NCBI GenBank assembly: GCA_900548285.1
Contig: URKE01000001.1
Span: forward strand, 21,274 to 85,273
Origin: an uncultured Eubacteriales bacterium
Lineage (GTDB): Bacteria; Bacillota; Clostridia; Christensenellales; Borkfalkiaceae
Length of the DNA: 64,000 nt
Direction: 5' to 3'
The position numbers and the translations under genes are program-made. This document shows positions 1 through 64,000 of the stretch, piece by piece (position 1 is the first letter of the stretch; the number at the start of each line of letters is the position of its first letter). Under the pieces are notes generated by a model. The model was not told where the DNA came from. It saw nothing but the letters and a program-made list of their open reading frames with translations, and ran no database searches.

Positions 1-2009
1 CTATTGCCTATTGTTACACTTGAAAGACTTTCACAACTACCGAATGCATAATTACCGATTGATTCTACACTATTGCCTATTGTTACACTCGTAAGACTTT
101 CACAACAAGCGAATGCAGTATCACCGATAGAGGTTACATTGTTTGGAATTGTTATGTCTGTAAGTTTACACAATTTGAATGCAAAATCTCCGATTGATGC
201 TACACTACTGCCTATTGCTATACTTGTAAGGTGATTACAATTGAAGAATGCAAAATCTCCGATTGATGCCACGCTATTGCCCAATGTTACACTCGTTAGA
301 CTACTGCAATTATAGAATGCGCCATACAGTATATTGTTGCCTGTAATTGTTACATTTTTTAATGAGGATGGTATATAATATGTGCTATCTGTTTTTGAAC
401 TTGTGGAATCACTGTAATAATATTGTGACGTTGCAATTCCGCCGTCATAACTATCTGTACCAAATATATATCCAAACGGATATTGATATGTGTCTTCGCT
501 TGTCAATCCTGCTTTGTTGCCGACAAAAGGTAAAGTCATACTTTCTAAAGCCGAACACCCACTGAACGCGGAAGAACCGATAGAGGTTACACTGTCGGGA
601 ATTGTAATACTTGTGATTTGACTACAATTTTTAAACGCATTATCAGTTATTGACGTTACTTTTTTGCCTTTATATGAAGGTTTTATTTCAATGTCCGTTT
701 TGTTTGTGTTTAAACCGATTACAGTATAACAATCGCCATTTTCTTGCAATTTTACGTCGTATTCATCCCAAACTGCAGTCAACGTTACGTCACCGATAGA
801 GCCTTTTGTGATTTCGGATATTTTAACACTGTTTTGTTGCCATTCAACAAAATCGGCGTTTATGTAATAAGCGTCATTTAGAATAATGGTTTCGCTTTCG
901 ATTGTATATTCGAGCGGATTAAGCGTATTGTTTACGCCTTTTCCGCATTTGTAAGTAATTTTATAAACTATCGGTGTATACGTAGCGCTAAACGTTTTAT
1001 CTCCGATACTGCCTTTTGCTATTTTTCCGTCGTTGTCCCAATTCGCAAAATCGTAACCGCGTTTTGTGGGGTTTATGAGCGTTATTTCGTCTTCGATAGT
1101 ATAGGTGGTTGGGTTTTCGCCGTCTATTGCACCGCCATTTAGGTTGTATGAGATTTTATAAACTACGGCTTCCCAATTTGCATTAAAGGTTTTATCTCCG
1201 ATACTGCCTTTTGATATTTTGCCGCCGTTATCCCAATTTGCATTATAACCGCGTTTTGTAGGCTTAATGAGCGTTATTTCGTCTTCGACGGTGTAAGTAG
1301 TCGGGTTTTTGCCGTCAATTGTTCCGCCATTTAAATTATAGGAAATATTGTAAGTGATAATATTCCATTTTGCGTTAATAATTGTATCTTTTGTGATGGG
1401 CGTGGAAAAATCATAATTCCATTTATCAAAAGTATAACCTCTTCTTTCGGGAGATTTCGGCATTGTAGCGCAAGAATCTTCTTCGACTTGTTGGTCAAAG
1501 ATTCTTGTTCCGTTATTTGTGTAAAAAGAAACTTTATATATAAGCCTGCGGCGAATCGTTACTTCATAGATTGCCTGAGGTTCATCGTCTAACATTTCTA
1601 TAACGTAAACGGTATTATCTCCCTCGTTTAAGGGTATAGTTTTCGTTGCAACCTTCTGATTGCCATAAATATCCAAAGACACAATGTATTTAGTGAGTCC
1701 TTCCGTTTTGATTTCATTGATAAACGAAAATGTATCTGTTCCGTTGCTCACTTTGCCATAGACTTTATCTTTATTTACAGACAGAGTATTGAATAATAAA
1801 CTCCCAATATTTTCTGATGCCTCGTCGGTTGAATCTGTAGCCGAGTCGCTTTTGTCGGTATTGTCCGAATGCTCGGGGTTTTGAGTGGACGATTGCGTCG
1901 GTTCGGAAGTAGGGTTGTTTTTAGAGCAACCGGTCAAGCCGAATGTTGTCGTTATGCAAACGGCAACGACAAAAACGACTGCTAAGAATAAAACGATGTT
2001 TTTTTTCAT
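1..2009 (-). CDS. Surface lipoprotein, 5' part only (runs off window edge). N-terminal signal peptide plus lipobox, Listeria-Bacteroides (Flg_new) repeats, C-terminal BspA-type leucine-rich repeats.
   Basis: Reverse strand starts at 2009 with RBS GGAGA. Translation begins MKKNIVLFLAVVFVVAVCITTTFGLTGCSKN (signal peptide plus Cys). The ~200 bp repeats at 900-1400 encode GYxFxGW-type Flg_new units. The ~70 bp repeats at 1-600 encode IPxSVTSIGDxAFxxCxxLTSVTI LRR_5 units. The ORF is open to position 1, so it was omitted from the ORF track. Confidence 0.7.
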   Translation of the reverse strand, partial: MKKNIVLFLAVVFVVAVCITTTFGLTGCSKNNPTSEPTQSSTQNPEHSDNTDKSDSATDSTDEASENIGSLLFNTLSVNKDKVYGKVSNGTDTFSFINEIKTEGLTKYIVSLDIYGNQKVATKTIPLNEGDNTVYVIEMLDDEPQAIYEVTIRRRLIYKVSFYTNNGTRIFDQQVEEDSCATMPKSPERRGYTFDKWNYDFSTPITKDTIINAKWNIITYNISYNLNGGTIDGKNPTTYTVEDEITLIKPTKRGYNANWDNGGKISKGSIGDKTFNANWEAVVYKISYNLNGGAIDGENPTTYTIEDEITLINPTKRGYDFANWDNDGKIAKGSIGDKTFSATYTPIVYKITYKCGKGVNNTLNPLEYTIESETIILNDAYYINADFVEWQQNSVKISEITKGSIGDVTLTAVWDEYDVKLQENGDCYTVIGLNTNKTDIEIKPSYKGKKVTSITDNAFKNCSQITSITIPDSVTSIGSSAFSGCSALESMTLPFVGNKAGLTSEDTYQYPFGYIFGTDSYDGGIATSQYYYSDSTSSKTDSTYYIPSSLKNVTITGNNILYGAFYNCSSLTSVTLGNSVASIGDFAFFNCNHLTSIAIGSSVASIGDFAFKLCKLTDITIPNNVTSIGDTAFACCESLTSVTIGNSVESIGNYAFGSCESLSSVTIGN

Positions 2010-2217
2010 CTTTAATCTCCTTAAATACATTTTAATTCGCTTTGTTGTTATAAACTCATTCTTCGAGATATCCGTCGGAAAAAAATTACTTTCAAGGTAA
2101 AGACTGATATGTCATTTTAAATATCTTCAAAGAGGCTGTAAATTATAATTGCATTATATGACATCGTTATTATAGTACTTTATTGTTATTTTCGCAAGTC
2201 TTTTATATTGTAACCGA

Positions 2218-2730
2218 TTAAAAATTGCCTTTTAGTTGTTTAATCAGTCGTTTAAGCCTGTTTTCGGAGAAGTAATCGAGAACGCCGCTCAGGTTTGAAG
2301 CGAAAGTGTATTGTGCCGTCTGAGTGTATTCATCAGGCAGTCCATAAGCGATTGTATATCGAATTGCCCTTGAAAATTCCGCTTTATTGTTCAGTTTGTA
2401 AAAAGCCCCTTCATAACCGCGCATTACATTAAATGACGAAAGCCATATAATGATTGAACGAGTTATAAAAGGACTGTATTTTTTGTTGTAATTCATTATC
2501 GACGAAAGCAGTTCCAGGGCAGAGGAAAAATTCGGGTTTCCTTGCGGTCTCAAAGGTTCAAACGGGGATAAGATTTTCGCTTTATCGTTGAATCCGATAA
2601 TATGCAGTTGAACGCTCGGCTCTGTCTGGCAGGCTCGGTTTGCTTTGATGATGAATTGTTGCATTTGCTTTGTGAATCTCGCCGAACCGTATGAAAGGTC
2701 GGCGAGGATATATATGTTAGTTGTTCTCAT
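2218..2730 (-). CDS. Small vWA-like (TerY-like) domain protein, hypothetical
   Basis: Second Met has RBS AAGGA. IYILADLSYGS, HIIGFND and SIIIWLS segments resemble a vWA fold with a degenerate MIDAS motif. Low GC. Confidence 0.3.
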   Translation of the reverse strand: MRTTNIYILADLSYGSARFTKQMQQFIIKANRACQTEPSVQLHIIGFNDKAKILSPFEPLRPQGNPNFSSALELLSSIMNYNKKYSPFITRSIIIWLSSFNVMRGYEGAFYKLNNKAEFSRAIRYTIAYGLPDEYTQTAQYTFASNLSGVLDYFSENRLKRLIKQLKGNF

Positions 2731-3172
2731 TGTAAAAATTCCTTTTTGTCTTGTTTTAGTCCCGCCCACCCCCGAAAAGAAGTTTTGCGCGGAACTTCAA
2801 CCGCCCCCTTTCGGGGCAAAACGGGAAGAACCCCGAAACGGTTTTTATCCGAATCGGGGAAAACGGGCGGCGATTGATTGTCGCCGATTTAGTAAAAATC
2901 GCGACGAAACAGCCCTTAATATACAGGCTAAGTGGCATTTTTTGCGAAAAATCGCGAAATCGGACTTATGCTTGATGTCAAGGGTCGGGCGAAAATCGGG
3001 AGTTTTCCCGTTTTCTCCCCGATTCCCCGATTTTGTTTCGGGGAGAATATGATATACTGAAAGAGTATATGCAAAACCCCGACTTTGCGGATATGCGAAA
3101 AGTCGGGGTGATATGGATAAACCTCTGAACGTTCAGGGCTTCGGTGTAGACGACAAGGGCGGATAAACAGCA

Positions 3173-4681
3173 TTAAAGAGCATAGAAAAAACGCGTCTGT
3201 TCCTGAAATTCAGGAACGGACGCGCCTCGTGTTGGTGACCCCTTTGAAGTTAAAGACGAACTATTTACTTGTTCAAACGTAACGGTTTTGCTTTGTCCTT
3301 TATAATTGAAGGTGATAAGAAAGCGGTCGTCGTAAAGGAAAATGCTGTTCACGAAACCGTCAATCAGTTGTTGTTTTCCTTCTTGCGAAGATAAATCGAG
3401 TTTGCGATAACTATACAAGGCAAATTGAATCTGTTCTTTCGTTAGTACGGGGTGATTGATTTGCGTTTTAAATAATTCCACCTCGAGATTGCTTTTTTGT
3501 TCTTCCAAATCGTCGAGCAGTTTTTTCGTTGTCGAAGAAAACACGCCCTGAGCAATTGCTTCGGCAAGGTTATTTAATTTCTTTTCGACTTCCGACAGTT
3601 GATTTTTCACGACCGCTACCGCCGCATTTTCTTCCGTCTGCATTTCATATATGCGGTCGGAAAGTTCTTCGATAACCTCATCGTTGGAAATCAGGGAAAG
3701 GATTTCTTCGATAACCAAATCTTCTATCCAATCTTTTTTTACGGCTTTTTTATCGCATTTATGCTTTTTTGCCTGATTGCACTTATAATAACGGTATTTC
3801 GATTGCGTATGACTCGTACCGATTTCACCGACCATCATTGCGCCGCATTTACCGCAAAATAACCGAGTAGTCAGCAGATAATCGTCCTCGCTTCTGTGCA
3901 TTGCGGGGGCTTTTTTGTTTTTTTTAAGCCTTTGCTGGACGTCCTCGAATGCATCTTTATCAATAATCGCGGGAATAGCGTCGGGGAGAAGGATATCGCC
4001 GAATTTATATTCGCCGATATATTTTCGGTTTGTAAGTATGCGAAATACCGAATTGTAATTCATATCGTAGCCGCGATTTTTTATTCCGCGGGCGTTCATC
4101 AACTTCGCAATGTCTTTTACGCGTTTTCCTTCAAGGTAAAGCGAATAAATTTCTTTTACGATAGGTGCGAGAGTTTCGTCTATTTGATATTTATCGTCGC
4201 CGTCGATATAATAACCGAACGGGGCGCGGACGCCGTTTGCTTTGGCTTTTAACGCATTTTCGGTCATGCCGCGTCTGACTTTTACAGCAAGTTCGGCAGA
4301 GTAGTATTCGGCACAGCCCTCAAGCAGCGATTCAAGCAAAATTCCTTCCGGACTTTCGGATATAGCTTCCGTCGCCGAGATGACGCGCACGCCGTTCTTT
4401 TTTAATATTCGCTTATAATGAGCGGAATCGTAACGGTCGCGCGAAAATCTATCTAATTTCCACACAAGAACGATATCGAACAGATTTTTATAACTGTCCT
4501 TAATCATGTGCTGAAATTCGGGGCGGTGATCTGTTTTAGCAGAAAATGCGCGATCTATGTAATTGCCGATGACTTGCATGCCGTTATATTCGGCATACTG
4601 CATACACTCGCGAAGCTGACCTTCGATACTTGCTTCGTTCTGCTTGTCCGAACTAAACCGCGCATATATTACCGCTTTCAT
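3173..4681 (-). CDS. Large serine recombinase (resolvase/invertase catalytic domain + recombinase domain + zinc ribbon + coiled coil)
   Basis: N-terminus MKAVIYARFSSDKQ carries the catalytic Ser motif. CGKCG...CxxxxxHKC zinc ribbon. 502 aa. Confidence 0.9.
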   Translation of the reverse strand: MKAVIYARFSSDKQNEASIEGQLRECMQYAEYNGMQVIGNYIDRAFSAKTDHRPEFQHMIKDSYKNLFDIVLVWKLDRFSRDRYDSAHYKRILKKNGVRVISATEAISESPEGILLESLLEGCAEYYSAELAVKVRRGMTENALKAKANGVRAPFGYYIDGDDKYQIDETLAPIVKEIYSLYLEGKRVKDIAKLMNARGIKNRGYDMNYNSVFRILTNRKYIGEYKFGDILLPDAIPAIIDKDAFEDVQQRLKKNKKAPAMHRSEDDYLLTTRLFCGKCGAMMVGEIGTSHTQSKYRYYKCNQAKKHKCDKKAVKKDWIEDLVIEEILSLISNDEVIEELSDRIYEMQTEENAAVAVVKNQLSEVEKKLNNLAEAIAQGVFSSTTKKLLDDLEEQKSNLEVELFKTQINHPVLTKEQIQFALYSYRKLDLSSQEGKQQLIDGFVNSIFLYDDRFLITFNYKGQSKTVTFEQVNSSSLTSKGSPTRGASVPEFQEQTRFFYAL

Positions 4682-4740
4682 CGATATTCTCCTATATTAT
4701 TAACAATTCAAAACTTTGTATTAAGCGTTTGTATTGTATG

Positions 4741-5409
4741 TCATAAAATAATTGATAAAAGTAATGGAATAATTATAAGGCTAATAACGCTCCACCCTAA
4801 ACCTCTATATTTTTTTGCGTTATTTATTCCTATATCGATTTCAGTAATAGGGAAAAATTTTTTAACAAATATTTTTATAAACCAACCGATAAAAAACGGA
4901 ATTGGAATTAACGATGCCGAAAGAATCGTTTTGTCATTAAAAGAAACATCCGCTTTCCAAACCGATAAAAGAAAAGCTATTGCAATAACTAGACCGTAAA
5001 ATAAAGACGCGATCCAACTGTTGCAAAACACTCGCAAGAAACGCTTGTCTTCCGTTTTGTGAAGCCAATCACTAATATCTTTTTCTATTAAAGTGTGTTT
5101 ATCTTTTTCTGTATGACTAAATTTAATTTCATAAAAATCGTCAAAATTTTTTTCTATCGAATAACGCGACTCAAAGTCTTTATCTTGACCGGAAACTTCT
5201 ATCGTTTCTAGTTTTGCATTTTTAAAATCATAATTTTTAAATGTATCCATCGACAAGTCATCAATAATCAACCCGTTTTTATAAGAAACTTTGATTTTGT
5301 GTTCGCCGTAGTATTTTGATAACGTAGAAATAAGATCACATATGTTTTCCTTTGTTATCACAACGCCTATAAGTTTCAGTTTTTGCGAAAAAATTGGATT
5401 CATTGACAT
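4741..5409 (-). CDS. Hypothetical protein, soluble N-domain + 3 C-terminal TM helices, very AT-rich
   Basis: ORF of 222 aa with hydrophobic C-terminus. GC is far below the flanking sequence. No recognizable family. Confidence 0.5.
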   Translation of the reverse strand: MSMNPIFSQKLKLIGVVITKENICDLISTLSKYYGEHKIKVSYKNGLIIDDLSMDTFKNYDFKNAKLETIEVSGQDKDFESRYSIEKNFDDFYEIKFSHTEKDKHTLIEKDISDWLHKTEDKRFLRVFCNSWIASLFYGLVIAIAFLLSVWKADVSFNDKTILSASLIPIPFFIGWFIKIFVKKFFPITEIDIGINNAKKYRGLGWSVISLIIIPLLLSIIL

Positions 5410-5433
5410 GATTATCTATCTCCTTTTTGTCAA

Positions 5434-6366
5434 TCATTGATTAGTTTGTTTTATTAAAAATTGTTGTATTATTTCTACGCACACTGTATTTCCCGCTTGT
5501 TTGTATTGTTCTTTCTCGGGAACGATAAGGGGAAAAGAGAAGTTTTTCGGGAAACCTTGCAAAGCAAGACATTCCGCCGGCGTGATATTTCGTATGCCGA
5601 AATTATCCTTTATAATCGGTACACGGTCATAATACGTTCCCATATTCGCTTTGAGCGTAAACGATATGCCGTCTTTACTCGATTGAATACCGTAATCCGC
5701 AAATCGATACAACTGCTTTTCGTCGGCAATATATCGACCTAAACGTTGATACTTTGCCGAAACGGGCGAATAGTAATATTTATCGTCAGCTTTTACGGTT
5801 ACGTCGATAATATCTGTTATTCGTTTTTCGAGCGGAACTTTTTCCGGAAACGCAAATATTTCACAGGCGGTTCTGTCCGAAAATGCAACGATATAGGTTC
5901 TCGTTCTATGTTGGGGAATGCCGTAATCGCAAGCGTCTGCAATCAGGTAGCGAATAAAATATCCGCGCCCCGCAAGTTCGTTATGAATAACGTTGAATGT
6001 TTTACCGTGATCGTGTTCGGTAAGATTTGCCACATTCTCCAAAAATACGATGGACGGGTGTTTCGCATCGATTACTTTTCCGATTTCAAAGAACAAATTT
6101 CCGCGTTCGTCCGAAAATCCTTTTTGTTTTCCGCAAACCGAAAACGGTTGGCAAGGAAAGCCTGCCGCAAGTATATCGAAATCGGGAATATCGCGTTTAT
6201 CGATTGCGCGAATATCGCCTTCGACCAAAACCGCATCGGGGAAATTGTGCCGATAGGTCATACAAGCGTATTTATCTATATCGTTAGCCCATACAATTTC
6301 ATGCCCGGCTTGCGTAAAGGCAAGGTCTATTCCGCCGATCCCGCAAAATAAACTGCATACTCGCAT
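5434..6366 (-). CDS. DNA (cytosine-5)-methyltransferase
   Basis: FCGIGG (motif I), GFPCQPFS (PC motif IV), ENV (motif VI), QxGNxV. Stop/start overlaps the upstream REase gene. Confidence 0.9.
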   Translation of the reverse strand: MRVCSLFCGIGGIDLAFTQAGHEIVWANDIDKYACMTYRHNFPDAVLVEGDIRAIDKRDIPDFDILAAGFPCQPFSVCGKQKGFSDERGNLFFEIGKVIDAKHPSIVFLENVANLTEHDHGKTFNVIHNELAGRGYFIRYLIADACDYGIPQHRTRTYIVAFSDRTACEIFAFPEKVPLEKRITDIIDVTVKADDKYYYSPVSAKYQRLGRYIADEKQLYRFADYGIQSSKDGISFTLKANMGTYYDRVPIIKDNFGIRNITPAECLALQGFPKNFSFPLIVPEKEQYKQAGNTVCVEIIQQFLIKQTNQ

Positions 6367-7517
6367 TATCTTGTTTTTGAGTTGAATCTGACCGACACGT
6401 TAAGCGGTAAATAATATTCTCCGCCGATTTTCTGAATTCGACTCCACGCGTATTTGTCGGCGCTAACATATTCAAAAAATGTGTTTCTGTACAAATAATC
6501 TCTGAAAGATTCTCTGTCGTTAGAGTGATAGCAGAGAATGTCGCCGTCGTCCATTACGACTATGTATCCGCCGTTGACTTGTTCTTTTCCGTCCCAAACT
6601 TTTCCCGCGGTCATTCCCGTAAAGCCTGCGATTAAAAAGTCTTTTAACGCCTTTTCGTAATAAACTTGCGGGTTCGTAACGTTAAGCGGATTTTCTTCCG
6701 CCATTCTTTCTACCGTTTCTTTTACGTTATGGTTGTCGTTGGCGGAAAGCAATCTGTCTTTTACGCACCAAGCCATAATTTTAGCCATCGATTCTCTGAT
6801 AAGAAATAAATTGTTTGCATAAATGGGATTTTGCGTTTTTGCGAACTCGGTCGATACTAAATGACTTGATAAATATTCCTTGCATTTTGACCAACCGCGA
6901 CCGTCTTTTTCCGATATCGCGTTAAATTCTTCCATCATTGCGTCGTTGCAACCGGTAAGTTTATAAAGATATTGAGAAGAAGAACCGGCATTAAAAAGAG
7001 TAGGGTTTTGTCCGAATTTCGATTTAATCGAAAAGCCCAATATGGACACGATGGCGGTTTGTCCGTCTCTTACTTCGATAAATATATCATTTTTGCCGCC
7101 AAATTGTTTTTTCAATGCCTGAACGGCGGGTGCTTTCGGTTTGCTTACATATATTACGCTTGCAAAATCGCATACCGAATCGGGAGCGGGAACGGAATTG
7201 CCGCGTGCTTTTTTGATATTATCGAATAAAGTTGTGGCATTTTCGTTAAATTCGCTTGTGGGAATAACGGCAAATACTTCTTTGGAATCTTGCGGTTTAA
7301 TTGTAACCGTAGATTTTTCTTCGTCGATGATATATTCTAAAACTTGACTCGCGCATTCTTGGCGAATTACTTTTAAAATATCGAGATAACTCTTATAATT
7401 TTTTTGCAGTAACTTGTCTGCGGTATATAATTTGCCTTCGCCAAGCAATTTCAACATAACGTAAAATTCCGCCCATTCGCCTTTATTCAGTTTCTTTCCC
7501 TTTATCGATTCAGTCAT
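6366..7517 (-). CDS. Type II restriction endonuclease, HpaII-like family (putative CCGG specificity)
   Basis: 383 aa sandwiched between and overlapping two C5-MTase genes. N-terminal KGEWAEFYVMLKLL segment as I recall it from the R.HpaII family. Assignment from memory, not searched. Confidence 0.55.
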   Translation of the reverse strand: MTESIKGKKLNKGEWAEFYVMLKLLGEGKLYTADKLLQKNYKSYLDILKVIRQECASQVLEYIIDEEKSTVTIKPQDSKEVFAVIPTSEFNENATTLFDNIKKARGNSVPAPDSVCDFASVIYVSKPKAPAVQALKKQFGGKNDIFIEVRDGQTAIVSILGFSIKSKFGQNPTLFNAGSSSQYLYKLTGCNDAMMEEFNAISEKDGRGWSKCKEYLSSHLVSTEFAKTQNPIYANNLFLIRESMAKIMAWCVKDRLLSANDNHNVKETVERMAEENPLNVTNPQVYYEKALKDFLIAGFTGMTAGKVWDGKEQVNGGYIVVMDDGDILCYHSNDRESFRDYLYRNTFFEYVSADKYAWSRIQKIGGEYYLPLNVSVRFNSKTR

Positions 7518-8511
7518 TTTTATCGAGTACCTCTTTGATTTTTTCCGCTATTGTTTGTATTACGGGAACCGTTACGCTGTTTCCGAATTGTTTGTAAAGG
7601 TGAACGTCCGCCAAAACGAATTTGTAATCGTCCGGAAAACCTTGCAGTCTTGCCCATTCTCTCGGAGTCATTTTTCGGATGCCGTCTTTGTTGATTTCTC
7701 CCTTAATGTGGGTGGTAGGCGTTAAATTCGTCTGTCTTTTATCTATGATCAAATTTCTTTCTCTGCCCATACCGCCGCAAACGATTGCACCCGATACGTC
7801 GTCGAGATCTCGAATTTCGTATCCGAATCCGTGACCTTTCGCCGCATGACGTTCTTTATGTCTGATAAGCGTATCCATATAGCAGGTGCTGAGATAATAT
7901 TTCGCGGGAACGGGGTTTTCTTCCATAATATCGCGAATACGTTTAGTATCGTCGGTTTTAGTCGGGAAGGTAAATTCTTTCGGCGCAATATCGTTTCTGA
8001 ACGCAACGATATAAATACGTTCTCTGTTTTGCGGAACGCCGAAATTGCGACTATTTAATATTTGTTCGAACGGAGTGTAGCCGATTTCTTTGAGTGTTTC
8101 GGTAATAATTTCAAATGTTCTTCCTTTGTCGTGTATCGTCAATCCCTTTACGTTTTCGCAGAAAATTACTTTCGGTTTTTTCTCGGCGCAAATCCTCGCG
8201 ACATCGAAAAACAACGTGCCGCGCGACATTCCTTTATAATCGTCTTTAAATCCCTTGCGTTGTCCTGCCAAACTGAACGCTTGACAAGGGAATCCCGCAA
8301 GACATATATCGAAGTCGGGAATATCCGTTTCCTTTATTTTAGTTATATCGCCGGCGATTTCGAAATCGTCGTGAAAATTCGCCTTATATGTTTTTTGAGC
8401 GTATTCGTCCCATTCGCTGACGAATACCGTTTTCAATTCGTCGCCGAAAGCTTTTTCGAACCCGAGCCGAATGCCGCCGATACCTGCGAATAAATCAATA
8501 CTTTTTAACAT
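7510..8511 (-). CDS. DNA (cytosine-5)-methyltransferase (second MTase of the cassette)
   Basis: LFAGIGG, GFPCQAFS, ENVKG, QFGNSV motifs. Confidence 0.9.
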   Translation of the reverse strand: MLKSIDLFAGIGGIRLGFEKAFGDELKTVFVSEWDEYAQKTYKANFHDDFEIAGDITKIKETDIPDFDICLAGFPCQAFSLAGQRKGFKDDYKGMSRGTLFFDVARICAEKKPKVIFCENVKGLTIHDKGRTFEIITETLKEIGYTPFEQILNSRNFGVPQNRERIYIVAFRNDIAPKEFTFPTKTDDTKRIRDIMEENPVPAKYYLSTCYMDTLIRHKERHAAKGHGFGYEIRDLDDVSGAIVCGGMGRERNLIIDKRQTNLTPTTHIKGEINKDGIRKMTPREWARLQGFPDDYKFVLADVHLYKQFGNSVTVPVIQTIAEKIKEVLDKND

Positions 8512-8541
8512 TTTTTATTCTCCGTTTTTTTGTAAGTTGAG

Positions 8542-8961
8542 TCAACCGTTTTTTCTGTTGTTATAAGCACGTTCGATTTTATCTGCGCATTCTTGAAGAT
8601 TCTTTTTGATTTCGAAATCCCAAAAGCGCATTACGAGCCAATCAAGGGAAATAAGTTCCTGCGTGACCTCGTAGTCATGTTCGATATTACGCTCGATTTT
8701 AGGAATCCAATAATCGCGACGACTTTTAAAATCATCTTTTTGGTGTTCCCAATCATAACCGTGCCACATTTTCCCGTCAACGAAAACAGCAATTCTTGCT
8801 CCAAGGAATACAATATCGGGTTTGCCGTACAACTCTTTATAGTTTTTACGGTAGCGAAGTCCGCGCCGCCACAATTCCTTTCTAAGCAACAATTCGGGTT
8901 TAGTGTCTTTGCCTTTGTTGCTTTTCATGTTTCGGGAAATCTGTTCTTTCGTGTTAGCCAT
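8542..8961 (-). CDS. vsr: Very short patch repair endonuclease Vsr
   Basis: TKPELLLRKELWRRGLRYR...DIVF...VFVDGxxWHG signature. Classic partner of C5-MTases. Confidence 0.85.
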   Translation of the reverse strand: MANTKEQISRNMKSNKGKDTKPELLLRKELWRRGLRYRKNYKELYGKPDIVFLGARIAVFVDGKMWHGYDWEHQKDDFKSRRDYWIPKIERNIEHDYEVTQELISLDWLVMRFWDFEIKKNLQECADKIERAYNNRKNG

Positions 8962-9154
8962 TATTTTTGCCGAAAGTTAAGCCTTTCCGTTCGCATAAAT
9001 CGCGAAAAGCCTTTTTTGCTTTTATGCTCGGCTCGGTTTTGCCGGTCTCCCATCTACAAACGGTAATGGGTGTAACGCCGAGTTCTGCGGCAATTTCTTC
9101 TTGCGTCATCAATAAATTTTCTCTTGCCGACTTGATTTTTTCTGAATAAGTCAT
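8954..9154 (-). CDS. XRE-family HTH regulator (R-M controller-like)
   Basis: 66 aa, LMTQEEIAAELGVTPITVCRWETGK helix-turn-helix. Overlaps vsr start. Upstream minus-strand promoter TTGACT-17-TAAAAT carries a TCTTG-N9-CAAGA inverted repeat. Confidence 0.7.
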   Translation of the reverse strand: MTYSEKIKSARENLLMTQEEIAAELGVTPITVCRWETGKTEPSIKAKKAFRDLCERKGLTFGKNNG

Positions 9155-9269
9155 ACTTGCACTCCGTCTAACATTTGCTTATCTTTATTTTAACATTTTC
9201 TTGCCTTTCAGTCAAGAAGAAACTATTGCTTTAGCGAAAATAAAAATAAGAACATTTGTTCGCATTTGC

Positions 9270-9298
9270 TTGACAACGGGTTTGATTCCCGGTATAAT
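9270..9298 (+). promoter_or_regulatory. Consensus sigma-A promoter (TTGACA-17-TATAAT) divergent from the xre gene
   Basis: ttgacaacgggtttgattcccggtataat. Confidence 0.6.
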
Positions 9299-9304
9299 AC
9301 TAAA

Positions 9305-9645
9305 TACGAGAGTTTGGTGTTTGACATCGTTTAATCTCTCGTTGTATCGGGCGTGGAGAAATTGCCCGACCGTTCGTTCCCCTTTGCCGAAGGAACGAAC
9401 GCGGATAGGTGTTTTGCTATCGCTTGTCCGAGAGAAGAATTACCGTCGTTTGCCATAGGGTTGCTAAAAAACATAGCAACTACCGCGACGGGCGTTGAAA
9501 TCGTTAAAAAAGAGAGATTTCGACGTGGGTTTTGTTGTTGTACGATTTTTTAGATAAAATCGCCTAAAAATTTAATAATTAGGATTGAAATCCGTGCGAA
9601 GAACGAGCCTGAAAAGGCAACCGAAACCGCACGGATTTTTTTATC
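9305..9645 (+). ncRNA. Candidate ~340 nt structured ncRNA of unknown class, ending in an intrinsic terminator
   Basis: Starts just after the consensus promoter. Several strong hairpins (acgagag...ctctcgt; ccgttcgttcc/ggaacgaacgg). Terminator aaatccgtgcg...cgcacggattttttt at 9589-9645. No convincing ORF or RBS inside. Confidence 0.35.
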
Positions 9646-9763
9646 CATAAATACAAAATCGGAGGTGCATTATGTAACGAAAATTAAAATTTAATACTTG
9701 TGTTTTAAGTCGGTGATAGAAAAAATATCAGCGGCTTTTTGTCGTCTTTAAGGAGGTAGAACA

Positions 9764-9796
9764 ATGACAAATTACAATCAATATCGCCCGCCGTGA
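9764..9796 (+). CDS. Possible 10-aa leader peptide MTNYNQYRPP with near-perfect RBS
   Basis: AAGGAGG then 7 nt then ATG. Ends Pro-Pro-stop. Sits between the ncRNA terminator and oriT/mob. Confidence 0.25.
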   Translation: MTNYNQYRPP

Positions 9797-9999
9797 GCCA
9801 TATAAAATTTTCACGACAAAAATATTTTCAAAGGAGAGAACAGTTATAAAAACTACATTAAAAACATTTCAATTCTCGTTCGTTTTGCAACGGCGAAGCC
9901 GTTATTTTTTCAACGGACGCAAGCTCCCTGCAAGGGCGAACGGAACCAAACGCGAAGCGGTTTGGTATAGTGAGTTATACCTACCGTTTTTCGGTAGGC

Positions 10000-10160
10000 A
10001 TGCGAACTATCCAAAAAGACAAGGGCTCCCGCAAAAAGACGAAGTATTTTTGCGGGAAGAGGAGCCGCAACGGCGAATACCGTCAACGGCAAAAGCGGTT
10101 GACGAAAAGCAAAGTTTGCGGCGACGAAGTGAGTTATACCTTTTTAGAAAAGGTATCGAA
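10000..10160 (+). other. Two copies of a pMV158-type oriT nick region (AGTGAGTTATACC) with flanking inverted repeats
   Basis: ggtatAGTGAGTTATACCtaccgtttttcggtagg at ~10003. aAGTGAGTTATACCtttttagaaaaggtat at ~10127. Compare the pMV158 oriT TAGTGTG/TTATACTTTA, recalled from the literature. Confidence 0.5.
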
Positions 10161-10179
10161 AACAGAGTCCACGGAGGTG

Positions 10180-11176
10180 ATGAATTACGTCGTATTTAGT
10201 ATGCCACATGGAGAAATATAAACATGCCGACGTTGTCGGAATTGAACGGGAAAACGAACGCGACGAGAATTATAAGTCCACGCGAAATCCGCAAATCGAC
10301 AAATCGAGAACGCACCTGAATTATCATACTTTACCTCATGAGAAGAAGTATCTTGCATTCATCGACGAGCGCATAAAAGAACTTGCTCCGAAACGTAAAA
10401 TTAAAGACGATGCGGTGCTTATAACGTCGTTTATTTTAGGTTCAGATAAAGAATTTTTCGACCGGATTACGGCAGAACAACAGAAACAATTTTTTGCCGA
10501 TTACACGGATTTTTTCTCTGAACGGTACGGCAAAGAAAACGTTGTATCGGCAGTCGTTCATTTGGACGAAAGCACGCCGCATTTACATTTAAATCTTATG
10601 CCCGTAACGGACGGCAGATTATGCGCGAAAAAACTTTTCGACCGAACCGCATTACGCGATTTGCAGACGGATTTTTACGAAACCGTCGGAAAGAAATACG
10701 GTTTGGAGCGCGGTAAAGAAGGAAGCACGGCGAAACACTTGGATACGGTTGCTTACAAGACTAAAAAGATGACCGAAGCCGCCGAAGCGAAGATTCAAGA
10801 AGCGGAAGAAACGCAAGCCGCCGCGAAACTGGCAAAGGAACTGCTTGAAAGTTACGAATCGGCAAAGTCTGAAAAGATTCCGTTTTCCGGAAAGAAAAAA
10901 GAAACGGAAATTATTGCGTTACGCACGAAAAACGGAGAATTACAACGCAAAAACGATATTCTCGCAAAAGATAACAGCGATTTATATGCGGAACTTAAAA
11001 AACACGAAAAAACGGCAACAACAAACGACGGCGCGGTAAGGCTGTTAAAAACATTGCTCGAATACGCGCCCGAAGAACTCGCTACGGCAAAGCAGGCGGC
11101 AAATCGTCGCCAAGAACAAGAGCGGGAGAAAAATCGCTCTCGCGGAAATTCAAACAACAAATTTAAAGGCAAGTAA
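10180..11176 (+). pseudogene. mob: mobV as a whole appears disrupted by a +1 frameshift near 10204-10210
   Basis: MNYVVFSM|PHGEI* in frame a versus EKYKHADVVGIEREN in frame b. Intact MobV proteins read MxYxVxRMxKxK continuously. Confidence 0.45.
10208..11176 (+). CDS. mob: MobV-family (Pre/Mob) relaxase, with the N-terminus in another frame
   Basis: HLDESTPHLHLNLMPV matches the HxDExxPHxH relaxase motif. The expected N-terminus MNYVVFSM is encoded at 10180-10203 in the -1 frame and terminates at 10221. Confidence 0.75.
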   Translation: MEKYKHADVVGIERENERDENYKSTRNPQIDKSRTHLNYHTLPHEKKYLAFIDERIKELAPKRKIKDDAVLITSFILGSDKEFFDRITAEQQKQFFADYTDFFSERYGKENVVSAVVHLDESTPHLHLNLMPVTDGRLCAKKLFDRTALRDLQTDFYETVGKKYGLERGKEGSTAKHLDTVAYKTKKMTEAAEAKIQEAEETQAAAKLAKELLESYESAKSEKIPFSGKKKETEIIALRTKNGELQRKNDILAKDNSDLYAELKKHEKTATTNDGAVRLLKTLLEYAPEELATAKQAANRRQEQEREKNRSRGNSNNKFKGK

Positions 11177-11407
11177 GTGAATCTTGCCGAACGGAAACAT
11201 AAGTGTCGGCATTTTAAGAGAAGGTATGATACCGAGATGAAAGTAAGTAAAAAGTAAGCCCGACCTGTTTTCAAATCGCATTCATGCGAGGCTGAGAAAA
11301 AATTTAGAAAAAGGAGCCATAAAAATGAAAAGAAAACTGAATATGAAATTTAACGAATAACTCTATCGGAGGGGAAAAGCACGAGAAAGCGAAAGAACAC
11401 TACGGGT

Positions 11408-11596
11408 ATGACGGAAAGCGACTTTAATAATGTTTCGCGAACATTGTTAAACGCGATCCGCAAATTTTATGAAAAGGAAGAGAATATAAAAGCGTTTAAA
11501 ATATGGCAAGCCGAAAGGCAAAAATTACAACTTAATAATAAAAAATTACTAATGAATAATTCTTTTGACGAACAAAAGGATGTCGCTAATACATAG
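11408..11596 (+). CDS. Hypothetical small protein (62 aa)
   Basis: ORF followed by a good terminator (cggcgtgtgag...ctcgcacgccgcttttcgttt, 11643-11685). Weak RBS. Confidence 0.3.
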   Translation: MTESDFNNVSRTLLNAIRKFYEKEENIKAFKIWQAERQKLQLNNKKLLMNNSFDEQKDVANT

Positions 11597-11754
11597 GCGA
11601 CAAAATCGCCGTATTTGAAAAACGGTGGTAACAAAACAAAAACGGCGTGTGAGGTAAATTCTCGCACGCCGCTTTTCGTTTAATAAGTCTTTTTAAAGTG
11701 TATGATAAAGGCGAATCCGTCTCCTAATGGAAACGGGTTCGCCTTTAACTTGTT

Positions 11755-11829
11755 TGGTGACCCCTACGGGATTCGAACCCATGATACCGCCGTGAAAGGG
11801 CGATGTCTTAACCGCTTGACCAAGGGGCC
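11755..11829 (-). tRNA. tRNA-Glu (anticodon TTC), CCA encoded
   Basis: Reverse complement GGCCCCTTGGTCAAGCGGTTAAGACATCGCCCTTTCACGGCGGTATCATGGGTTCGAATCCCGTAGGGGTCACCA folds as a cloverleaf with a GTTCGAATC T-loop. Confidence 0.85.
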
Positions 11830-11884
11830 TTATTCAGTTGTATATCGCAATGCGCTTTAAAAAAAAGAGCAGTTGTTATCATCT

Positions 11885-11960
11885 GGTAGCGGCGGTCAGA
11901 TTCGAACCAACGACCTGCCGGGTATGAACCGGCCGCTATAACCAACTAAGCTACGCCGCC
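11885..11960 (-). tRNA. tRNA-Met (CAT), elongator-type
   Basis: Reverse complement GGCGGCGTAGCTTAGTTGGTTATAGCGGCCGGTTCATACCCGGCAGGTCGTTGGTTCGAATCTGACCGCCGCTACCA. G1-U72 pair. Resembles Bacillus elongator tRNA-Met. tRNA-Ile2 (lysidine) identity not excluded. Confidence 0.75.
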
Positions 11961-12004
11961 ATAAAAATTCGTAAGCAAGCAAACATGTCGCTTGCTTACT
12001 ACAG

Positions 12005-12081
<77 letters not shown>

Positions 12082-12107
12082 CCGTCAAATTGCTTGTTAA
12101 TAATACT

Positions 12108-12145
12108 ATATAAAAAAACATTTGTCAAGGGTTTTAAAGGGATTT
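12108..12145 (-). promoter_or_regulatory. Promoter for the tRNA operon (TTGACA-17-TATAGT on the minus strand) with AT-rich UP region
   Basis: Reverse complement reads cttgacaaatgtttttttatatagtat. Confidence 0.4.
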
Positions 12146-12294
12146 TTTTAAAAAATATTTTTTTCTTTTTTGCTTGTTTTCTTGTTTAAAAAACGCATTA
12201 TTGTTATAATGTTAATATGACGGTCGATTACGGCTGAACGTTTTAAAATTCAGCCTGTATTACAAAAAAACGTGGCAGAGGAGCGTATTAATCG

Positions 12295-13605
12295 ATGTTG
12301 AATTCCGATTTATTCATAAAAGGAGAAACGATTGCGGTCGCATTGTCGGGCGGGAAAGATTCCGTCTGTCTTTTCGATTTGCTGCTTTCGAAGTGCGAAG
12401 AATTCGGAATAACCGTCAAAGCAATCAACGTCGACCACGGAATACGCGGCGAAACTTCCGGGAGGGACAGTTTGTTTGTGAAGAATCTTTGCGAGAAGAA
12501 GGGTATTCCGCTTTTTTTCCGCAAAGTAGATTGTCCCGGATATTCCGCGGCAAACGGTTTGTCGGCGGAAGAGGGGGCGCGCGCGTTAAGATATAAGGTG
12601 TTTAACGAAGCGATTGACGGCGGTTTTTGCGATAGGGTGGCGACCGCGCATCATGCGGGCGACCGCGCCGAAACCGTTCTTTTCAATTTATTTCGCGGTA
12701 CGTCGCCGCTCGGTATCGTCGGAATAAACGACGTCACGCCGGACGGAAGAATAATCCGCCCCATTCTCGGTGTCGGGCGGGAACAGATAGACGCTTACGT
12801 AAAAGAGCGTAAACTCGATTACGTGGTCGATGAAACGAATTTTATGACCGATTACACGCGTAATTTCGTCAGGCTTGAAGTTCTGCCGCTTATAAAACAG
12901 AGGTTTCCGGAGGCCGAGAAGAGTATTCTGCGTTTCGCCGACACCGTAAAGGACGACGAAAACTACCTGCGAAGTCTTGCCGAAAAATCGTTGACGGAGA
13001 AAAACGGGGAAGTGTCTTTTCCGATTGATTTGCCAAAGCCGATTTTTATGCGTTCCGCCACGCTCGCCATGAAAAAACTCGGGATAAAAAAGGATTACGA
13101 AAAAATTCATCTCGAATCGGCGTATTCGCTGAAAAACGCCGAGAACGGAAAGTCGGTAACGCTTCCGAAAGGCGTCGTTGCGGTGAGGGATTACGGAAAG
13201 ATAACTTTTTATAAAAAAGAGGAAAAACAAGATTTCGAAAAGCCGTTTTCGCTCGGTGATTTTGATTTTCAAGGCAAGACGTACCGGTTTGAAATTGTTG
13301 ACGATTGCAATGCAAAAAGGGTTGATAATCGACTTATAGCCGACTTTGTTAAGATTCCGCAGGGCGCGGTTTTAAGAACGAGAAAGCCCGGCGATACGTT
13401 TGAAAAGTTCGGCGGCGGCGCGAAAAAACTGAAAGAGTACTTTATCGATAAGAAGATACCGGAAAGGGAGAGAGATAAAATTTTACTCCTTGCGAAAGAC
13501 AAAAAGGTATTTATTATTTGCGGAATTGAAATTTCCGACGCTATTAAAGTAGACAAAGCCACAAAAAATGTGTTACAATGTAGCATATACGACAACAGGC
13601 ACTAA
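12295..13605 (+). CDS. tilS: tRNA(Ile)-lysidine synthetase
   Basis: SGGKDS PP-loop, 436 aa. Conserved tilS-hpt order. Confidence 0.9.
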   Translation: MLNSDLFIKGETIAVALSGGKDSVCLFDLLLSKCEEFGITVKAINVDHGIRGETSGRDSLFVKNLCEKKGIPLFFRKVDCPGYSAANGLSAEEGARALRYKVFNEAIDGGFCDRVATAHHAGDRAETVLFNLFRGTSPLGIVGINDVTPDGRIIRPILGVGREQIDAYVKERKLDYVVDETNFMTDYTRNFVRLEVLPLIKQRFPEAEKSILRFADTVKDDENYLRSLAEKSLTEKNGEVSFPIDLPKPIFMRSATLAMKKLGIKKDYEKIHLESAYSLKNAENGKSVTLPKGVVAVRDYGKITFYKKEEKQDFEKPFSLGDFDFQGKTYRFEIVDDCNAKRVDNRLIADFVKIPQGAVLRTRKPGDTFEKFGGGAKKLKEYFIDKKIPERERDKILLLAKDKKVFIICGIEISDAIKVDKATKNVLQCSIYDNRH

Positions 13606-13620
13606 GGAGAAGCAAGAGAG

Positions 13621-14163
13621 ATGTACAACGAAGTTTTGGAAAAAACGCTTATCACCGAAGAACAGATACAAAAGAGAGTGACCGAACTCGCTAAACAGAT
13701 TGAAAATGATTATGCCGGCAAAGCGCCGGTGATCGTCGGTGTTCTTAAGGGCAGCGTTCTGTTTTATACCGATCTTATAAGACAAATCGATTTGCCGTTG
13801 ACCGTTGATTTTATGTCCATTTCCAGTTACGGCGCGGGCGTGAATTCTTCGGGCGAAGTTAAGATTATCAAGGATATCGACGGAAAAATCGGCGGAAAAG
13901 ACGTAATAATCGTCGAGGATATCGTTGACAGCGGCTATTCCATGAACTGTCTTTTGAAACTTTTCGGAACACGCTCGCCTAAAAGCGTTAAGGTGTGCGC
14001 GCTTTTAGATAAGCCGTCGAGAAGAGAAATCCCCGTGAAAATCGATTATACGGGATTCCAGGTCGCAAACGAATTCGTTGTCGGTTACGGTCTTGACTAC
14101 GACGGGCTTTATCGCAACATTCCGTTTATCGGTGTGCTTAAAAAAGAAGTTTACGAAAAGTAA
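13621..14163 (+). CDS. hpt: Hypoxanthine-guanine phosphoribosyltransferase
   Basis: VIVEDIVDSGYS PRPP-binding motif, 180 aa. Confidence 0.9.
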   Translation: MYNEVLEKTLITEEQIQKRVTELAKQIENDYAGKAPVIVGVLKGSVLFYTDLIRQIDLPLTVDFMSISSYGAGVNSSGEVKIIKDIDGKIGGKDVIIVEDIVDSGYSMNCLLKLFGTRSPKSVKVCALLDKPSRREIPVKIDYTGFQVANEFVVGYGLDYDGLYRNIPFIGVLKKEVYEK

Positions 14164-14200
14164 AAGATCGGGCTTGTCCTGCTTTGAATATTGTTTTATC

Positions 14201-14232
14201 GCCGCCCGCGGAAATCCGCGGGCGGTTTTTCT
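14201..14232 (+). terminator. Intrinsic terminator after hpt
   Basis: gccgcccgcggaaatccgcgggcggttttt. Confidence 0.7.
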
Positions 14233-14313
14233 GCTTTAATACTGTCGAAAAATGGCGAATAATCGACTTATAGGCTTGTTTTTCATCGCGTGAGCATATG
14301 TTTGCGCATATGT

Positions 14314-14475
14314 TTAGTTGTTAAAAACGTTATTCGTGTTTGTCGATGAATTGTTGTTGCAATTATAAGCCGTGGAGGATAAAAGCGCGAGAAGAAGCAA
14401 AACCTGCGTAAGGTTGATATATCCGTCCGCATACAAAAGATAAAGCAAACCTAAAAGAACTATGTTGGAATTCAT
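14314..14475 (-). CDS. Small hydrophobic protein (53 aa; N-terminal TM, Asn/Ser/Thr-rich tail), divergent from the ArsR regulator
   Basis: GGAGG 5 nt upstream of ATG. MNSNIVLLGLLYLLYADGYINLTQVLLLLALLSSTAYNCNNNSSTNTNNVFNN. Below the 60-aa cutoff of the ORF track. Confidence 0.4.
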   Translation of the reverse strand: MNSNIVLLGLLYLLYADGYINLTQVLLLLALLSSTAYNCNNNSSTNTNNVFNN

Positions 14476-14661
14476 AATACCTCCGAAAAAACAAAATTCT
14501 CTTTTATTATACCTTATGCGACAAAATTCGATTTTATGTTCCGTTGACTGTAACGATCGTTAAATAGTATAATTAAGACAATAAAACGCGGGCGATAAAT
14601 GATGAATAGTTTATATGAACGCTCCTGCATAATATGGCAAAAAAAATTGAGAGGTGGAAAA

Positions 14662-15003
14662 ATGGGTTGCGCAACGCTTGTAATTGATAAAAAGACGTTC
14701 GACATGGTGGGAGATTATCTTCCTTGCGAAGAAGTTTTAGACGATCTCGTCGGGTTCTTTTCGCTGTTTTCGGATAAAACGCGGCTGAAAATTCTTTGCG
14801 CGCTGGCGATTTCGGAAATGTGCGTGACCGATCTCGCGCTCACGATCGGGCTGAACCAGACCACGCTCAGCCATCAACTCAGAATTTTGCGTTCGGTCGG
14901 CGCGGTGAGCGTGAGAAGAGAGGGGAAAATCATCTATTACGGAATAAAAGACGAAGTGATAAACGACGTCGTTTTTAAAGGTATGGATTTTTTAAGCAGA
15001 TAA
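14662..15003 (+). CDS. ArsR/SmtB-family metalloregulator
   Basis: HTH with ELCVxDL-type metal site (ISEMCVTDLA), 113 aa. Promoter TTGACT-18-TATAAT at 14546-14574. Confidence 0.75.
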   Translation: MGCATLVIDKKTFDMVGDYLPCEEVLDDLVGFFSLFSDKTRLKILCALAISEMCVTDLALTIGLNQTTLSHQLRILRSVGAVSVRREGKIIYYGIKDEVINDVVFKGMDFLSR

Positions 15004-15110
15004 AATTTCACACGATAATTCACAACGACGATACAACAAGAAAAATCAATAAAAACGACAATAAAAAAAGCGTTTGTTCAACGCTTTTTTTAATATGTGG
15101 ACTTATTGAA

Positions 15111-16058
15111 TTATCTGCATTCGTCCGCTTTTCCCGCGCAGCCGAGAACGTCGACGAGTTTGTGTTCTACGATCTTCTGAACGTTCGTTCTCGCGTCGCC
15201 GAGGTATTGTCTGGGATCGAAATGGTCGGGATGTTCAACCATATGCTGACGAACAGCCGCAGTGCAAGCCATACGAAGGTCCGAATCGATGTTGATTTTG
15301 CAGACAGCCATCGTAGCGGCTTTGCGAAGCATTTCTTCGGGGATACCGATCGCGTCGGGCATTTTGCCGCCGAATTCGTTAATCGTTTTGACAAATTCCT
15401 GCGGAACGGACGATGCTCCGTGCAGAACGATGGGGAAGCCGGGCAGGCGTTTGCCGACTTCTTCGAGAATATCGAAACGAAGTTGCGGTTTCTGACCGGG
15501 TTTGAACTTATACGCGCCGTGCGAAGTTCCGATGGCGATTGCAAGCGAGTCGATACCCGTTTTGGTCGCAAATTCGTAAACTTCGTCGGGATCGGTGAAC
15601 ATGGCGTCGTCGGAATGAACTTTAACGTCGTCCTCGATGCCTGCAAGTTTGCCGAGTTCCGCTTCTACGGTAACGTTTCTGTCGTGAGCGTAAGCGACCA
15701 CTTCTTTGGTTATCTCGATATTCTTCGCGAATTCGTATTTGGAAGCGTCGATCATAACGGAAGTGAAACCGTTGTCGATACAACTCTTGCAAAGGTCGAA
15801 GCAGTCGCCGTGGTCGAGGTGAAGCACGATGGGAAGACCGGAGTCTTCTTCCGCGGCGAGAACGAGGTGTTTAAGATAAATGGGATTAGCGTATTTTCTC
15901 GCGCCGGATGAAACCTGAAGAATAAGCGGAGCGTTCTGCGCCTTACCGGCGTTTACTATTCCCTGAATGGTTTCCATGTTGTTTACGTTGAATGCGCCTA
16001 TGGCGTAACCGCCTTTATAAGCCATTTCAAACATTTTCTTAGAGTTGACAAGTGGCAT
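15111..16058 (-). CDS. fba: Class II fructose-bisphosphate aldolase
   Basis: Start MPLVNSKKM with GGAGG RBS. HLDHG and SHGAYK motifs. Confidence 0.9.
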   Translation of the reverse strand: MPLVNSKKMFEMAYKGGYAIGAFNVNNMETIQGIVNAGKAQNAPLILQVSSGARKYANPIYLKHLVLAAEEDSGLPIVLHLDHGDCFDLCKSCIDNGFTSVMIDASKYEFAKNIEITKEVVAYAHDRNVTVEAELGKLAGIEDDVKVHSDDAMFTDPDEVYEFATKTGIDSLAIAIGTSHGAYKFKPGQKPQLRFDILEEVGKRLPGFPIVLHGASSVPQEFVKTINEFGGKMPDAIGIPEEMLRKAATMAVCKINIDSDLRMACTAAVRQHMVEHPDHFDPRQYLGDARTNVQKIVEHKLVDVLGCAGKADECR

Positions 16059-16250
16059 GATTCGTCCTCCGTGAATAATTTTTTTCGGTATCATTATACA
16101 CTTTTTTTTTGTCGTCTGCAATCGATTGAGGGGAGTTGCCGTCCGATTTTTTAAATTTTGGACAACAAACGCCAAAACGTCGCCTTTTTCGCGGAAAAAA
16201 GTTTACAAACACGCGAAAATCATATATAATGATATACGTAAAGTTATACG

Positions 16251-16351
16251 CTTGACGATTTTTCGGCGCGTAACGCGATTAATCCCGCGCTTGACGATTT
16301 TCGGCGCGTAACGCGATTAATCCCGCGCCCGATATTTTCGGCGCGGAACGG
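16251..16351 (+). repeat. 2.6 tandem copies of a ~39 bp unit (CTTGACGATTTTTCGGCGCGTAACGCGATTAATCCCGCG) in the manA 5' UTR
   Basis: Direct reading. Each unit carries a TTGACG -35-like hexamer and a GCGCG..CGCG dyad. Lies between the TTTACA-17-TATAAT promoter and the manA start. Confidence 0.8.
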
Positions 16352-16362
16352 AGAAAACGGAA

Positions 16363-17316
16363 ATGTCCGAAAAAATTTATAAACTATACCCCGAGTGCAA
16401 GGATTATCTCTGGGGCGGAGAAAGACTGAAAACCGAATACGGAAAAATTACCGACAAAACGCCTTGCGCCGAAAGTTGGGAACTTTCTTATCACAAAGAC
16501 GGACCGACGAAAATCGTCGACGGAAGATATCTCAAAGACGTTCTCACCGAAGAGGATCTCGGAGCGAACTGCAAAAAGTTTGAGTTTTTCCCCGTACTTA
16601 TTAAACTCATCGATGCAAAGCAGAATTTGTCCGTGCAGGTTCACCCGTCCGACGAATACGCTTTGAAGAACGAAAATTCTTACGGCAAAACGGAAATGTG
16701 GTATATTGCGGACGCGGCGGAGGGCGCGGGAATTTATTGCGGATTCAGACGCGATACCTCGAAAGAGGAGTTTTTGCGTTATCTCGACGAGGGAAAAGTC
16801 GAAGAGTTGCTCAATTTTATCCCGGTGAAAAAGGGGGAGAGTTATTTCATTGCGTCGGGAACGGTGCATGCGATCGGCGCGGGGTGCCTTATCTGCGAAA
16901 TTCAGCAGAACAGCAATTTAACTTACAGGGTTTACGATTACAATCGCCGCGGCGCGGACGGAAAACCGAGAGAACTTCACGTTGATAAGGCGGTTAACGT
17001 AATAAACTTCGGCAAGTATTCGCCCGCGGTTTTCGACGATAAAAATAAAAGCGGCGAACACGACGACAATAAAGACGAAAAAATTATTGCGGAATGTAAA
17101 TATTTCCGAGTGAGAGAGATTAAACTCCACGGCGAAACGAAGATAGATAACGACAGGAGTTTCACCGCGATAACGGTCGTTTCGGGCGAGGGAAAAATCT
17201 CGGGCGAAAATTTTGAGGAAAACTTCGGAAAGGGCGACAGTTATTTCATATCCTGCGCCGCGACGGCGACTTTAACGGGAAAAGCAACCGTTATAGCAAC
17301 GGATATACCCGAATAG
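16363..17316 (+). CDS. manA: Mannose-6-phosphate isomerase, class I
   Basis: Type I PMI motifs QVHP, GESYFIASGTVHA. 317 aa. Confidence 0.85.
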   Translation: MSEKIYKLYPECKDYLWGGERLKTEYGKITDKTPCAESWELSYHKDGPTKIVDGRYLKDVLTEEDLGANCKKFEFFPVLIKLIDAKQNLSVQVHPSDEYALKNENSYGKTEMWYIADAAEGAGIYCGFRRDTSKEEFLRYLDEGKVEELLNFIPVKKGESYFIASGTVHAIGAGCLICEIQQNSNLTYRVYDYNRRGADGKPRELHVDKAVNVINFGKYSPAVFDDKNKSGEHDDNKDEKIIAECKYFRVREIKLHGETKIDNDRSFTAITVVSGEGKISGENFEENFGKGDSYFISCAATATLTGKATVIATDIPE

Positions 17317-17495
17317 GCGGCTGTCGCAACGGATATACCGGAGTAGCCGGGCATACCGGAGCAGCCGGTTGCGCCGGAAAAGTTTTTCACTGATTTTTTC
17401 GGTTTATATCTCGCAATTTTTAATTAACCGATATATAATAATTCACAAACAGAGGAATGCGGGTAGGGGATATCCGCGAAACAAGGAGTTATATT

Positions 17496-19868
17496 ATGGA
17501 CTCGTATAAAGAATTAAGGGACGACGGACTCGTAAATCCGGAAAATATCATAGTCAGTCCCGAAATAAAAACCATACCGATGGTCGCGCTTCGCGGTAAG
17601 GTTATTTTGCCGAACGTTTTCACGTCGTTCGACGTGGGCAGGCTCAAATCGCTCGCCGCGATAAACGCTTCGGTAGATACGGACGAAGCGTTGATTTTTG
17701 TTTCCGCTCAGCGCGATGCCAAGGTGGAAGAACCTTCCGAAAAAGACGTTTGCAACGTCGGCACGGTTTGCAGAATAAAACACATAACCCGCATGCCGGG
17801 CGACAACATAAAAGTCAACGTAAACGCGCTTTTCGCCGCGGAGATAGTTTCTTTCGAGCCGAACGACAATTATTTTCTCGTAACGGTCAAGGAGAGAATC
17901 CCGGACGACTGCGACGACGCCGAAACGGAGGCTTATTTCCGCGTGGTGAGAACCGAACTCGCGGAATTTCTGAATATGCCCGAAGTTAAGGTCAACAAGG
18001 ACGTTTTCGCGAACGTGCTTGCGCTCGAAAAACCCGAGGAGTTCGTCAACGCCGCTTCATATAATATGAATTTCAAAGAGGGCGACAAACAGCAGATTCT
18101 CGAGTATTCTGCCATTAAGGAGAAACTCTACGCTTTTTTCAATTTCCTCGTTCACGAAAAGGAGATAATCAAAACCGAAAAAGAAATTTCGGATAAAGTT
18201 AAGTCGAGCGTTGAAAAAAGCCAGCGCGAGTATTATCTCAGAGAACGCCTGAAAGCGATTCATAGCGAACTCGGCGACGATGAGAACGAAAAAGACGAAC
18301 TCAAAGAGCGTATTCTGGCTAAAAAGATGCCGAAAGAGGTGGAGGAGAAGGCTCTCAAAGAGTTTTCGAGAATGGATAAAATGAATCCGTCCTCGCCCGA
18401 TTACACAGTGCTTTCCACTTATCTCGACTGGCTTTTAGATCTTCCTTTCAATGAGGCGAGCAAGGACAGAGAGAGTATTGCGGAGGCTAAAAAGATTCTC
18501 GAAGCCGACCATTACGGGCTTGAAAAAATCAAAGAGAGAATTATCGAATATCTTGCCGTGCTTAAACTCACCGGCAAAACGGGCGGTTCTATTCTTTGCC
18601 TTTACGGTCCTCCGGGCGTGGGCAAAACGTCAATCGCCAAATCGGTGGCGCGGGCGCTTGACAGAAAATTCGTGAGAATGAGTCTCGGCGGCGTTAAGGA
18701 CGAAGCCGAAATTCGCGGTCACAGAAAAACTTACGTCGGCGCGATGCCCGGCAGAATTATGTACGCGATGAAAGAGGCGGGAACGGTCAACCCCGTTATT
18801 CTGCTCGACGAAATAGATAAACTTTCCAGCGACCTTCGCGGCGATCCCGCGAGCGCGCTTCTCGAGGTTTTAGACCCCGAACAAAACGTCGCTTTCCGCG
18901 ACCGTTATCTCGAAATACCTTACGATTTGTCCAAGGTTATTTTCATCACCACGGCAAACTCGCTCGAAACTATCCCATCGCCCCTTCTCGACAGAATGGA
19001 GGTTCTGGAACTGAGCGGTTACACGAGAAACGAAAAATGCGAGATCGCAAAACGTTATCTCGTGCCGAAAGAAACGGTTAAAAATGGGCTTGACGTTAAA
19101 CGCGTTAAGTTTGAAGAAAGCGCCGTTTATCGACTTATAGACGGGTTTACGCGTGAAGCGGGCGTGAGAAATCTCGAAAGGGAGATAGGCTCGGTGTGCA
19201 GAAAAATCGCAACGGAAGTGGCGAGCGGAAAGACGAAAAAGAAATTCGATATCGACGATAAATCGATTGAAAAATATCTCGGCGCGGACAGATTCTCCTA
19301 TACGGACGAACTGAGAAACGACGAAGTGGGTTGCGCAACGGGACTTGCCTGGACGCAGGTCGGCGGAACGACGCTCCCCGTAGAAGTCGCTCTTTTCAAG
19401 GGAAAGGGCAACCTTTATCTCACCGGAAAACTCGGCGAAGTGATGCAGGAAAGCGCGAAAATCGCTTTGACTTACGTTAAACTTCACGCCGAAGAAATAG
19501 GCGTTGACGGAAAGAAATTCGAGGACTACGACGTTCATATCCACGTTCCCGAGGGCGCGACGCCCAAGGACGGACCGAGCGCGGGCGTAACGCTCGCAAC
19601 GGCGATAACTTCGGCGTTCACGGGCAAAAAAGTTCGCGGCGACGTGGCGATGACGGGCGAAATTACCTTGCGCGGAAAAGTTCTGCCTATCGGCGGGCTT
19701 AAAGAAAAGGCGCTCGCGGCGTTCAGACTGGGGATAAGAAACGTGATTATTCCCGACCGCAACAAAAAAGACCTCGAGGAAATACCCGACAACATAAGAA
19801 ACGAAATGAATTTCATTCCCGTTTCGTCCGTAGGCGAAGTCCTTAAAGTCGCCGTCCGCGAATTCTAA
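17496..19868 (+). CDS. lon: ATP-dependent protease Lon
   Basis: GPPGVGKTS Walker A, catalytic PKDGPSAGV Ser and Lys dyad. RBS AAGGAG. Confidence 0.95.
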   Translation: MDSYKELRDDGLVNPENIIVSPEIKTIPMVALRGKVILPNVFTSFDVGRLKSLAAINASVDTDEALIFVSAQRDAKVEEPSEKDVCNVGTVCRIKHITRMPGDNIKVNVNALFAAEIVSFEPNDNYFLVTVKERIPDDCDDAETEAYFRVVRTELAEFLNMPEVKVNKDVFANVLALEKPEEFVNAASYNMNFKEGDKQQILEYSAIKEKLYAFFNFLVHEKEIIKTEKEISDKVKSSVEKSQREYYLRERLKAIHSELGDDENEKDELKERILAKKMPKEVEEKALKEFSRMDKMNPSSPDYTVLSTYLDWLLDLPFNEASKDRESIAEAKKILEADHYGLEKIKERIIEYLAVLKLTGKTGGSILCLYGPPGVGKTSIAKSVARALDRKFVRMSLGGVKDEAEIRGHRKTYVGAMPGRIMYAMKEAGTVNPVILLDEIDKLSSDLRGDPASALLEVLDPEQNVAFRDRYLEIPYDLSKVIFITTANSLETIPSPLLDRMEVLELSGYTRNEKCEIAKRYLVPKETVKNGLDVKRVKFEESAVYRLIDGFTREAGVRNLEREIGSVCRKIATEVASGKTKKKFDIDDKSIEKYLGADRFSYTDELRNDEVGCATGLAWTQVGGTTLPVEVALFKGKGNLYLTGKLGEVMQESAKIALTYVKLHAEEIGVDGKKFEDYDVHIHVPEGATPKDGPSAGVTLATAITSAFTGKKVRGDVAMTGEITLRGKVLPIGGLKEKALAAFRLGIRNVIIPDRNKKDLEEIPDNIRNEMNFIPVSSVGEVLKVAVREF

Positions 19869-19936
19869 ACGGATTACGGGCGTGGTTCAAGCGGTTTTCC
19901 AACAAAGTAAAAAGCAGTAATCGGGGGATTTCAACG

Positions 19937-20590
19937 ATGATTATCAAAAACGCAACGTTCATAACGTCAGCGGCGTCGCCGTCGCAGTTCATAAAGCCGG
20001 ACAAACCGATAATAGCGGTGGTAGGCAAATCGAACGTGGGCAAAAGTTCGTTCATAAATATGCTCGCGAATCAGAAAAAACTCGCGAAAACGTCCGACAC
20101 GCCGGGCAGAACGCGGCTCGTCAATTATTTCGACTTCGGCGAATTCGTTCTCGCCGACCTGCCGGGTTACGGCTATGCGAAGGTTTCCAAAGCGGAAAAA
20201 GAGAAGTGGGGCGTTACGATGCAGAAGTTTTTTGCGGACAAATCGAACGCGAATTACGTTTTTTCGCTCGTCGATATTCGCCACAAACCCACGGCGGACG
20301 ACGTAACGATGGTTAATTTTCTTCATTCGTGCGCGTTTTCGTTCAGTTTCATCGCTACAAAAGCGGATAAACTTTCGAGAATGCAGGTTAAAAAGAACGT
20401 GGAGGATATCGCCCGCTTTTTCGCGGTGACGAAGCAGAACGTGATTGCCGTTTCGTCGGAAACCCGTCAGGGGAAGGACGAAGTGCTTGCCAGACTCGAC
20501 GAAATTCTCGAAAACGTCGCTCTTTACGGCCCGGGCAGCGGTCGGAATGAGGACGATGAAGAGGACGAGGAGGAAGAAAATGCAGAATAA
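19937..20590 (+). CDS. engB: Ribosome biogenesis GTPase YihA/EngB
   Basis: GKSNVGKSS G1 motif and DLPGYG. Follows lon as in Bacillus (lonA-ysxC). Confidence 0.9.
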   Translation: MIIKNATFITSAASPSQFIKPDKPIIAVVGKSNVGKSSFINMLANQKKLAKTSDTPGRTRLVNYFDFGEFVLADLPGYGYAKVSKAEKEKWGVTMQKFFADKSNANYVFSLVDIRHKPTADDVTMVNFLHSCAFSFSFIATKADKLSRMQVKKNVEDIARFFAVTKQNVIAVSSETRQGKDEVLARLDEILENVALYGPGSGRNEDDEEDEEEENAE

Positions 20591-20816
20591 ATCGACGTTA
20601 TTCAGAGTTATTTCGATAGTTTTTTACGTGCTTGCGGCTCTGTTGTTTTTTATGCGAACCGAAGAGAACGGTTATATGACCTTCGCCGTGATTTCGCTTG
20701 CGATCGGCGCGGTTTTCAGTTCGGTTTCCGCCGCGATAACGTTAAAGAATAAGGATAAAAACGACGCGGACGACAACACGGACGAACAAACAAACGATAA
20801 TCCCGAAAAAAAATAA
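20580..20816 (+). CDS. Small membrane protein (78 aa), hypothetical
   Basis: Start overlaps the engB stop, RBS GAGGAGGAAG. Two TM helices. Confidence 0.4.
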   Translation: MQNKSTLFRVISIVFYVLAALLFFMRTEENGYMTFAVISLAIGAVFSSVSAAITLKNKDKNDADDNTDEQTNDNPEKK

Positions 20817-20879
20817 AATCGGAAAACGGCGTTAAAACGCTTGCGTTTTTCGGGATAATGTATTACAATCGAACCAACT

Positions 20880-21110
20880 TAACAGTAGAGATAGAGGCGC
20901 AGGGCTTAAAAGTAACCTCGTTCATAACCCGTCGAAGGGGAACGATGCGAAAGGAAGTCTTGCCGAAACCGTTGCGCGTTCGCACCGCGCGGCAGGTTGG
21001 GCGTCGATAAAACATATCGGCGACTGTCGCTTTTTGCGGAGGGCTATCGTGATATCAGCGGATTTTCCCGTGAGTATTGCTATGCGGCTCTACTCACGGG
21101 TTTTTATTTT
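20880..21110 (+). ncRNA. Lysine riboswitch (L-box) with terminator expression platform
   Basis: 5' AGAGATAGAGGCGC and 3' GGAGGGCTATCGTG match the L-box P1 and flanking consensus recalled from the B. subtilis lysC leader. Terminator cccgtgagt...actcacgggttttt sits just upstream of the RBS of an amino-acid ABC transporter. Confidence 0.6.
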
Positions 21111-21128
21111 CTTTCAGGAGGAGCATAA

Positions 21129-22793
21129 ATGAAAAACAGACGCTCGATATTTTTAGTACTGATAAGCGTTTTTCTTATTTTTGCCTGCAGCGGTTGCGGC
21201 GGAAGAAATAACGCGAAACTCACTTACGTCGACCTTGTAAACAACGACACGGGGTTTGCCGCCACCGACGCGGACGTCGCCATAGCCATAGGGCTTAAGA
21301 AAGGCGACGCGTATAAAGACAAAATGAATCAGTTTCTCGATAAACTCACCGCCGAAAAGCAGGAAGAGATCATGGGCGGGATTATCGGGATTTTAAACGA
21401 CGAAACCGCGACTTTCACGCCGCGTTACGATTTTTCGTCCGTTACGGGCGGAGTTCTGAAAGTCGGAATGGAGTGCGCTTACGAACCGTATAACTGGACT
21501 CAGGACGACGACAGAAACGGCGCGCTCCCGATAAAAAACCTGAGCGGAAAATACGCCAACGGTTACGACGTTCAGATAGCCGCTATGGTCGCCGCTTCGA
21601 TGAATATGACAATCGAAATTTATCAATACGAGTGGGAGAGCCTTATCCCGGCGGTTCAGAGCGGAAAACTCGACGCTATCGTCGCGGGTATGAGCCCCAC
21701 GGAAGAGCGAAAAAAGGAAGTCGATTTCACCACGCCTTATTATCGTTCCACGCTCGTCGTTGTGACGAGAGAAGGTTCGGTTATCGCCGACGCGAAGAGT
21801 CTTGAGGAAATCGATAAAGAGGGGGTTAAAGTCGCGGGGCAACCGGGAACTTTCCACCTTTCCGCGCTTAAATCTCAGACGAGCAATCTTACCGTTATAG
21901 ACAGCCTTGCGAACTTCGTCGATATGAGAATCGCGCTCGAAGCGGGAACTATAGACGGTTACGTCGCCGAACGCCCCACCGCGAACGCCGTATGCAACGC
22001 AAAAAACGGCGAAGAAGAAGGTTTTTTCGTTTCGGTCGGAAACATTCTGAAAACGTATTGGAAAGACTTTCTGAAAGGTATAGGTTACACCCTTTCGATA
22101 GCGTTGATATCCACGGTCGCGGGGCTTTTAATCGGCTTGATTATAGGCATCGTGAGAACGATTCCGCGCTCGAAAAAGAAGTGGGTGGCGGTTATTCAGA
22201 AAGTCGTTGACGTGATATTGTCCGTTTATATCGAAGTGTTCAGAGGCACGCCGATGATGGTGCAGTCGATGGTTATTTACTGGGGTTACGCATTCGCTAC
22301 GGGCGGCAACACGCTCAATCTGTTTTTCTCTGCGCTCGTCATAGTTTCGATTAACACCGGCGCGTATATCGCGGAAATCGTGAGAGGCGGAATAATTTCG
22401 ATAGACAAAGGTCAGTTCGAAGGCGCGAGGGCGCTCGGAATGGGGCATGTTCAGACGATGATTCACGTTATTCTGCCGCAGGTTATAAGGAATATTCTCC
22501 CCGCCGTTTCCAACGAATTCGTCATCAATATCAAAGATACTTCCGTCCTTAACGTGATAGGCGTAACCGAACTTTATTTCTTCACGAACGTGATAGTGAA
22601 GCAGACGTATAAAAACTTCCCGATTTACTTCATATGTTGTGTGATTTACTTCATAATGACGTTCACGATCACGAGAATTTTAAGGCTCGTGGAAAAACTT
22701 CTCGCCGGTAAGGATAATTACACGATCTGCGGTTCGCAGACGGACGCCGCCGCGATGATAAAAGTTACCAAGGAGGGAATTCCCAATGACTGA
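21129..22793 (+). CDS. Polar amino acid ABC transporter, fused substrate-binding lipoprotein + permease (GlnP-like)
   Basis: Signal peptide plus Cys. Family-3 SBP domain. C-terminal permease with EAA-like loop. Confidence 0.85.
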
Positions 22794-23532
22794 GAATATC
22801 ATAAGCATCAAAAATCTTAAAAAATCGTTCGGAGAACACGAAGTTTTAAAAGGCGTCGATCTCGACGTAAAAAAAGGCGAAGTCGTTTCCGTAATAGGCG
22901 CGTCCGGCTCGGGCAAAAGCACCATGCTTCGCTGCATAAATCTGCTCGAAACGCCGTCGGACGGGGAGATACTTTATAACGGACGGAATATTCAATCCGC
23001 CGATTTCGACGTTGCGGAATACAGAGCGAAAGTGGGAATGGTCTTTCAGCAGTTCAATCTGTTCAACAACATGGATGTGATGAAAAACTGCGTAATAGGG
23101 CAAATGAAGGTTTTAAAGAGAAGCAGGGAAGAAGCGGAAAAAATCGCGTTGGAATATCTCGGAAAAGTGGGAATGAGCGCGTTTATCAAAGCCCGCCCCG
23201 CTCAACTTTCGGGAGGTCAGAAGCAAAGAGTCGCCATCGCCCGCGCGCTGGCTATGAATCCCGACGTTCTTTTGTTCGACGAACCGACTTCGGCGCTGGA
23301 CCCGGAAATGGTCGGCGAAGTTCTTTCCGTAATGAAAGCCCTTGCAAACACCGGACTTACGATGATAGTCGTAACTCACGAAATGCAGTTTGCCAAAGAC
23401 GTTTCTTCGAGAGTGGTGTTTATGGATGGAGGGTTTATCGCCGAGGACGACGCGCCCGAAGTTATTTTCGGAGAGCCGAAAAATCCGAGAACGAAGGAAT
23501 TTCTGTTCAGGGTTTTGAACAAGGATATTTAA
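22786..23532 (+). CDS. Polar amino acid ABC transporter ATP-binding protein (GlnQ-like)
   Basis: [35 protein letters not shown]. Confidence 0.9.
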
Positions 23533-23536
23533 TGCG

Positions 23537-23561
23537 TAGGGATTTCATTCGTTATCACTAA
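23537..23561 (+). repeat. Solo copy of the 25-nt TIR-like motif TAGGGATTTCATTCGTTATCACTAA
   Basis: Near-identical to the two inverted copies flanking 33246-33507. Confidence 0.7.
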
Positions 23562-23574
23562 CATTCGTAATATT

Positions 23575-23620
23575 GACGGCGCGGCTCGCCCTTTGTTTAA
23601 GCAAAGGGCGAGCCGCGTGT
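23575..23620. terminator. Bidirectional intrinsic terminator
   Basis: gcggctcgccctttgtttaagcaaagggcgagccgc. Confidence 0.7.
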
Positions 23621-23621
23621 T

Positions 23622-23936
23622 TTAACGATATTTTTTCTCGCAGAATTCTTCGGGTTTTATAACGATTCCCTTTATGTTTTTGAAGGCGAGGTCGGGTTTC
23701 CGTTTCGCCTTTTTCCTCGGCTTTTTCGGGGCGGCGGGCTTGCAGTCGGCGTTGCGGATATAGTAAATTTTAGGGTCGGGTTCATAGGCGGGCGCGGGAA
23801 TATCGTCCTTTTTCCGTCCGGCGTCGCTCATTTTTTCTTTAACGTAGTTTCCGCCGAATTTAATAAGACAGGCGAATCCGAACGCCGCGCCGAACACCGT
23901 GACGAAAAGCAAGATTATCTGATATGCTTCGGGCAT
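23622..23936 (-). CDS. Hypothetical small membrane-anchored, Lys/Pro-rich protein
   Basis: 104 aa, N-terminal TM helix. Confidence 0.4.
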   Translation of the reverse strand: MPEAYQIILLFVTVFGAAFGFACLIKFGGNYVKEKMSDAGRKKDDIPAPAYEPDPKIYYIRNADCKPAAPKKPRKKAKRKPDLAFKNIKGIVIKPEEFCEKKYR

Positions 23937-24144
23937 AAATTTATTCCTCTTTTTGTTTTACTTTCCGTCGGAATTGTGGTAAAATATAGTTGCCGGCGGC
24001 TGAATATAGTATAGCGCGTCGGGATGAAGTTAAAAAGACAATTATTGTCGGAAATCGTCGGAATGTGTCGCATTGATTCCGCAGGCGTATAAAACCGATA
24101 ATAAAAGTGGATAATTATTATAAATTAAAAGCGAGGTTGTGATT

Positions 24145-25212
24145 ATGAAAGGTAAAGAATTGAAGATCCGGGAAAAAACCGCGGACGTAAAAACCACAGA
24201 CGTAAAAACCACAGACGTTAAAAATCCCGAAAACGTCGCCCCGGACACGGGAGCATCTCCGGTTGTAGTGGTCGAAAAAGAAAATCATAACGAAACGGTT
24301 TATACCGACGCGGCGCAGGCTTACGATACCAAGTCGACGGAAAAAGACGACGTTCGTTCCGATGATTTTTCGTATTCGTCAAAAAACAATGCGAACGCGT
24401 ATGAAGAATTTAAAAATCCCGGCAACGGAAACAAAAACGACGACGAAACGTTTTCGCAGGAGCCGCGTTTCGGCAATGATACAACCGATAAGGCGTCGGT
24501 TATCTTCGGGCAGAGCGAAGATGAAATGCGCCGCGAGTTCAAGGCGTTCAAAGCCGCGAAACTCTTCAAAAAATTCGATTGCGATCTCACCGATATCGTC
24601 AGTCCCGAAGTTCTCGATCAGAAACTTATCGAGGTAAAAAATTACGGATTCGGCGGAGTCGTCATAACCCCGCAGAAAATAAAAATCGCCAAAGAAAAAC
24701 TTGCAGGCACGGGCATCGAAATCGTTGCGGCAGTTTGTTTTCCGCTCGGCGAGGAAGCGTTCGGGGTAAAGAAGTACGCCATTAAAAAGGCTTTTGAAAA
24801 AGGCGCGGACAGAGTTTACGTTCCCGTCGGAATTTCCACGGTTAAATTCAACGCGACGGACGTTATGAAACGCGAATTTAAGAAAATTATCAGAGCCGCC
24901 AAAAAGAGAAAGGTTTCCGCCGTTCTCGAAAGCGGAATAATGACTTCTGCGGAAATCGAAAAAGCGGTTAAGGTTCTTAACGTCGCGGGCGTAAGGTCGT
25001 TTGTTTCGTCTTCGGGCTTTTTCGGCTCGGGCGAGAGCGTTTCGGCTGTCAAGAGTATAAGATATTATCTTGCCGGCGGAAGCGAAATCTGCGGATTCAC
25101 CGCGAGCAGAAAAAGCGACGAAGCGGTGGGGCTTATGTCCGTTGCCGACAGACTTTTCGTCAAAAACGCCGCCGAACTCGCCGCAGACATAAAAGCCAAC
25201 CTGAAATATTAA
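24145..25212 (+). CDS. DeoC/LacD-fold (deoxyribose-phosphate aldolase-like) protein with long disordered repeat-containing N-terminus
   Basis: The C-terminal ~220 aa align by eye to DERA (VCFPLGE, GADRVYVPV, VLESG). The N-terminal 130 aa are low-complexity, including a KTTDV 15-bp tandem repeat. Confidence 0.5.
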   Translation: MKGKELKIREKTADVKTTDVKTTDVKNPENVAPDTGASPVVVVEKENHNETVYTDAAQAYDTKSTEKDDVRSDDFSYSSKNNANAYEEFKNPGNGNKNDDETFSQEPRFGNDTTDKASVIFGQSEDEMRREFKAFKAAKLFKKFDCDLTDIVSPEVLDQKLIEVKNYGFGGVVITPQKIKIAKEKLAGTGIEIVAAVCFPLGEEAFGVKKYAIKKAFEKGADRVYVPVGISTVKFNATDVMKREFKKIIRAAKKRKVSAVLESGIMTSAEIEKAVKVLNVAGVRSFVSSSGFFGSGESVSAVKSIRYYLAGGSEICGFTASRKSDEAVGLMSVADRLFVKNAAELAADIKANLKY

Positions 25213-25251
25213 ACATTACCGCGTTGCTTGATTTTTTTGAGTCTGATACGC

Positions 25252-25280
25252 TTGACAAGCTGCGGGATAAGTTGTAGAAT
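25252..25280 (+). promoter_or_regulatory. Promoter TTGACA-17-TAGAAT driving the riboswitch leader
   Basis: cttgacaagctgcgggataagttgtagaat. Confidence 0.55.
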
Positions 25281-25287
25281 GTAGCCG

Positions 25288-25692
25288 AAATCTTTGGGGC
25301 GGAGTGAAAATCTCCACCGGCAGTGAAGTTCCCTTTTTTCGGCGGCGGACAACGGTTTTGTCTGCAACCTAGCCACAGGTGATTGTGTTCGGACTCGGTC
25401 TTGCCATGTGTTTTTGACTAATACATCGTTGCGTTTCGCGTGTTATACGTATAGTATTAACGCGCTCACGCGCCTTGTCTTAGCCTAAAAACGCAAGGCA
25501 AGACTTGCTGGCAACCAAAACGGTCGGGCTGAAAACACGCGCTTTGACGGGGTGAAATTCCCCGACCGACGGTAAACCGTATGTCGGCAACGACGAATCT
25601 CTACGGTAAAGTCCGGATAAGAAAAGATTCATAAACTGCGAATCAAAGAAGTTTATTATTTGCCCCGTCCGATTTCGGACGGGGCTTTTCGG
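25288..25692 (+). ncRNA. FMN riboswitch (RFN element) of atypical length (~340 nt aptamer) plus terminator/sequester hairpin
   Basis: 5' half cttTGGGGCGGAGTGAAAATCTCCACCGGCAG. 3' half GGGGTGAAATTCCCCGACCGACGGTAAA...CGGTAAAGTCCGGATAAGAAAAGATTC. P1 pairs aatcttt with aaagatt. Expression-platform hairpin ccccgtccgatttcggacgggg sits immediately before RBS GGAGG. ECF S-component gene downstream, as for ribU. Confidence 0.55.
25391..25520 (+). repeat. Structured ~120 nt repeat element, copy 1 (inside riboswitch P3)
   Basis: Core GTTTTTGACTAATACATCGTT...TATTAAC...GTCTTAGCCTAAAAAC is ~85% identical to 62762-62885. Closed by stem gtcttgcc/ggcaagac. Confidence 0.7.
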
Positions 25693-25706
25693 AGGTTAAA
25701 ATTATC

Positions 25707-26387
25707 ATGGAGCAAAAAAAAGAGCAAACAACGGAACGGGAAGTCGCAGAAGAAAGCGTTGCCGACGAAAAAAAAGATGAAGCGGCAAGCGAAAAAAAAG
25801 AGGAAACGGCAAGCGAAAAAAAAGAGGAAACGGCAAGCGAAAAAAAATCAGGCCCGTTCACGGCGAAAAAACTTGCGCTTATAGCGGCATTCACCGCGCT
25901 CGCGTTCGGCGCGTCTTTTCTTGATTTTCCCGTTTTCCCCGCCGCGCCATTTTTAAAACTCGATTTTTCGTTCGCGATTATGCTTATCGGCGCTTACATG
26001 CTCGGCGCGTTGCCGGGCGAAATAACGGTTATCGCGTTCACGCTGTTCCGTCTGCCGCCCAGTCAGACGGGAATGATAGGCGAACTCGCAAACTTCATAA
26101 TGGCGCAGTTTTTCGTGGTTGTTCCGTCGCTTATTTACGAGCGTAAAAGAAAATTTTCGGTCGTGGCGATAACTCTCACCGCCGCAACTCTGATTATTTC
26201 CGCGGTGTCGCTTCTCATAAACAGATATCTCCTTTTTCCGTTTTATATGCAGGACGGAGCGGCGGCTTTTTTTGCCGACGTGTGGTATCTGATCATTCTT
26301 TTCAACTTGATAAAAGGCGCGTCAAACGCCGTCATAACCGTGTTATTATATAAAAGACTGAAAAAAATACTTCACAAATTCCTGTAA
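25707..26387 (+). CDS. ECF transporter S component (RibU-like riboflavin importer candidate) with charged repeat N-terminal extension
   Basis: Five to six TM helices typical of an ECF S-unit. Preceded by an FMN-type riboswitch. 24-bp tandem repeats encode EKKEETAS x3. Confidence 0.65.
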   Translation: MEQKKEQTTEREVAEESVADEKKDEAASEKKEETASEKKEETASEKKSGPFTAKKLALIAAFTALAFGASFLDFPVFPAAPFLKLDFSFAIMLIGAYMLGALPGEITVIAFTLFRLPPSQTGMIGELANFIMAQFFVVVPSLIYERKRKFSVVAITLTAATLIISAVSLLINRYLLFPFYMQDGAAAFFADVWYLIILFNLIKGASNAVITVLLYKRLKKILHKFL

Positions 26388-26804
26388 ATGGTATATAATC
26401 GGTATATGGTAAAAATTACGAAATCACGCGAAGAAACGATAAAATTCGCCGAAGAATACGGCAAAACTCTGCGCGGCGGCGACGTGCTTCTGCTTGACGG
26501 GGAAATGGGAGCGGGCAAAACCGTTTTCACAAAGGGGATAGCCCTCGCTCTCGGAATCAATGCGGAAATAACAAGCCCCACTTACGCTTATCTCAACGAT
26601 TACGACGGAAAACTTTATCATTACGATTGCTACAGGCTTTCGTCCGGCGAGGACGCCGAGGCTTTGGGGCTTACGGAGTATTTTTACGGCAACGGCGTTT
26701 GCGTGGTGGAATGGAGCGAGAACATCGCCGACGTTCTGCCGGATAATTGCAAAAGAGTGAAAATAGAAAAAATCGACTTAAATACACGAAAAATTACTTA
26801 TTAA
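26388..26804 (+). CDS. tsaE: tRNA threonylcarbamoyladenosine biosynthesis protein TsaE
   Basis: GEMGAGKT P-loop. Start codon choice between 26388 and 26406 is uncertain. Confidence 0.75.
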   Translation: MVYNRYMVKITKSREETIKFAEEYGKTLRGGDVLLLDGEMGAGKTVFTKGIALALGINAEITSPTYAYLNDYDGKLYHYDCYRLSSGEDAEALGLTEYFYGNGVCVVEWSENIADVLPDNCKRVKIEKIDLNTRKITY

Positions 26805-26814
26805 AGAGGATGAA

Positions 26815-27435
26815 ATGAACTATCTTGCCATAGATACGAGCAGAAGCAGCCTTACGGTTGCCGTTGGCGGAAAAAACAAAGCGGTGAAATTTTTGCCCGA
26901 TTGCGCGCTTACGCATTCGGTCGTTCTGATGGGCGAAATCGAAAACGCGCTCGCCGAAGCGGAAATCGACAAAAAGGATATCGACGTTTTCGCGTGCGCC
27001 GTAGGTCCGGGATCTTTCACGGGGATAAGAATAGGCGTTGCCACGGTCAAGGCACTCGCTTACGCGCTCGGGAAAAAGGTTCTCGGCGTAACCTCTTTCG
27101 ATTCTCTTGCGTATAATGTATCAGACGGGCGTAAAAAACTCGCCGTAATAGACGCAAGGCACGGTAATTTTTACGCGTGCGGATACGCCGCCGACGGGCA
27201 AATCGACCTTTCGCCGCGGTTTATCGATACCGCCGCGCTTTGCGGGCTGGCTCGGGAATACGAGATAATTTCGGACGAAAAAATCGAAAATTCCGACGGG
27301 TTTTCTTATTCGGTTGCCGACGTCAAAGACGGATTTATAAAAGCCGTGGAGGCGAATCTCGGCAAGGCGTCGGAGGACGCGGAAACGCTTGTTCCGCTTT
27401 ACGTCAAGAAAAGTCAGGCGGAGGAAGAAGCGTGA
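26815..27435 (+). CDS. tsaB: tRNA threonylcarbamoyladenosine biosynthesis protein TsaB
   Basis: YeaZ/Kae1-inactive paralog fold, MNYLAIDTS...GPGSFTGIRIG. Confidence 0.85.
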   Translation: MNYLAIDTSRSSLTVAVGGKNKAVKFLPDCALTHSVVLMGEIENALAEAEIDKKDIDVFACAVGPGSFTGIRIGVATVKALAYALGKKVLGVTSFDSLAYNVSDGRKKLAVIDARHGNFYACGYAADGQIDLSPRFIDTAALCGLAREYEIISDEKIENSDGFSYSVADVKDGFIKAVEANLGKASEDAETLVPLYVKKSQAEEEA

Positions 27436-28010
27436 TAGGGGGCGCGAACGGTAACGCGAACGCCGACAAACGCGAAAACCGAAGCGGACACAAAAACGTA
27501 AGCGAGAACGCCGACAAGCGCGAAAACCGAAGCGGACACAAAAACGTAAGCGAGAAAGGAGAAGAAATAACCGTCCGCAAGTGGGTAAGAGAGGACTGTT
27601 TCGCGGTTTCGGAGATCGAAAAACATTGTTTTTCCGATCCGTGGACGGAAGAAATGGTTATCGGTTCTTTTTCGGACGACTATTTTCTCGGCTACGTTGC
27701 CGAAACCGAGGGGAAAATTATCGGCTACATCGGTTTGTCGGTCGTTTTCGACACCGCCGACGTTCTTCTCGTCGCCGTGATTGAGAAATATCGCAGGCGC
27801 GGCGTTGCGAAAACTCTTCTCGCACGCGCTTTCGAAGAAGCGAGGGAAAACGGCGCGGAACGCGCGATGCTCGAAGTGGACGTTAAAAACGCGGCGGCAA
27901 TCGGGTGTTATCTTTGTTCCGGGTTTAAAAAAGTAGCCGAAAGAAAGAACTATTACGGAGCGGGGAAAGACGCTTTTATTATGGAGAAAATGTTATTAAA
28001 CGACTTATAG
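27432..28010 (+). CDS. rimI: Ribosomal-protein-alanine N-acetyltransferase RimI with N-terminal 2x16-aa tandem repeat extension
   Basis: GNAT motifs (RRRGVAKTLL). GTG start overlapping tsaB stop. No in-frame ATG upstream of the GNAT core. Confidence 0.65.
   Translation: MIGGANGNANADKRENRSGHKNVSENADKRENRSGHKNVSEKGEEITVRKWVREDCFAVSEIEKHCFSDPWTEEMVIGSFSDDYFLGYVAETEGKIIGYIGLSVVFDTADVLLVAVIEKYRRRGVAKTLLARAFEEARENGAERAMLEVDVKNAAAIGCYLCSGFKKVAERKNYYGAGKDAFIMEKMLLNDL
27459..27554 (+). repeat. Perfect 48-bp tandem duplication inside the rimI 5' coding region
   Basis: aacgccgacaaacgcgaaaaccgaagcggacacaaaaacgtaagcgag x2 (one A/G difference). Confidence 0.85.
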
Positions 28011-28051
28011 GCGGACTTTCCGCTATCGTTGAGGGGCGTGGCGAAGTCCTT

Positions 28052-28711
28052 TTGGCGCTTCACGGCTACCTGGCAAGCAAGGAGAGTTTTTTAAAACAGA
28101 TACGATTTTTTTCGGCGTTTTATAAGGTCGTCGCCGTCGATATGACGGGATTCGGCGAGTCGCCGGGAATGGAAAAACCTTATTCCGTGGACGATTATAA
28201 AAACGAAATCAGACGCGTCGTCGACGAACTCGGGGTTGAAAAGTATAATATTCTCGCTCATTCTTTCGGGGCGAGGGTGGCGATTAAACTCGCCGCCGAA
28301 GATAAACGGATAAACAGAATAATTTTTACGGGCGCTGCCGGCTTGAAGCCGAGAAGAAGTTTGAAATACTTTTTCAATAGGGCGTCTTTTTTAATGCTCA
28401 GAAGGCTTGTCCGAAAAGAAAAACTCGAGAGATTTTATTCGTCCGATTATCGCGCCTTGTCGCCCGTGATGAAAGAGAGTTTTAAAAAGATCGTTTCGGA
28501 AAATCTGGAGTCTTACGCAAAAAAAATAACTGCAAGAACGCTTATTTTAAGCGGAAAAAAAGATACGGAAACGCCGCCTTATTCGCAAAAAAAGCTTCAC
28601 AGGCTGATAAAGGGGTCGCGCCTTGTTTTTATCGGCGGGGGACATTTCTGTTTTGCGGATAATTCGTCAAAGTTCAACGCTGCGGCGTTTTCGTTTTTAG
28701 CGGAGGGGTGA
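28052..28711 (+). CDS. Alpha/beta hydrolase (start possibly further upstream at a non-ATG codon)
   Basis: HGYLASKESF, GESPGME, nucleophile elbow HSFGA. Confidence 0.6.
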   Translation: MALHGYLASKESFLKQIRFFSAFYKVVAVDMTGFGESPGMEKPYSVDDYKNEIRRVVDELGVEKYNILAHSFGARVAIKLAAEDKRINRIIFTGAAGLKPRRSLKYFFNRASFLMLRRLVRKEKLERFYSSDYRALSPVMKESFKKIVSENLESYAKKITARTLILSGKKDTETPPYSQKKLHRLIKGSRLVFIGGGHFCFADNSSKFNAAAFSFLAEG

Positions 28712-28721
28712 AATTGCGGAA

Positions 28722-30332
28722 ATGATTTATTTTTTTGTCGCCGCCTGTCTTTCGGCGGTATGCGTTTACGTCTGCTTCGGCAGAAAATTCTTCGCCGTTT
28801 TTCAGCAATGCGCTTATCGATGCGGTGAATTTTTCGGCGCGCTTAAAAAGGAGTGTAAAAACGAAATCGAGTATTTATCGACTTATAGCCTGACTTTTTT
28901 CGTTTATTCGCTTGTTTTTTCGCCGCTTTTCGCGCTTGACGACGTTTTGTTTTCAACGGTGTTTTTTCTCGGAACGTTTGCGTTCGCGCTCGGCGTTTTC
29001 CTGAAAAACCGTCCGGTGAAAAAGGTGAGAATAACCGCAAGATTCGCAAGGATGACTTTTGTTTCGGTTTTGCTCTTTGTTTTGTCGACAGTCGGCTTTT
29101 GTTACGTCGGTTATCTTGTCGTCGGTTATGATATTCCGCTTTGCCTTATCCTTTCGGCGTCGATAACGGTCGACGCGCTGACGTTGCCGTTTTTTATCTG
29201 CGCGGGGTGCGGCGCGTGGCTGCCGTACGACAGGTTAACGTTTGCAAAATCCGTAAAAAGGTGCAAGCGTAAACTCGACGGTTTACCGGGTCTTATCAGA
29301 ATCGGCATAACGGGCAGTTACGGTAAAACTTCCGTCAAAAACATTCTCGAAAAGATGCTTTCGGTAAAATATCGGGTAGTGGCGACGCCACTTTCTTACA
29401 ACACTCCGCTCGGGATTTGTAAAGCCGCGGAGAAAATAAACGCCGAAACGGAAATTTTTATTGCGGAAATGGGCGCGAGAAAGCCGGGCGACATAAAGGA
29501 ACTTTGCAATATCGTCCGCCCGGACGTGGGGATTATAACGGGAATTTGCGGTCAGCATCTGGAAACTTTTTTATCTGTCGAAAACGTAAAATCGACCAAA
29601 AACGAACTTATAGCCGCGCTTCCGCTCGACGGCTATGCGTTTTTCTCCGCCGACAGCGCGGGCAGCCGCGAACTTTTTGAAAAGTGCGGTTTAAGCAAGT
29701 GTCTTGCCGGGGCGAGCGGCGGCGAAGTGTTCGTCGAATCGGTCGAAGAGCGGGAAGACGGGACGCATATCGCGATGAATATCGGCGGCAAAGCGTATTC
29801 GTTCACGACCGAACTTCGGGGACGGGCTAACGCGGGGAATATATGCCTTGCGGCGGCAGTCGCTCTCAAAACCGGAGTTTCGCCCGAAAGGATCGTCGTT
29901 GCGGCGGAAAGACTGAAACCATCGCCGCACAGGCTCGAAGTTATCAGAGCGAACGGCGTGATCATAATCGACGACAGTTACAATGCCAACGTGGAGAGCG
30001 TGAAAGCCGCCGCGGAAGTACTCGGGTGTTTCAAAGGAAAAAAATACGTCGTCACGCCGGGTGTCGTCGAAGGGGGAGCGTCGGCGGAAAAAATCAACGC
30101 GGACGTTGGGGAAATTCTTTCGCGCGTGGCGGACGAAATAATCGCCGTCGGGTTTAATTCTGCCGACATCGCGGAGGGAGCGGATAAGGGAGCGGATAAG
30201 GGAACGCATAAGAGAACGGCGGTCGTCGAGGCGAACAATATCGAAGAGGCGAAAACGATTCTCAACGCGAAACTGAAAAAAGGAGACGCGGTACTGTTTC
30301 TTAACGATATTCCCGACAGATACGGCGCGTGA
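28722..30332 (+). CDS. Mur ligase family protein (MurF-like central and C-terminal domains) with ~190-aa polytopic membrane N-terminal domain
   Basis: GITGSYGKTS P-loop. Mur ligase middle and C-terminal domains. The N-terminus has ~5 hydrophobic helices instead of the MurF domain 1. Followed by ddl. Confidence 0.65.
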   Translation: MIYFFVAACLSAVCVYVCFGRKFFAVFQQCAYRCGEFFGALKKECKNEIEYLSTYSLTFFVYSLVFSPLFALDDVLFSTVFFLGTFAFALGVFLKNRPVKKVRITARFARMTFVSVLLFVLSTVGFCYVGYLVVGYDIPLCLILSASITVDALTLPFFICAGCGAWLPYDRLTFAKSVKRCKRKLDGLPGLIRIGITGSYGKTSVKNILEKMLSVKYRVVATPLSYNTPLGICKAAEKINAETEIFIAEMGARKPGDIKELCNIVRPDVGIITGICGQHLETFLSVENVKSTKNELIAALPLDGYAFFSADSAGSRELFEKCGLSKCLAGASGGEVFVESVEEREDGTHIAMNIGGKAYSFTTELRGRANAGNICLAAAVALKTGVSPERIVVAAERLKPSPHRLEVIRANGVIIIDDSYNANVESVKAAAEVLGCFKGKKYVVTPGVVEGGASAEKINADVGEILSRVADEIIAVGFNSADIAEGADKGADKGTHKRTAVVEANNIEEAKTILNAKLKKGDAVLFLNDIPDRYGA

Positions 30333-30430
30333 ATTACGGCGTATCGGAATCGATAAATAAACAAGATACGGCGCGTGAATTACGGCGTATCGGAATCGAT
30401 AAACAAACAAGATACGGCGCGTAAACCGAC
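30318..30430 (+). repeat. ~47-bp tandem repeat (2.4 copies) spanning the stop codon of the Mur ligase gene
   Basis: agatacggcgcgtgaattacggcgtatcggaatcgataaa[t/c]aaacaag repeated. Confidence 0.8.
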
Positions 30431-30485
30431 GTAAAAATTCCGAATCTTGTCGCGACTTTCAAAAAAACATATTAAGGAGGGTTAA

Positions 30486-31595
30486 ATGAAGAACGTTCTT
30501 GTATTTTTCGGAGGGGTTTCCTGCGAACACGAAGTTTCGGTTATCACGGGCGTTATGACGGCGAATTGCCTTTCGGGCGAGGCGAACGTTTATCCCGTTT
30601 ACATCGACACCGAGGGTAAATGGCATACGGGTGAGAAATTGAAGGATCTTTCCTGGTATAAAACCCGCGATTTTTCCGAGGTCACGCCTGTGAGCGTTTT
30701 CGCGGGAGATAATCGCCTTTACGCAATAAAGAAAAATAAAATCAAAGAAATATGTCGTGCAGACGCGGCGATAAACTGCACCCACGGGCTTAACGGCGAG
30801 GACGGAACGCTCGCGGGAGTTATGAGACTGAGCAAAATCGCGTTCGCTTCGCCCGGTTTGTTCCCGTCGAGCGCGGCAATGGATAAGTATTTTACAAAAC
30901 TCACGCTTAAAGGAATAGGCGTTGAAACTCTGCCTTACGTAAAAATGAACAGGATAAATTACGTAAAAAAACGCGAGTTCGCCGCGAAGTACGTTTCAAA
31001 ACGGCTGAGTTATCCCGTAATCGTTAAGCCCGCCAATCTCGGGAGCAGCATAGGAATAAGCATGGCGAAAAACGGTTTAACGCTCAACGCCGCGCTCGAT
31101 AACGCGTTCAGATACGACGATAAGGTGATCGTGGAGAAGGCTCTCACAGACTTTCGGGAGATTAACTGCGCGTGCATAAAACTCGGCGACAAATACCTCG
31201 TTTCGGAATGCGAAGAGCCGATGACGAGCGGCGAAATTCTCAGTTTTTCCGATAAGTATTCCGGCGAAAGAAAGGCTGTTTTCCCCGCCGAACTCGACGG
31301 CAAAACCGCATCGAAGATAAAGGACCTCACCTCTTATATATATCGTAAACTTGAATTTTCGGGCGCGGTGAGAATAGATTATCTTCTCGACGGCGAAAAA
31401 ATTTACGTAAACGAAATAAATTCCGTGCCGGGTTCGCTTGCCTACTATCTTTTCGTGGATTCGATAGGCGAGTTCCGCGAACTGCTTCTCCGTTCGATTG
31501 AACTCGCCGAGGAAGAGGAGTCCGACAGAGAAAACAACGTTTACACTTATTCGAGCAACGTTTTAAGCCTCGATTCGGAAAAACTGAGAAAATAG
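30486..31595 (+). CDS. ddl: D-alanine--D-alanine ligase
   Basis: ATP-grasp. MKNVLVFFGGVSCEHEVS N-terminus. Confidence 0.9.
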   Translation: MKNVLVFFGGVSCEHEVSVITGVMTANCLSGEANVYPVYIDTEGKWHTGEKLKDLSWYKTRDFSEVTPVSVFAGDNRLYAIKKNKIKEICRADAAINCTHGLNGEDGTLAGVMRLSKIAFASPGLFPSSAAMDKYFTKLTLKGIGVETLPYVKMNRINYVKKREFAAKYVSKRLSYPVIVKPANLGSSIGISMAKNGLTLNAALDNAFRYDDKVIVEKALTDFREINCACIKLGDKYLVSECEEPMTSGEILSFSDKYSGERKAVFPAELDGKTASKIKDLTSYIYRKLEFSGAVRIDYLLDGEKIYVNEINSVPGSLAYYLFVDSIGEFRELLLRSIELAEEEESDRENNVYTYSSNVLSLDSEKLRK

Positions 31596-31759
31596 AGAAT
31601 AGTTTGCGGTTTACGATGCTTATTTTGTTCTTGGTTAGATAGTGACGCAAATCGTTCCTGCGGCATAAAATAGTATCAGGGCAGGCAACGCGGGTGTTTT
31701 CCGCAAGGCTTGTGACAATCAACGAATTTTATGCCGCTTGTTTTAACAAAGGAGAAAAG

Positions 31760-32488
31760 ATGGGGAACGCTTTTGCCGTAATTTTCGGCTTGTCTTTTAT
31801 TTTCGCAATGACGGTGATCGGGGCTTTGCTCGCGTGTTTTATTCCGGAAAACAGTTTCGGAAAATGTTTTCCGTATCTCAACGGTTTTTCGGGCGGGGTA
31901 ATGGTGGCGGCGTCGCTCTGGTCGCTCGTTTTGCCCGCGCTCGGTTCGGCAGGGGAACACGCCGCGCTTAAAGTCGCGCTCGGCATAGCCTTAGGCGGCG
32001 CGTTTATTTTCGTTTTCGCGTTTATTTTTCCCGAGGACGAAAAAGCAGAATTCAATCGGCTTTTCGTTGCGATGACGGCGCACAATATCCCCGAGGGGAT
32101 AGCCGTCGGGTTTGCTCTCGGCAGCGGAATTCTCTCCGGCGCAGGCGTGATTGCGGGTATTTCCGTCGCGCTCGGAATAGGTTTGCAGAATCTCCCCGAG
32201 GGCGCGGCTATAACTCTTCCCGCGAGGAAAATTTACAGCAAAAAGACGGCTTTTTTCAAGGGTGTAATAAGCGGCGCGGTCGAGCCGATAAGCGGCGCGA
32301 TCGGCTTTATTGCTGTCGGGTTTATATCGGTCCTTATGCCATATCTCATGGCGTTCGCCGCGGGGGCGATGCTCTTCGTGGTATTCTCCGAACTGAACGC
32401 CGACGAGAAAAACGACGGACCGAAACTCGCCGTCGGAGGGATAGCAGGATTTATTCTTATGATGATTATGGACGTGGTTTTAGGGTAA
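31760..32488 (+). CDS. ZIP-family zinc transporter (ZupT-like)
   Basis: HNIPEG and LQNLPEG motifs, 8 TM helices. RBS AAAGGAGAAAAG. Confidence 0.8.
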   Translation: MGNAFAVIFGLSFIFAMTVIGALLACFIPENSFGKCFPYLNGFSGGVMVAASLWSLVLPALGSAGEHAALKVALGIALGGAFIFVFAFIFPEDEKAEFNRLFVAMTAHNIPEGIAVGFALGSGILSGAGVIAGISVALGIGLQNLPEGAAITLPARKIYSKKTAFFKGVISGAVEPISGAIGFIAVGFISVLMPYLMAFAAGAMLFVVFSELNADEKNDGPKLAVGGIAGFILMMIMDVVLG

Positions 32489-32570
32489 AACGTTGCTTTT
32501 TTCGCAAGTGTGTGCTAAAATATATTCAGGTCTGTTCGCGGGTAAACCGCGACTAAAAGCGAGCGAAAAA

Positions 32571-33230
32571 ATGTTTGTCGTGATATTAAGCGAAAAAAAT
32601 ACGAGCGGCGTTTACGTTGCTTTTGAAAACGGAATTCCGAGCGGTTTTTCGGGGTATGATTTTTTTGAGATCGCAGATTGTTCGCCCGATTGTGCGGAGG
32701 CGTTTGCCGCAAGCGAAAAAATATACGATGAGGTTTATCCGCCGCAAAGAGCGGAAGAGATAGAAAAAACGGGGAGCGAAAAGGTAAGGCAGGAAAAACT
32801 CGCCGTGTGGAAACTTCTGTTTGTCGCCATAGAGAGAAAATTCGGTTATAAGCCCGAAGAATTGAAGTTTTCAAAAACGGAAAACGGGAAGTGGATTTGC
32901 GATAAATTATGGTTTTCGCTCAGTCATTCTCACGGCGCGTCGGCGGTGATCGTGTCCGACAAACCTTGCGGGATAGACGTTGAATATAAGGTCGATTTTT
33001 TAAAAAAGTCCGCCGATAAGTCGTTTATCGAGGCTTTTTTGAATCGAATAGGCGAATCGGCGAGCGATTTCGGGACGATTTCCGCCGAAGAGATTTTGTC
33101 GCTCTGGACAAAAAAGGAAAGCCTTTATAAAATGACGGGCGAGGGGGTTTTTTCACCGAAAAAAATAACGCCGGGAAACGAAACGAAAAGTTTCGTCGTC
33201 GGCGATTACGTGTTCTCCGTCACGGAGTAA
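32571..33230 (+). CDS. 4'-phosphopantetheinyl transferase (Sfp/AcpT-type)
   Basis: CGIDVE and WTKKESLYK motifs. Confidence 0.7.
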   Translation: MFVVILSEKNTSGVYVAFENGIPSGFSGYDFFEIADCSPDCAEAFAASEKIYDEVYPPQRAEEIEKTGSEKVRQEKLAVWKLLFVAIERKFGYKPEELKFSKTENGKWICDKLWFSLSHSHGASAVIVSDKPCGIDVEYKVDFLKKSADKSFIEAFLNRIGESASDFGTISAEEILSLWTKKESLYKMTGEGVFSPKKITPGNETKSFVVGDYVFSVTE

Positions 33231-33245
33231 GTTAATGAAAAATCA

Positions 33246-33507
33246 TAGGGATTCCATTCGTCATCACTAATTACCGAAAAGGCGTCTTTTTCGCCATTTT
33301 CCGCGACCGTTCGGGCGCAGTACGTCAAGTACAGCAACCCTCACGCTCGCAAAAAATCATCAAAAAATGCGCTCTTTTCGGTGCGAAGCATTTTTGCGGA
33401 TGAGAAACCGACCGCATCGCGGCTCGTTTAGGCAAGGCATCCGCATAAATCGGTTTATCACCGCAAAAATAGTTAGTGATAACGAATGGAATCCCTACCG
33501 AAAAAAA
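33246..33507. mobile_element. MITE-like element: ~260 bp flanked by 25-nt terminal inverted repeats TAGGGATTCCATTCGTYATCACTAA
   Basis: TIRs at 33246-33270 (+) and 33483-33507 (-). A third solo copy at 23537. No coding capacity. Confidence 0.5.
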
Positions 33508-33547
33508 GACCGCGGAGATCGTTCCGCGGCTTTTTAATTTTACGTTT

Positions 33548-33820
33548 TTACGCTTCCTCTTTTGCGAGTTCGGTTTTGTAGGCTTCCATAATAGCCTTCA
33601 GCATTTCGGCGCGCGCTTCGTTGTTTATGGGGTGAACGATATCCTTATATTCGCCCTTGCTGTTCTTTTTTGCCGGCATGGATACGAAATATCCGTCGTT
33701 GCCGTCGATGATTTTAATGTCGTGAATCGCAATACATTCGTCGATGGTTACGGACGCGACCGCCCTGAGTTTTGAATCGTCTTTCGCGACGAGTCTGATT
33801 CTTACGTCTGTGATGTTCAT
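33548..33820 (-). CDS. spoVG: Septation protein SpoVG
   Basis: MNITDVRIRLV...ASVTIDECIAIHDIKIIDG closely matches B. subtilis SpoVG. Confidence 0.9.
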   Translation of the reverse strand: MNITDVRIRLVAKDDSKLRAVASVTIDECIAIHDIKIIDGNDGYFVSMPAKKNSKGEYKDIVHPINNEARAEMLKAIMEAYKTELAKEEA

Positions 33821-33999
33821 AAATTTTCCGCCTGTCGTATTTTTTGTGAAACTACGTTGTTTTTTTATAAAACCTTGTTTCGTATCGGATTATACCATAT
33901 TTTAACATGATTTTCAACAAAAAAATAAAAATTTCATAAATTTTGCCGTTTTTTGTCCGAAAAATAAATATACCCACGATTTTCGGCATATATTTTGGT

Positions 34000-35346
34000 A
34001 TGAAAACGGATAAAAAAACGGACAAAAAAAATTTAAACGTGCATTTTATCGGCGTGGGCGGGGTGAGCATGAGTTCGCTCGCCCGTTATCTTTTGTCGGT
34101 AGGGTTCAACGTGAGCGGAAGCGATATCGCGCCGGGCGAAAATCTTGAAAAACTCGCCGAAGAGGGCGTTACGATTTATATCGGGCAATCGGCGGAAAAC
34201 GTCGAGGGGAAAGACGTCGTTGTGTATAGCGACGCGATAAAAGAGGAAAATCCCGAACTGAAAAGAGCCGTCGAAAATAAGTCTTACGTTCTGAAACGCG
34301 CCGAACTTCTGAAAATAGTTTCCGAAAATTTCTCCAAAAAGATAGGCGTGTGCGGTTGCCACGGAAAAACGACCGTCACGTGTATGCTTGCTCACGTGTT
34401 CGACGAAGCAAACGAGCGTTTCACGGCGCATATAGGCGGATTCGATCTGAAATACGGCAACTGCGCGGTGAAAGGAGCGAAATATTTCATAAGCGAAGTG
34501 TGCGAGTATAAAAAGAATCTCAATTTTTTCGACGCGGATTACGCCGTGTGTCTGAACGCCGAAGCCGATCATCTGGACTGTTATAAGGATCGCGACGAAC
34601 TTAAAACAACCTATTTCGATTATCTTAAAAGGGCGTTCAAAGCGATTGTCAACGCGGACGACGGTTCTCTCGCGACTTACGACGGAAGTAACGCCGTGAC
34701 TTTCGGCTTGAGCGACAAATGCGATTTTTACGCCGCCGACGTAACGCAAAGGGGAGGAAAATATTCTTTCGACCTTTATATTTACGGAGCGAAAAGCGAA
34801 AGAATTACGCTGAAAACGTTCGGCGGGCATAACGTTTATAACGCTCTGGCGGCAGCCGCGTGCGCTTTTTTGTGCGGAATAAACCCTAAGAAAATAAAGA
34901 AAGGACTTGAAAGTTTCAGGGGCGTCGAAAGGCGGTTCGAGCATATCGGCAATCTTGCCGGCGCGGAGGTTTTCGCCGATTACGCGCACCACCCGACGGA
35001 AATCGCCGAATCGATAAAAACGATGAAAGAGGCGAAAAAAGGGAAGATTTACACCGTTTTTCAGCCGCACACGTTCAGCAGGACGATTTTTTTAAAGGAT
35101 AAGTTCGTCAAAGTGCTTTCCGGAACGGAAAATCTCGTTTTATTCAAAACTTATCCGGCGAGGGAAGAATATATGAAAGGAGGGAGCGCGAAGGAACTTG
35201 CTTCGCTTTTGCCTGACGCGGAATACTTCGAGGACGTGAGAGGGTTGCTTGCGTATATTTACGCAAAGGTAAAGCGCGGCGACGTCGTTCTCGTTCTCGG
35301 AGCGGGCGATCTGGAAGAAAAAATGAAGAAATATCTTGAAAGGTGA
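34000..35346 (+). CDS. murC: UDP-N-acetylmuramate--L-alanine ligase
   Basis: HFIGVGGVSMS Rossmann, GCHGKTT P-loop. Confidence 0.9.
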   Translation: MKTDKKTDKKNLNVHFIGVGGVSMSSLARYLLSVGFNVSGSDIAPGENLEKLAEEGVTIYIGQSAENVEGKDVVVYSDAIKEENPELKRAVENKSYVLKRAELLKIVSENFSKKIGVCGCHGKTTVTCMLAHVFDEANERFTAHIGGFDLKYGNCAVKGAKYFISEVCEYKKNLNFFDADYAVCLNAEADHLDCYKDRDELKTTYFDYLKRAFKAIVNADDGSLATYDGSNAVTFGLSDKCDFYAADVTQRGGKYSFDLYIYGAKSERITLKTFGGHNVYNALAAAACAFLCGINPKKIKKGLESFRGVERRFEHIGNLAGAEVFADYAHHPTEIAESIKTMKEAKKGKIYTVFQPHTFSRTIFLKDKFVKVLSGTENLVLFKTYPAREEYMKGGSAKELASLLPDAEYFEDVRGLLAYIYAKVKRGDVVLVLGAGDLEEKMKKYLER

Positions 35347-35416
35347 AAGGCTTTTCGATGAACGTTAAAGGCGGCGGAGCCGCCGCCGATTTACGTCGTT
35401 TAAATTCACGTAACTG

Positions 35417-36901
35417 TCAGTGGGCGTTTCTTCTGTCCTTGAAAATCGGGTTTGAAGTAAGCCTGATGCCGAGTTTTCTGTAAAACTTCTCGTCGTTATG
35501 CGCGAGCAGAACGGTCGTATGCACTTCGCAGTCGCGCAGTTTCGGCAACTGTTTTATTGCAAGCGCGGCGTTTTCGTCGTGTTCGGCGGAAGAGGAAAGC
35601 GCGATGAGCATTTCGTCCACGTGGAGTCTCGGGTTTTTACTGCCGAGATATTTTATTTTCAGATCCTGAATGGGAATAATCGAATTTTTCGATATAAGAT
35701 CAACGTCGTCGCTTATTCCCGCAAGATGTTTAAGCGCGTTGAGAATCATACTCGAAGAACAGCCGAAAAGATCGTTTGTTTTGCCTGTGATTATCGTTCC
35801 GTCGTCAAGTTCCATCGCGGCGACGGGACAGTCGCGTTCGAGTGAAATGCGGTTGGCGATTTCATACACCTTGCGTTCGTTAACGTCTATGTTGTTGCCC
35901 TTCATAATCAGCGCGATTTTATCCGATTCCGAAGAGTCGAGGTCGTTTCTTCTTTCGCGCGCGAGAGCGTTGAAATATCTTCTTATTATTTCCTGTTTTG
36001 CGGCTTCAACGCAAACTTCGTCGTCCGAAATTGCGTAGCCCGCCATATTCACGCCCATATCCGTGGGAGATTTATAGGGCGATTTGCCCATAATCTGCTC
36101 GAAAATCGCGTTTAACACAGGGAAAATTTCAACGTCGCGGTTATAGTTCACGGCTTGTTTTCCGTAAGCGGCGAGGTGCCACGGGTCGATCATGTTCACG
36201 TCGTTAAGGTCGGCGGTCGCCGCCTCGTAGGCGAGATTTACCATGTGGTTAAGCGGCAGATTCCAGATCGGGAATGTTTCGTATTTCGCGTAACCGACCT
36301 TATGTCCGCGTTTGTGTTCCTGATAAAGTTGGGAAAGGCAGGTCGCCATTTTTCCCGAACCCGGACCGGGCGCGGTTATTATCACGAGATCTTTCGTCGT
36401 TTCGATAAAGTCGTTCTTTCCGTAACCATCTTCGCTGACGATGAGCGGAATGTTGTTCGGGTAGCCCTTTATCGGATAATGCCGATAAGTTTTTATGCCG
36501 AGAGAGGCGAGTTTTGCTTCAAAAGCCTTCGCCGGATCGTTTTCCTCGGTGAACTGAGCGAGAACTACGCTTCCCACGTAAAGTCCGTAACTCTTGAAAA
36601 CGTCTATGAGCCTTAAAACGTCGAGATCGTAAGTGATGCCGAGGTCGGCTCTCACTTTATTTCTCTCTATATCGTGGCTGTTGATGACGATTACGATTTC
36701 GGCTCTGTCTTTCAGTTTGCCGAGCATTTTTATCTTATTGTCGGGCGCGAAACCCGGGAGAACTCTCGCCGCGTGGAAATCGTCGAAGAGTTTGCCGCCG
36801 AATTCTATGTAGAGTTTACCGCCGAACTCGTCGATTCTTTCAAGTATTTTTTCGGATTGTAGGGTAAGGTATTTTTCGCTGTCGAAGCCGATTTTTTTCA
36901 T
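35417..36901 (-). CDS. DUF1846/UPF0371 family protein
   Basis: ~495 aa conserved Firmicutes protein of unknown function. Start MKKIGFD with GGGAGA RBS. Confidence 0.65.
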   Translation of the reverse strand: MKKIGFDSEKYLTLQSEKILERIDEFGGKLYIEFGGKLFDDFHAARVLPGFAPDNKIKMLGKLKDRAEIVIVINSHDIERNKVRADLGITYDLDVLRLIDVFKSYGLYVGSVVLAQFTEENDPAKAFEAKLASLGIKTYRHYPIKGYPNNIPLIVSEDGYGKNDFIETTKDLVIITAPGPGSGKMATCLSQLYQEHKRGHKVGYAKYETFPIWNLPLNHMVNLAYEAATADLNDVNMIDPWHLAAYGKQAVNYNRDVEIFPVLNAIFEQIMGKSPYKSPTDMGVNMAGYAISDDEVCVEAAKQEIIRRYFNALARERRNDLDSSESDKIALIMKGNNIDVNERKVYEIANRISLERDCPVAAMELDDGTIITGKTNDLFGCSSSMILNALKHLAGISDDVDLISKNSIIPIQDLKIKYLGSKNPRLHVDEMLIALSSSAEHDENAALAIKQLPKLRDCEVHTTVLLAHNDEKFYRKLGIRLTSNPIFKDRRNAH

Positions 36902-37099
36902 AAGTGTAAATTTCTCCCGTGGCTTACCGCAAGGCGTTCGATCGCCTGTCGGCCGCATATAATCAATTATAACAAATCGAAACGATAAAAGCAAACGAAA
37001 GGTAAAATATTCTTTGATTTTTTTGCGTTGATTTTCTTTTCTTTTTTTGCGGCTGATGATATAATTGAAATATAGTCCGCAAGGAGAAAAAGGAAACAT

Positions 37100-37963
37100 A
37101 TGAAAACGGAAATTATTGATTTGTACGAATATTTTAACGTGAAAAAGCCCGAAGGTGCGAGGGGATATCTCGCGACTTACGTTGCCGCGCTTTCCCCAGA
37201 GATAGATCCCGGAAGGAAATTGCCCGCAATGCTCGTTATTCCGGGCGGGGCTTATTATATGGTGAGCGACAGAGAAGCCGAACCCGTCGCGTTAAAGTTT
37301 TTTGCCGCGGGGTTCAACGCGTTCGTTCTGAATTACTCCGTCGCGGGCGATTCGGCGGTGAAATATCCTTATCAGATCGCGGAAGCGGAAATGGCGGTCG
37401 CTTATCTCAGGTTGAACACCGAAAAATTGCATATCGACGCGGAAAAAATAGCCGCCGTCGGCTTTTCTGCCGGCGGGCATCTCTGCGCGATGCTCGGCAG
37501 TTGCCACAATTGTCCGTCGGTCGGCGAAGTTTTCAAACCGCCGGTATGCGTAAAGCCCAACGCCGTAGTGCTGAGTTATCCCGTCATCACGTGCAATCCG
37601 GAATGCGGACATCTCGACAGTTTCAAATTCCTTTGCGGAGAGGGTAGAAAGGACTTGTATGATAAGGTGGATATTCTCAATCTTATCGACGAAAATTCCG
37701 CGCCGGCGTTCATATGGTCAACCTTCAACGACGGGGCCGTGCCGTGCGATAACGCCTTGCTCGCCGCTCTTAAATATAAGGAACGCAAAGTTCCCGTGTC
37801 CGTTCACGTTTTCGGGAAAGGTCAGCACGGCTTGTCCGTTGCCGACGCCACCGTTTATAAAAATTCCGACGCCGTTGACAATATGTCGGTTTCCGCGCCG
37901 GAATGGGTAAGACTTGCTCTCGAATGGCTCGAAGAGCAGGGAATTTATACCAAATTATATTAA
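37100..37963 (+). CDS. Alpha/beta hydrolase (acetyl esterase/lipase-like)
   Basis: VIPGGAY, GFSAGGHL nucleophile elbow. Confidence 0.7.
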   Translation: MKTEIIDLYEYFNVKKPEGARGYLATYVAALSPEIDPGRKLPAMLVIPGGAYYMVSDREAEPVALKFFAAGFNAFVLNYSVAGDSAVKYPYQIAEAEMAVAYLRLNTEKLHIDAEKIAAVGFSAGGHLCAMLGSCHNCPSVGEVFKPPVCVKPNAVVLSYPVITCNPECGHLDSFKFLCGEGRKDLYDKVDILNLIDENSAPAFIWSTFNDGAVPCDNALLAALKYKERKVPVSVHVFGKGQHGLSVADATVYKNSDAVDNMSVSAPEWVRLALEWLEEQGIYTKLY

Positions 37964-37984
37964 GTCGTAATGAATTTTGATTTA

Positions 37985-38040
37985 AGAAATTTAAAACGCG
38001 GGCTTCGGCGGCGAATTTTCGCCGCCGAAGCCCGCGTCGT
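37985..38040. terminator. Bidirectional terminator
   Basis: aaaacgcgggcttcggcggcgaattttcgccgccgaagcccgcgtcgtttt. Confidence 0.75.
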
Positions 38041-38056
38041 TTTATCTGTTTATCGA

Positions 38057-38848
38057 TTATCTTATGTCTGGCGTACCGTTGAATTTCTGACGGCGACACC
38101 ACACTTTCATAACGAGTTTGTGCGGCAGAATCTTCGTTAAAAAACGCTGAAAGTTGTTCGTTCCGCCGTAAACGGAAACGTCTTTACCTTTCATCGCGTC
38201 GTTAAAAGCCTTGAGAACGACTTTTTTCGGGTCGTACATAACGCCGTAATTTATGATAACCGTTTTTTCGTCTTTAACCACGGCGCGGTCGAAAAATTCC
38301 GTTTTCGTCCAGTAGGGGCAAACCGCCGTCGCGGTGATGTTTTTGTATTTAAGTTCTACGTTCAAAGCCCTCGTATAACTTAAAACGAACGCTTTCGTCG
38401 CCGCGTAAATATTGATATAGGGAATAGGCTGAAACGCCGCGCAACTCGCGATGTTGATTATTTTGCCGCCCTTTTCCATATGCGGCAAGGTCGCGTCGGT
38501 CATCGCGACGACGGCTTTTACGTTAAGGTCTATCATATTCTGATTTACTTCGGGCGAAATGTTCTCGTAATGATTGAACTTTCCGTAGCCCGAGCAATTC
38601 ACGAGCATTTTCACGTTCGCCTCTTCCGCTTCGAGCATGTCCTTATATATTTTAACGTTGGAAACGTCGGAAAGGTCGAGAGAAACGGGCTTTACCGGCG
38701 TTTTTAAAATGTTGCCGAGTTCTTCGAGTTTTTCTTTTCTGCGCGCGATCGCCCAGATTTCGTCCGCGCTTATTTTCTTGTCAAGAAGTTCCGCAAACTC
38801 CTTGCCGATACCGCTGCTTGCGCCCGTGATTACTATAACGTTTTTCAT
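38057..38848 (-). CDS. SDR-family oxidoreductase
   Basis: TGASSGIG and YxxxK motifs. Confidence 0.85.
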   Translation of the reverse strand: MKNVIVITGASSGIGKEFAELLDKKISADEIWAIARRKEKLEELGNILKTPVKPVSLDLSDVSNVKIYKDMLEAEEANVKMLVNCSGYGKFNHYENISPEVNQNMIDLNVKAVVAMTDATLPHMEKGGKIINIASCAAFQPIPYINIYAATKAFVLSYTRALNVELKYKNITATAVCPYWTKTEFFDRAVVKDEKTVIINYGVMYDPKKVVLKAFNDAMKGKDVSVYGGTNNFQRFLTKILPHKLVMKVWCRRQKFNGTPDIR

Positions 38849-38895
38849 TTTATCAACCTCTTATATATTTTTGTTTAAGTATTTTCGATTTTTGT

Positions 38896-39372
38896 TTAAA
38901 TGTTTTCGATTTTCCCGTCGGGAAGAATTCTGACGTGGCGATCGGCTTTTCCGTTCCAGCAGAGCGCGGCGAGCGTTATTCCGTCGTTTTTGAAAAATCC
39001 GCGCAGGTTTTCCGCGATTTTTTCGTTTCCGCCGCAGTACCACGCGAGCAGTTCGTCGAGTGAATTAAAATCCGCCCCTGCGACCGTTCTCGAGCCGCCG
39101 AAAAGTCTTTTTCCGCCGAGAAAAAATTCTGCCGCGCACAGTTCGTTTTTCAAAAATTTCTCCGCGTGGGCGATAAGTCCGTCGAGGTCGCTTGCGGCGA
39201 ATCTCGCCGTCTGATAGGTGAATTCCATAACGTTTTCCTCGTTGCCGAACGTTATTGCCATATTGTTATCCGAATAAGGGTTTTTTATTCCTATAAATTT
39301 CACGCCGCGATATTCGTAAATTTCCGCGCCGTATTTTTTCAACTTGTTTTCAACGTATTCTATATTGTTCAT
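38896..39372 (-). CDS. Hypothetical protein
   Basis: 158 aa, no family recognised. Confidence 0.45.
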   Translation of the reverse strand: MNNIEYVENKLKKYGAEIYEYRGVKFIGIKNPYSDNNMAITFGNEENVMEFTYQTARFAASDLDGLIAHAEKFLKNELCAAEFFLGGKRLFGGSRTVAGADFNSLDELLAWYCGGNEKIAENLRGFFKNDGITLAALCWNGKADRHVRILPDGKIENI

Positions 39373-39512
39373 AATTATATTTTAGCACATCGCGAGAGAA
39401 AAGTAAAACGAACGACAAAAATATTTTGCAAATAAAGTTATATAAAACGCTTGACAAATTACAAAGCGTGTGTTACAATATTGTCGAAAATAAACGCAGA
39501 GGACGAACGCAG

Positions 39513-40142
39513 ATGGAAAAATCGATGTACAGCGTGATTTTAAGGGACGACCTTGTCGGAGAACTCGATAGGCTTGCTTTTAAAAACGGAGTGAGCCGTT
39601 CGGTCATGCTCAACAAAATTCTCTCGGAGTATCTCGACGTGGAAACGCCCGAGGCGCAAATGGAGAGAATGTTTCTTAAAATGGAACAGTTCATCGGCGC
39701 GGTGAGCGGGCTGAGATTTATCAACAACGCGTCGCTTGCGATGGCGCAGGTACAGAGCGCGTTGCATTACAGATATAATCCCACGCTTCGTTATCAGGTT
39801 GAGTTGTTTCCCGCGGGCGATCTCGGGCAACTGAAAATTTCGCTCCGCTCGCAAAGCAAGGAACTTTTCCGCGCGATGGAAGGGTTTTATTCGTTGTTTA
39901 TTTCTCTCGAAAAGAAGTATATCGGCGAGCGCGCGTATTTTTATCAGGACGGCAGGTTCGTAAGAGTGTTCGTCCGCCCCGAGAATGCCGGCGCGGAAGA
40001 ACTCGGCGAGGCTATAGGCGAATTCGTTAGAGAATTCGACGAATATCTGAATTGCTATTTATCCTGCGACGAAGCGGTTGCCGCCGCGGTTGTCGAAAAG
40101 GCGTTTGTGAAAAACTTAAAAACAAAGAAGGTGATATTATGA
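39513..40142 (+). CDS. Ribbon-helix-helix (CopG-like) domain protein, stop overlapping clpB start
   Basis: N-terminal MYSVILRDDLVGELDRLA..SRSVMLNKIL RHH pattern. Promoter TTGACA-17-TACAAT at 39452-39482. TGA overlaps the clpB ATG (ATGA at 40139-40142). Confidence 0.55.
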   Translation: MEKSMYSVILRDDLVGELDRLAFKNGVSRSVMLNKILSEYLDVETPEAQMERMFLKMEQFIGAVSGLRFINNASLAMAQVQSALHYRYNPTLRYQVELFPAGDLGQLKISLRSQSKELFRAMEGFYSLFISLEKKYIGERAYFYQDGRFVRVFVRPENAGAEELGEAIGEFVREFDEYLNCYLSCDEAVAAAVVEKAFVKNLKTKKVIL

Positions 40143-42724
40143 ATATGCAGAACTTAACTCAAAAATCTGCCGAAGCGATCAACGAGGCGGTTAACGTCGC
40201 CAAGGAATACGGCTCGGCGGAGGTTTCCGAGGAACATGTTCTTTCGGCTCTTTTAAACGATGCCGACGGGTTGATTCCGCAGATTTTCAAACGGATGAAT
40301 GTTTCCGTTGAAGGGTTGAAAGATGATGTTAATCGGCTTATAGGCGGACTTAACAGGTCGTCTAAGGCGGGTGAAACGCTTTCTGCAACTCTTTCGGACG
40401 CGTTTTCCGTCGCCGAGAGAAAGGCGAAAGAAATGCGCGACGATTTCATTTCCGTCGAACATATTCTTTACGGTATTATAGAAAAGCCGTCCGACGGACT
40501 TAAATCTCTTTTCCGCAGTTACGGGATAACGTCAAACGATTATCTTAAGGTTCTCGCGGAGGTGAGAGGCAGTTCGAGAGTGACGAGCGACAACCCCGAG
40601 GAAACTTACGACGTGCTTAACAAATACGGCACGGAACTCGTGGAAAAGGCGCGTAGCGGAAAACTCGATCCCGTTATCGGCAGAGACGACGAAATAAGAA
40701 ACGTCATCCGTATCCTTTCGAGAAAAACGAAGAACAATCCCGTGCTTATCGGTGAGGCGGGCGTCGGTAAAACGGCAATCGCCGAGGGACTTGCCATAAG
40801 AATAATGAAAGGCGACGTTCCGGAAAACCTTAAGGACAGAAAATTGTTCTCGCTGGATATCGGCGCGCTTATCGCCGGCGCGAAATTCCGCGGCGAGTTC
40901 GAGGAAAGGCTCAAAGCCGTGCTTAACGAAGTGAGGAAAAGCGAAGGCAAAATCATTTTGTTCATCGACGAACTCCACACCATAGTCGGCGCGGGCAAAT
41001 CGGACGGCGCTATGGACGCGGGCAACCTCTTGAAGCCTATGCTTGCGAGGGGCGAACTGCATTGCATCGGCGCGACCACGCTCGACGAGTACAGAAAATA
41101 TATCGAAAAAGATCCCGCTCTGGAGCGTCGTTTTCAGCCGGTTATGGTCAACGAGCCGACGGTCGAAGATACGATCGCGATTTTGAGAGGTCTTAAGGAA
41201 AGATACGAAGTTTTCCACGGCGTTAAAATTCAGGATAACGCGCTCGTTTCGGCGGCTGTTTTATCCAACAGATATATCACTGACAGATTTTTGCCCGATA
41301 AGGCTATCGACCTTGTGGACGAAGCCTGCGCGATGATAAAAACCGAAATGAACTCGATGCCGTCCGAAATGGAGGACGTTTCGAGAAAGATAATGAAACT
41401 CGAAATCGAGGAAACTTCGCTCAAAAAAGAAACGGACGAACTCTCCAAAAAGCGTCTTTCGGATATAAGAGAAGAGTTGACTTCGCTCAGAGAAAAATAT
41501 TCCGCGATGAACGCAAAACTCATCAACGAAAAGGCGAATATCAACAAAGTGCAGAAACTGAGAGAAGAGATAGAATCGCTCGGAGCGGAAATCGACAAAG
41601 CCGAAAGGTCGTATGACCTTAATAAGGCTGCGGAACTGCGTTACGGCAAACTTCCCGAACTCAAAAAGGAACTTGCGGAAGCGGAAAACAAAACCCGCGG
41701 CGACGAAAACGAACTTTTGCACGACAAAGTAACCGAAGAGGACGTTGCGAGAATCATTTGCAGATGGACGGGAATACCCGTCGCAAAACTTATGGAAGGC
41801 GAGCGTGAAAAACTTTTAAGACTCGAAGATATTCTGCACGAAAGAGTTATCGGACAGGACGAAGCGGTGAGAAGCGTGGCCGAGGCAATTCTTCGTTCGA
41901 GAGCGGGAATTTCTGACGTTAATCGACCTATAGGCTCGTTTTTGTTCCTCGGTCCTACAGGCGTCGGCAAGACGGAACTTGCAAAAACTCTTGCGAGAGC
42001 GCTTTTCGACGACGAGAAAAATATGATCAGAATCGATATGAGCGAGTATATGGAAAAGTTCTCGGTTTCAAGGCTCATCGGCGCTCCCCCGGGATACGTC
42101 GGATTCGAGGACGGCGGACAACTTACCGAAGCGGTGAGAAGAAAACCTTACTCCGTGGTTTTGTTCGATGAAATCGAAAAGGCTCATCCGGACGTTTTCA
42201 ACATTCTTTTGCAGGTGCTTGACGACGGCAGAATTACCGACTCGCAAGGCAGAACGGTCGACTTTAAAAACACGGTCATTATCCTCACGTCCAACCTCGG
42301 TTCGTCGATTATTCTCGACGGTATCGACGAAAAAGGCGAGATAACCGAGGATGCGAAAAACGAGGTGAACGCCCTTCTTAAAAAGTCGTTCCGCCCCGAA
42401 TTTTTAAACAGACTCGACGAGATAGTATTCTACAAGCCGCTCACGAGAGAGGAAATAGGCAAGATTATCGATTTGTTCCTTAAAGGACTTTCGGGCAGAC
42501 TTGCCGAGAAAAATATTTCGCTCACCGTAACCGAAGCGGCAAAGGATTATATCGTTAAGAGCGGTTACGATCCCGTTTACGGCGCGCGTCCGCTCAAGAG
42601 ATTTATTTCGCACACGGTTGAAACGCTCATCGCGAAAAAGATTATCGGCGGATTCTTCGAACCGGGAGATACGGCTGTCGTCGATTACGACGGAGAAGAA
42701 CTTACAGTTTACAAGCAGAAATAA
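40139..42724 (+). CDS. clpB: Chaperone ClpB
   Basis: Two AAA+ modules ([18 protein letters not shown]), coiled-coil M-domain. 861 aa. Confidence 0.95.
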
Positions 42725-42747
42725 TTTACTCATAATTTGTTTTATTC

Positions 42748-42790
42748 ATTGCGCCCCGCGGTTGTCAGAAACAACCGCGGGGCGCTTTAC
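42748..42790 (+). terminator. Intrinsic terminator after clpB
   Basis: gcgccccgcggttgtcagaaacaaccgcggggcgcttt. Confidence 0.8.
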
Positions 42791-42942
42791 TGTTACGCGC
42801 GACTTATCCGTTTGCCGCACTGATACGCGCGAAGCGTCTTATCGTATATAATTATTTTATATTATATTACAATACGATTGCAAAAAATGCGGATAAATGG
42901 TATAATAAAAAAGATATTTAGTATATTTGCGGGTTTTTGCGT

Positions 42943-43668
42943 ATGTATAAGCATTTTTTGAAAAGACTTTTTGATTTTTTGATTTCGTTCGTCGCGATAA
43001 TCGTTCTTATTCCGGTGTGGATAATTTTAACGATAGCGATTTTCGTCACCGATCCGGGGACGATTGTTTTCAAGCAAAACCGTGTGGGCAAAAATAAAAA
43101 AATTTTCAAAATTCTTAAGTTCAGAACAATGAAAATGTCAACGCCGAGGGACGTTCCCACTCATATGCTCGAAAATCCCGATCAATATTTCACGCCGATA
43201 GGGAAGTTTCTGAGAAAGACGAGCCTCGACGAGTTGCCGCAACTTTTCAACATTTTGTTCGGACAGATGGCGATTATCGGACCTCGCCCCGCTCTCTGGA
43301 ATCAGGACGATCTCATTGCCGAACGCGACAAATACGGCGCGAATTCTATACGCCCCGGGCTTACCGGCTGGGCGCAGATAAACGGCAGGGACGAACTCGA
43401 AATCCCGGTAAAGGCTAAACTGGACGGCGAATACGTCGAGAAACTGAGTTTCGCGTTCGACGTAAAGTGCTTTTTCGGAACGATAAAATCCGTTCTTAAA
43501 CACGACGGGGTTGTCGAGGGCGGCACGGGTGAACTTCACAAAGAGAAAGCCGAAAAAGAAAAAGCCGAAAGCGAAAATGCGAAAGCCGAAAAAGAGAAAG
43601 CCGAAAGCGAAAATGCGAAAGCCGAAAGCGAAAATGAAAAAGCCGGGAACGTCGCGGAGGAAAAATGA
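42943..43668 (+). CDS. Polyprenyl-phosphate hexose-1-phosphate priming sugar transferase (WbaP/CpsE C-terminal family) with KAEKE-repeat tail
   Basis: FKQNRVGKNKKIFKILKFRTM...DELPQLFNIL...GPRP motifs. 36-bp tandem repeats 43543-43648. Confidence 0.85.
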   Translation: MYKHFLKRLFDFLISFVAIIVLIPVWIILTIAIFVTDPGTIVFKQNRVGKNKKIFKILKFRTMKMSTPRDVPTHMLENPDQYFTPIGKFLRKTSLDELPQLFNILFGQMAIIGPRPALWNQDDLIAERDKYGANSIRPGLTGWAQINGRDELEIPVKAKLDGEYVEKLSFAFDVKCFFGTIKSVLKHDGVVEGGTGELHKEKAEKEKAESENAKAEKEKAESENAKAESENEKAGNVAEEK

Positions 43669-44510
43669 AGAAGATTTTAATAACGGGCGCGAACAGTTAT
43701 ATAGGCGTTTCGTTTGAAAAATATATGGAAAAATTCGGCGACGAATATTCGGTGGACACGGCGGATATGATCGGCGACGAATGGAAAAACAAAGATTTTT
43801 CGACTTATAGCGTGGTTTTTCACGTTGCGGCGGTCGTTCACAAAAAAGAAACGAAAGACCTTGTTTCGCAGTATTACGCAGTAAACAGGGATCTGGCGGC
43901 AGAAGTTGCCGAAAAAGCGAAATCGGACGGTGTGAAGCAATTCATTTTTCTCAGTTCGATGAGCGTTTACGGAATCGTTACGGGAAAAATCGCGGCTGTT
44001 ACCGAGCCGAAGCCGAAGAGCCATTACGGAAAATCGAAATTGCAGGCGGAACAGAAACTTTTACCGATGAACGACGACGCTTTTAAGGTATGCGTGTTGC
44101 GCCCGCCGATGATTTACGGAAAAGGTTGCAAAGGAAATTATCGGGCTTTGGAGAAGTTTGCGGGGAAATTGCATTTCTTCCCGTACGTCGCCAACGAAAG
44201 ATCGATGCTTTACGTCGACAATCTTGCGGCTTTCGTAAAACTCATGATAGACAAAGACGAATCAGGCGTGTTCTTCCCGCAAAACGACGAATACACGAAC
44301 ACTTCTCTTATGGTTAAGAGCATCGCCGCCGCGCGCGGCAGAAAAATGCGGCTCGTTAAAGGTTTCACGCCGCTCATCAGATTTCTCGGCTTGTTTACGG
44401 GGCTTGTAAACAAAGCGTTCGGCAACCTTACTTACGACAAATCGCTTTCTTATCCCGATTTCAAACCGGAGTTCGGGCTTGAAGAATCGATAGTCCTTTC
44501 GGAAACGTGA
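43665..44510 (+). CDS. NAD-dependent epimerase/dehydratase
   Basis: GANSYIG Rossmann, YxxxK. Confidence 0.75.
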   Translation: MKKILITGANSYIGVSFEKYMEKFGDEYSVDTADMIGDEWKNKDFSTYSVVFHVAAVVHKKETKDLVSQYYAVNRDLAAEVAEKAKSDGVKQFIFLSSMSVYGIVTGKIAAVTEPKPKSHYGKSKLQAEQKLLPMNDDAFKVCVLRPPMIYGKGCKGNYRALEKFAGKLHFFPYVANERSMLYVDNLAAFVKLMIDKDESGVFFPQNDEYTNTSLMVKSIAAARGRKMRLVKGFTPLIRFLGLFTGLVNKAFGNLTYDKSLSYPDFKPEFGLEESIVLSET

Positions 44511-44511
44511 T

Positions 44512-45624
44512 ATGAAAAAAATAATGCTTATCTGCGGCGCGTCGCACACCGTGTTGAATTTCAGAAGCAGCCTTGTTTCCGCGCTCATAGAGAATAATTG
44601 CGAGGTCGCGGTGGTTGCGCTCGATTCCGAAAAAAAAGACGAAATCGAAAAACTCGGCGTTAAGGTTTTCGTTTGCGGCGAAAACAAAAACAGGGACGTT
44701 TCGCCCTTTAAACTTTTAAAATTGAAGAAGAATTATCTTCGGATAATAAGAGAATTCCGCCCCGATACGGTTTTCACCTTTATGATAAAACCCAACACTT
44801 TCGGCGCGCTTGCGGCGAAAAAAGCGGGGGTTAAAAATATCTTTTCGATGGTCGAGGGGCTTGGCGACGTCTTTATCAACAACGGATTGAAATGGAAATT
44901 GATTCGCCGCGCCGCGTGTTTTCTTTACAAAAAATCCTTTAAAAATTGTCGTAAAGTTTTCTTTCTGAACGGCGACGACAAAGCGGAGTTTATAAAGCGG
45001 AAACTCGTTCGCGAAGAGCAGTGCGAAATTATTTTCGGGATAGGCGTAGACCTTGAAAAGTTCGCCTATAAGCCGATTAAAGCGAAAAAATCGTTTTTAA
45101 TGGTCGCAAGAATGATCAGGAACAAAGGCGTTTTCGAGTTCTGCGAGTGCGCGAGAAAAGTTAAAGAAAAACACCCCGACGCCGTGTTTGATTATCTCGG
45201 CTGGGAGGGCAACGTAAAGGTTGCGGATATAAAAGAATATCTCGACGACGGAAGCGTTAATTATCTCGGCGTGACGAGCGACGCGCGCCCCTATTACGAG
45301 GAATGTACGGCTCTTATTCTGCCGTCTTACCGCGAGGGAATGCCTGTTTCCGTTATGGAAGCGCAGGCGACGGGCAGAGCGGTTATCGTTACAAACGTTG
45401 CGGGGTGCAGGGAAACCGCGCGCGACGGTTATAACGGCTTTATCGTGCCCGCGGCGAACGCCGACGCTTTGGCGGAAAAGGCGATATTTATGATAGAACA
45501 CCCCGAAGAAACGAGGAAAATGGGCGAAAACGCGAGGTTGTTCGCCGAAGAAAACTTCGACCGGAAAAAAATCAACGAAAGAGTGTTGGCGATATCGGAG
45601 AAAATATCAGAGGAACAGGCATGA
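44512..45624 (+). CDS. Glycosyltransferase family 4
   Basis: GT-B fold EX7E-like region SYREGMPVSVMEAQATG. Confidence 0.85.
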   Translation: MKKIMLICGASHTVLNFRSSLVSALIENNCEVAVVALDSEKKDEIEKLGVKVFVCGENKNRDVSPFKLLKLKKNYLRIIREFRPDTVFTFMIKPNTFGALAAKKAGVKNIFSMVEGLGDVFINNGLKWKLIRRAACFLYKKSFKNCRKVFFLNGDDKAEFIKRKLVREEQCEIIFGIGVDLEKFAYKPIKAKKSFLMVARMIRNKGVFEFCECARKVKEKHPDAVFDYLGWEGNVKVADIKEYLDDGSVNYLGVTSDARPYYEECTALILPSYREGMPVSVMEAQATGRAVIVTNVAGCRETARDGYNGFIVPAANADALAEKAIFMIEHPEETRKMGENARLFAEENFDRKKINERVLAISEKISEEQA

Positions 45625-46688
45625 AGAAAATACTTTTTATGACAAACCATTTGCAATATTCCAACGGGGTTGCAACCGTTTTGAAAGGCTACGCAAACGA
45701 ACTTGTTCGCCGCGGCTTCGAGGTCGATATCGTCTGTCTTTTTTTGTGCGAGGACGAATGGGTGAAAAACGAACTCGACGAGAGGGTGAAAGTGAAACGC
45801 GTTTTCAAAAAATACTTCAGAGGGTTTGCCCGTCTGGTCGATATGATTCCCGATTCGGTTCTTTATCGTAAGATAGTCAAAGAGAAATACGACGTCGAGG
45901 TTGCTTTCCAATTCGGTATGCCGACGAAAATTCTGAGCGCGAGTAAAAATCCGAACAAGGTTGCCTGGATACATACTTATGACGAATACCATTTAAAGCA
46001 ACACGAAAAATTTGCTAAGATAGTCACCTGCGCGGCTGATGCTGCGGAGAGATATAAAAAAGCGTTCAGATACCCCGAAAGAGTTACTTATCTGTATAAT
46101 CCGGTAGACGAGAAAATCGTTATCGAAAAAAGCGAAAGAGAGTGCGCCGTCAAAAAGGAAAACGGAAAATTTATTTTCGGCTCGGTCGGTCGCCTTTCTC
46201 CGGAAAAGGGTTACGACAGATTGATAAAAATTTACGCGAAGATAGCCGATAAAGTCGAAAATTCGGAACTCTGGATTATAGGAAACGGCCCGGAAGAAGA
46301 AAAACTGAAATCGCTCGTAAAGGAAACGGGAACGGACGGACGGGTAAAACTGTTCGGGCGGCAGACCAATCCTTATAATTTTATGAAACAATTCGACGTG
46401 TTCGTCTGCTCGTCGTACAGCGAGGGGATGAGTACGGTTTGCACCGAAGCGTTGATGCTCGGAGTGCCTTGCGTTTCCACACTTGTCGGCGGGAGCGAGG
46501 AACTTATAGAAAAATACGGTTGCGGCGTTGTCGCGCGGAGCGACGAAGAATTTGAAAAAAGTTTGCTGAACGTTTATGAAAACAGCGATCTCTTAGAGAA
46601 TTATAAATCTCATATCGGAGATAACGACGAGTTGCTTTACGATTCAAGAGTGAATAAAATCGTCGGTTTTTTTGAAACGTCGGAATAA
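45621..46688 (+). CDS. Glycosyltransferase family 4
   Basis: SSYSEGMSTVCTEALMLGVP. Confidence 0.85.
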   Translation: MKKILFMTNHLQYSNGVATVLKGYANELVRRGFEVDIVCLFLCEDEWVKNELDERVKVKRVFKKYFRGFARLVDMIPDSVLYRKIVKEKYDVEVAFQFGMPTKILSASKNPNKVAWIHTYDEYHLKQHEKFAKIVTCAADAAERYKKAFRYPERVTYLYNPVDEKIVIEKSERECAVKKENGKFIFGSVGRLSPEKGYDRLIKIYAKIADKVENSELWIIGNGPEEEKLKSLVKETGTDGRVKLFGRQTNPYNFMKQFDVFVCSSYSEGMSTVCTEALMLGVPCVSTLVGGSEELIEKYGCGVVARSDEEFEKSLLNVYENSDLLENYKSHIGDNDELLYDSRVNKIVGFFETSE

Positions 46689-46704
46689 AACGTAGGGATA
46701 AGAT

Positions 46705-47694
46705 ATGAAATTTTCGGTTATTGTACCTGTTTATAACGTGGAACGATTTTTAAGGCAGTGCGTGGAAAGCGTGCTGAATCAGAGTTGCGGGGATTTTGAA
46801 CTTATTCTCGTAGACGACGGTTCGCCGGATAATTGTCCGCGGATATGCGACGAGTATGCGCTAAAAGACGGAAGAGTGAAAGTTATCCATAAAACGAACG
46901 GCGGCTTGGTCTCTGCAAGAAAAGCGGGCTGCGTGGTTGCTGTCGGGGAATACGTCGTTTGTCTCGACGGGGACGATTATATCGCTCCGAATTGTTTGGA
47001 TTCTTTTGCAAAAGCAATCGACGCGTATTCTCCTGATATTTGTCTTTGCGGCTTTTATAAAGCGTATTCGGAAAACGAAGTCAAGTGTCTGCCCTTTGAA
47101 AATGCGGGGTTTTACGATAAGGAAACAATCGAGAAACATATTTACCCTTATCTTATAGAAAATAAATACGGCAGATATTTTTCTGCGTCGATCTGGGCGA
47201 AAGCCTTCAGACGGGAAATCTATACGGAATATCAGACGAGTGTGGATTCAAGGATAAAAATCGGAGAAGATCAGTGCGTGGTTAAGCCGTGCGTGTTCCG
47301 CGCCGAAAGCCTTTACGTCATCGACGAATGTCTGTATTATTACAGGCAAAACGACGAATCGATGACGAAGAGCAAAGGCGTTTTCGATTTGTCCGTTCCT
47401 AAACTCATCGCGAATCACTTCGAAAAAGAAATCGACGTTTCGTCGTTCGATTTTCAGGCGCAGATATATCGTCACGCCGTTCACGATTTGTTCAACGCCG
47501 TTGCTTCGCAGTTCAACGCAAAGCGCGACGAAAAAGAAATCAGACGAATCATCAGGCAAACGTTAAGCGACGAGTACTATAAAAAAGCGTTGAAAGAAAG
47601 CAGGTTTGCTTTTTTATCGAAAGGCTGGCTCGCCCGAAAAGCATTGAAAAACAAAATGTTTTGCCTTATAAAAGCATATAACGATCGGAGATAA
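46705..47694 (+). CDS. Glycosyltransferase family 2
   Basis: SVIVPVYN...LVDDGSPD...CLDGDD (DxD). Confidence 0.85.
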   Translation: MKFSVIVPVYNVERFLRQCVESVLNQSCGDFELILVDDGSPDNCPRICDEYALKDGRVKVIHKTNGGLVSARKAGCVVAVGEYVVCLDGDDYIAPNCLDSFAKAIDAYSPDICLCGFYKAYSENEVKCLPFENAGFYDKETIEKHIYPYLIENKYGRYFSASIWAKAFRREIYTEYQTSVDSRIKIGEDQCVVKPCVFRAESLYVIDECLYYYRQNDESMTKSKGVFDLSVPKLIANHFEKEIDVSSFDFQAQIYRHAVHDLFNAVASQFNAKRDEKEIRRIIRQTLSDEYYKKALKESRFAFLSKGWLARKALKNKMFCLIKAYNDRR

Positions 47695-47696
47695 AA

Positions 47697-48671
47697 ATGA
47701 TTAAGTTTCTGACTTGCGCAAGTTATTACGGAACAGGTTCTTCGGCTGTGACCGATCTTATCAGCGAATACGACGGCGTAGACAATTTAACGGATTACGA
47801 ATTCAGATTTTTGCACGACCCGTACGGCGTGAGAGATTTGCAGTACTATCTTATAGACAATCCGAACAGGCATAATTCGGGGTTCGGGCTGAAAAAATTT
47901 ATAAAATATACAAAGTTTCTGGAAGGAAACGCGTTGTTCAAACGCTATCGCCATTTTCTCGGCGACGCGTTCGCGACCGAAACGAAAAAATACGTCGATT
48001 CGCTTATAACGACTTCGTTCAACGCGTATTGGCAGTATGATCTTCTGGAACGCGGGAAAACATATTATTTTTTCTCGAGGTTGTTTTATAAAATTTTCCG
48101 TAAGGATTTGTTCGTGAAGAATATAAAAACTTACGTCTGCAACGTAGATAAGGACTATTTTATCGAACGGACAAAGGAATACGCGGAGGGGATTTTTAAA
48201 AACGCGCTGACTTCACCGGATAATTTTCTGATGGTAGATCAGATCGTTCCGTCCTCCAATATCGAGGATTTCCTGCCGTATTTCAACGATATCAAGATTT
48301 TTCTTGTGGACAGAGATCCGCGCGATCTGTACTTGTCCGAAAAATACGTCTGGCGCGAGGGGGTTGTTCCCGCGTCGCCCGAAGAATTTGTCGAATGGTA
48401 TAAATATTGCCGTAAAGATCAGAAACGGTATATCGAAAACGAAAACGTGTGTTTTTTGCGTTTCGAGGATATGATTTACGATTACGAAAACACGAAACGC
48501 AAAATCGTCCGGTTTGCGGGGATAGACGAAGAACGTCATGTAAATCCGCTTTCAAAATTCAATCCGGAAATTTCAAAAAAGAACACTAAGTTATATTTGA
48601 AATATCCTCAGGAAAAAGAGAACATAAAAATAATCGAAGAGCGGTTATCGGAGTATTTGTACAATTCGTAA
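47697..48671 (+). CDS. Sulfotransferase-like protein (putative polysaccharide modification enzyme)
   Basis: FLVDRDPRDLYLSEKY resembles the sulfotransferase 3'-phosphate-binding RDPRDxxxS motif. N-terminal GTGSS loop as a possible 5'-PSB. Tentative. Confidence 0.3.
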   Translation: MIKFLTCASYYGTGSSAVTDLISEYDGVDNLTDYEFRFLHDPYGVRDLQYYLIDNPNRHNSGFGLKKFIKYTKFLEGNALFKRYRHFLGDAFATETKKYVDSLITTSFNAYWQYDLLERGKTYYFFSRLFYKIFRKDLFVKNIKTYVCNVDKDYFIERTKEYAEGIFKNALTSPDNFLMVDQIVPSSNIEDFLPYFNDIKIFLVDRDPRDLYLSEKYVWREGVVPASPEEFVEWYKYCRKDQKRYIENENVCFLRFEDMIYDYENTKRKIVRFAGIDEERHVNPLSKFNPEISKKNTKLYLKYPQEKENIKIIEERLSEYLYNS

Positions 48672-48707
48672 AACGGACTTTGCAAAAAAATTGTCGGGAT
48701 TTTAGAA

Positions 48708-50189
48708 ATGATAACGATAGATACGAGCAGAATAAACAATACAAGAAAATTAGTCGGCATATTGTGTTACGTCACGACAACGTTTGTTATAACTTTGTTA
48801 TGCCGGATTTTATGCGATCTGATTCCCGACACGGATAAAGTTCGTGTTTTAGGGTTGCTCGGCTGGTTTGTATTGTTTGTTTTTTTCGCGGCTTATAAAT
48901 ACGTTACCGGAAAATTCATTACGCTCGCGTCTGTTTTCGTGTTGTCGATGTTCGCTTTCGGTTACGGACAGTATCTTTTGTACGGCTTAGGGGCGAAGTA
49001 TGATTACTATTTTCTGAATTCTTATTATGCCGGGTTATACAATAACAACAAGGCTCTCCTGACGGCGTCGGTTCAATATACGCTTATCGGGCTGGAATTG
49101 TTTTGCCTTGCGATAATGGCGGCGGTCAGAAAAAATCGACCTTGGCAAACCGCGGAAAAACCCGGACCGTCCGTGTTCCGCGTCGACGACGACGCGATGA
49201 GGAAGGTTTTTATCGTTCTGTTTTGTCTGTCTGCCGTCCCGACGATAGCGTTCAACGCTTATCTTGCCGTTTATTCGCTTGCCGCAGGATACGCGAACGC
49301 AAGGTTGATTCCTACTCCCGCAATCGTCAGATATCTCGGAACGTTCTTTATACCGTCCGCGATAGGTTCGTTTATATGCAACAAAAACAAACCCCGCGCA
49401 AGGTTAGTCGTCGCGGCTTGCTCGGCCGCATACTGCGCGATGAGTTTTATCGTTGGCGGAAGATCGCTTGCGATGGGGCTTTTGTTCGGGCTTGCGGTAG
49501 TTTTTCTGAGCGAAAGGAAAAATTCCGTTTCCGCTATAGTCGTCATATTGCTCGGCGGATATCTGTTCATTGTGCTGAGTTCGGTCATATCGGAAGCAAG
49601 AAACAACAACGGCGGCGGTTTTATCAGGATATTTATGGAAAACGCGTTCGGCGGCAAGGCGTTTTCGCTCTTTCTGGGCGAAACCGGTTTCAGCGGATCG
49701 TCGCTCACCTGGATGATGCACGCCATGGAATCGCGAGGGGTGAATCCGATAAACGGCAAAACGTATATCGGCGCGGTTATCGGTATTCTTCCGAGCAGTC
49801 TGGACGTGTTACATATTCAGGATTACTGGAACGAGTTTACTCAGTTGGAGGATTTTCTGACGAATTACTATTCCTTCGATTTCGGTGTGGGTTACAGTCT
49901 GTTTGCGGAATCTTATTACAATTTCAGATGGTTCGGGCTTGTCGTTTTGTTTCTCGAAGGTTTGCTTTTCGGCAAACTTTTCAATCTTGACTCCGCTTGT
50001 ACCGGCAGTTGGAAAAAATACGTTCCCATAGCGTTGTTTTCAATGCTTATAACCATTCCGAGAAGAGATATCGTATTTTTGTCGAACTATATCGCCCTTT
50101 GCGTTATCGCGCCGTATATATTGATTGTTTTGTACGCGACGATAAAAAACAGCGTACTCTTAAACGCCGCGCGCGCCAAGAAAAAATAA
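48708..50189 (+). CDS. Wzy-type oligosaccharide repeat-unit polymerase (polytopic membrane protein)
   Basis: ~12 TM helices with a large periplasmic loop. Position within the polysaccharide locus. Confidence 0.55.
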   Translation: MITIDTSRINNTRKLVGILCYVTTTFVITLLCRILCDLIPDTDKVRVLGLLGWFVLFVFFAAYKYVTGKFITLASVFVLSMFAFGYGQYLLYGLGAKYDYYFLNSYYAGLYNNNKALLTASVQYTLIGLELFCLAIMAAVRKNRPWQTAEKPGPSVFRVDDDAMRKVFIVLFCLSAVPTIAFNAYLAVYSLAAGYANARLIPTPAIVRYLGTFFIPSAIGSFICNKNKPRARLVVAACSAAYCAMSFIVGGRSLAMGLLFGLAVVFLSERKNSVSAIVVILLGGYLFIVLSSVISEARNNNGGGFIRIFMENAFGGKAFSLFLGETGFSGSSLTWMMHAMESRGVNPINGKTYIGAVIGILPSSLDVLHIQDYWNEFTQLEDFLTNYYSFDFGVGYSLFAESYYNFRWFGLVVLFLEGLLFGKLFNLDSACTGSWKKYVPIALFSMLITIPRRDIVFLSNYIALCVIAPYILIVLYATIKNSVLLNAARAKKK

Positions 50190-51745
50190 TGAAAGAAAGA
50201 TCGAGAACATTCAACTCAATAGCCAACAGTTTTTACGGCATTATTTCGGCGCTGATATCCGTCGCGCTCAATTTTGCGGTAAGAATCGTTATTATACGCG
50301 CTCTCGGCGAGGAAATCAACGGGCTTCATAACCTCTTTCAAAGCACGATAAACGCTATGGCGGTTATCGAAACGAGCATAGGTTCCGCGCTTATAATACA
50401 CCTTTACGCGCCCGTGAAAGAACGCGACGAGGCTCGCATAACCGCGCTCATGTCGTTTTACAGGCGGGTATATCTCGTTATTGCGCTTGTTTTCCTTCTG
50501 CTCGGGATAATAATCGACGTTTTCTTTATAAATCTGATCGTACATTCCTCGATCCCGGCTTCGTCGGTCAGATTGTATTTCGGGGTGTTTGCGGCGTCTT
50601 TCTTCTTTAATTATCTGACGTATTACAAAAGAAGTATCCTGTTTGCCGAACAAAGAAACAGAATCAGCATGGCGGCGACAACCGTCAGCGAGATTGTATT
50701 CCGCGGACTTGCGGTGCTGTTCGCTTGTCTTACGAAAGAATATCTTTATTTTCTGTTGTTTATCGTTGCGGAAAAACTGTTCGGCAATCTGCTTTGTATT
50801 CTCAGCGTAAACAAACGATATCCGTTTTTGAAGAAAATACGCGGAAATCCGATAGACAAGGAAACAAAAAAGAGTATTTACGCGACCATGCGCCCTCTTT
50901 TCGTCAATCAGTTTTCGTCAACCATACAAACGTCCGCGAACAGCATAATCATAAGTATTTTGCTCGGCAACGTGGCGATCGTCGGTTATTACGGCAACTA
51001 TCAACTTGTCGTAAGCACCATTCAACTTATTTTCAGTCAGTTCGGAAGCGCGTTTACGACGAGTTTTGCGAACCTTGCCGTCGAAAAAGACAAGGAAAGA
51101 ATGTACGAAACGTACAGATTTTTCGATTATCTGGCTTGTTGCGTGTCGATAGTCTGCTGCGCGGGATTTTTATCCTGCGTTCAGAGTTTTATAGCGTTGT
51201 GTTTCGGAAACGGCTTTTTGCTGAGCATGGGTTCCGTTATCGCGATCGTTTGTTCGCTGGCGTTTTATCTGTTCGGCGTACCCGTTATATCCGTGCAGAA
51301 TGCGATGGGCTTACACAAAAAAGACGATATTCTAATGGTGATTCAGGCTGTTTTAGCCATTGCTTTCGGATTTATCGGCGGCATTTTGTGGGGAATGGAA
51401 GGAATCGTCGCCGGCTTGACGTTGCCGGTTCTGGTTTTCACTTTGATTTTCAAGGGCGTTATCATTTGCAGGGAAGCGTTCGGCGTTTCGGCGCGCGGTT
51501 ATCTGCCGGCGATGTTGGCGAAGATGCTTCTGACGGCTGTCGTCTGCGCGGTTTCGTTCTTCGTCTGCAATCTGATATCTGTCGGCGGCGCGTGGGATTT
51601 TATCGTTAAAGGCGTCGTTTCCGTAGCGATTTCCTGCGCTATGATAGCGTTGTTTACTTTCAGAAGCAAATATTTCAAAAAGAGCATCGAATTGATAAAA
51701 AGAAAAAGAGTATCTCAAACAGAAAAGGAGAAAACAAAATGTTGA
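50189..51745 (+). CDS. Wzx-type flippase (MOP superfamily)
   Basis: Polysaccharide biosynthesis protein architecture, 14 TM helices. Start overlaps the wzy stop. Confidence 0.75.
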
Positions 51746-52815
51746 ATTTCTGCGTCGGACCGGTGCAGTCCGATAATTACGTAAGGGAAATAGGCTCTTG
51801 CCAGGTGCCTTATTTCAGAACTCCGGAGTTTTCCGAAGTAATGTTTGAAAACGAAAAACTCGTTTTAAAATTCGCCAAAGCCCCGAAAGGCTCGCGGGCG
51901 GTTTTCATAACCGGTTCCGGCACGGCGTCGATGGAGGCTTCCGTTATCAACACTCTCACGAAAAACGATAAAGCGATAGTCGTAAACGGCGGTTCGTTCG
52001 GACATCGTTTTGCGGAAATACTCGATATTCACAAAATTTCTCACGACGATATCGTTCTCGAAACGGGTAAAGCATTGACGAAAGAGCATCTTCTGCCGTT
52101 TGAAAACAAGGGTTACACCGCGTTTCTCGTCAACGTTTGCGAAACTTCTACGGGCGTTCGTTACGATATGGATCTCATCGGCGAGTTCTGCAAAAGGAAC
52201 GGCATTTTCCTCATTGCCGACGCGGTGAGCGCGTTTCTTGCGGACGAGTCGGACATGGAGAAGATCGGCGCGGACGTTCTGATGACGGGTTCGCAAAAGG
52301 CTCTCGCATGCCCGCCGGGCGTTTCGATAATCGTTTTGTCGCCGAGGGCTTTGAAGAGGGTGGAAAACACCGATTCGGGTTGTATGTATCTCGATCTGAA
52401 GCGCGCGCTTGAAAACGGCGAAAGAGGTCAGACTCCTTTCACTCCCGCCGTCGGAACGCTTTTGCAAATAAACGCGAGATTGCGCAAGATAGACGAAACG
52501 GGCGGAGCGGACGCGGAAGTTAAGCGCGTCGGCGAACTCGCCGCTTATTTCAGAGAAAAAATCAAAGCGTTTCCGTTTAAAACGGTTTCGGAATCTCCGT
52601 CGAACGCGGTCACCTCGCTCGCGCCGGAAGGCAACTTAAGCGCATATACGATTTTCACCGTTCTGAAGGACGAGTACGGCATCTGGATTTGTCCGAACGG
52701 CGGCGAACTGAAAGACAAGATTTTCAGAGTCGGGCATATCGGCGCGCTTACGAAAGCCGATTACGACACGCTTCTCAACGCGCTCGAAGATATGCGCGCA
52801 AGAAAAATATTTTAA
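51739..52815 (+). CDS. Class V aminotransferase (serine-pyruvate / 2-aminoethylphosphonate-pyruvate transaminase-like)
   Basis: Fold-type I PLP enzyme. [11 protein letters not shown] lysine region. Confidence 0.7.
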
Positions 52816-52828
52816 CAAAGGTCATCGG

Positions 52829-54157
52829 ATGATAAAAGTTATCACTTACGGAACGTTCGACGTTCTTCATTACGGACATATCAGACTTCTCGAAAGGGCA
52901 AAAGCGCTCGGCGACGAACTGATCGTCGGCGTAACGAGCGACGATTACGACCGCACGAGGGGCAAAATAAACAATCAGCAAACGCTCGGCGAAAGAATCA
53001 AGGCGGTTCGTTCGCTCGGCATTGCAGACGAAGTTATCGTCGAGGAATACGACGGGCAGAAAATAGACGATATCAGAAAATACGGCGTGGATATTTTCGC
53101 CGTCGGTTCGGATTGGGAGGGTAAATTCGATTATCTGAACAATTTTTGCAAGGTCGTTTATCTGCCGCGGACGACGGGCGTTTCGAGTACGGACATAAGA
53201 ACGGAAAGCAGAATGATACGGCTCGGCGTGGTGGGAGAAATTCCGCTGCTCCGAAAATTCGTTAACGAAAGCAGATTCGTTAACGGCTGCAAAATTTCGG
53301 GTTTATGCTCGCAAAACAAAAAGGACGCCGAAGAATACGGCGACCTTGAACTCATAACGGACGATTTCGATAAAATTCTGGAAGCGTCGGACGCGCTCTA
53401 TATCGCGTCGCATCCGACTTTGCACTATAAGCAGATAAAAAAGGCTTTGAAAAACGGCAAGCACGTTATTTGCGAAAGCCCCGTCGCGCTGAGCGGCGAG
53501 GAGTGCGACGAACTTTACGAAATAGCCGGGAAGAGCGGGCTTATCCTTATGGACGCGATCAAAACGGCGTATTCCACCGCATATGCGAGAATGCTTCTTT
53601 TGATCGAAAGCGGCGCGATCGGCAAGGTCGTTTCCGTCGACGCAACCTGTACGAGTTTGCGCGTGAACGAGAACGGCGATCCCGATTATTACAAAACGAA
53701 TTGGAACAGCAGTTGCGATTGGGGGCCTAACGCCATTCTTCCCGTGTTTCAACTTCTCGGTACGAAATATAAAGATATACGCATAATTTCCTCTTTTGCG
53801 GACGAGGATAAGGATTATGATTTGTTCTCGAAATTCGATTTCACTTACGATTCCGCCGTCGCGACGGTAAAGGTCGGCAAGGGCGTCAAGTCGGAGGGCG
53901 AACTCGTGGTTTCGGGCACTAAAGGCTACGTTTACGTTCCCGCGCCCTGGTGGAAAACCGATTATTTCGAGATCCGTTACGAGAACCCCGCCGACAAAAA
54001 AAGATACTTTTATCAACTCAACGGCGAGGGGATAAGATACGAAATCGTCGCGTTCATCAAGGCGATAGAGAGCGGCAGAGTGATCGATATGATTCCCCGC
54101 GAGGTGTCGCGCGCGATTTGCGAAGTGGTGTCGAGTAAAAACAGGGTAGAGATATAA
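52829..54157 (+). CDS. Bifunctional glycerol-3-phosphate cytidylyltransferase-like (TagD-like) / Gfo-Idh-MocA oxidoreductase fusion
   Basis: The N-terminal 130 aa are nearly collinear with B. subtilis TagD (ITYGTFDVLHYGHIRLLERAK...GSDWEGKFDYL...VVYLPRT). The C-terminal ~300 aa carry a Rossmann GVVGEIP motif and Gfo/Idh/MocA-type features. Confidence 0.7.
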   Translation: MIKVITYGTFDVLHYGHIRLLERAKALGDELIVGVTSDDYDRTRGKINNQQTLGERIKAVRSLGIADEVIVEEYDGQKIDDIRKYGVDIFAVGSDWEGKFDYLNNFCKVVYLPRTTGVSSTDIRTESRMIRLGVVGEIPLLRKFVNESRFVNGCKISGLCSQNKKDAEEYGDLELITDDFDKILEASDALYIASHPTLHYKQIKKALKNGKHVICESPVALSGEECDELYEIAGKSGLILMDAIKTAYSTAYARMLLLIESGAIGKVVSVDATCTSLRVNENGDPDYYKTNWNSSCDWGPNAILPVFQLLGTKYKDIRIISSFADEDKDYDLFSKFDFTYDSAVATVKVGKGVKSEGELVVSGTKGYVYVPAPWWKTDYFEIRYENPADKKRYFYQLNGEGIRYEIVAFIKAIESGRVIDMIPREVSRAICEVVSSKNRVEI

Positions 54158-54241
54158 ATCGGTCTATAAGTCGATTAATGCCGATTTTTGTCGATAATCG
54201 GCTGAATTTCGCGAGGACTACATAAGTCGCTTTGGCGAGAT

Positions 54242-54634
54242 TTAGTGGAGATATTCCGAAAGGCTTTCGGAAACGTCTTCTGGCATAATATCTTTAACCG
54301 GCGTGAAATACGCGGCGTTTACGTCGGCGGCTTCGGAAGATTTTTCTTCCGAAGCCGCCTTTTTTTCTTCATCGGCTTTACTTTGAGAAGAAAGCAACCC
54401 TATAAGCGCGGGCAGTATGCTTTTAAGATCGGCGGAGTCGTTATCGAATACCGCGGAAAGCGCGGCGGCGAATTTTTCCGATGTCAGAAACGACACGGTT
54501 TTATCGTTTAAACCGAGAATTTTAAAAAGCGGCGCGAAGGACGGCAAATCGAGCCGCGGCAACACGTTTTTCAGCCACGACGGGTTGTTTTTCCAAAAAT
54601 AGAGCAATATCAGAAGCAGGGGCGCAAAATTCAT
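54242..54634 (-). CDS. Hypothetical protein
   Basis: RBS GAGGA before MNFAPLLL. Confidence 0.4.
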   Translation of the reverse strand: MNFAPLLLILLYFWKNNPSWLKNVLPRLDLPSFAPLFKILGLNDKTVSFLTSEKFAAALSAVFDNDSADLKSILPALIGLLSSQSKADEEKKAASEEKSSEAADVNAAYFTPVKDIMPEDVSESLSEYLH

Positions 54635-54699
54635 TTTGTTTTCCTCGTTAACATTTTTTTCCGTTATAATCATAAAATGATTTTGACGGAGGATTTTTT

Positions 54700-55011
54700 A
54701 TGAAAGATTTCAACGACTTCAATAAAGGCGACGTCCCGGGCGGGCAAACGGCAGGCGGAGAGCAGGCGGGGCAGAAGAATAACCGGAACACGGCTGATAT
54801 CGCCGGACAATTCTCGGCGCTTGCGTCGGAGTACGAAGGGAAGAACGCGGATGAAATTATGAGAGCCATTCTTAAAGAGGCCGAAAAGGGCAGAAAAAAC
54901 GGCACGCTGTCCGACAAGGATATCGACGATTTTTCGGATATGATTTCGCCGATGCTGACGGACGGTCAACGCAAAACGCTCGACAAAGTCGTGAAGCGTT
55001 TGAAATCATAA
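54700..55011 (+). CDS. Hypothetical small protein
   Basis: RBS GGAGGA. 103 aa. Confidence 0.4.
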   Translation: MKDFNDFNKGDVPGGQTAGGEQAGQKNNRNTADIAGQFSALASEYEGKNADEIMRAILKEAEKGRKNGTLSDKDIDDFSDMISPMLTDGQRKTLDKVVKRLKS

Positions 55012-55060
55012 CGCAAAGCCGCGGAGTTGAAAGCGGGGCGGGCGGATAAAAACAAACCGA

Positions 55061-56191
55061 TTAAACCGATTGCGAAATTTCGCCCAGGGCGAACAGAAAA
55101 GCGTTCATTTCCTTTCTCGTGTTCTGCGGGCTTAAACTTACCCGCACAAGACCGAGTTTTTCGGTTTTTAAAAACCTGTGCATAAGCGGCGCGCAGTGAA
55201 AACCGCCGCGCGTCGCGATGTCGTACCTTTCGGAGAGAATTTCGGAAAGGGTTTGCGAAGAAACGTCGTTATGCGAAAACGCGACTATTCCGCTTCTGTT
55301 CGGAATGGAGTATAACTTCACGTAAGGTCTTACGGAGAGTTCCGATATCAGGTATTCGGTCATATTTTTCAGTTGATTTGAAACGTAATTTACGTTGTCG
55401 GAAAGATAGTCCGCGCCTTCTTTCATCGAAAGGCAGGCGGGGAGATTCAAAGTTCCCGCTTCGAGCGATTCGGGCAGATCTTCGGGCATGGTTTTTGAAA
55501 AAGTGTCGAAACCCGTTCCGCCGAAAGCGAACGGACGAATCCGCGCTTTGTTGCTGAGAATAAGCGCGCCCGCGCCGACAATGCCGAGCATGCCTTTGTG
55601 CGACGGAACGCAGAGCGCGTCGATAGCCTGCTTTTCAACGTTTATCGGCGCGTGACCGGACATCTGCGCGCCGTCCACAAGGAAAAGAGCGTTAGTCTTT
55701 TTGAGCAATCTGCCTATGCCGTCGATATCGTTTTCAGTACCGGTTACGTTTGAAACGCCGTTCACGCACACGAGGCAAACGTCGTCCGAAAGATTTTTCT
55801 CGATGTCCGCCGCGGTCACGGCGGAAGATTCGGGCGTAACGATCGTCAGGGTTATTTCGCCCCGCCGTTCCAGCTCGTAAAGCGGGCGGAGAACGGAATT
55901 GTGTTCGGTTACCGTCGCGATGACTCTGCCGCCCTTTTTATAAAGCCCGAAAATCGCGGCGTTGAGAGCGTAAGTGCAGGACGGCGTGAAAACCACGCGC
56001 TCGGGCGACGTCGCTCCGAAAAACTTCGCGAGAGATTTGCGCGCCGCAAAAAGAGCGGAAGAAGCCGCCAGAGATAATCTGTGTCCGCTTCTTCCGGGGT
56101 TGGCGTTCAGGTTTTTAAGCGCGTTTATCGCCGCTTCGTAACATCCGGAAGGTTTAAAGCCGCCGGTTGCGGCATTGTCGAAATAAATCAT
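55061..56191 (-). CDS. Cysteine desulfurase family protein (NifS-like, class V)
   Basis: SHKGMLG PLP-lysine, C-terminal Cys loop. Confidence 0.8.
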   Translation of the reverse strand: MIYFDNAATGGFKPSGCYEAAINALKNLNANPGRSGHRLSLAASSALFAARKSLAKFFGATSPERVVFTPSCTYALNAAIFGLYKKGGRVIATVTEHNSVLRPLYELERRGEITLTIVTPESSAVTAADIEKNLSDDVCLVCVNGVSNVTGTENDIDGIGRLLKKTNALFLVDGAQMSGHAPINVEKQAIDALCVPSHKGMLGIVGAGALILSNKARIRPFAFGGTGFDTFSKTMPEDLPESLEAGTLNLPACLSMKEGADYLSDNVNYVSNQLKNMTEYLISELSVRPYVKLYSIPNRSGIVAFSHNDVSSQTLSEILSERYDIATRGGFHCAPLMHRFLKTEKLGLVRVSLSPQNTRKEMNAFLFALGEISQSV

Positions 56192-56306
56192 AAATCTCCG
56201 TTCGCCGAAGTTCGGAATCGAAAACTACGAACTTGCGACGTATTGCAGTTTTTGTTAAATATATATTAAAAATATCAGCATATAATGCCAACGAAGGAGA
56301 AAACGA

Positions 56307-56564
56307 ATGACGTTTTGTATAGCGGTGTTCCGTTCGAGAACTCAGGTGATGGAATTTATCGAATATATGCAATCGCGCGGGATAGACAGTTCGGCGATAA
56401 ATACTCCCGCGGAGGCTCACGTCGGTTGCGGAATATCGGCTAAATTCCCTAAAATTTACCTTAATTACGCAAAAGAAATCGTCCGAAGGTTGTCGCTTGT
56501 TTCGTTCACGGGGTTTTACGAACTGAAAATAAACGGCGGCAGGACGAGCGTGAGAAGAATTTGA
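56307..56564 (+). CDS. DUF3343-like putative sulfur/selenium carrier protein
   Basis: 85 aa with conserved Cys (GCG). Adjacent to the cysteine desulfurase. Confidence 0.45.
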   Translation: MTFCIAVFRSRTQVMEFIEYMQSRGIDSSAINTPAEAHVGCGISAKFPKIYLNYAKEIVRRLSLVSFTGFYELKINGGRTSVRRI

Positions 56565-56687
56565 GTAAAAAATAAACGAAATCCCACGGATTTGATTGTA
56601 AAAAACACTTTTTTGTGCTATCATATAAGCGGCAAGCGGAAATTAAGCGGCAAGCAGATTTTTCGCTTGCCGCTTTAAGATTGCGTT

Positions 56688-57353
56688 ATGACCAAGAAAA
56701 TTGCGCTCGAGGTTTCGGAACGACTGATAGAAGAATATCCGAATCCGAAACCCGCGTTAAAATTCAATACGCCTTACGAATTGCTCGTGGCGGTAATTCT
56801 TTCGGCTCAATGTACGGACGAGCGGGTGAATAAAGTCACCGCCGAACTTTTCAAGGTTGCCGACACGCCCGAAAAGATGGTCGCGCTCGGAGCGGAAGAG
56901 TTGGAAAAATATATTTTTTCCTGCGGACTTTACCATTCCAAAGCCGAGCATATCATCTCCGCGTCGGAGTCGATAGTCCGCGATTACGGCGGAAAAGTTC
57001 CCGAAAACATCGAGGATTTAAGGAAACTCGGCGGCGTGGGCAGAAAAACGGCTAACGTCGTTGCGAGCGTCGCGTTCGGGCAGGACGCGATAGCGGTGGA
57101 CACGCACGTTTTCAGAGTTTCGGCGAGAATCGGGCTTGCAAAAGGAAAAACTCCGCTCGAAACGGAGTTGAAACTGATGAAAATTCTGCCGAAAAATCTG
57201 TGGAGCAGAATGCACCACGCGCTTATTTATCACGGCAGGCAAACGTGCAAGGCACGTAATCCCGAATGTGAAAGGTGCGTTATAAAAGATATTTGCGAAG
57301 CGGCGAAACGCGAAAACAAAAAGGAAAACGCGAAAATCGGAACCGTTGAATAA
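56688..57353 (+). CDS. nth: Endonuclease III
   Basis: HhH-GPD (LGGVGRKTANVV), 4Fe-4S CxxxxxxCxxCxxxxxC. Confidence 0.9.
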   Translation: MTKKIALEVSERLIEEYPNPKPALKFNTPYELLVAVILSAQCTDERVNKVTAELFKVADTPEKMVALGAEELEKYIFSCGLYHSKAEHIISASESIVRDYGGKVPENIEDLRKLGGVGRKTANVVASVAFGQDAIAVDTHVFRVSARIGLAKGKTPLETELKLMKILPKNLWSRMHHALIYHGRQTCKARNPECERCVIKDICEAAKRENKKENAKIGTVE

Positions 57354-57395
57354 CGGCGGAACGCAACAATAAAAGGGAAGAATAAAGGTAAAATT

Positions 57396-58664
57396 ATGTT
57401 TGTAGATAAAGAGAGTTTGTTTTTAAAATCGGGCGACGGCGGCGACGGGATGACCTCGTTTCTGAGGTATAAAGGCGTTTCCAACGGCGGTCCGGACGGC
57501 GGTGACGGCGGAAAAGGCGGGAGCATTTATTTTGTGGGCGATCGCCACAAGAGCAGTCTTATAGACTTTATGTATAAGAGAAAATTCGTCGCGGAAAACG
57601 GCGGCAAGGGCGAACCCAACAACTGCCACGGCAAAAACGGCGAGGACGTTTACATTGGCGTTCCGCTCGGAACGGTCGTCAAGGACAGAGAAACGGGCAG
57701 AATAATCTGCGATATTTATTACGACGGGCAGAAGCATATGGTTCTGGAGGGCGGCAACGGCGGCAAGGGCAACGTGCATTTCTGCACGAGCAGACGCCGC
57801 GCTCCGCATTTTTCTCAGACGGGCGAAAAAACCGAGATGAGAAAAGTGATTCTCGAACTCAAAACGATTGCCGACGTAGGGCTTATAGGTTTTCCCAACG
57901 TGGGAAAATCCACGATATTATCGAAGATTTCTGCTGCTAAACCGAAGATTGCCAACTATCATTTCACAACCCTTACGCCCAATCTCGGCGTGGTTAAGTA
58001 TTATGACGACAACTTCGTCTGCGCGGATATTCCCGGGCTTATCGAGGGCGCGTCCGAGGGGACGGGGCTTGGTACGGAATTTTTAAGGCATATCGAAAGA
58101 ACCCGCGTTCTCGTCCACGTTGTGGATATATCCGGAAGCGAGGGGAGAGATCCTTACGAGGATTATAAAAAAATCAACGTCGAACTCAGAAAATACAGCA
58201 AGGAACTTGCCAAACGTCCGCAGATCGTGCTTCTGAACAAGTGCGACGTTTACGGCGCGGAAGAGAACATAAAGGCGTTCAAAAAGAAACTCAATTATCG
58301 TCGCGAGGTTTTCCCCGTAACGGCGGTGACGGGAGAAGGGCTTAAAGAAGTCGTTAAAAGAATAGTGGAAATTCTTTCGGAATTGCCCGCGCCCAAACCC
58401 CTCGAATTCGAGGAGTTCAGTTACGAAAAGGACGATCCGAGAAAGTTCACCGTCACTTACGACGCGGAGGACAACGTTTACGCCATAGAAGGGCCTATCG
58501 TTAAACTTCTCGAGAGAAACGTCGTTTTAGACGATATGGATTCGATAGCGTACATGCAGAAAACCCTGCGCAGATACGGCGTTATAGACGCGCTCCGCAA
58601 AAAAGGCGCGAAGGACGGCGACACGGTGCTTATAGGCGACATCGCGTTCGATTATATAGATTAA
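57396..58664 (+). CDS. obg: GTPase Obg
   Basis: Gly-rich Obg fold N-domain, GFPNVGKST. Confidence 0.95.
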   Translation: MFVDKESLFLKSGDGGDGMTSFLRYKGVSNGGPDGGDGGKGGSIYFVGDRHKSSLIDFMYKRKFVAENGGKGEPNNCHGKNGEDVYIGVPLGTVVKDRETGRIICDIYYDGQKHMVLEGGNGGKGNVHFCTSRRRAPHFSQTGEKTEMRKVILELKTIADVGLIGFPNVGKSTILSKISAAKPKIANYHFTTLTPNLGVVKYYDDNFVCADIPGLIEGASEGTGLGTEFLRHIERTRVLVHVVDISGSEGRDPYEDYKKINVELRKYSKELAKRPQIVLLNKCDVYGAEENIKAFKKKLNYRREVFPVTAVTGEGLKEVVKRIVEILSELPAPKPLEFEEFSYEKDDPRKFTVTYDAEDNVYAIEGPIVKLLERNVVLDDMDSIAYMQKTLRRYGVIDALRKKGAKDGDTVLIGDIAFDYID

Positions 58665-58674
58665 AGGAGAAACA

Positions 58675-58965
58675 ATGACAACAAAACAGAGAAGTAAACT
58701 CAGATCGCTCGCGCAGAACATAGAGCCGGTAGGACAGGTCGGCAAGGGCGGATTGAGCGAAAATATGATAAGCGGTCTTTCGGACGCGCTCGAAAAAAGA
58801 GAACTCGTAAAAATAACCGTTCTCAACAATGCCGAGGACGATATTTCGGATATCGCGGCGGAACTCGCCGAAAAACTCGGCGCGGAAGTCGTGTGCGTTA
58901 TCGGGCATAAAGTGGTGCTTTACAGATTAAGCCATAAGGAAAACGTTAAACACATCGAGTTCTGA
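58675..58965 (+). CDS. yhbY: YhbY/CRS1-domain RNA-binding protein
   Basis: KQRSKLRSLAQNIEPVGQVGKGGLSENM motif. Confidence 0.85.
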   Translation: MTTKQRSKLRSLAQNIEPVGQVGKGGLSENMISGLSDALEKRELVKITVLNNAEDDISDIAAELAEKLGAEVVCVIGHKVVLYRLSHKENVKHIEF

Positions 58966-58993
58966 TAGTGGATTATACTACCGTGAGTGTCTT

Positions 58994-59791
58994 TTAAATG
59001 TTTCCGCCGGACGTTTTCGGCGCGAAAATTATCAGAATAACGGCAAAGAGCAGTAAAAGACAGCCCGCGATGGTGTAATAGATTTTAAACACCGCGAATC
59101 TGCCGAGAATAAGCGTGAGCGCGCCGTAAAAGGCGAACTTTTTTGCCTTTTTCCGGTCGAAAGCGGAAATTAAAATCGCGGGAATTTTCGGTTTGTATTC
59201 GCTCGGTCCGGCAAGATCGTCGTCCGGCGGGAGAAGCGCGCAGTTGTTTTCTTTCAGCAGGGGAAAAAGACTCGGAAAATCGACGAGAGTAATTCTCATG
59301 CCGAGATTTTTAGCGAAACCGACGGCTTTTTCGTCAAAAGAAACGGCGTAAAAAATTATCGAACAGCCTTTCGGCGAAAATTTATAGGCTTCGATTATTT
59401 CGTCCGCGCCGATCGGTCTTGACGAGAATTTATAAAAAGCGCGCGTGTTGTCGGGCAAAGCGAATCCGTGTTTCGTCGCCTGAGCCTGATTTTTTGTTTT
59501 CTTCAGAAAACGAAGCATCGTCTGTTCCACGATTTTGTCGTCCGAGAGCAGAAACGCGTTTTTGCATTTCATATATTCTTCCTCTTCGCTTTTTTTAACG
59601 GCGAGCGCGCCTGTTTTCTTTCCTGAAACGAAGATAAAAACGGTCAGCGCGATAATTGCCCCGAAAAACGAAGCGATAAGCGAGGGGATTCGTCTTTTGA
59701 GAAGATACGAAAGCGGCGCGTAAAACAGAATGAAAGACAAAAAGAACACGAAAACACAATCGGATATATAGGATATTTTGAATTTACTCAT
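58994..59791 (-). CDS. Hypothetical membrane protein
   Basis: 265 aa, N- and C-terminal TM segments. Confidence 0.45.
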   Translation of the reverse strand: MSKFKISYISDCVFVFFLSFILFYAPLSYLLKRRIPSLIASFFGAIIALTVFIFVSGKKTGALAVKKSEEEEYMKCKNAFLLSDDKIVEQTMLRFLKKTKNQAQATKHGFALPDNTRAFYKFSSRPIGADEIIEAYKFSPKGCSIIFYAVSFDEKAVGFAKNLGMRITLVDFPSLFPLLKENNCALLPPDDDLAGPSEYKPKIPAILISAFDRKKAKKFAFYGALTLILGRFAVFKIYYTIAGCLLLLFAVILIIFAPKTSGGNI

Positions 59792-59836
59792 ATTACTATT
59801 ATCGACAGAAAATCAAACGATGATAACGCGATATAT

Positions 59837-60985
59837 ATGAAAAAACTGATTTTTTTCGGCGGAACGTTCGATCCGCCGCATAACGAGCATATAGCCGAAC
59901 TGAAAGCGGCGATAGAAGAAACGGGCGCGGAAAAAGCGATTATCATGCCCACGTCCTCGCCGCCGCACAAGGAAACGTTTTTCAAGGCGACCGACGCGGA
60001 CAGGCTCGAGATGTGCCGCCTCGCTTTCGGCGATATCAACGGCGCCGAGGTTTCGGATTTTGAAATTAACGCCGGCGGGAAGAGTTATTCTTACGTCACG
60101 CTCGATTATTTGAAGAAAAAATATCCGGATTATAAAATCCTGTTTTTAATGGGAACGGATATGCTCGCATCGTTCGATAAGTGGAAATATCCCGAAAAAA
60201 TACTCTCGCTTGCCACGCCGCTGCTTTGCGAAAGAACGGGCGACGGGGAAACGAAAGAGATGACGTTGCGGCGGTTCAAAGAGAAATTCGGCGTTGAAGC
60301 ATGCTCTTTAAGTTACGTCGGAAAAGAGGTTTCGAGCAGCGAAATCAAGTTCGGAATTATGCTTGGTCTGCCGACCGATGGTATGCTGAAAAATGCCGTT
60401 AACGAATATATAGGCAGACATTCGGTGTATAAAGCGGACAAGTTTTTCGCTTTCGTCAAAGAGAACGAAAAGCCGAAAAGGGTTGAGCATACGCTCGGCG
60501 TTATGCTCATGGCAAAGGAAATCGCCGCGCGCGAGGGCGTTTCGCAAAGCAAGGCTCTTCTCGCCGCTCTTCTGCACGATTGCGGCAAATATTTAAGTCC
60601 CGAAGATTATCCCGGATGCGAGATTCCCGACGGTACGCCCGAACCTGTGATTCATCAATATCTCGGCGCGTATATCGCGGAAAAAGTTCTCGGCGTGGAG
60701 GACGAAGAGATTATCGACGCAATTCGTTACCACACGACGGGCAAACCGGATATGACGCTTTTGGGAAAGATAATTTTCACCGCCGATATGATCGAACGCG
60801 GCAGAAATTATGACGGCGTGGAAAATTTAAGACAAGCAACAAAAGAGAATTTTGAAAACGGTTTTAAAGCGGCTCTTCGCCGCTCGCTCGAATTCGTCAC
60901 CGAATCGGGCAGACCGGTTTGCGGGCTTACGAAAGAGGCCTATGACTATTATTTCAAACAGGAGAAACAAAATGGAAGCAATTGA
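59837..60985 (+). CDS. nadD: Nicotinate-nucleotide adenylyltransferase fused to HD-domain protein YqeK
   Basis: GGTFDPPH (H/T)xGH motif at the N-terminus. HD motif (HTLGV...LHDCGK) in the C-terminal half. Confidence 0.85.
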   Translation: MKKLIFFGGTFDPPHNEHIAELKAAIEETGAEKAIIMPTSSPPHKETFFKATDADRLEMCRLAFGDINGAEVSDFEINAGGKSYSYVTLDYLKKKYPDYKILFLMGTDMLASFDKWKYPEKILSLATPLLCERTGDGETKEMTLRRFKEKFGVEACSLSYVGKEVSSSEIKFGIMLGLPTDGMLKNAVNEYIGRHSVYKADKFFAFVKENEKPKRVEHTLGVMLMAKEIAAREGVSQSKALLAALLHDCGKYLSPEDYPGCEIPDGTPEPVIHQYLGAYIAEKVLGVEDEEIIDAIRYHTTGKPDMTLLGKIIFTADMIERGRNYDGVENLRQATKENFENGFKAALRRSLEFVTESGRPVCGLTKEAYDYYFKQEKQNGSN

Positions 60986-61319
60986 AAAAGCAAAAATAAT
61001 CTGCGACGTACTTTCGTCGAAAAAGGCTTACGACATAATCAGGTTGGACGTTAAGGAAAAAACCGTTCTTGCCGATTATTTCGTTATCTGTAGCGGAAAA
61101 TCTTCAACGCAGGTGCGCGCTTTGGCTGATTACGCTATCGACGAGGTCGAAAAGAACGGCGGCGAAGTCCGCAGAAAAGAAGGTATGGACGAGGGCAGGT
61201 GGGTAGTCGTCGATTTCGGCGACGTTATTCTGCACGTTTTCAACGACGAAACTCGTCTTTTCTATCATCTTGAAAGGCTTTGGTCTGACGGAAAGAACGA
61301 AGAGAAAATCGATTCCTGA
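60972..61319 (+). CDS. rsfS: Ribosomal silencing factor RsfS (Iojap)
   Basis: Conserved obg-yhbY-nadD-yqeK-rsfS order. 115 aa. Confidence 0.85.
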   Translation: MEAIEKAKIICDVLSSKKAYDIIRLDVKEKTVLADYFVICSGKSSTQVRALADYAIDEVEKNGGEVRRKEGMDEGRWVVVDFGDVILHVFNDETRLFYHLERLWSDGKNEEKIDS

Positions 61320-61429
61320 AAATTTTATCGTAAAAAGGACAGGCGAGGTTCTGCGACGGATATTTTACGGCGGAATTTAACGGCAAAAAAACGGGGCGGA
61401 GTTATCGCTCTTCCCATAGAGATTTTATT

Positions 61430-61465
61430 AAACTCGACTTTTTAAAGTCGAGTTTCTTTTTTTAT
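61430..61465 (+). terminator. Intrinsic terminator
   Basis: aaactcgactttttaaagtcgagtttcttttttt. Confidence 0.8.
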
Positions 61466-61539
61466 ATATAACAATTTGATTTTTTATTTGATATTTGATA
61501 TAATAATTTAAATAAAAGATAAATAGTTACGGGGAAAAT

Positions 61540-62001
61540 ATGTCTTATCAGTCTACATTGAACGAATATCTTCAAGTAATCGTTGGAAAAAAATTAGAAA
61601 AGTTGAACCTTGCTTGTGAAATGATGATGTTCTCATTTGAAGACTATGCTTTTCACGCATTAGGCTTAACAAGAATTATTCAAGATAATGATATCCTTGT
61701 AACGACTCTTGATTATCAAAATTGGGATAGGGAAAATGATGAGAATAACGACGAATCGTATTTTGTAAAAAAACACCGCGATAAGATTGAAGGTGGTGTT
61801 GTAATTTCGGTAAGTGTTCCCCCTTTATACGACGTTGAAATTGTTATGGATAATGGTATAAAAATCGAATTGTTTGTTAAAAATGGTTATAACCATTTTG
61901 ATGATGAAAATGAACAATGGGTATTTTTTAGACAAGATGACCATGCTCACCCTTTTATTAGTGTGTGGAGCAAATCTGTGGATATAGAAACAAACTGGTA
62001 A
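61540..62001 (+). CDS. Hypothetical protein, strongly AT-rich orphan gene
   Basis: 153 aa. GC about 15 points below the neighbours. Bracketed by terminators. Confidence 0.5.
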   Translation: MSYQSTLNEYLQVIVGKKLEKLNLACEMMMFSFEDYAFHALGLTRIIQDNDILVTTLDYQNWDRENDENNDESYFVKKHRDKIEGGVVISVSVPPLYDVEIVMDNGIKIELFVKNGYNHFDDENEQWVFFRQDDHAHPFISVWSKSVDIETNW

Positions 62002-62102
62002 TCTTTTAATTACAAACCTATATTTCTTTTATGGATAATTTTTTATAAAGTGTAGCACGCTATACTTTGCAAGCAAAGTTGTGTGTTTTTCAAAGCAAAA
62101 AT

Positions 62103-62135
62103 GAAAAGACTAACGAAAATTTTCGTTAGTCTTTT
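62103..62135. terminator. Bidirectional terminator
   Basis: aaaagactaacgaaaattttcgttagtctttt. Confidence 0.75.
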
Positions 62136-62183
62136 ATAATGCTCTAAAAAATCCCTATGGGAACTGCGTTTTTACGTTGTTTG

Positions 62184-62678
62184 TTATTTGTCGGTTTTAA
62201 CGTCTATAGGCATGCCGCAATAAGGGCATGTCGGGTTGGCTTCGTCGGAAAAATAATCGACCGGAGCGCCGCAACTCGGGCATTTCGCGCGGAGCGCGGT
62301 TCTGGCGGCTTTGGCGTTGTTGTTGTAAAACAACTTTTCGCCGTCGAACAACAAACCCGTTATATATCTTTTTTCGATTGCCGTCCGGATATCGTTTCTG
62401 ACGATTTCTTCGTTCTTACCGGTCTGAACGGCGATGTCCTTAACGCTATAAATATGTTCGGACATAACGCATTGAACGGTGTGATTCAGCGATACCGCCG
62501 AGCCGTAAAGGGAAAAGATAATCGGGCAAGCGTAAAAATCGAACGCGGTGAAAACGATTCCCATAACGAGAATAAGCGTGTTTTTCCCCGCGCCGATAAT
62601 AATCATCGGTATGCCGCCGACCAGAAGGATGGCGGAAAGTATTCCAAAAAACAATAACGTACGGATTTTCTTTTTCAT
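62184..62678 (-). CDS. Membrane protein with C-terminal zinc-ribbon (CPSCG...CPYCG)
   Basis: N-terminal signal/TM, 2 TM helices, C-terminal double CxxC. Confidence 0.5.
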   Translation of the reverse strand: MKKKIRTLLFFGILSAILLVGGIPMIIIGAGKNTLILVMGIVFTAFDFYACPIIFSLYGSAVSLNHTVQCVMSEHIYSVKDIAVQTGKNEEIVRNDIRTAIEKRYITGLLFDGEKLFYNNNAKAARTALRAKCPSCGAPVDYFSDEANPTCPYCGMPIDVKTDK

Positions 62679-62761
62679 AGTTGATATTATATACCGAAAT
62701 GTTTTTTATGTCAACCATTATTCTTTGATTGCATGCCAGACAAGAATAATACGAACCGTGG

Positions 62762-62885
62762 TCTGACGGCGAGTTTTTGACTAATACGTCGTTACGCTCG
62801 CGGCTTATACGTCAAGTATTAACCCGTTCGCGTGCCTCGTCTTAGCCTAAAAACTCACCGTCAGACTCGCAACCGACCAAAGCGC
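62762..62885 (+). repeat. Structured ~120 nt repeat element, copy 2 (intergenic)
   Basis: Core GTTTTTGACTAATACGTCGTT...TATTAAC...GTCTTAGCCTAAAAAC closed by stem gtctgacggcgag/ctcaccgtcagac. Outer inverted repeat tgccagacaag (62746) and cttgtctggca (62999). Confidence 0.7.
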
Positions 62886-63101
62886 CGATATTTTCGATGA
62901 TTTTTGACAAAGGCGAACGCAGACGTACTTGCCGTACTTCAAGCGAGAATTTGGCAAAAAGTGCGAAAATTGCGGCGTTTTGGCAAGGTTCGTTTTAATC
63001 TTGTCTGGCATAGTCGCGGCATAAAAAATTATAAAGAGAAAACCTGCCGTTAAACAACTTATAGACGACTTTTTGCGGATTGATTATAAAAAATCTTCTG
63101 C

Positions 63102-63539
63102 TTATAAAAATTTCTTCAAACGGTCCTCGTAAGTTTCTTCGAGGTCGGTAAGTTCTCTTGCGAAATCTTTAACCGTATCCGAAACGGGATCGTTGTTGTT
63201 TAAAATTTCGTGAAGTTCGGTTATACCCATAACGGTGCCTTTTATCATAAGTTCGGCAACGTGCGAAGCCGAATCGTCCGTAAGCGTGTTCATTTTAACC
63301 GATGCGAACATAACCGCCTTTTTAAGCGGGTTGATGTCCTTCGTTTCGGTGGACGTTTCTTTCATATAGGATGAAAGTCTGCCGATATATTTTTCGTAGC
63401 CGTCGTATTCGTCGGCGAGTTCCTTGCGCATATTTTCGTCGCTCACTTCGTTCACTATATCCGAAATCGTCTGCAACGCTATGTGCGCGTTTTTATAAAG
63501 CGAAACGAGAACCTCTTTGTCGATGTTGATTTGTTCCAT
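63102..63539 (-). CDS. Hypothetical protein
   Basis: 145 aa acidic helical protein. Confidence 0.45.
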   Translation of the reverse strand: MEQINIDKEVLVSLYKNAHIALQTISDIVNEVSDENMRKELADEYDGYEKYIGRLSSYMKETSTETKDINPLKKAVMFASVKMNTLTDDSASHVAELMIKGTVMGITELHEILNNNDPVSDTVKDFARELTDLEETYEDRLKKFL

Positions 63540-63689
63540 AAATAACTCCTTTGGAATAACTCCTTTTTGCCGGCAGATTTGTCCGAACGCAATCTCTTTC
63601 GGCTAAAAACAGTATGGTTTAAATGAAAAAAACAATGCAAAAACAATTGACAAAAAGATTTTTATGATATATAATCGTAAAGAACCGCT

Positions 63690-63760
63690 CGGAAAGGGAA
63701 GAAAGCTGCGTTTTAACGCCCCCGCGCTCCGGCGAGATTAGACAGGAGGTCTATTTTTCA
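63690..63760 (+). ncRNA. Ribosomal protein L21 leader-like 5' UTR
   Basis: Promoter TTGACA-N17-TATAAT at 63649-63678, then a structured leader (ccgctcggaaagggaag...cgcccccgcgctccggcg) upstream of rplU as in Firmicutes. Confidence 0.4.
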
Positions 63761-64000
63761 ATGTACGCAATCATCGAAAACGGAAGCAAACAGTACAGAG
63801 TTTCTGACGGCGACGTTGTTAACTTCGAAAAACTCGACGCTAACGTCGGCGATAAAGTCGAATTCAACGTTTTGCTTGTATCGGATGAAAACGGAATCAA
63901 GGTCGCGAAAGACGCGGCAGGATTCAAGGCAGTTGGCGAAGTAACCGCTCAGGCGAAGGACAAAAAGGTCATCGTCTTTAAGTACAAAGCCAAGAAGAAT
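63761..64000 (+). CDS. rplU: 50S ribosomal protein L21 (3' end beyond window)
   Basis: MYAIIENGSKQYRVSDGDVVNFEKL. RBS AGGAGG. Confidence 0.9.
   Translation, partial: MYAIIENGSKQYRVSDGDVVNFEKLDANVGDKVEFNVLLVSDENGIKVAKDAAGFKAVGEVTAQAKDKKVIVFKYKAKKN

Follow-up and report, generated by a model that had tools for sequence, protein, structure and literature searches.

The window analysed here is a 64,000-nucleotide stretch of DNA from an uncultured Eubacteriales bacterium and comprises a core-genome part of 50.7 kb and a 12-kb mobile island. Genes of the core-genome part include tilS, lon and those for a rimI-like acetyltransferase, a Mur-ligase-family protein and a Clp/Hsp100-type ATPase. Twelve clear copies of a 36-bp motif are distributed over this part (1 per 4.2 kb), eight of them inside genes (Table 1), and a position weight matrix (PWM) scan found no copy in the mobile island. 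The scan of the window is bimodal: 12 sites score at least 28 bits, the next reach at most 19 bits, and nothing lies between. The copy at 63039..63074 adjoins a conserved long-hairpin element.

Table 1. Copies of the motif in the window, with their genetic context
Position	Strand	Context	PWM (bits)	Core	Reading
13314..13349	+	tilS (PF01171/PF11734)	34.5	CGACTTATAG at 13330	N-R-L-I-A (in frame)
14248..14283	+	Spacer, 100 nt past stop of phosphoribosyltransferase gene	37.9	CGACTTATAG at 14264	
19115..19150	+	lon	38.6	CGACTTATAG at 19131	Y-R-L-I-D-G-F
27985..28020	+	Overlaps end of rimI-like acetyltransferase gene	34.2	CGACTTATAG at 28001	N-D-L-stop
28863..28898	+	Mur-ligase-family gene 28722-30332	36.2	CGACTTATAG at 28879	S-T-Y-S
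33004..33039	-	Antisense in ORF 32493-33230 (ACPS-like, Pfam)	38.5	CGACTTATCG	
40318..40353	+	Gene for 890-aa Clp/Hsp100-type ATPase	28.0	CGGCTTATAG	N-R-L-I-G-G
41908..41943	+	Same ATPase gene, second copy	31.6	CGACCTATAG	N-R-P-I-G-S-F
43785..43820	+	NAD-dependent epimerase gene (PF01370)	29.7	CGACTTATAG at 43801	S-T-Y-S
45056..45091	-	Antisense in group-1 glycosyltransferase gene 44512-45624 (Pfam)	30.7	CGGCTTATAG	
54154..54189	-	Between convergent genes; core starts 7 nt past stop of gene 52829-54157	41.1 (highest in window)	CGACTTATAG at 54164	
63039..63074	+	Between convergent genes 62157-62657 (+) and 63102-63539 (-)	32.2	CAACTTATAG	

The core of the motif is the 10-mer CGACTTATAG, whose excess had been pointed out in a preliminary description of the window. 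All seven exact sites given there are borne out, and the excess is real, with seven copies seen where dinucleotide shuffles predict 0.09 and Markov models of orders 1-5 predict 0.09-0.25. No 12-mer of the window is more frequent than the related word ATCGACTTATAG, whose five copies tie with a tandem-repeat word. That the match extends into the flanks of the 10-mer also holds. Four supposed one-mismatch relatives (57560, 57883, 58629 and 59380) actually carry two to three mismatches, score at PWM background level and are absent from the 40 best PWM matches of the window, and two true minus-strand copies, at 33014 and 45066, had been overlooked. Thus, the excess, the flanks and the occurrence in different frames and in spacers stand, whereas the four relatives and, as described below, the strand polarity do not.

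The full extent of the element had also been missed. Its consensus, A4-N2-GCCKATAA-TCGAC-TTATMGGC-N3-T4 with a 5' A-run of ~4-5, is roughly two-fold symmetric, and the palindrome has a single base, G+2, at its centre. Position -2 is A in 99% of sites and +6 is T in 100%, with T/T at -4/+8. On either side of this 36-bp centre, A/T-rich peaks recur in phase with the motif, ~10.8 bp apart on average, out to ~±60-70 bp (z = 17 versus random anchors); the same holds for coding and for intergenic copies. Each arm therefore comprises ~50 bases of phased A/T-rich DNA, and the whole element measures ~140 bp. The arms mirror one another (correlation 0.6-0.68) about core positions 2-3, and the flanks of different copies have only this phasing in common, not sequence. 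Such phasing is a signature of bent or wrapped DNA, and from a symmetric centre set in phased A/T tracts we infer that the DNA may be pre-bent or wrapped around a symmetric, putative protein, with the 10-mer as the core of a putative double-stranded-DNA recognition site. Each site carries ~35 bits of information, far more than the 13 bits that would be enough to specify the sites.

Copies occur in three reading frames, in antisense and in spacers, and the second copy in the ATPase gene writes its conserved peptide with CGA, the rarest Arg codon in the window (5% of Arg codons), in agreement with the earlier interpretation of a DNA-level signal rather than a peptide motif. The peptide constraint probably helps this particular copy exist. 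Deviations from the consensus depend on the frame and fall exactly where the consensus would make a stop codon. In the Mur-ligase-family gene, the upstream TAAT is changed to TTAT, which avoids an in-frame TAA stop, and in the epimerase gene it is TTTT; the rimI-like gene ends with the core's TAG as its stop codon. The lon copy (AVYRLIDGF) aligns ungapped with AIIGIIRYY and AILRVISEY of solved Lon structures (PDB). This bears out the view that the motif is not a mobile-element remnant, and no longer common repeat was found around the copies. The copies in lon and other genes were made by point substitution, not insertion.

Gut Clostridia of an order-level clade (Christensenellales-type MAGs) share the motif, the central 5 bp of which vary from lineage to lineage. 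An 18-base-specified scan returned more than 118 stretches, and 75 of the 80 loci listed belong to Christensenellaceae, Christensenella or 'Clostridia bacterium' gut MAGs. We collected 184 sites from 40 related genomes (GC 35-49%), 82 of them ascertained with a fixed scan pattern, which places the motif in at least 40 Christensenellaceae/'Clostridia bacterium' gut MAGs. The central 5 bp have genome-specific dialects, with TCGGC enriched in JAFQEA01 (5/8 versus 5/95, p = 1e-4) and CGGGC in CAYNLN01 (3/3 versus 5/100, p = 3e-4). The motif is kept among genomes just 72-82% identical in DNA; individual sites turn over between species, and some orthologous copies are retained. The lon copy persists in three other species (L013, L014 and, with the core variant CGGC, L011), and L014 has orthologues of the copies at 27985..28020 and 28863..28898, at its positions 12177 and 13047. 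The L011 position aligned to 14248..14283 has no motif and only a 2-nt gap, in a poor alignment. Searches of 2.9 M viral contigs, 7.3 Gb of plasmids and 2.3 Gb of phages gave chance-level or partial matches only, and the motif matches no Rfam family.

Spacers make up 14% of the DNA and contain about two thirds of the 184 sites, with coding sites accounting for 32%; spacers also hold 20 of 32 sites among those outside the fixed scan pattern. Spacer copies are strongly stop-proximal (58/75, p = 2e-6), sitting just past stop codons, and their density per kb is 2.3 in convergent, 1.7 in tandem and 0.75 in divergent spacers.

Thirteen of fourteen copies had been placed on one strand in the preliminary description. 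The 12 PWM sites divide into nine on the plus and three on the minus strand (binomial p = 0.15), and across the 184-site set 68 sites run with the local GC skew and 67 against it (42:37 outside the fixed scan pattern), unlike ORFs, which follow the skew by 282:98 kb. With respect to neighbouring genes, 38 sites have the same and 37 the opposite orientation, coding sites are 34 sense to 25 antisense, and the syntenic region of L011 carries three exact copies on the opposite strand. The motif thus follows the direction of neither replication nor transcription, and of the earlier interpretation the DNA-level signal stands but the strand polarisation does not. Since there is no orientation bias across the clade, in skew or relative to genes, the Chi-like and KOPS/AIMS-like readings are rejected. 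A replication-polar signal (a Chi-like hotspot or a KOPS/SRS-like translocase guide), as first suggested, draws on the nine of 12 window copies that lie on the G-rich plus strand; given these splits, and a motif far longer than known Chi or KOPS, it has next to no probability.

Among the three analogies offered originally (uptake signal, Chi-like, KOPS-like), the uptake signal alone appears to survive, and we tentatively read the motif as a USS/DUS-like self-DNA tag spread by biased transfer, with a probability of about 0.4. The cells' own DNA-uptake (or transfer) machinery would preferentially capture tag-bearing fragments, which would be recombined into the chromosome, and the tag would build up at tolerant positions, namely in one open reading frame, on the antisense strand and, most of all, just past stop codons. 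The bent arms may place the site at the tip of a DNA loop, where it could be captured. The excess, clade spread, lack of polarity, substitution origin, excess information and dialects are all consistent with such a tag, as are the spacer enrichment, the turnover between species, the absence from the mobile island and the merely chance-level or partial matches in viral, plasmid and phage DNA. Because hundreds of ~35-bit copies would be hard to maintain by per-site selection and were not dispersed by transposition, the motif most likely spread by molecular drive, as in the uptake signals of Pasteurellaceae and Neisseriaceae. Other observations count against the tag. USSs generally number at least 1,000 per genome, and their classical density of 1 per 1-2 kb is several-fold above that of the motif. 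Sequence-specific uptake is described for Neisseria and Haemophilus only in the literature searched. Known USS/DUS are short and asymmetric, without two-fold symmetry or 50-bp phased arms, features more in keeping with a resident wrapping protein, gyrase for instance, and the stop-proximal spacer copies could reflect a gene-end function rather than mere tolerance. To our knowledge, no uptake-signal kind of tag has been described in Gram-positive bacteria, nor sequence-specific uptake in a Firmicute or Clostridia. If correct, the uptake reading would therefore make this a kind of self tag new to Gram-positive bacteria.

The main rival, rather unlikely but well ahead of the others, is an array of high-affinity sites for a resident two-fold symmetric DNA-bending or -wrapping protein. 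This protein could be DNA gyrase (each copy then being a 'strong gyrase site', an idea put forward for E. coli REP/BIME-2), a DNABII (IHF/HU-like) homodimer that binds sequence-specifically and makes a U-turn, or another nucleoid protein; sites about every 4 kb, preferentially at gene ends, would manage supercoils or pin plectoneme tips. The mirrored arms and their phasing in coding and spacer copies favour it, and the layout equals that of the motif obtained by Topo-Seq for E. coli gyrase, which is 130 bp long with its centre at -16..19, arms at -63..-17 and 20..66 and a period of 10.75 bp. Gyrases of three species (SHAN-seq) have 10-11 bp periodic arms and prefer -2A/+6T, as found here, and a location near stop codons agrees with gyrase action downstream of transcription units. 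However, -4G/+8C, the other preference reported as consistent for all type IIA enzymes, is replaced by T/T, and the palindrome is centred on a single base rather than a 4-bp stagger. The gyrase motif is also degenerate, unlike the ~35-bit centre, whose maintenance by per-site selection would be difficult, and lineage dialects are unexpected for a conserved enzyme. As regards DNABII, we take the A-tract, 8-nt gap and AATCGAnnnnTAG to resemble the IHF consensus of an A-tract and WATCAANNNNTTR, but we know of no sequence-specific IHF in Firmicutes. The evidence for drive applies equally to a tag for other horizontal transfer, such as a pac-like signal for a domesticated phage, gene-transfer agent or DNA-export machine, in which an oligomeric DNA-recognition subunit would wrap bent DNA and the sites would spread by uptake-signal-type drive. 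Small-terminase-type recognition may use such bent or wrapped architecture. Nevertheless, phage-like or GTA-like genes adjoin none of the copies examined, viral contigs and phage genomes essentially lack the motif, and the gene-transfer agents known to us package without sequence preference, making this version improbable.

Slightly less probable again is an RNA hairpin, a weak bidirectional intrinsic terminator or 3'-end stabiliser in which, whichever the orientation, an A-run and a U-run enclose the fold GCCgAUAA-loop-UUAUaGGC. The quasi-palindrome between A4 and T4 and the placement past stop codons, densest in convergent spacers, would suit it, and some spacer copies have additional stem pairs specific to their site (z = 4.6 versus permuted arms), with 16% versus 6% folding at -12 kcal/mol or below. 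Overall, however, chimeras that join left and right arms from unrelated sites fold at least as well as real sites, so the pairing potential stems from the conserved sequence itself, and the third of copies that is intragenic, sense and antisense, has equal hairpin potential. No window copy was called a terminator in the scanned stretches (12.5-32.5 kb and 44-64 kb), including 54154..54189 in the consensus scan, and the copy with its core at 14264 follows a separate strong canonical terminator (14201-14226) that ends ~20 nt (block edge) upstream. The lack of an Rfam match and arms phased far beyond the hairpin, for which there is no RNA explanation, agree that the site is not read as RNA. Still more doubtful is a REP/MITE-like repeat spread by a transposase such as RAYT, its coding copies being secondary. 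A ~36-bp imperfect palindrome in both orientations after genes recalls REP elements, and the variable region of one strain holds a Y1 transposase fragment; yet no motif copy lies near that fragment, the plasmid and phage collections gave no match beyond chance-level or partial ones, most window copies are intragenic, the lon copy is gap-free even against distant Lon proteins, flanks are alike in phasing and not in sequence, and the motif is constant across genomes so divergent, whereas REPs are species-specific.

Compared with known systems, Chi and KOPS/SRS are likewise over-represented chromosomal words found also inside genes, but at 5-8 nt they are much shorter and strongly co-oriented with replication. 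HIP1 (GCGATCGC) of cyanobacteria is a clade-wide palindromic word in excess in coding and non-coding DNA, without known mobility and of unsettled function; it is 8 bp long, far denser and without long conserved flanks or phased arms. BIME-2 elements are dispersed palindromic spacer repeats cleaved by gyrase, but REP/BIME spread by transposition and lie strictly outside genes, whereas the motif has a third of its copies within genes, where they were made by substitution. The gyrase motif shares two-fold symmetry, a ~36-bp centre, two ~47-bp arms with G/C-A/T alternation at ~10.75 bp, A at -2, T at +6 and a preference downstream of genes; it differs in being degenerate with -4G/+8C, as opposed to a near-invariant centre with T/T and a one-base palindrome centre. 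IHF sites presumably share a ~35 bp footprint, an A-tract, 8 nt, a WATCRAnnnnTWR-like element and sharply bent DNA, but are asymmetric with ~12-15 bits. USS (Pasteurellaceae) and DUS (Neisseriaceae) have a 9-12-bp asymmetric core instead of a 36-bp symmetric centre with phased arms on both sides, occur at ~1 per 1-2 kb rather than ~1 per 4 kb, form terminators as inverted pairs where the motif copies are single, and belong to hosts outside the Firmicute/Clostridia lineages, in which the uptake role is a candidate one. Like the motif, they are strongly over-represented, conserved family- or order-wide with lineage dialects, present in both orientations and not polarised by replication, introduced into coding DNA by substitution where the frame tolerates it, enriched in spacers and near gene ends and richer in information per site than needed, and the Haemophilus USS has helically phased A/T tracts in its flanks.

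The motif is centred on the exact 10-mer CGACTTATAG, which occurs seven times in the window, just as the preliminary description had counted, compared with 0.09 copies expected from dinucleotide-preserving shuffles and 0.09-0.25 from window-built Markov models of orders 1-5. Chance or base composition is thereby ruled out as the source of the excess. With five copies, ATCGACTTATAG shares first place among the 12-mers of the window with a tandem-repeat word. Conservation of the aligned copies extends into the flanks beyond the 10-mer, and the position-weight matrix (PWM) of the motif spans -16 to +20, with the core numbered +1 to +10. Scanning the window with this matrix reveals 12 sites at 28-41 bits and three marginal ones at 16-19 bits, the remainder scoring 10 bits or less. 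All 12 lie between 13.3 and 63.1 kb, one per 4.2 kb over 50.7 kb, and no PWM site is found in the first 12.2 kb, a low-GC island. The consensus, AAAAA-nn-GCC-K-ATAA-TCGAC-TTAT-M-GGC-nnn-TTTT, is an imperfect inverted repeat with an asymmetric 5-bp centre. Seven one-mismatch relatives had also been proposed. Three of these are genuine, whereas the other four carry two to three mismatches and represent background, because they are absent from the 40 best PWM matches of the window; two true copies on the - strand had been overlooked.

The remaining features of the window are collected with the motif copies in the table. Other repeated words, GGCAAGCGAAAA and CCGAAAGCGAAA, are not dispersed motifs but mainly local in-frame tandem repeats; two such tracts, encoding an E/K/A-rich low-complexity peptide, account for most of the other frequent 12-14-mers. 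The island, which is strain-variable and lies beside three tRNA genes, carries genes for a large serine recombinase, an HpaII-like endonuclease, a C5 methylase, Vsr and a Mob_Pre relaxase. Its content differs between strains, one of which has an IS200-like Y1 transposase fragment. A separate element of ~110 nt, GGTCT...GTTTTTGACTAATACGTCGTT...AAGTATTAAC...CTTGTCTTAGCCTAAAAAC...AGACT, forms a long hairpin and also occurs in other genera of the clade. Of the 43 pairs that RNAalifold predicts in it, eight show compensatory double changes. Rfam gives no match, even at E <=1, and the element may be either palindromic DNA or a structured RNA not yet described. Its copy at 62.7 kb is followed by ~100 further conserved nucleotides and then by the motif copy at 63055. 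One non-coding stretch of ~170 nt, also with no Rfam match, is 82-87% identical to stretches in three loci of other genomes (L185, L156 and L182), and three direct repeats in a divergent spacer look like operator sites.

Positions of the motif copies and of other features in the window and in loci fetched from related genomes
Feature	Location	Position	Strand	Remark
Exact 10-mer	window	13330, 14264, 19131, 28001, 28879, 43801	+	
Exact 10-mer	window	54164	-	
One-mismatch copies	window	40334, 41924, 63055	+	
Further true copies	window	33014, 45066	-	
Background matches	window	57560, 57883, 58629, 59380		
Motif copies at new places	L011	289, 1832, 12529	-	
Strain-variable island	window	1-12200		39-41% GC
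Large serine recombinase gene	window	3173-4681	-	in island
Three tRNA genes	window	11758-12081		
Three direct repeats, ~37 bp	window	16229-16345		CGCGGGATTAATCGCGTTACGCGCCGAAAA; spacer between aldolase (-) and mannose-6-phosphate isomerase (+) genes
Lysine riboswitch	window	20884-21054		clear match
FMN-riboswitch-like match	window	25540-25628		sub-threshold, 30 bits vs gathering score 66; upstream of ECF-transporter S-component gene
ECF-transporter S-component gene	window	25707		
In-frame tandem repeat	window	25784-25850		unit 24 nt
In-frame tandem repeat	window	43565-43640		unit ~21-36 nt
Non-coding stretch	window	33241-33410		
Long-hairpin element	window	25392-25520, 62755-62885		
Long-hairpin element	L197	7694-7822		
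Long-hairpin element	L179	6458-6585		
Long-hairpin element	L184	about 6475-6733	-	
Y1 transposase fragment	L003	3612-3809		one strain

Contigs encoding a Lon protein identical to that of the window occur in 202 blocks of public assemblies, the matches listed being ENA metagenome assemblies, and the motif is also present in relatives whose Lon is 80-86% identical. Some copies are orthologous: two relatives, L013 and L014, retain the one in lon, and L014 also has those of the Mur ligase gene and of the rimI stop codon. In a further relative, L011, copies occur at new places on the opposite strand. As a degenerate pattern the motif reads TWAWCGACTTATAG, and 185,579 species genomes were scanned with TAATCGACTTATAGGCNNNNTT, which specifies 18 bases and fixes TAAT, GGC and TT. 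More than 118 stretches matched, and 75 of the 80 loci among the matches listed belong to MAGs whose titles read Christensenellaceae, Christensenella sp., Clostridia bacterium or Clostridiales bacterium, derived from the gut of human (Hadza, Nepal and other cohorts), goat, roe deer, sheep and buffalo. With the PWM, 184 sites were collected across 40 genomes (GC 35-49%), some of them orthologous between genomes and hence not fully independent, and with heuristic gene calls in the fetched loci. Since the scan pattern fixes TAAT, GGC and TT, these columns are biased in 82 of the 184 sites, and analyses sensitive to this ascertainment were run on the 103 sites not fixed by the pattern.

Four of the five outliers among the 80 listed loci represent one homologous protein-coding region of unrelated phyla, in Zixiibacteriota (L130, L134 and L136) and Prolixibacteraceae (L153). 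They reach only 14-22 bits, below threshold, showing that a conserved peptide is able to reproduce the core by coincidence. One locus labelled as an Acidiphilium MAG (L160) has a full-flank copy of 33 bits, and its contig may be wrongly binned. As a negative control, the exact 14-mer TAATCGACTTATAG occurs once each in 107 viral contigs, which is the chance level, with motif-like flanks in only two of them; curated plasmids (7.3 Gb) and phages (2.3 Gb) gave chance partial matches only. The motif is common to the clade, where it co-evolves with a putative DNA-binding reader. In L013 (GCA_964317065.1, CAYCMN010000014.1), from a common gut relative with 80% Lon identity to the window, the lon copy stands alone in 22 kb, where ~5 would be expected at the window density (Poisson probability of <=1, ~0.03). 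This may be a lineage with a decaying motif and, if so, would be helpful in the search for the reader gene.

The DNA of the clade set is 86% coding, and 59 of the 184 sites (32%) fall in coding sequence, with 75 in tandem, 28 in convergent and 11 in divergent spacers; another 11 lie at the edges of loci. Spacer densities are 1.7, 2.3 and 0.75 per kb for tandem, convergent and divergent spacers, respectively. Copies in tandem spacers are mostly closer to the upstream stop codon (58 of 75; p = 2e-6), and 31 touch it. Among the sites not fixed by the scan, the motif centre holds ~35 bits, compared with the ~13 bits that would suffice for one site per 4.2 kb. The central 5 bp are genome-specific: TCGGC is found in 5 of 8 sites in JAFQEA01 and 5 of 95 elsewhere (p = 1e-4), and CGGGC in 3 of 3 in CAYNLN01 and 5 of 100 elsewhere (p = 3e-4).

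Eight of the 12 window copies are intragenic, lying in sense orientation in tilS, lon, the Mur ligase gene, the Clp ATPase gene (two) and the epimerase gene, and antisense in an ACPS-like ORF and a glycosyltransferase gene. Their occurrence in three frames, in antisense and in spacers excludes a peptide motif, and the Clp copy at 41924 (NRPIGSF) is the sole one helped by a conserved peptide. The lon copy aligns gap-free with solved Lon structures (AVYRLIDGFTREAGVR in the window, AIIGIIRYYTREAGVR and AILRVISEYTREAGVR in the structures), indicating that the motif was written in by substitutions that altered several residues and excluding insertion of a mobile element as the origin of the coding copies. 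On both points the preliminary description stands. Nor are the copies part of a longer dispersed repeat, as there is no extended homology around them; the arms, which are the A/T flanks, share just the phasing of A/T versus G/C, with A about equal to T. The sense copies distribute over the frames 18:8:1, favouring the single fully open frame; of the other frames of the full consensus, one contains TAA and another TAG. Frame-0 copies carry CGA, the rarest Arg codon of the window (5%), in the two frame-1 copies TTAT or TTTT replaces TAAT, and the motif's TAG is the stop codon of one gene.

The arms reveal a further regularity. Peaks of A/T are phase-locked to the motif at about -58, -47, -35, -24, -14, -3, +7, +18, +28, +39, +51 and +62, with a mean spacing of 10.8 bp that continues far past the 36-bp centre. 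The Fourier amplitude of the arms is 3-4.5%, compared with at most 1.1% at 1,181 control anchors (AAAW-N27-TTTW) and 0.5 ± 0.2% in 1,000 random-anchor sets (z = 17 for the real arms), which rules out a genome-wide 11-bp periodicity brought in by A4...T4 anchoring. The periodicity is equal in ORF copies (n = 80) and spacer copies (n = 102), and the left arm correlates with the mirrored right arm about core positions 2-3 (r = 0.6-0.68). Phasing and mirror symmetry together are a predicted signature of continuous DNA curvature over ~13 helical turns, and the symmetric site is likewise predicted, from its sequence, to be bent or wrapped.

From very high information per site, an estimated several hundred copies per genome, an origin by substitution even where protein sequence suffers, dialects and absence from foreign DNA, we infer a molecular drive, of which this combination would be the population-genetic signature. 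The best-understood molecular drive is biased DNA uptake followed by recombination, as with the uptake sequences USS and DUS. By analogy, the motif may be a USS/DUS-like tag spread by biased uptake and recombination, a tentative reading to which we give a probability of roughly 40%. A literature search found no description of the motif, and the 10-mer and its complement appeared only in unrelated eukaryotic, viral and other-bacterial work, apparently as incidental strings. The same search found no link between names in Christensenell- and uptake sequences, the literature containing such names with 'natural competence' consisting of microbiome surveys, and, among the retrieved papers, no sequence-specific uptake outside Neisseria and Haemophilus.

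Two-fold symmetry, a 140-bp wrapped geometry and stop-proximal placement fit better with a wrapping protein resident at each copy than with uptake. Gyrase, a DNABII-type protein or another nucleoid protein could fill this role, which we regard as possible but rather unlikely. The copies would then be not transfer tags but a hard-wired, genome-wide array, at ~1 per 4 kb, of sequence-specific nucleoprotein complexes, each with ~140 bp of pre-bent DNA wound around a symmetric protein; this picture is equally doubtful. If true, it would amount to positioned 'bacterial chromatin' or a supercoil-management lattice that extends even into conserved coding sequence and evolves together with its reader throughout an order of gut Clostridia. 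The E. coli gyrase motif determined by Topo-Seq has a centre at -16 to 19 and arms at -63 to -17 and 20 to 66 with a period of 10.75 bp, and in a three-species study palindromic -4G/+8C and -2A/+6T preferences were consistent across enzymes, the arms being periodic at 10-11 bp. The motif has the same ~130-bp two-fold symmetric layout with 10-11-bp periodic arms as a site of this type IIA topoisomerase and, in a register centred on CGAC, shares -2A/+6T (99% and 100%). However, -4G/+8C is missed, with T at both positions (99% and 100%), and a one-base shift brings no rescue. Thus, the geometry of gyrase is shared but one of its defining base preferences fails, which counts against the gyrase version in particular. 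That the copies serve as a pac-like or other transfer tag appears improbable.

Marginally less probable again is an RNA hairpin or terminator, even though the consensus is foldable, with a stem GCCgATAA / TTATaGGC between an A-run and a T-run. Covariation of column pairs in fixed register is weak (at most 8% excess), and real sites overall fold no better than chimeras of unrelated arms (-7.0 versus -6.4 kcal/mol, p = 0.21; with more sites, -7.4 versus -6.5 kcal/mol, p = 0.066). A hairpin maintained by compensatory changes is therefore ruled out. Extra site-specific stem pairs are seen in spacer copies (z = 4.6; coding copies, z = 1.2), a modest excess that points to a minority co-opted as real hairpins, as is known for some copies of USS and DUS. 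No motif copy was called as a terminator in the window stretches 12.5-32.5 kb and 44-64 kb, and that at 14264 lies just 3' of a separate terminator with an 11-bp stem. At gathering threshold, the only Rfam matches in the window are the lysine riboswitch and the three tRNAs, and no motif copy coincides with any of them. Relative to the genes on both sides, copies in tandem spacers are 38 in the same and 37 in the opposite orientation, unlike Rho-independent terminators, from which the lack of calls and the chimera-level folding also set them apart. Orientation likewise bears on the strand polarity that the preliminary description had reported and likened to Chi or KOPS. The window has nine copies on the + and three on the - strand, which is not significant (binomial p = 0.15). 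Long ORFs follow the local GC skew (282 kb : 98 kb), so that skew serves as a proxy for replication direction; against it, exact cores lie 38 with and 42 against, all PWM sites of the clade set 68 with and 67 against, and sites not fixed by the scan 42 : 37. Within genes, 34 copies are sense and 25 antisense. This absence of polarity excludes Chi-like and KOPS-like functions, leaving a polar signal extremely improbable, and argues against a strand-specific RNA or single-strand reading; the motif is read as double-stranded DNA. It is probably not mobile either, and a REP-like mobile repeat is very improbable. REP and BIME are strictly extragenic, whereas genes contain 8 of the 12 copies in the window and 59 of the 184 in the clade set. 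The RAYT (Y1 transposase) gene associated with REP and BIME is flanked by the repeats; no motif copy was found within the 4.9 kb examined around the sole Y1 fragment seen.

Christensenellales are a major gut group, mostly uncultured. A role as an uptake or transfer tag would make the motif the first sequence-specific 'self-DNA' signal of a Gram-positive lineage and would imply active gene exchange within this group; adding it to DNA might then render these bacteria transformable. An architectural or gyrase-type site would instead be a clear example of chromosome-structure information taking precedence over the choice of codons and amino acids in conserved genes, lon among them. On either reading, binning of the clade gains a sharp taxonomic marker in the motif, and a 150-bp motif fragment is a ready bait for the reader protein.

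Classical USS and DUS number at least 1,000 copies per genome, about one per 1-2 kb, whereas the motif is sparser, with 12 PWM sites in 50.7 kb. It resembles them in three further traits. Both orientations are used evenly with respect to GC skew (68:67), copies are built by substitution within genes with a bias of frame, and they are enriched in spacers and at gene ends. The motif is also shared at family level, across 40 genomes, and like USS and DUS it has dialects, here TCGGC and CGGGC.

Follow-up and report, generated by a model that had tools for sequence, protein, structure and literature searches.

RUP (repeat unit of pneumococcus) and Correia/NEMIS are bacterial MITEs attributed to IS630-type mobilisation. 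They are short, roughly 100-155 bp, and non-coding, possess terminal inverted repeats and a flanking duplication of an A/T dinucleotide, occur in tens of copies per genome, mostly between genes and in either orientation, and form stable hairpins if transcribed. The MITE bcr1 of the Bacillus cereus group is ~155 bp long, duplicates TTTAT, carries compensatory base changes and is documented to be transcribed. A review (PMC3184786) cites bcr1. In pneumococcus, a BOX element located between the two T-box riboswitches upstream of the trp operon is transcribed along with the leader and folds independently as a domain (Croucher et al. 2011, PMC3049150). A recent review mentions relations between riboswitches and MITEs only as a possibility (PMC10969869).

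The window analysed here is a stretch of DNA of 64,000 nucleotides, which includes the leader of a riboflavin-transporter gene with extra sequence inside its FMN riboswitch (Table 1). This extra sequence corresponds to the left half of a MITE, a small mobile DNA element of 277 bp that codes for nothing. The element is of an ordinary kind found at an unusual site, an FMN riboswitch aptamer, and it represents a new MITE family of uncultured gut Clostridia, of the same type as known bacterial MITEs; no description of a 277-bp two-hairpin MITE family was found in the literature. It is highly probable that the MITE landed in the P3 loop, that a repeat-mediated deletion then took strands of the aptamer and that the present leader is a decayed riboswitch.

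The window MITE resembles RUP and Correia/NEMIS in being short and non-coding, in its terminal inverted repeats and A/T dinucleotide flanks, in copy number, in its mostly intergenic position in either orientation and in its ability to form stable hairpins if transcribed. It differs from them in its greater length, 277 bp, in its two long internal palindromes, in an interior conserved across subfamilies with diverged termini, in the AT flanks of one subfamily and in its host, a clade of uncultured gut Clostridia, and no cognate IS was found in ~8 kb around each copy or in the window. Like bcr1, it is a Firmicute MITE whose stable secondary structure is kept through compensatory substitutions, but the two sequences are unrelated. 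The BOX element of the trp leader, also a dispersed structured repeat, is the nearest precedent for such a repeat inside a riboswitch leader. However, the two riboswitches on either side of BOX are complete and still regulate, whereas the window MITE lies inside an aptamer helix, in the loop of P3, and strands of that aptamer were later deleted. As to the riboswitch itself, the leader agrees with RF00050 in P1, P2, P5, P6, the conserved junctions, the riboflavin ECF S component downstream and a terminator-type platform. It departs from RF00050 in having neither the 3' strand of P3 nor the 5' strand of P4, and its intact relatives possess unusually long P3, P4 and P6 inserts.

Table 1. Features of the riboflavin-transporter leader and of the MITE copies in the window.
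Feature	Positions	Strand	Basis or remark
Intergenic region preceding the ECF-transporter S component gene	25213-25706		
Sigma-70-type promoter of the riboflavin-transporter leader, TTGACA-17-TAGAAT	25252-25280	+	11/12 matches
Kept 5' aptamer part	25288-25323	+	partial RF00050 match; same residues in L122/L123 full-length alignments
P1 5' strand AAATCTTT	25288-25295	+	pairs with P1 3' strand
J1/2 GGGGC, between P1 and P2	within 25288-25323	+	
P2 hairpin, GGNGTGAAAWTCYCC type	25301-25315	+	
J2/3 and P3 5' strand, ACCGGCAG	25316-25323	+	
Native lineage-specific P3 loop upstream of the insertion point	25324-25369	+	alignment with L008-L013
Truncated MITE, subfamily II	25370-25522	+	nhmmer, family profile positions 2-151 of 277, E 3.5e-41
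Flanking TA	25370-25371	+	
Left terminal inverted repeat GCCACAGGTGATTGTGTTCGGAC	25372-25394	+	
Hairpin A	25397-25505	+	
Inter-hairpin linker, up to deletion junction CAAAACG	junction 25516-25522	+	alignment
Kept 3' aptamer part	25523-25629	+	partial RF00050 match 25540-25628; mapping after L122/L123
Orphan P4 3' strands GTCGGGC and CGCGCT	CGCGCT at 25538-25543	+	
P5 hairpin, GGNGTGAAAWTCYCC type	25548-25564	+	
J5/6 ACCGAC	25565-25570	+	ACCGAC-GGTAAA runs from 25565
P6 with lineage-specific 34-nt insert	25571-25622	+	
P1 3' strand AAAGATT	25623-25629	+	
Expression platform: GC-rich hairpin GCCCCGTCCGATTTCGGACGGGGC and TTTT, then RBS GGAGG	25662-25695	+	sequence
ECF transporter S component (RibU-like), regulated gene	25707-26387	+	PF12822, E 2e-16
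Third, related MITE, 252 bp, 28-nt terminal repeats TAGGGATTCCATTCGTCATCACTAATTA, TA at both ends	33246-33497	.	inverted repeat 93% complementary
Complete MITE, subfamily I, 277 bp with AT on each side	62732-63012	+	nhmmer positions 1-277, E 4e-91
Left terminal repeat of the complete MITE	62734-62757		
Hairpin A of the complete MITE	62760-62867		
Hairpin B of the complete MITE	62877-62983		
Right terminal repeat of the complete MITE	end 63010		

An earlier note on this DNA, made from the sequence alone, had recognised RFN hallmarks in the leader of the S-component gene. These are confirmed: the two GGNGTGAAAWTCYCC hairpins, ACCGGCAG and ACCGAC-GGTAAA are present, the strands of P1 pair, and a terminator-type hairpin stands next to the RBS. 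P1, P2, P5, P6 and the conserved junction nucleotides are all found upstream of a riboflavin gene. At the gathering threshold Rfam revealed no FMN riboswitch in the window leader (the RF00050 gathering score is 66.2), so that a six-helix aptamer above that score is absent. A permissive search gave two partial RF00050 matches, one of 18 bits at 25286-25360, spanning the 5' strand of P1, P2 and J2/3, and one of 30 bits at 25540-25628, spanning the GGGGTGAAATTCCCC hairpin, P6 and the 3' strand of P1.

End-to-end RF00050 matches were obtained in more distant transporter homologues, with 73 bits for the leaders L122 and L123 and 64.6 bits for L120, and these alignments fix the 3' strand of P3 as AAGTCTGCGAG. 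In the full-length alignments the P3 3' strand stands as AAGUCUGCGAG and P4 follows it, P5 is CGGGGUGAAAUUCCCCG, and an 18-nt insert is found in P6. All 10 related leaders (L008-L013 and L120-L123) possess the strand AAGTCTGCGAG, which was not found in the window leader even when 2 mismatches were allowed; the same ten possess the P4 5' strand AGCGCG, and this too is lacking in the window leader. The idea of a 340-nt aptamer carrying an insertion, put forward in the earlier note, fails on these two missing strands. The closer relatives, L008-L013, contain the same aptamer parts with longer P3, P4 and P6 inserts, and because of these long inserts Rfam aligns only fragments in them. Most of the intact relatives score below the gathering score.

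The states of the locus can be read from the same relatives. About 200 nt of extra sequence stand among the kept riboswitch parts, and the earlier note was right that the foreign sequence entered at P3. The leader L008 is the empty site for the riboswitch copy, although it could represent a precise excision rather than a site that was never occupied. Footprints usually remain after excision of the IS630/Tc1 type, whereas an exact empty site speaks for an allele that was never occupied. In L009 and L010 a full-length MITE occupies the same site in the P3 loop, and the L009 aptamer is otherwise intact; L011 and L012 retain a 42-nt MITE remnant consisting of the left 7 nt and the right arm. In the window, the left 151 nt of the MITE are joined straight to the interior of P4. 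The junction contains a single CAAAACG, whereas L009-like sequence contains two at a distance of 183 nt, the first in the linker of the MITE and the second within P4, and the leader is 494 nt long in the window versus 677 nt in L009. According to the alignment, the 183 nt lost comprise hairpin B, the right terminal repeat, the second TA, the P3 3' strand and the P4 5' strand. The truncation of the window copy, and the loss of part of the aptamer with it, had not been remarked on in the earlier note.

These states give the following sequence of events. One MITE copy inserted in the variable loop of P3, in the FMN riboswitch of the gene for the riboflavin-transporter S component. Pairing between its ends allows the complete MITE to fold into a closed domain that prolongs P3 and leaves the aptamer intact, and this full-MITE, intact-aptamer state persists in the relative L009. 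In the lineage of the window, a deletion of 183 nt between the two 7-nt CAAAACG direct repeats followed, after which the six-helix FMN pocket could most likely no longer form, leaving a decayed riboswitch. The identical 494-nt leader was found on 7 of 7 metagenome contigs that encode the identical transporter protein; these seven identical leaders are uninformative on strain variation at the riboswitch copy.

Predicted folds are consistent with this reading. P2 to P6 all appear in the MFE folds of L008, L009 and L011, and the MITE of L009 forms a closed domain atop P3. In contrast, the MFE fold of the window leader is devoid of P3, P4, P5 and P6: P5 is lost to pairing of the orphan strand GGUCGGG with CCCGACC, and P6 to pairing of UUCGGACU with AGUCCGGA.

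It is unlikely that, with the MITE as described, the window riboswitch still senses FMN through a remodelled 340-nt aptamer. In such an aptamer GTCTGCAA (25360-25367) would act as a substitute 3' strand of P3, and hairpin A with neighbouring sequence would replace P4. GCAG (25320-25323) can indeed pair with CUGC (25362-25365), and GTCTGCAACC (25360-25369), a part of the native P3 loop that resembles the lost P3 3' strand, could in principle replace it. Moreover, P1, P2, J2/3, P5, J5/6 and P6 are all kept and identical to those of the relatives, and this allele is the only one in seven samples. However, a recent deletion explains the identity of the kept parts equally well, J3/4 and the P4 5' strand are gone, and the two halves reach only the 18 and 30 bits given above. 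Furthermore, the predicted pairing of the orphan GGTCGGG with CCCGACC and of TTCGGACT with AGTCCGGA would abolish P5 and P6.

The loss of strands and the predicted misfolding together suggest that the window aptamer is most likely dead and no longer binds FMN. The transcription start is predicted just 5' of P1, and the GC-rich hairpin with its U tract (25662-25689) is followed by GGAGG and ATG; tsaE and then tsaB are located downstream of the S component gene. The hairpin GCCCCGTCCGATTTCGGACGGGGC with TTTT is a probable terminator and is predicted in all leaders compared; with no more than 4 T, it escaped the consensus terminator scan. The 5' strand of P5, GACGGGG, is complementary to CCCCGTC in the terminator 5' arm and is a candidate anti-terminator. 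A permanently unfolded aptamer would leave this strand free to pair with the terminator 5' arm, which would favour read-through, so the transporter gene is probably expressed constitutively.

The family to which the inserted element belongs was delimited by a pattern scan of one genome per bacterial species with the exact two-block pattern TTGACTAATAC, 40-66 nt, TTAGCCTAAAA. Its 106 matching stretches are spread over 22 species-level assemblies, a single assembly having up to 15, and nearly all 22 assemblies are labelled uncultured gut Clostridia or Clostridiales. A profile search yielded 150 non-overlapping matches in 786 kb of loci. As was found by the alignment of 82 non-redundant copies with 200-320 nt of flank, the element has sharp edges, conservation starting at TGCCAGACAAGAATAATACGAACC and stopping at its reverse complement. 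Copy length is 270-280 bp, mostly 276-278 bp, in 65-66 of the 82 aligned copies. Between the two terminal inverted repeats lie hairpins A and B, of ~110 nt each and in this order, joined by a 10-nt linker; hairpin A is the module of the earlier note. Both hairpins are imperfect palindromes, and the terminal inverted repeats measure 24-28 bp with a within-copy complementarity of 0.92. The element has no coding capacity, its sole ORF being a spurious one of 54 aa across hairpin B, and full copies are mostly intergenic (60 of 78).

Two main subfamilies are distinguished by their termini, TGCCAGAC... in subfamily I, which includes the copy at 62.7 kb, and AGCCACAGGTG... in subfamily II, which includes the riboswitch copy. 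Elements with a third terminal-repeat type (GCCGAGAAGAACC...) are nested in some copies, at a TA that separates hairpin A from hairpin B. Variation within the element is greatest in the terminal repeats, and the interior is conserved across the subfamilies. MITEs usually show the opposite of variable ends with a conserved interior. A MITE copy forms the end of several metagenome contigs.

Occupied and empty sites could be compared for both subfamilies. Around the GCC...GGC core, subfamily II has TA on the left in 17 of 17 copies and on the right in 16 of 17, and subfamily I has AT on the left in 49 of 49 and on the right in 48 of 49; read one base further out, subfamily I shows TA in only 65-76%. 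The empty site GCC-TA-TGG of L008 corresponds to ACC-TA-(278-bp element)-TA-TGG in L009. Similarly, the conspecific contig L132, whose neighbouring protein is identical, reads GCGACT-AT-GCAATC where the window has AT-(element)-AT. Thus a TA at one locus and an AT at the other are found once in the empty site and on both sides of the element in the occupied one. Since the 2-bp flank is palindromic, its duplication is indistinguishable from a blunt insertion in which the element has one more nucleotide at either end. The element is mobile, non-coding and bounded by terminal repeats, and it duplicates or splits an A/T dinucleotide. Its size (below ~500 bp), its lack of coding capacity, its terminal inverted repeats and its dispersal in copies with unrelated flanks are those of a MITE, and the sharp ends, the terminal repeats, the flanking duplication, the empty sites and the nested copies identify it as one. 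A MITE with structured ends was among the candidates named in the earlier note, and it is this candidate that the terminal inverted repeats, 2-bp flanking duplications and empty sites support.

Mobilisation would most likely proceed by cut-and-paste, through a DDE transposase of the IS630/Tc1-mariner type supplied in trans. Subfamily I has AT flanks, whereas IS630 would be expected to give TA. In ~8 kb around each copy and within the window, no transposase flanked by matching terminal repeats was detected, and an inverted-repeat scan of the window revealed no IS. Among pairs of terminal repeats of the four types lying >700 bp apart in the 786 kb of loci, only nested MITEs were found, and no pairs 0.9-3 kb apart surround a transposase in the examined loci or the window. 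The ORFs downstream of variant right ends, considered as a possible autonomous partner, proved to be ordinary genes. A link with phages was also rejected: seven faecal-virome records named 'Bacteriophage sp.' contain the element, and the two inspected are bacterial chromosome fragments carrying ClpC, a McsB-like kinase, PGI, GluRS and permeases. No plasmid match to the element was found.

At 62.7 kb the sister subfamily is represented by a complete copy that inserted independently and has its conspecific empty site in L132. Both genes flanking this copy are on the minus strand, and it stands 19 nt upstream of the -35 box in the promoter of a neighbouring gene (62714-62686, 12/12), which lies on the strand opposite to the MITE. 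Within this copy, neither a promoter nor a terminator was detected on the plus strand, and the minus strand has only weak terminator-like matches. Its 273-nt unit folds with an MFE z-score of -8.7 relative to shuffled sequence. The repeat between the two sites, noticed before at about 85% identity, is real, 25398-25504 recurring at 62761-62866, with the identity corrected to 79% (blastn, 113 nt, E 1e-21). The outer inverted repeat reported for the second copy is likewise present, 62733-62760 against 62984-63011, 28 nt with 89% complementarity. The window holds more than the two copies previously counted, because a third element has an interior related to hairpin B (nhmmer match 33272-33390, E 1e-10); its ends are of a fourth terminal-repeat type. 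An inverted repeat at 2813-3019 was considered as a further MITE and was not convincing.

The closing helices of the two module copies differ in sequence yet stay complementary, as the earlier note had stated, and its conclusion was that a conserved RNA structure is implied. The compensatory changes are real: in the alignment of 65 copies, 37 of 89 predicted pairs are formed by at least two Watson-Crick types, and the arms of the terminal repeats are more complementary within a copy (0.916) than between different copies (0.847). By themselves, these changes do not imply a functional RNA; a DNA palindrome that is imperfect and whose subfamilies have diverged shows them as well. Each module copy is itself an imperfect palindrome. 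Among established mutational mechanisms, template-switch correction of quasi-palindromes gives compensatory changes in DNA hairpins without RNA selection. Since such concerted change of the arms is expected for DNA quasi-palindromes, the structure is read as a property of a fold-back DNA element.

Neither a consistent orientation to transcription nor a strand-specific structure, as a functional RNA in general would have, is seen. Relative to the flanking genes, 20 copies are co-oriented and 19 anti-oriented, 9 lie between divergent and 7 between convergent genes, and the alifold energies of the plus and minus strands are -85.58 and -85.61. The mostly intergenic position of full copies and the place of the copy at 62.7 kb, upstream of its neighbour's promoter and on the other strand, likewise argue against a functional RNA. 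The two blocks of hairpin A that had been regarded as conserved and single-stranded are largely paired with each other in the consensus fold, and their invariance follows from the search pattern used to find the copies. A first count of G:U pairs, 431 versus 85, seemed to speak for strand-specific RNA selection; the excess stems largely from folding of the plus strand only and from a few inherited positions, and a symmetric count reduces it to 449 versus 259, with equal alifold energies for the two strands. Rfam, searched with both copies at the gathering threshold and at E up to 10, returned no family beyond the partial FMN matches; the second copy gave only chance-level miRNA matches at E above 1 and the module of the first copy gave none, so the module does not correspond to an already named RNA family. 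With this result, the terminal repeats, flanking duplications and empty sites, the unbiased orientation and the equal folding of both strands, the earlier candidates of a self-folding mobile RNA or ribozyme and of a novel sRNA domain are not upheld. The module is neither a riboswitch domain nor a ribozyme.

It is quite improbable that the two-hairpin interior is a functional structured nucleic acid, RNA or single-stranded DNA, which serves mobilisation or has been recruited by the host, and that the element is not a classical transposase-bound MITE. On such a reading, terminal pairing would count for more than terminal sequence. The reading is retained at low probability because the terminal repeats are so variable while subfamilies have their interior in common; this interior also recurs in related MITEs that possess other termini. 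The pairs of two or more Watson-Crick types and the covariation of the terminal repeats between and within subfamilies would also fit it, as would the symmetric count of mismatches, 449 G:T versus 259 A:C, and the plus strand, which folds better by ~6 kcal/mol in 47 of 65 copies. Against it stand the lack of orientation bias, the equal alifold energies of the two strands, the origin of the hairpin A block conservation in the search pattern, the compensatory changes expected from template switching without RNA selection and the lack of an Rfam family. In addition, the loops of hairpin B are less conserved than its stems, which is opposite to typical functional RNA. Very improbable as well is the broader view that the interior is a structure-dependent module, acting as a folded single-stranded intermediate or a guide-like RNA for mobilisation, or that hairpin A has been co-opted as a P3/P4 replacement in a functional riboswitch; its ground is the two-hairpin interior common to subfamilies with diverged yet complementary terminal repeats.

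IS200/IS605 elements have no terminal repeats; a fixed tetra- or pentanucleotide lies 5' of their insertion site, and no duplication results. A palindromic element of the REP/BIME or IS200/IS605 kind, mobilised in single-stranded DNA form through a Y1 (HUH) transposase, would agree with the long imperfect palindromes that dominate the MITE and with the absence of a DDE transposase in ~8 kb around each copy and in the window, but it is extremely unlikely in view of the 24-28 bp terminal inverted repeats, the 2-bp sequence present on both sides of occupied sites and once in empty ones, and the lack of a conserved flank beyond 2 nt.

Read as a MITE with its insertion in a riboswitch, the locus adds to the record an undescribed MITE superfamily of small-genome uncultured Clostridia of the human gut, characterised by two hairpins between terminal repeats of at least four types. 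Its copies are still polymorphic among conspecific strains, and metagenome assemblies are broken by them. Compensatory changes between palindromic repeat copies are not evidence of a functional RNA, and this should be borne in mind when such repeats are interpreted. The FMN riboswitches of the clade escape the Rfam gathering threshold because of their long P3, P4 and P6 inserts. Finally, one locus offers a natural series of four states, namely the empty site, the full 277-nt insertion in the P3 loop, the remnant left by internal deletion and the deletion that extends into the aptamer. This series illustrates how a riboswitch helix may absorb a self-closing mobile element and how the aptamer may then be lost by repeat-mediated deletion.

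The FMN riboswitches of this clade carry a P6 insert of 18-34 nt, which was found both in the leader of the ECF S-component gene of the window (25571-25604) and in the related S-component leaders L008-L013 and L120-L123. The insert contains a small covarying hairpin (GUCG-GCAA-CGAC versus GUCAGG-GACG-CCUGAC), and the P3 and P4 inserts are also long. Because of these inserts, the intact riboswitches of the clade are matched by Rfam either with 64.6-73 bits, below or barely at the gathering score, or as fragments only. The S-component homologues comprise 204-242 aa, and their length varies mostly in a Lys/Glu-rich repeat region; in the window, a tandem 24-nt repeat (25765-25845) in the N-terminus of the S component encodes such a segment (...EKKEETAS...).

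The window also contains a third MITE (33246-33497), which is flanked by TA on either side and lies in an intergenic region, where one gene ends at 33230 and another starts near 33548. Its terminal repeats differ from those of the 277-bp family, and its interior is akin to hairpin B of that family. In L058, L082 and L109, loci from other genomes or metagenomes, the 277-bp element itself hosts a further type of related MITE, of ~340 bp (GCCGAGAAGAACCCC...GGGGTTCTTCTCGGC, with TA at both ends; for example, L109 ~4620-4960), which is nested at a TA lying between the two hairpins, A and B. Besides, a full MITE copy in L058 is directly adjoined by a tiny remnant with two arms.

Features located in the window (positions are those of the window)
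Feature	Position	Strand	Details
Three clustered tRNA genes	11758-12081	minus	
Canonical lysine riboswitch	20884-21054		RF00168, 95 bits
Third MITE, 252 bp	33246-33497		28-nt terminal repeats TAGGGATTCCATTCGTCATCACTAATTA, 93% complementary
Sigma-70 consensus promoter	62686-62714	minus	12/12 match (TTGACA, 17 nt, TATAAT)

The lysine riboswitch is followed by an ABC transporter gene (21129-22793, a substrate-binding/permease fusion) and its ATPase. The sigma-70 promoter serves the gene of a small zinc-ribbon membrane protein (62184-62678) and is located 19 nt from the end of copy 2, the complete MITE of the 277-bp family.

The MITE was also detected in two human faecal virome records designated 'UNVERIFIED: Bacteriophage sp.' in GenBank, L136 (MT835788.1) and L137 (MT835522.1). 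Judging by their genes for ClpC, an arginine-kinase-like protein, PGI, GluRS and permeases, both look like fragments of a bacterial chromosome. A large serine recombinase is encoded at 1591-3447 of L136.

The same-species metagenome contigs L130, L131 and L133-L135 stop 190-330 nt upstream of the gene adjoining copy 2, at positions that fall inside the MITE. In scaffold L128, a run of N lies within the MITE and the upstream neighbour differs. Evidently, the MITE repeat breaks or mis-joins metagenome assemblies.
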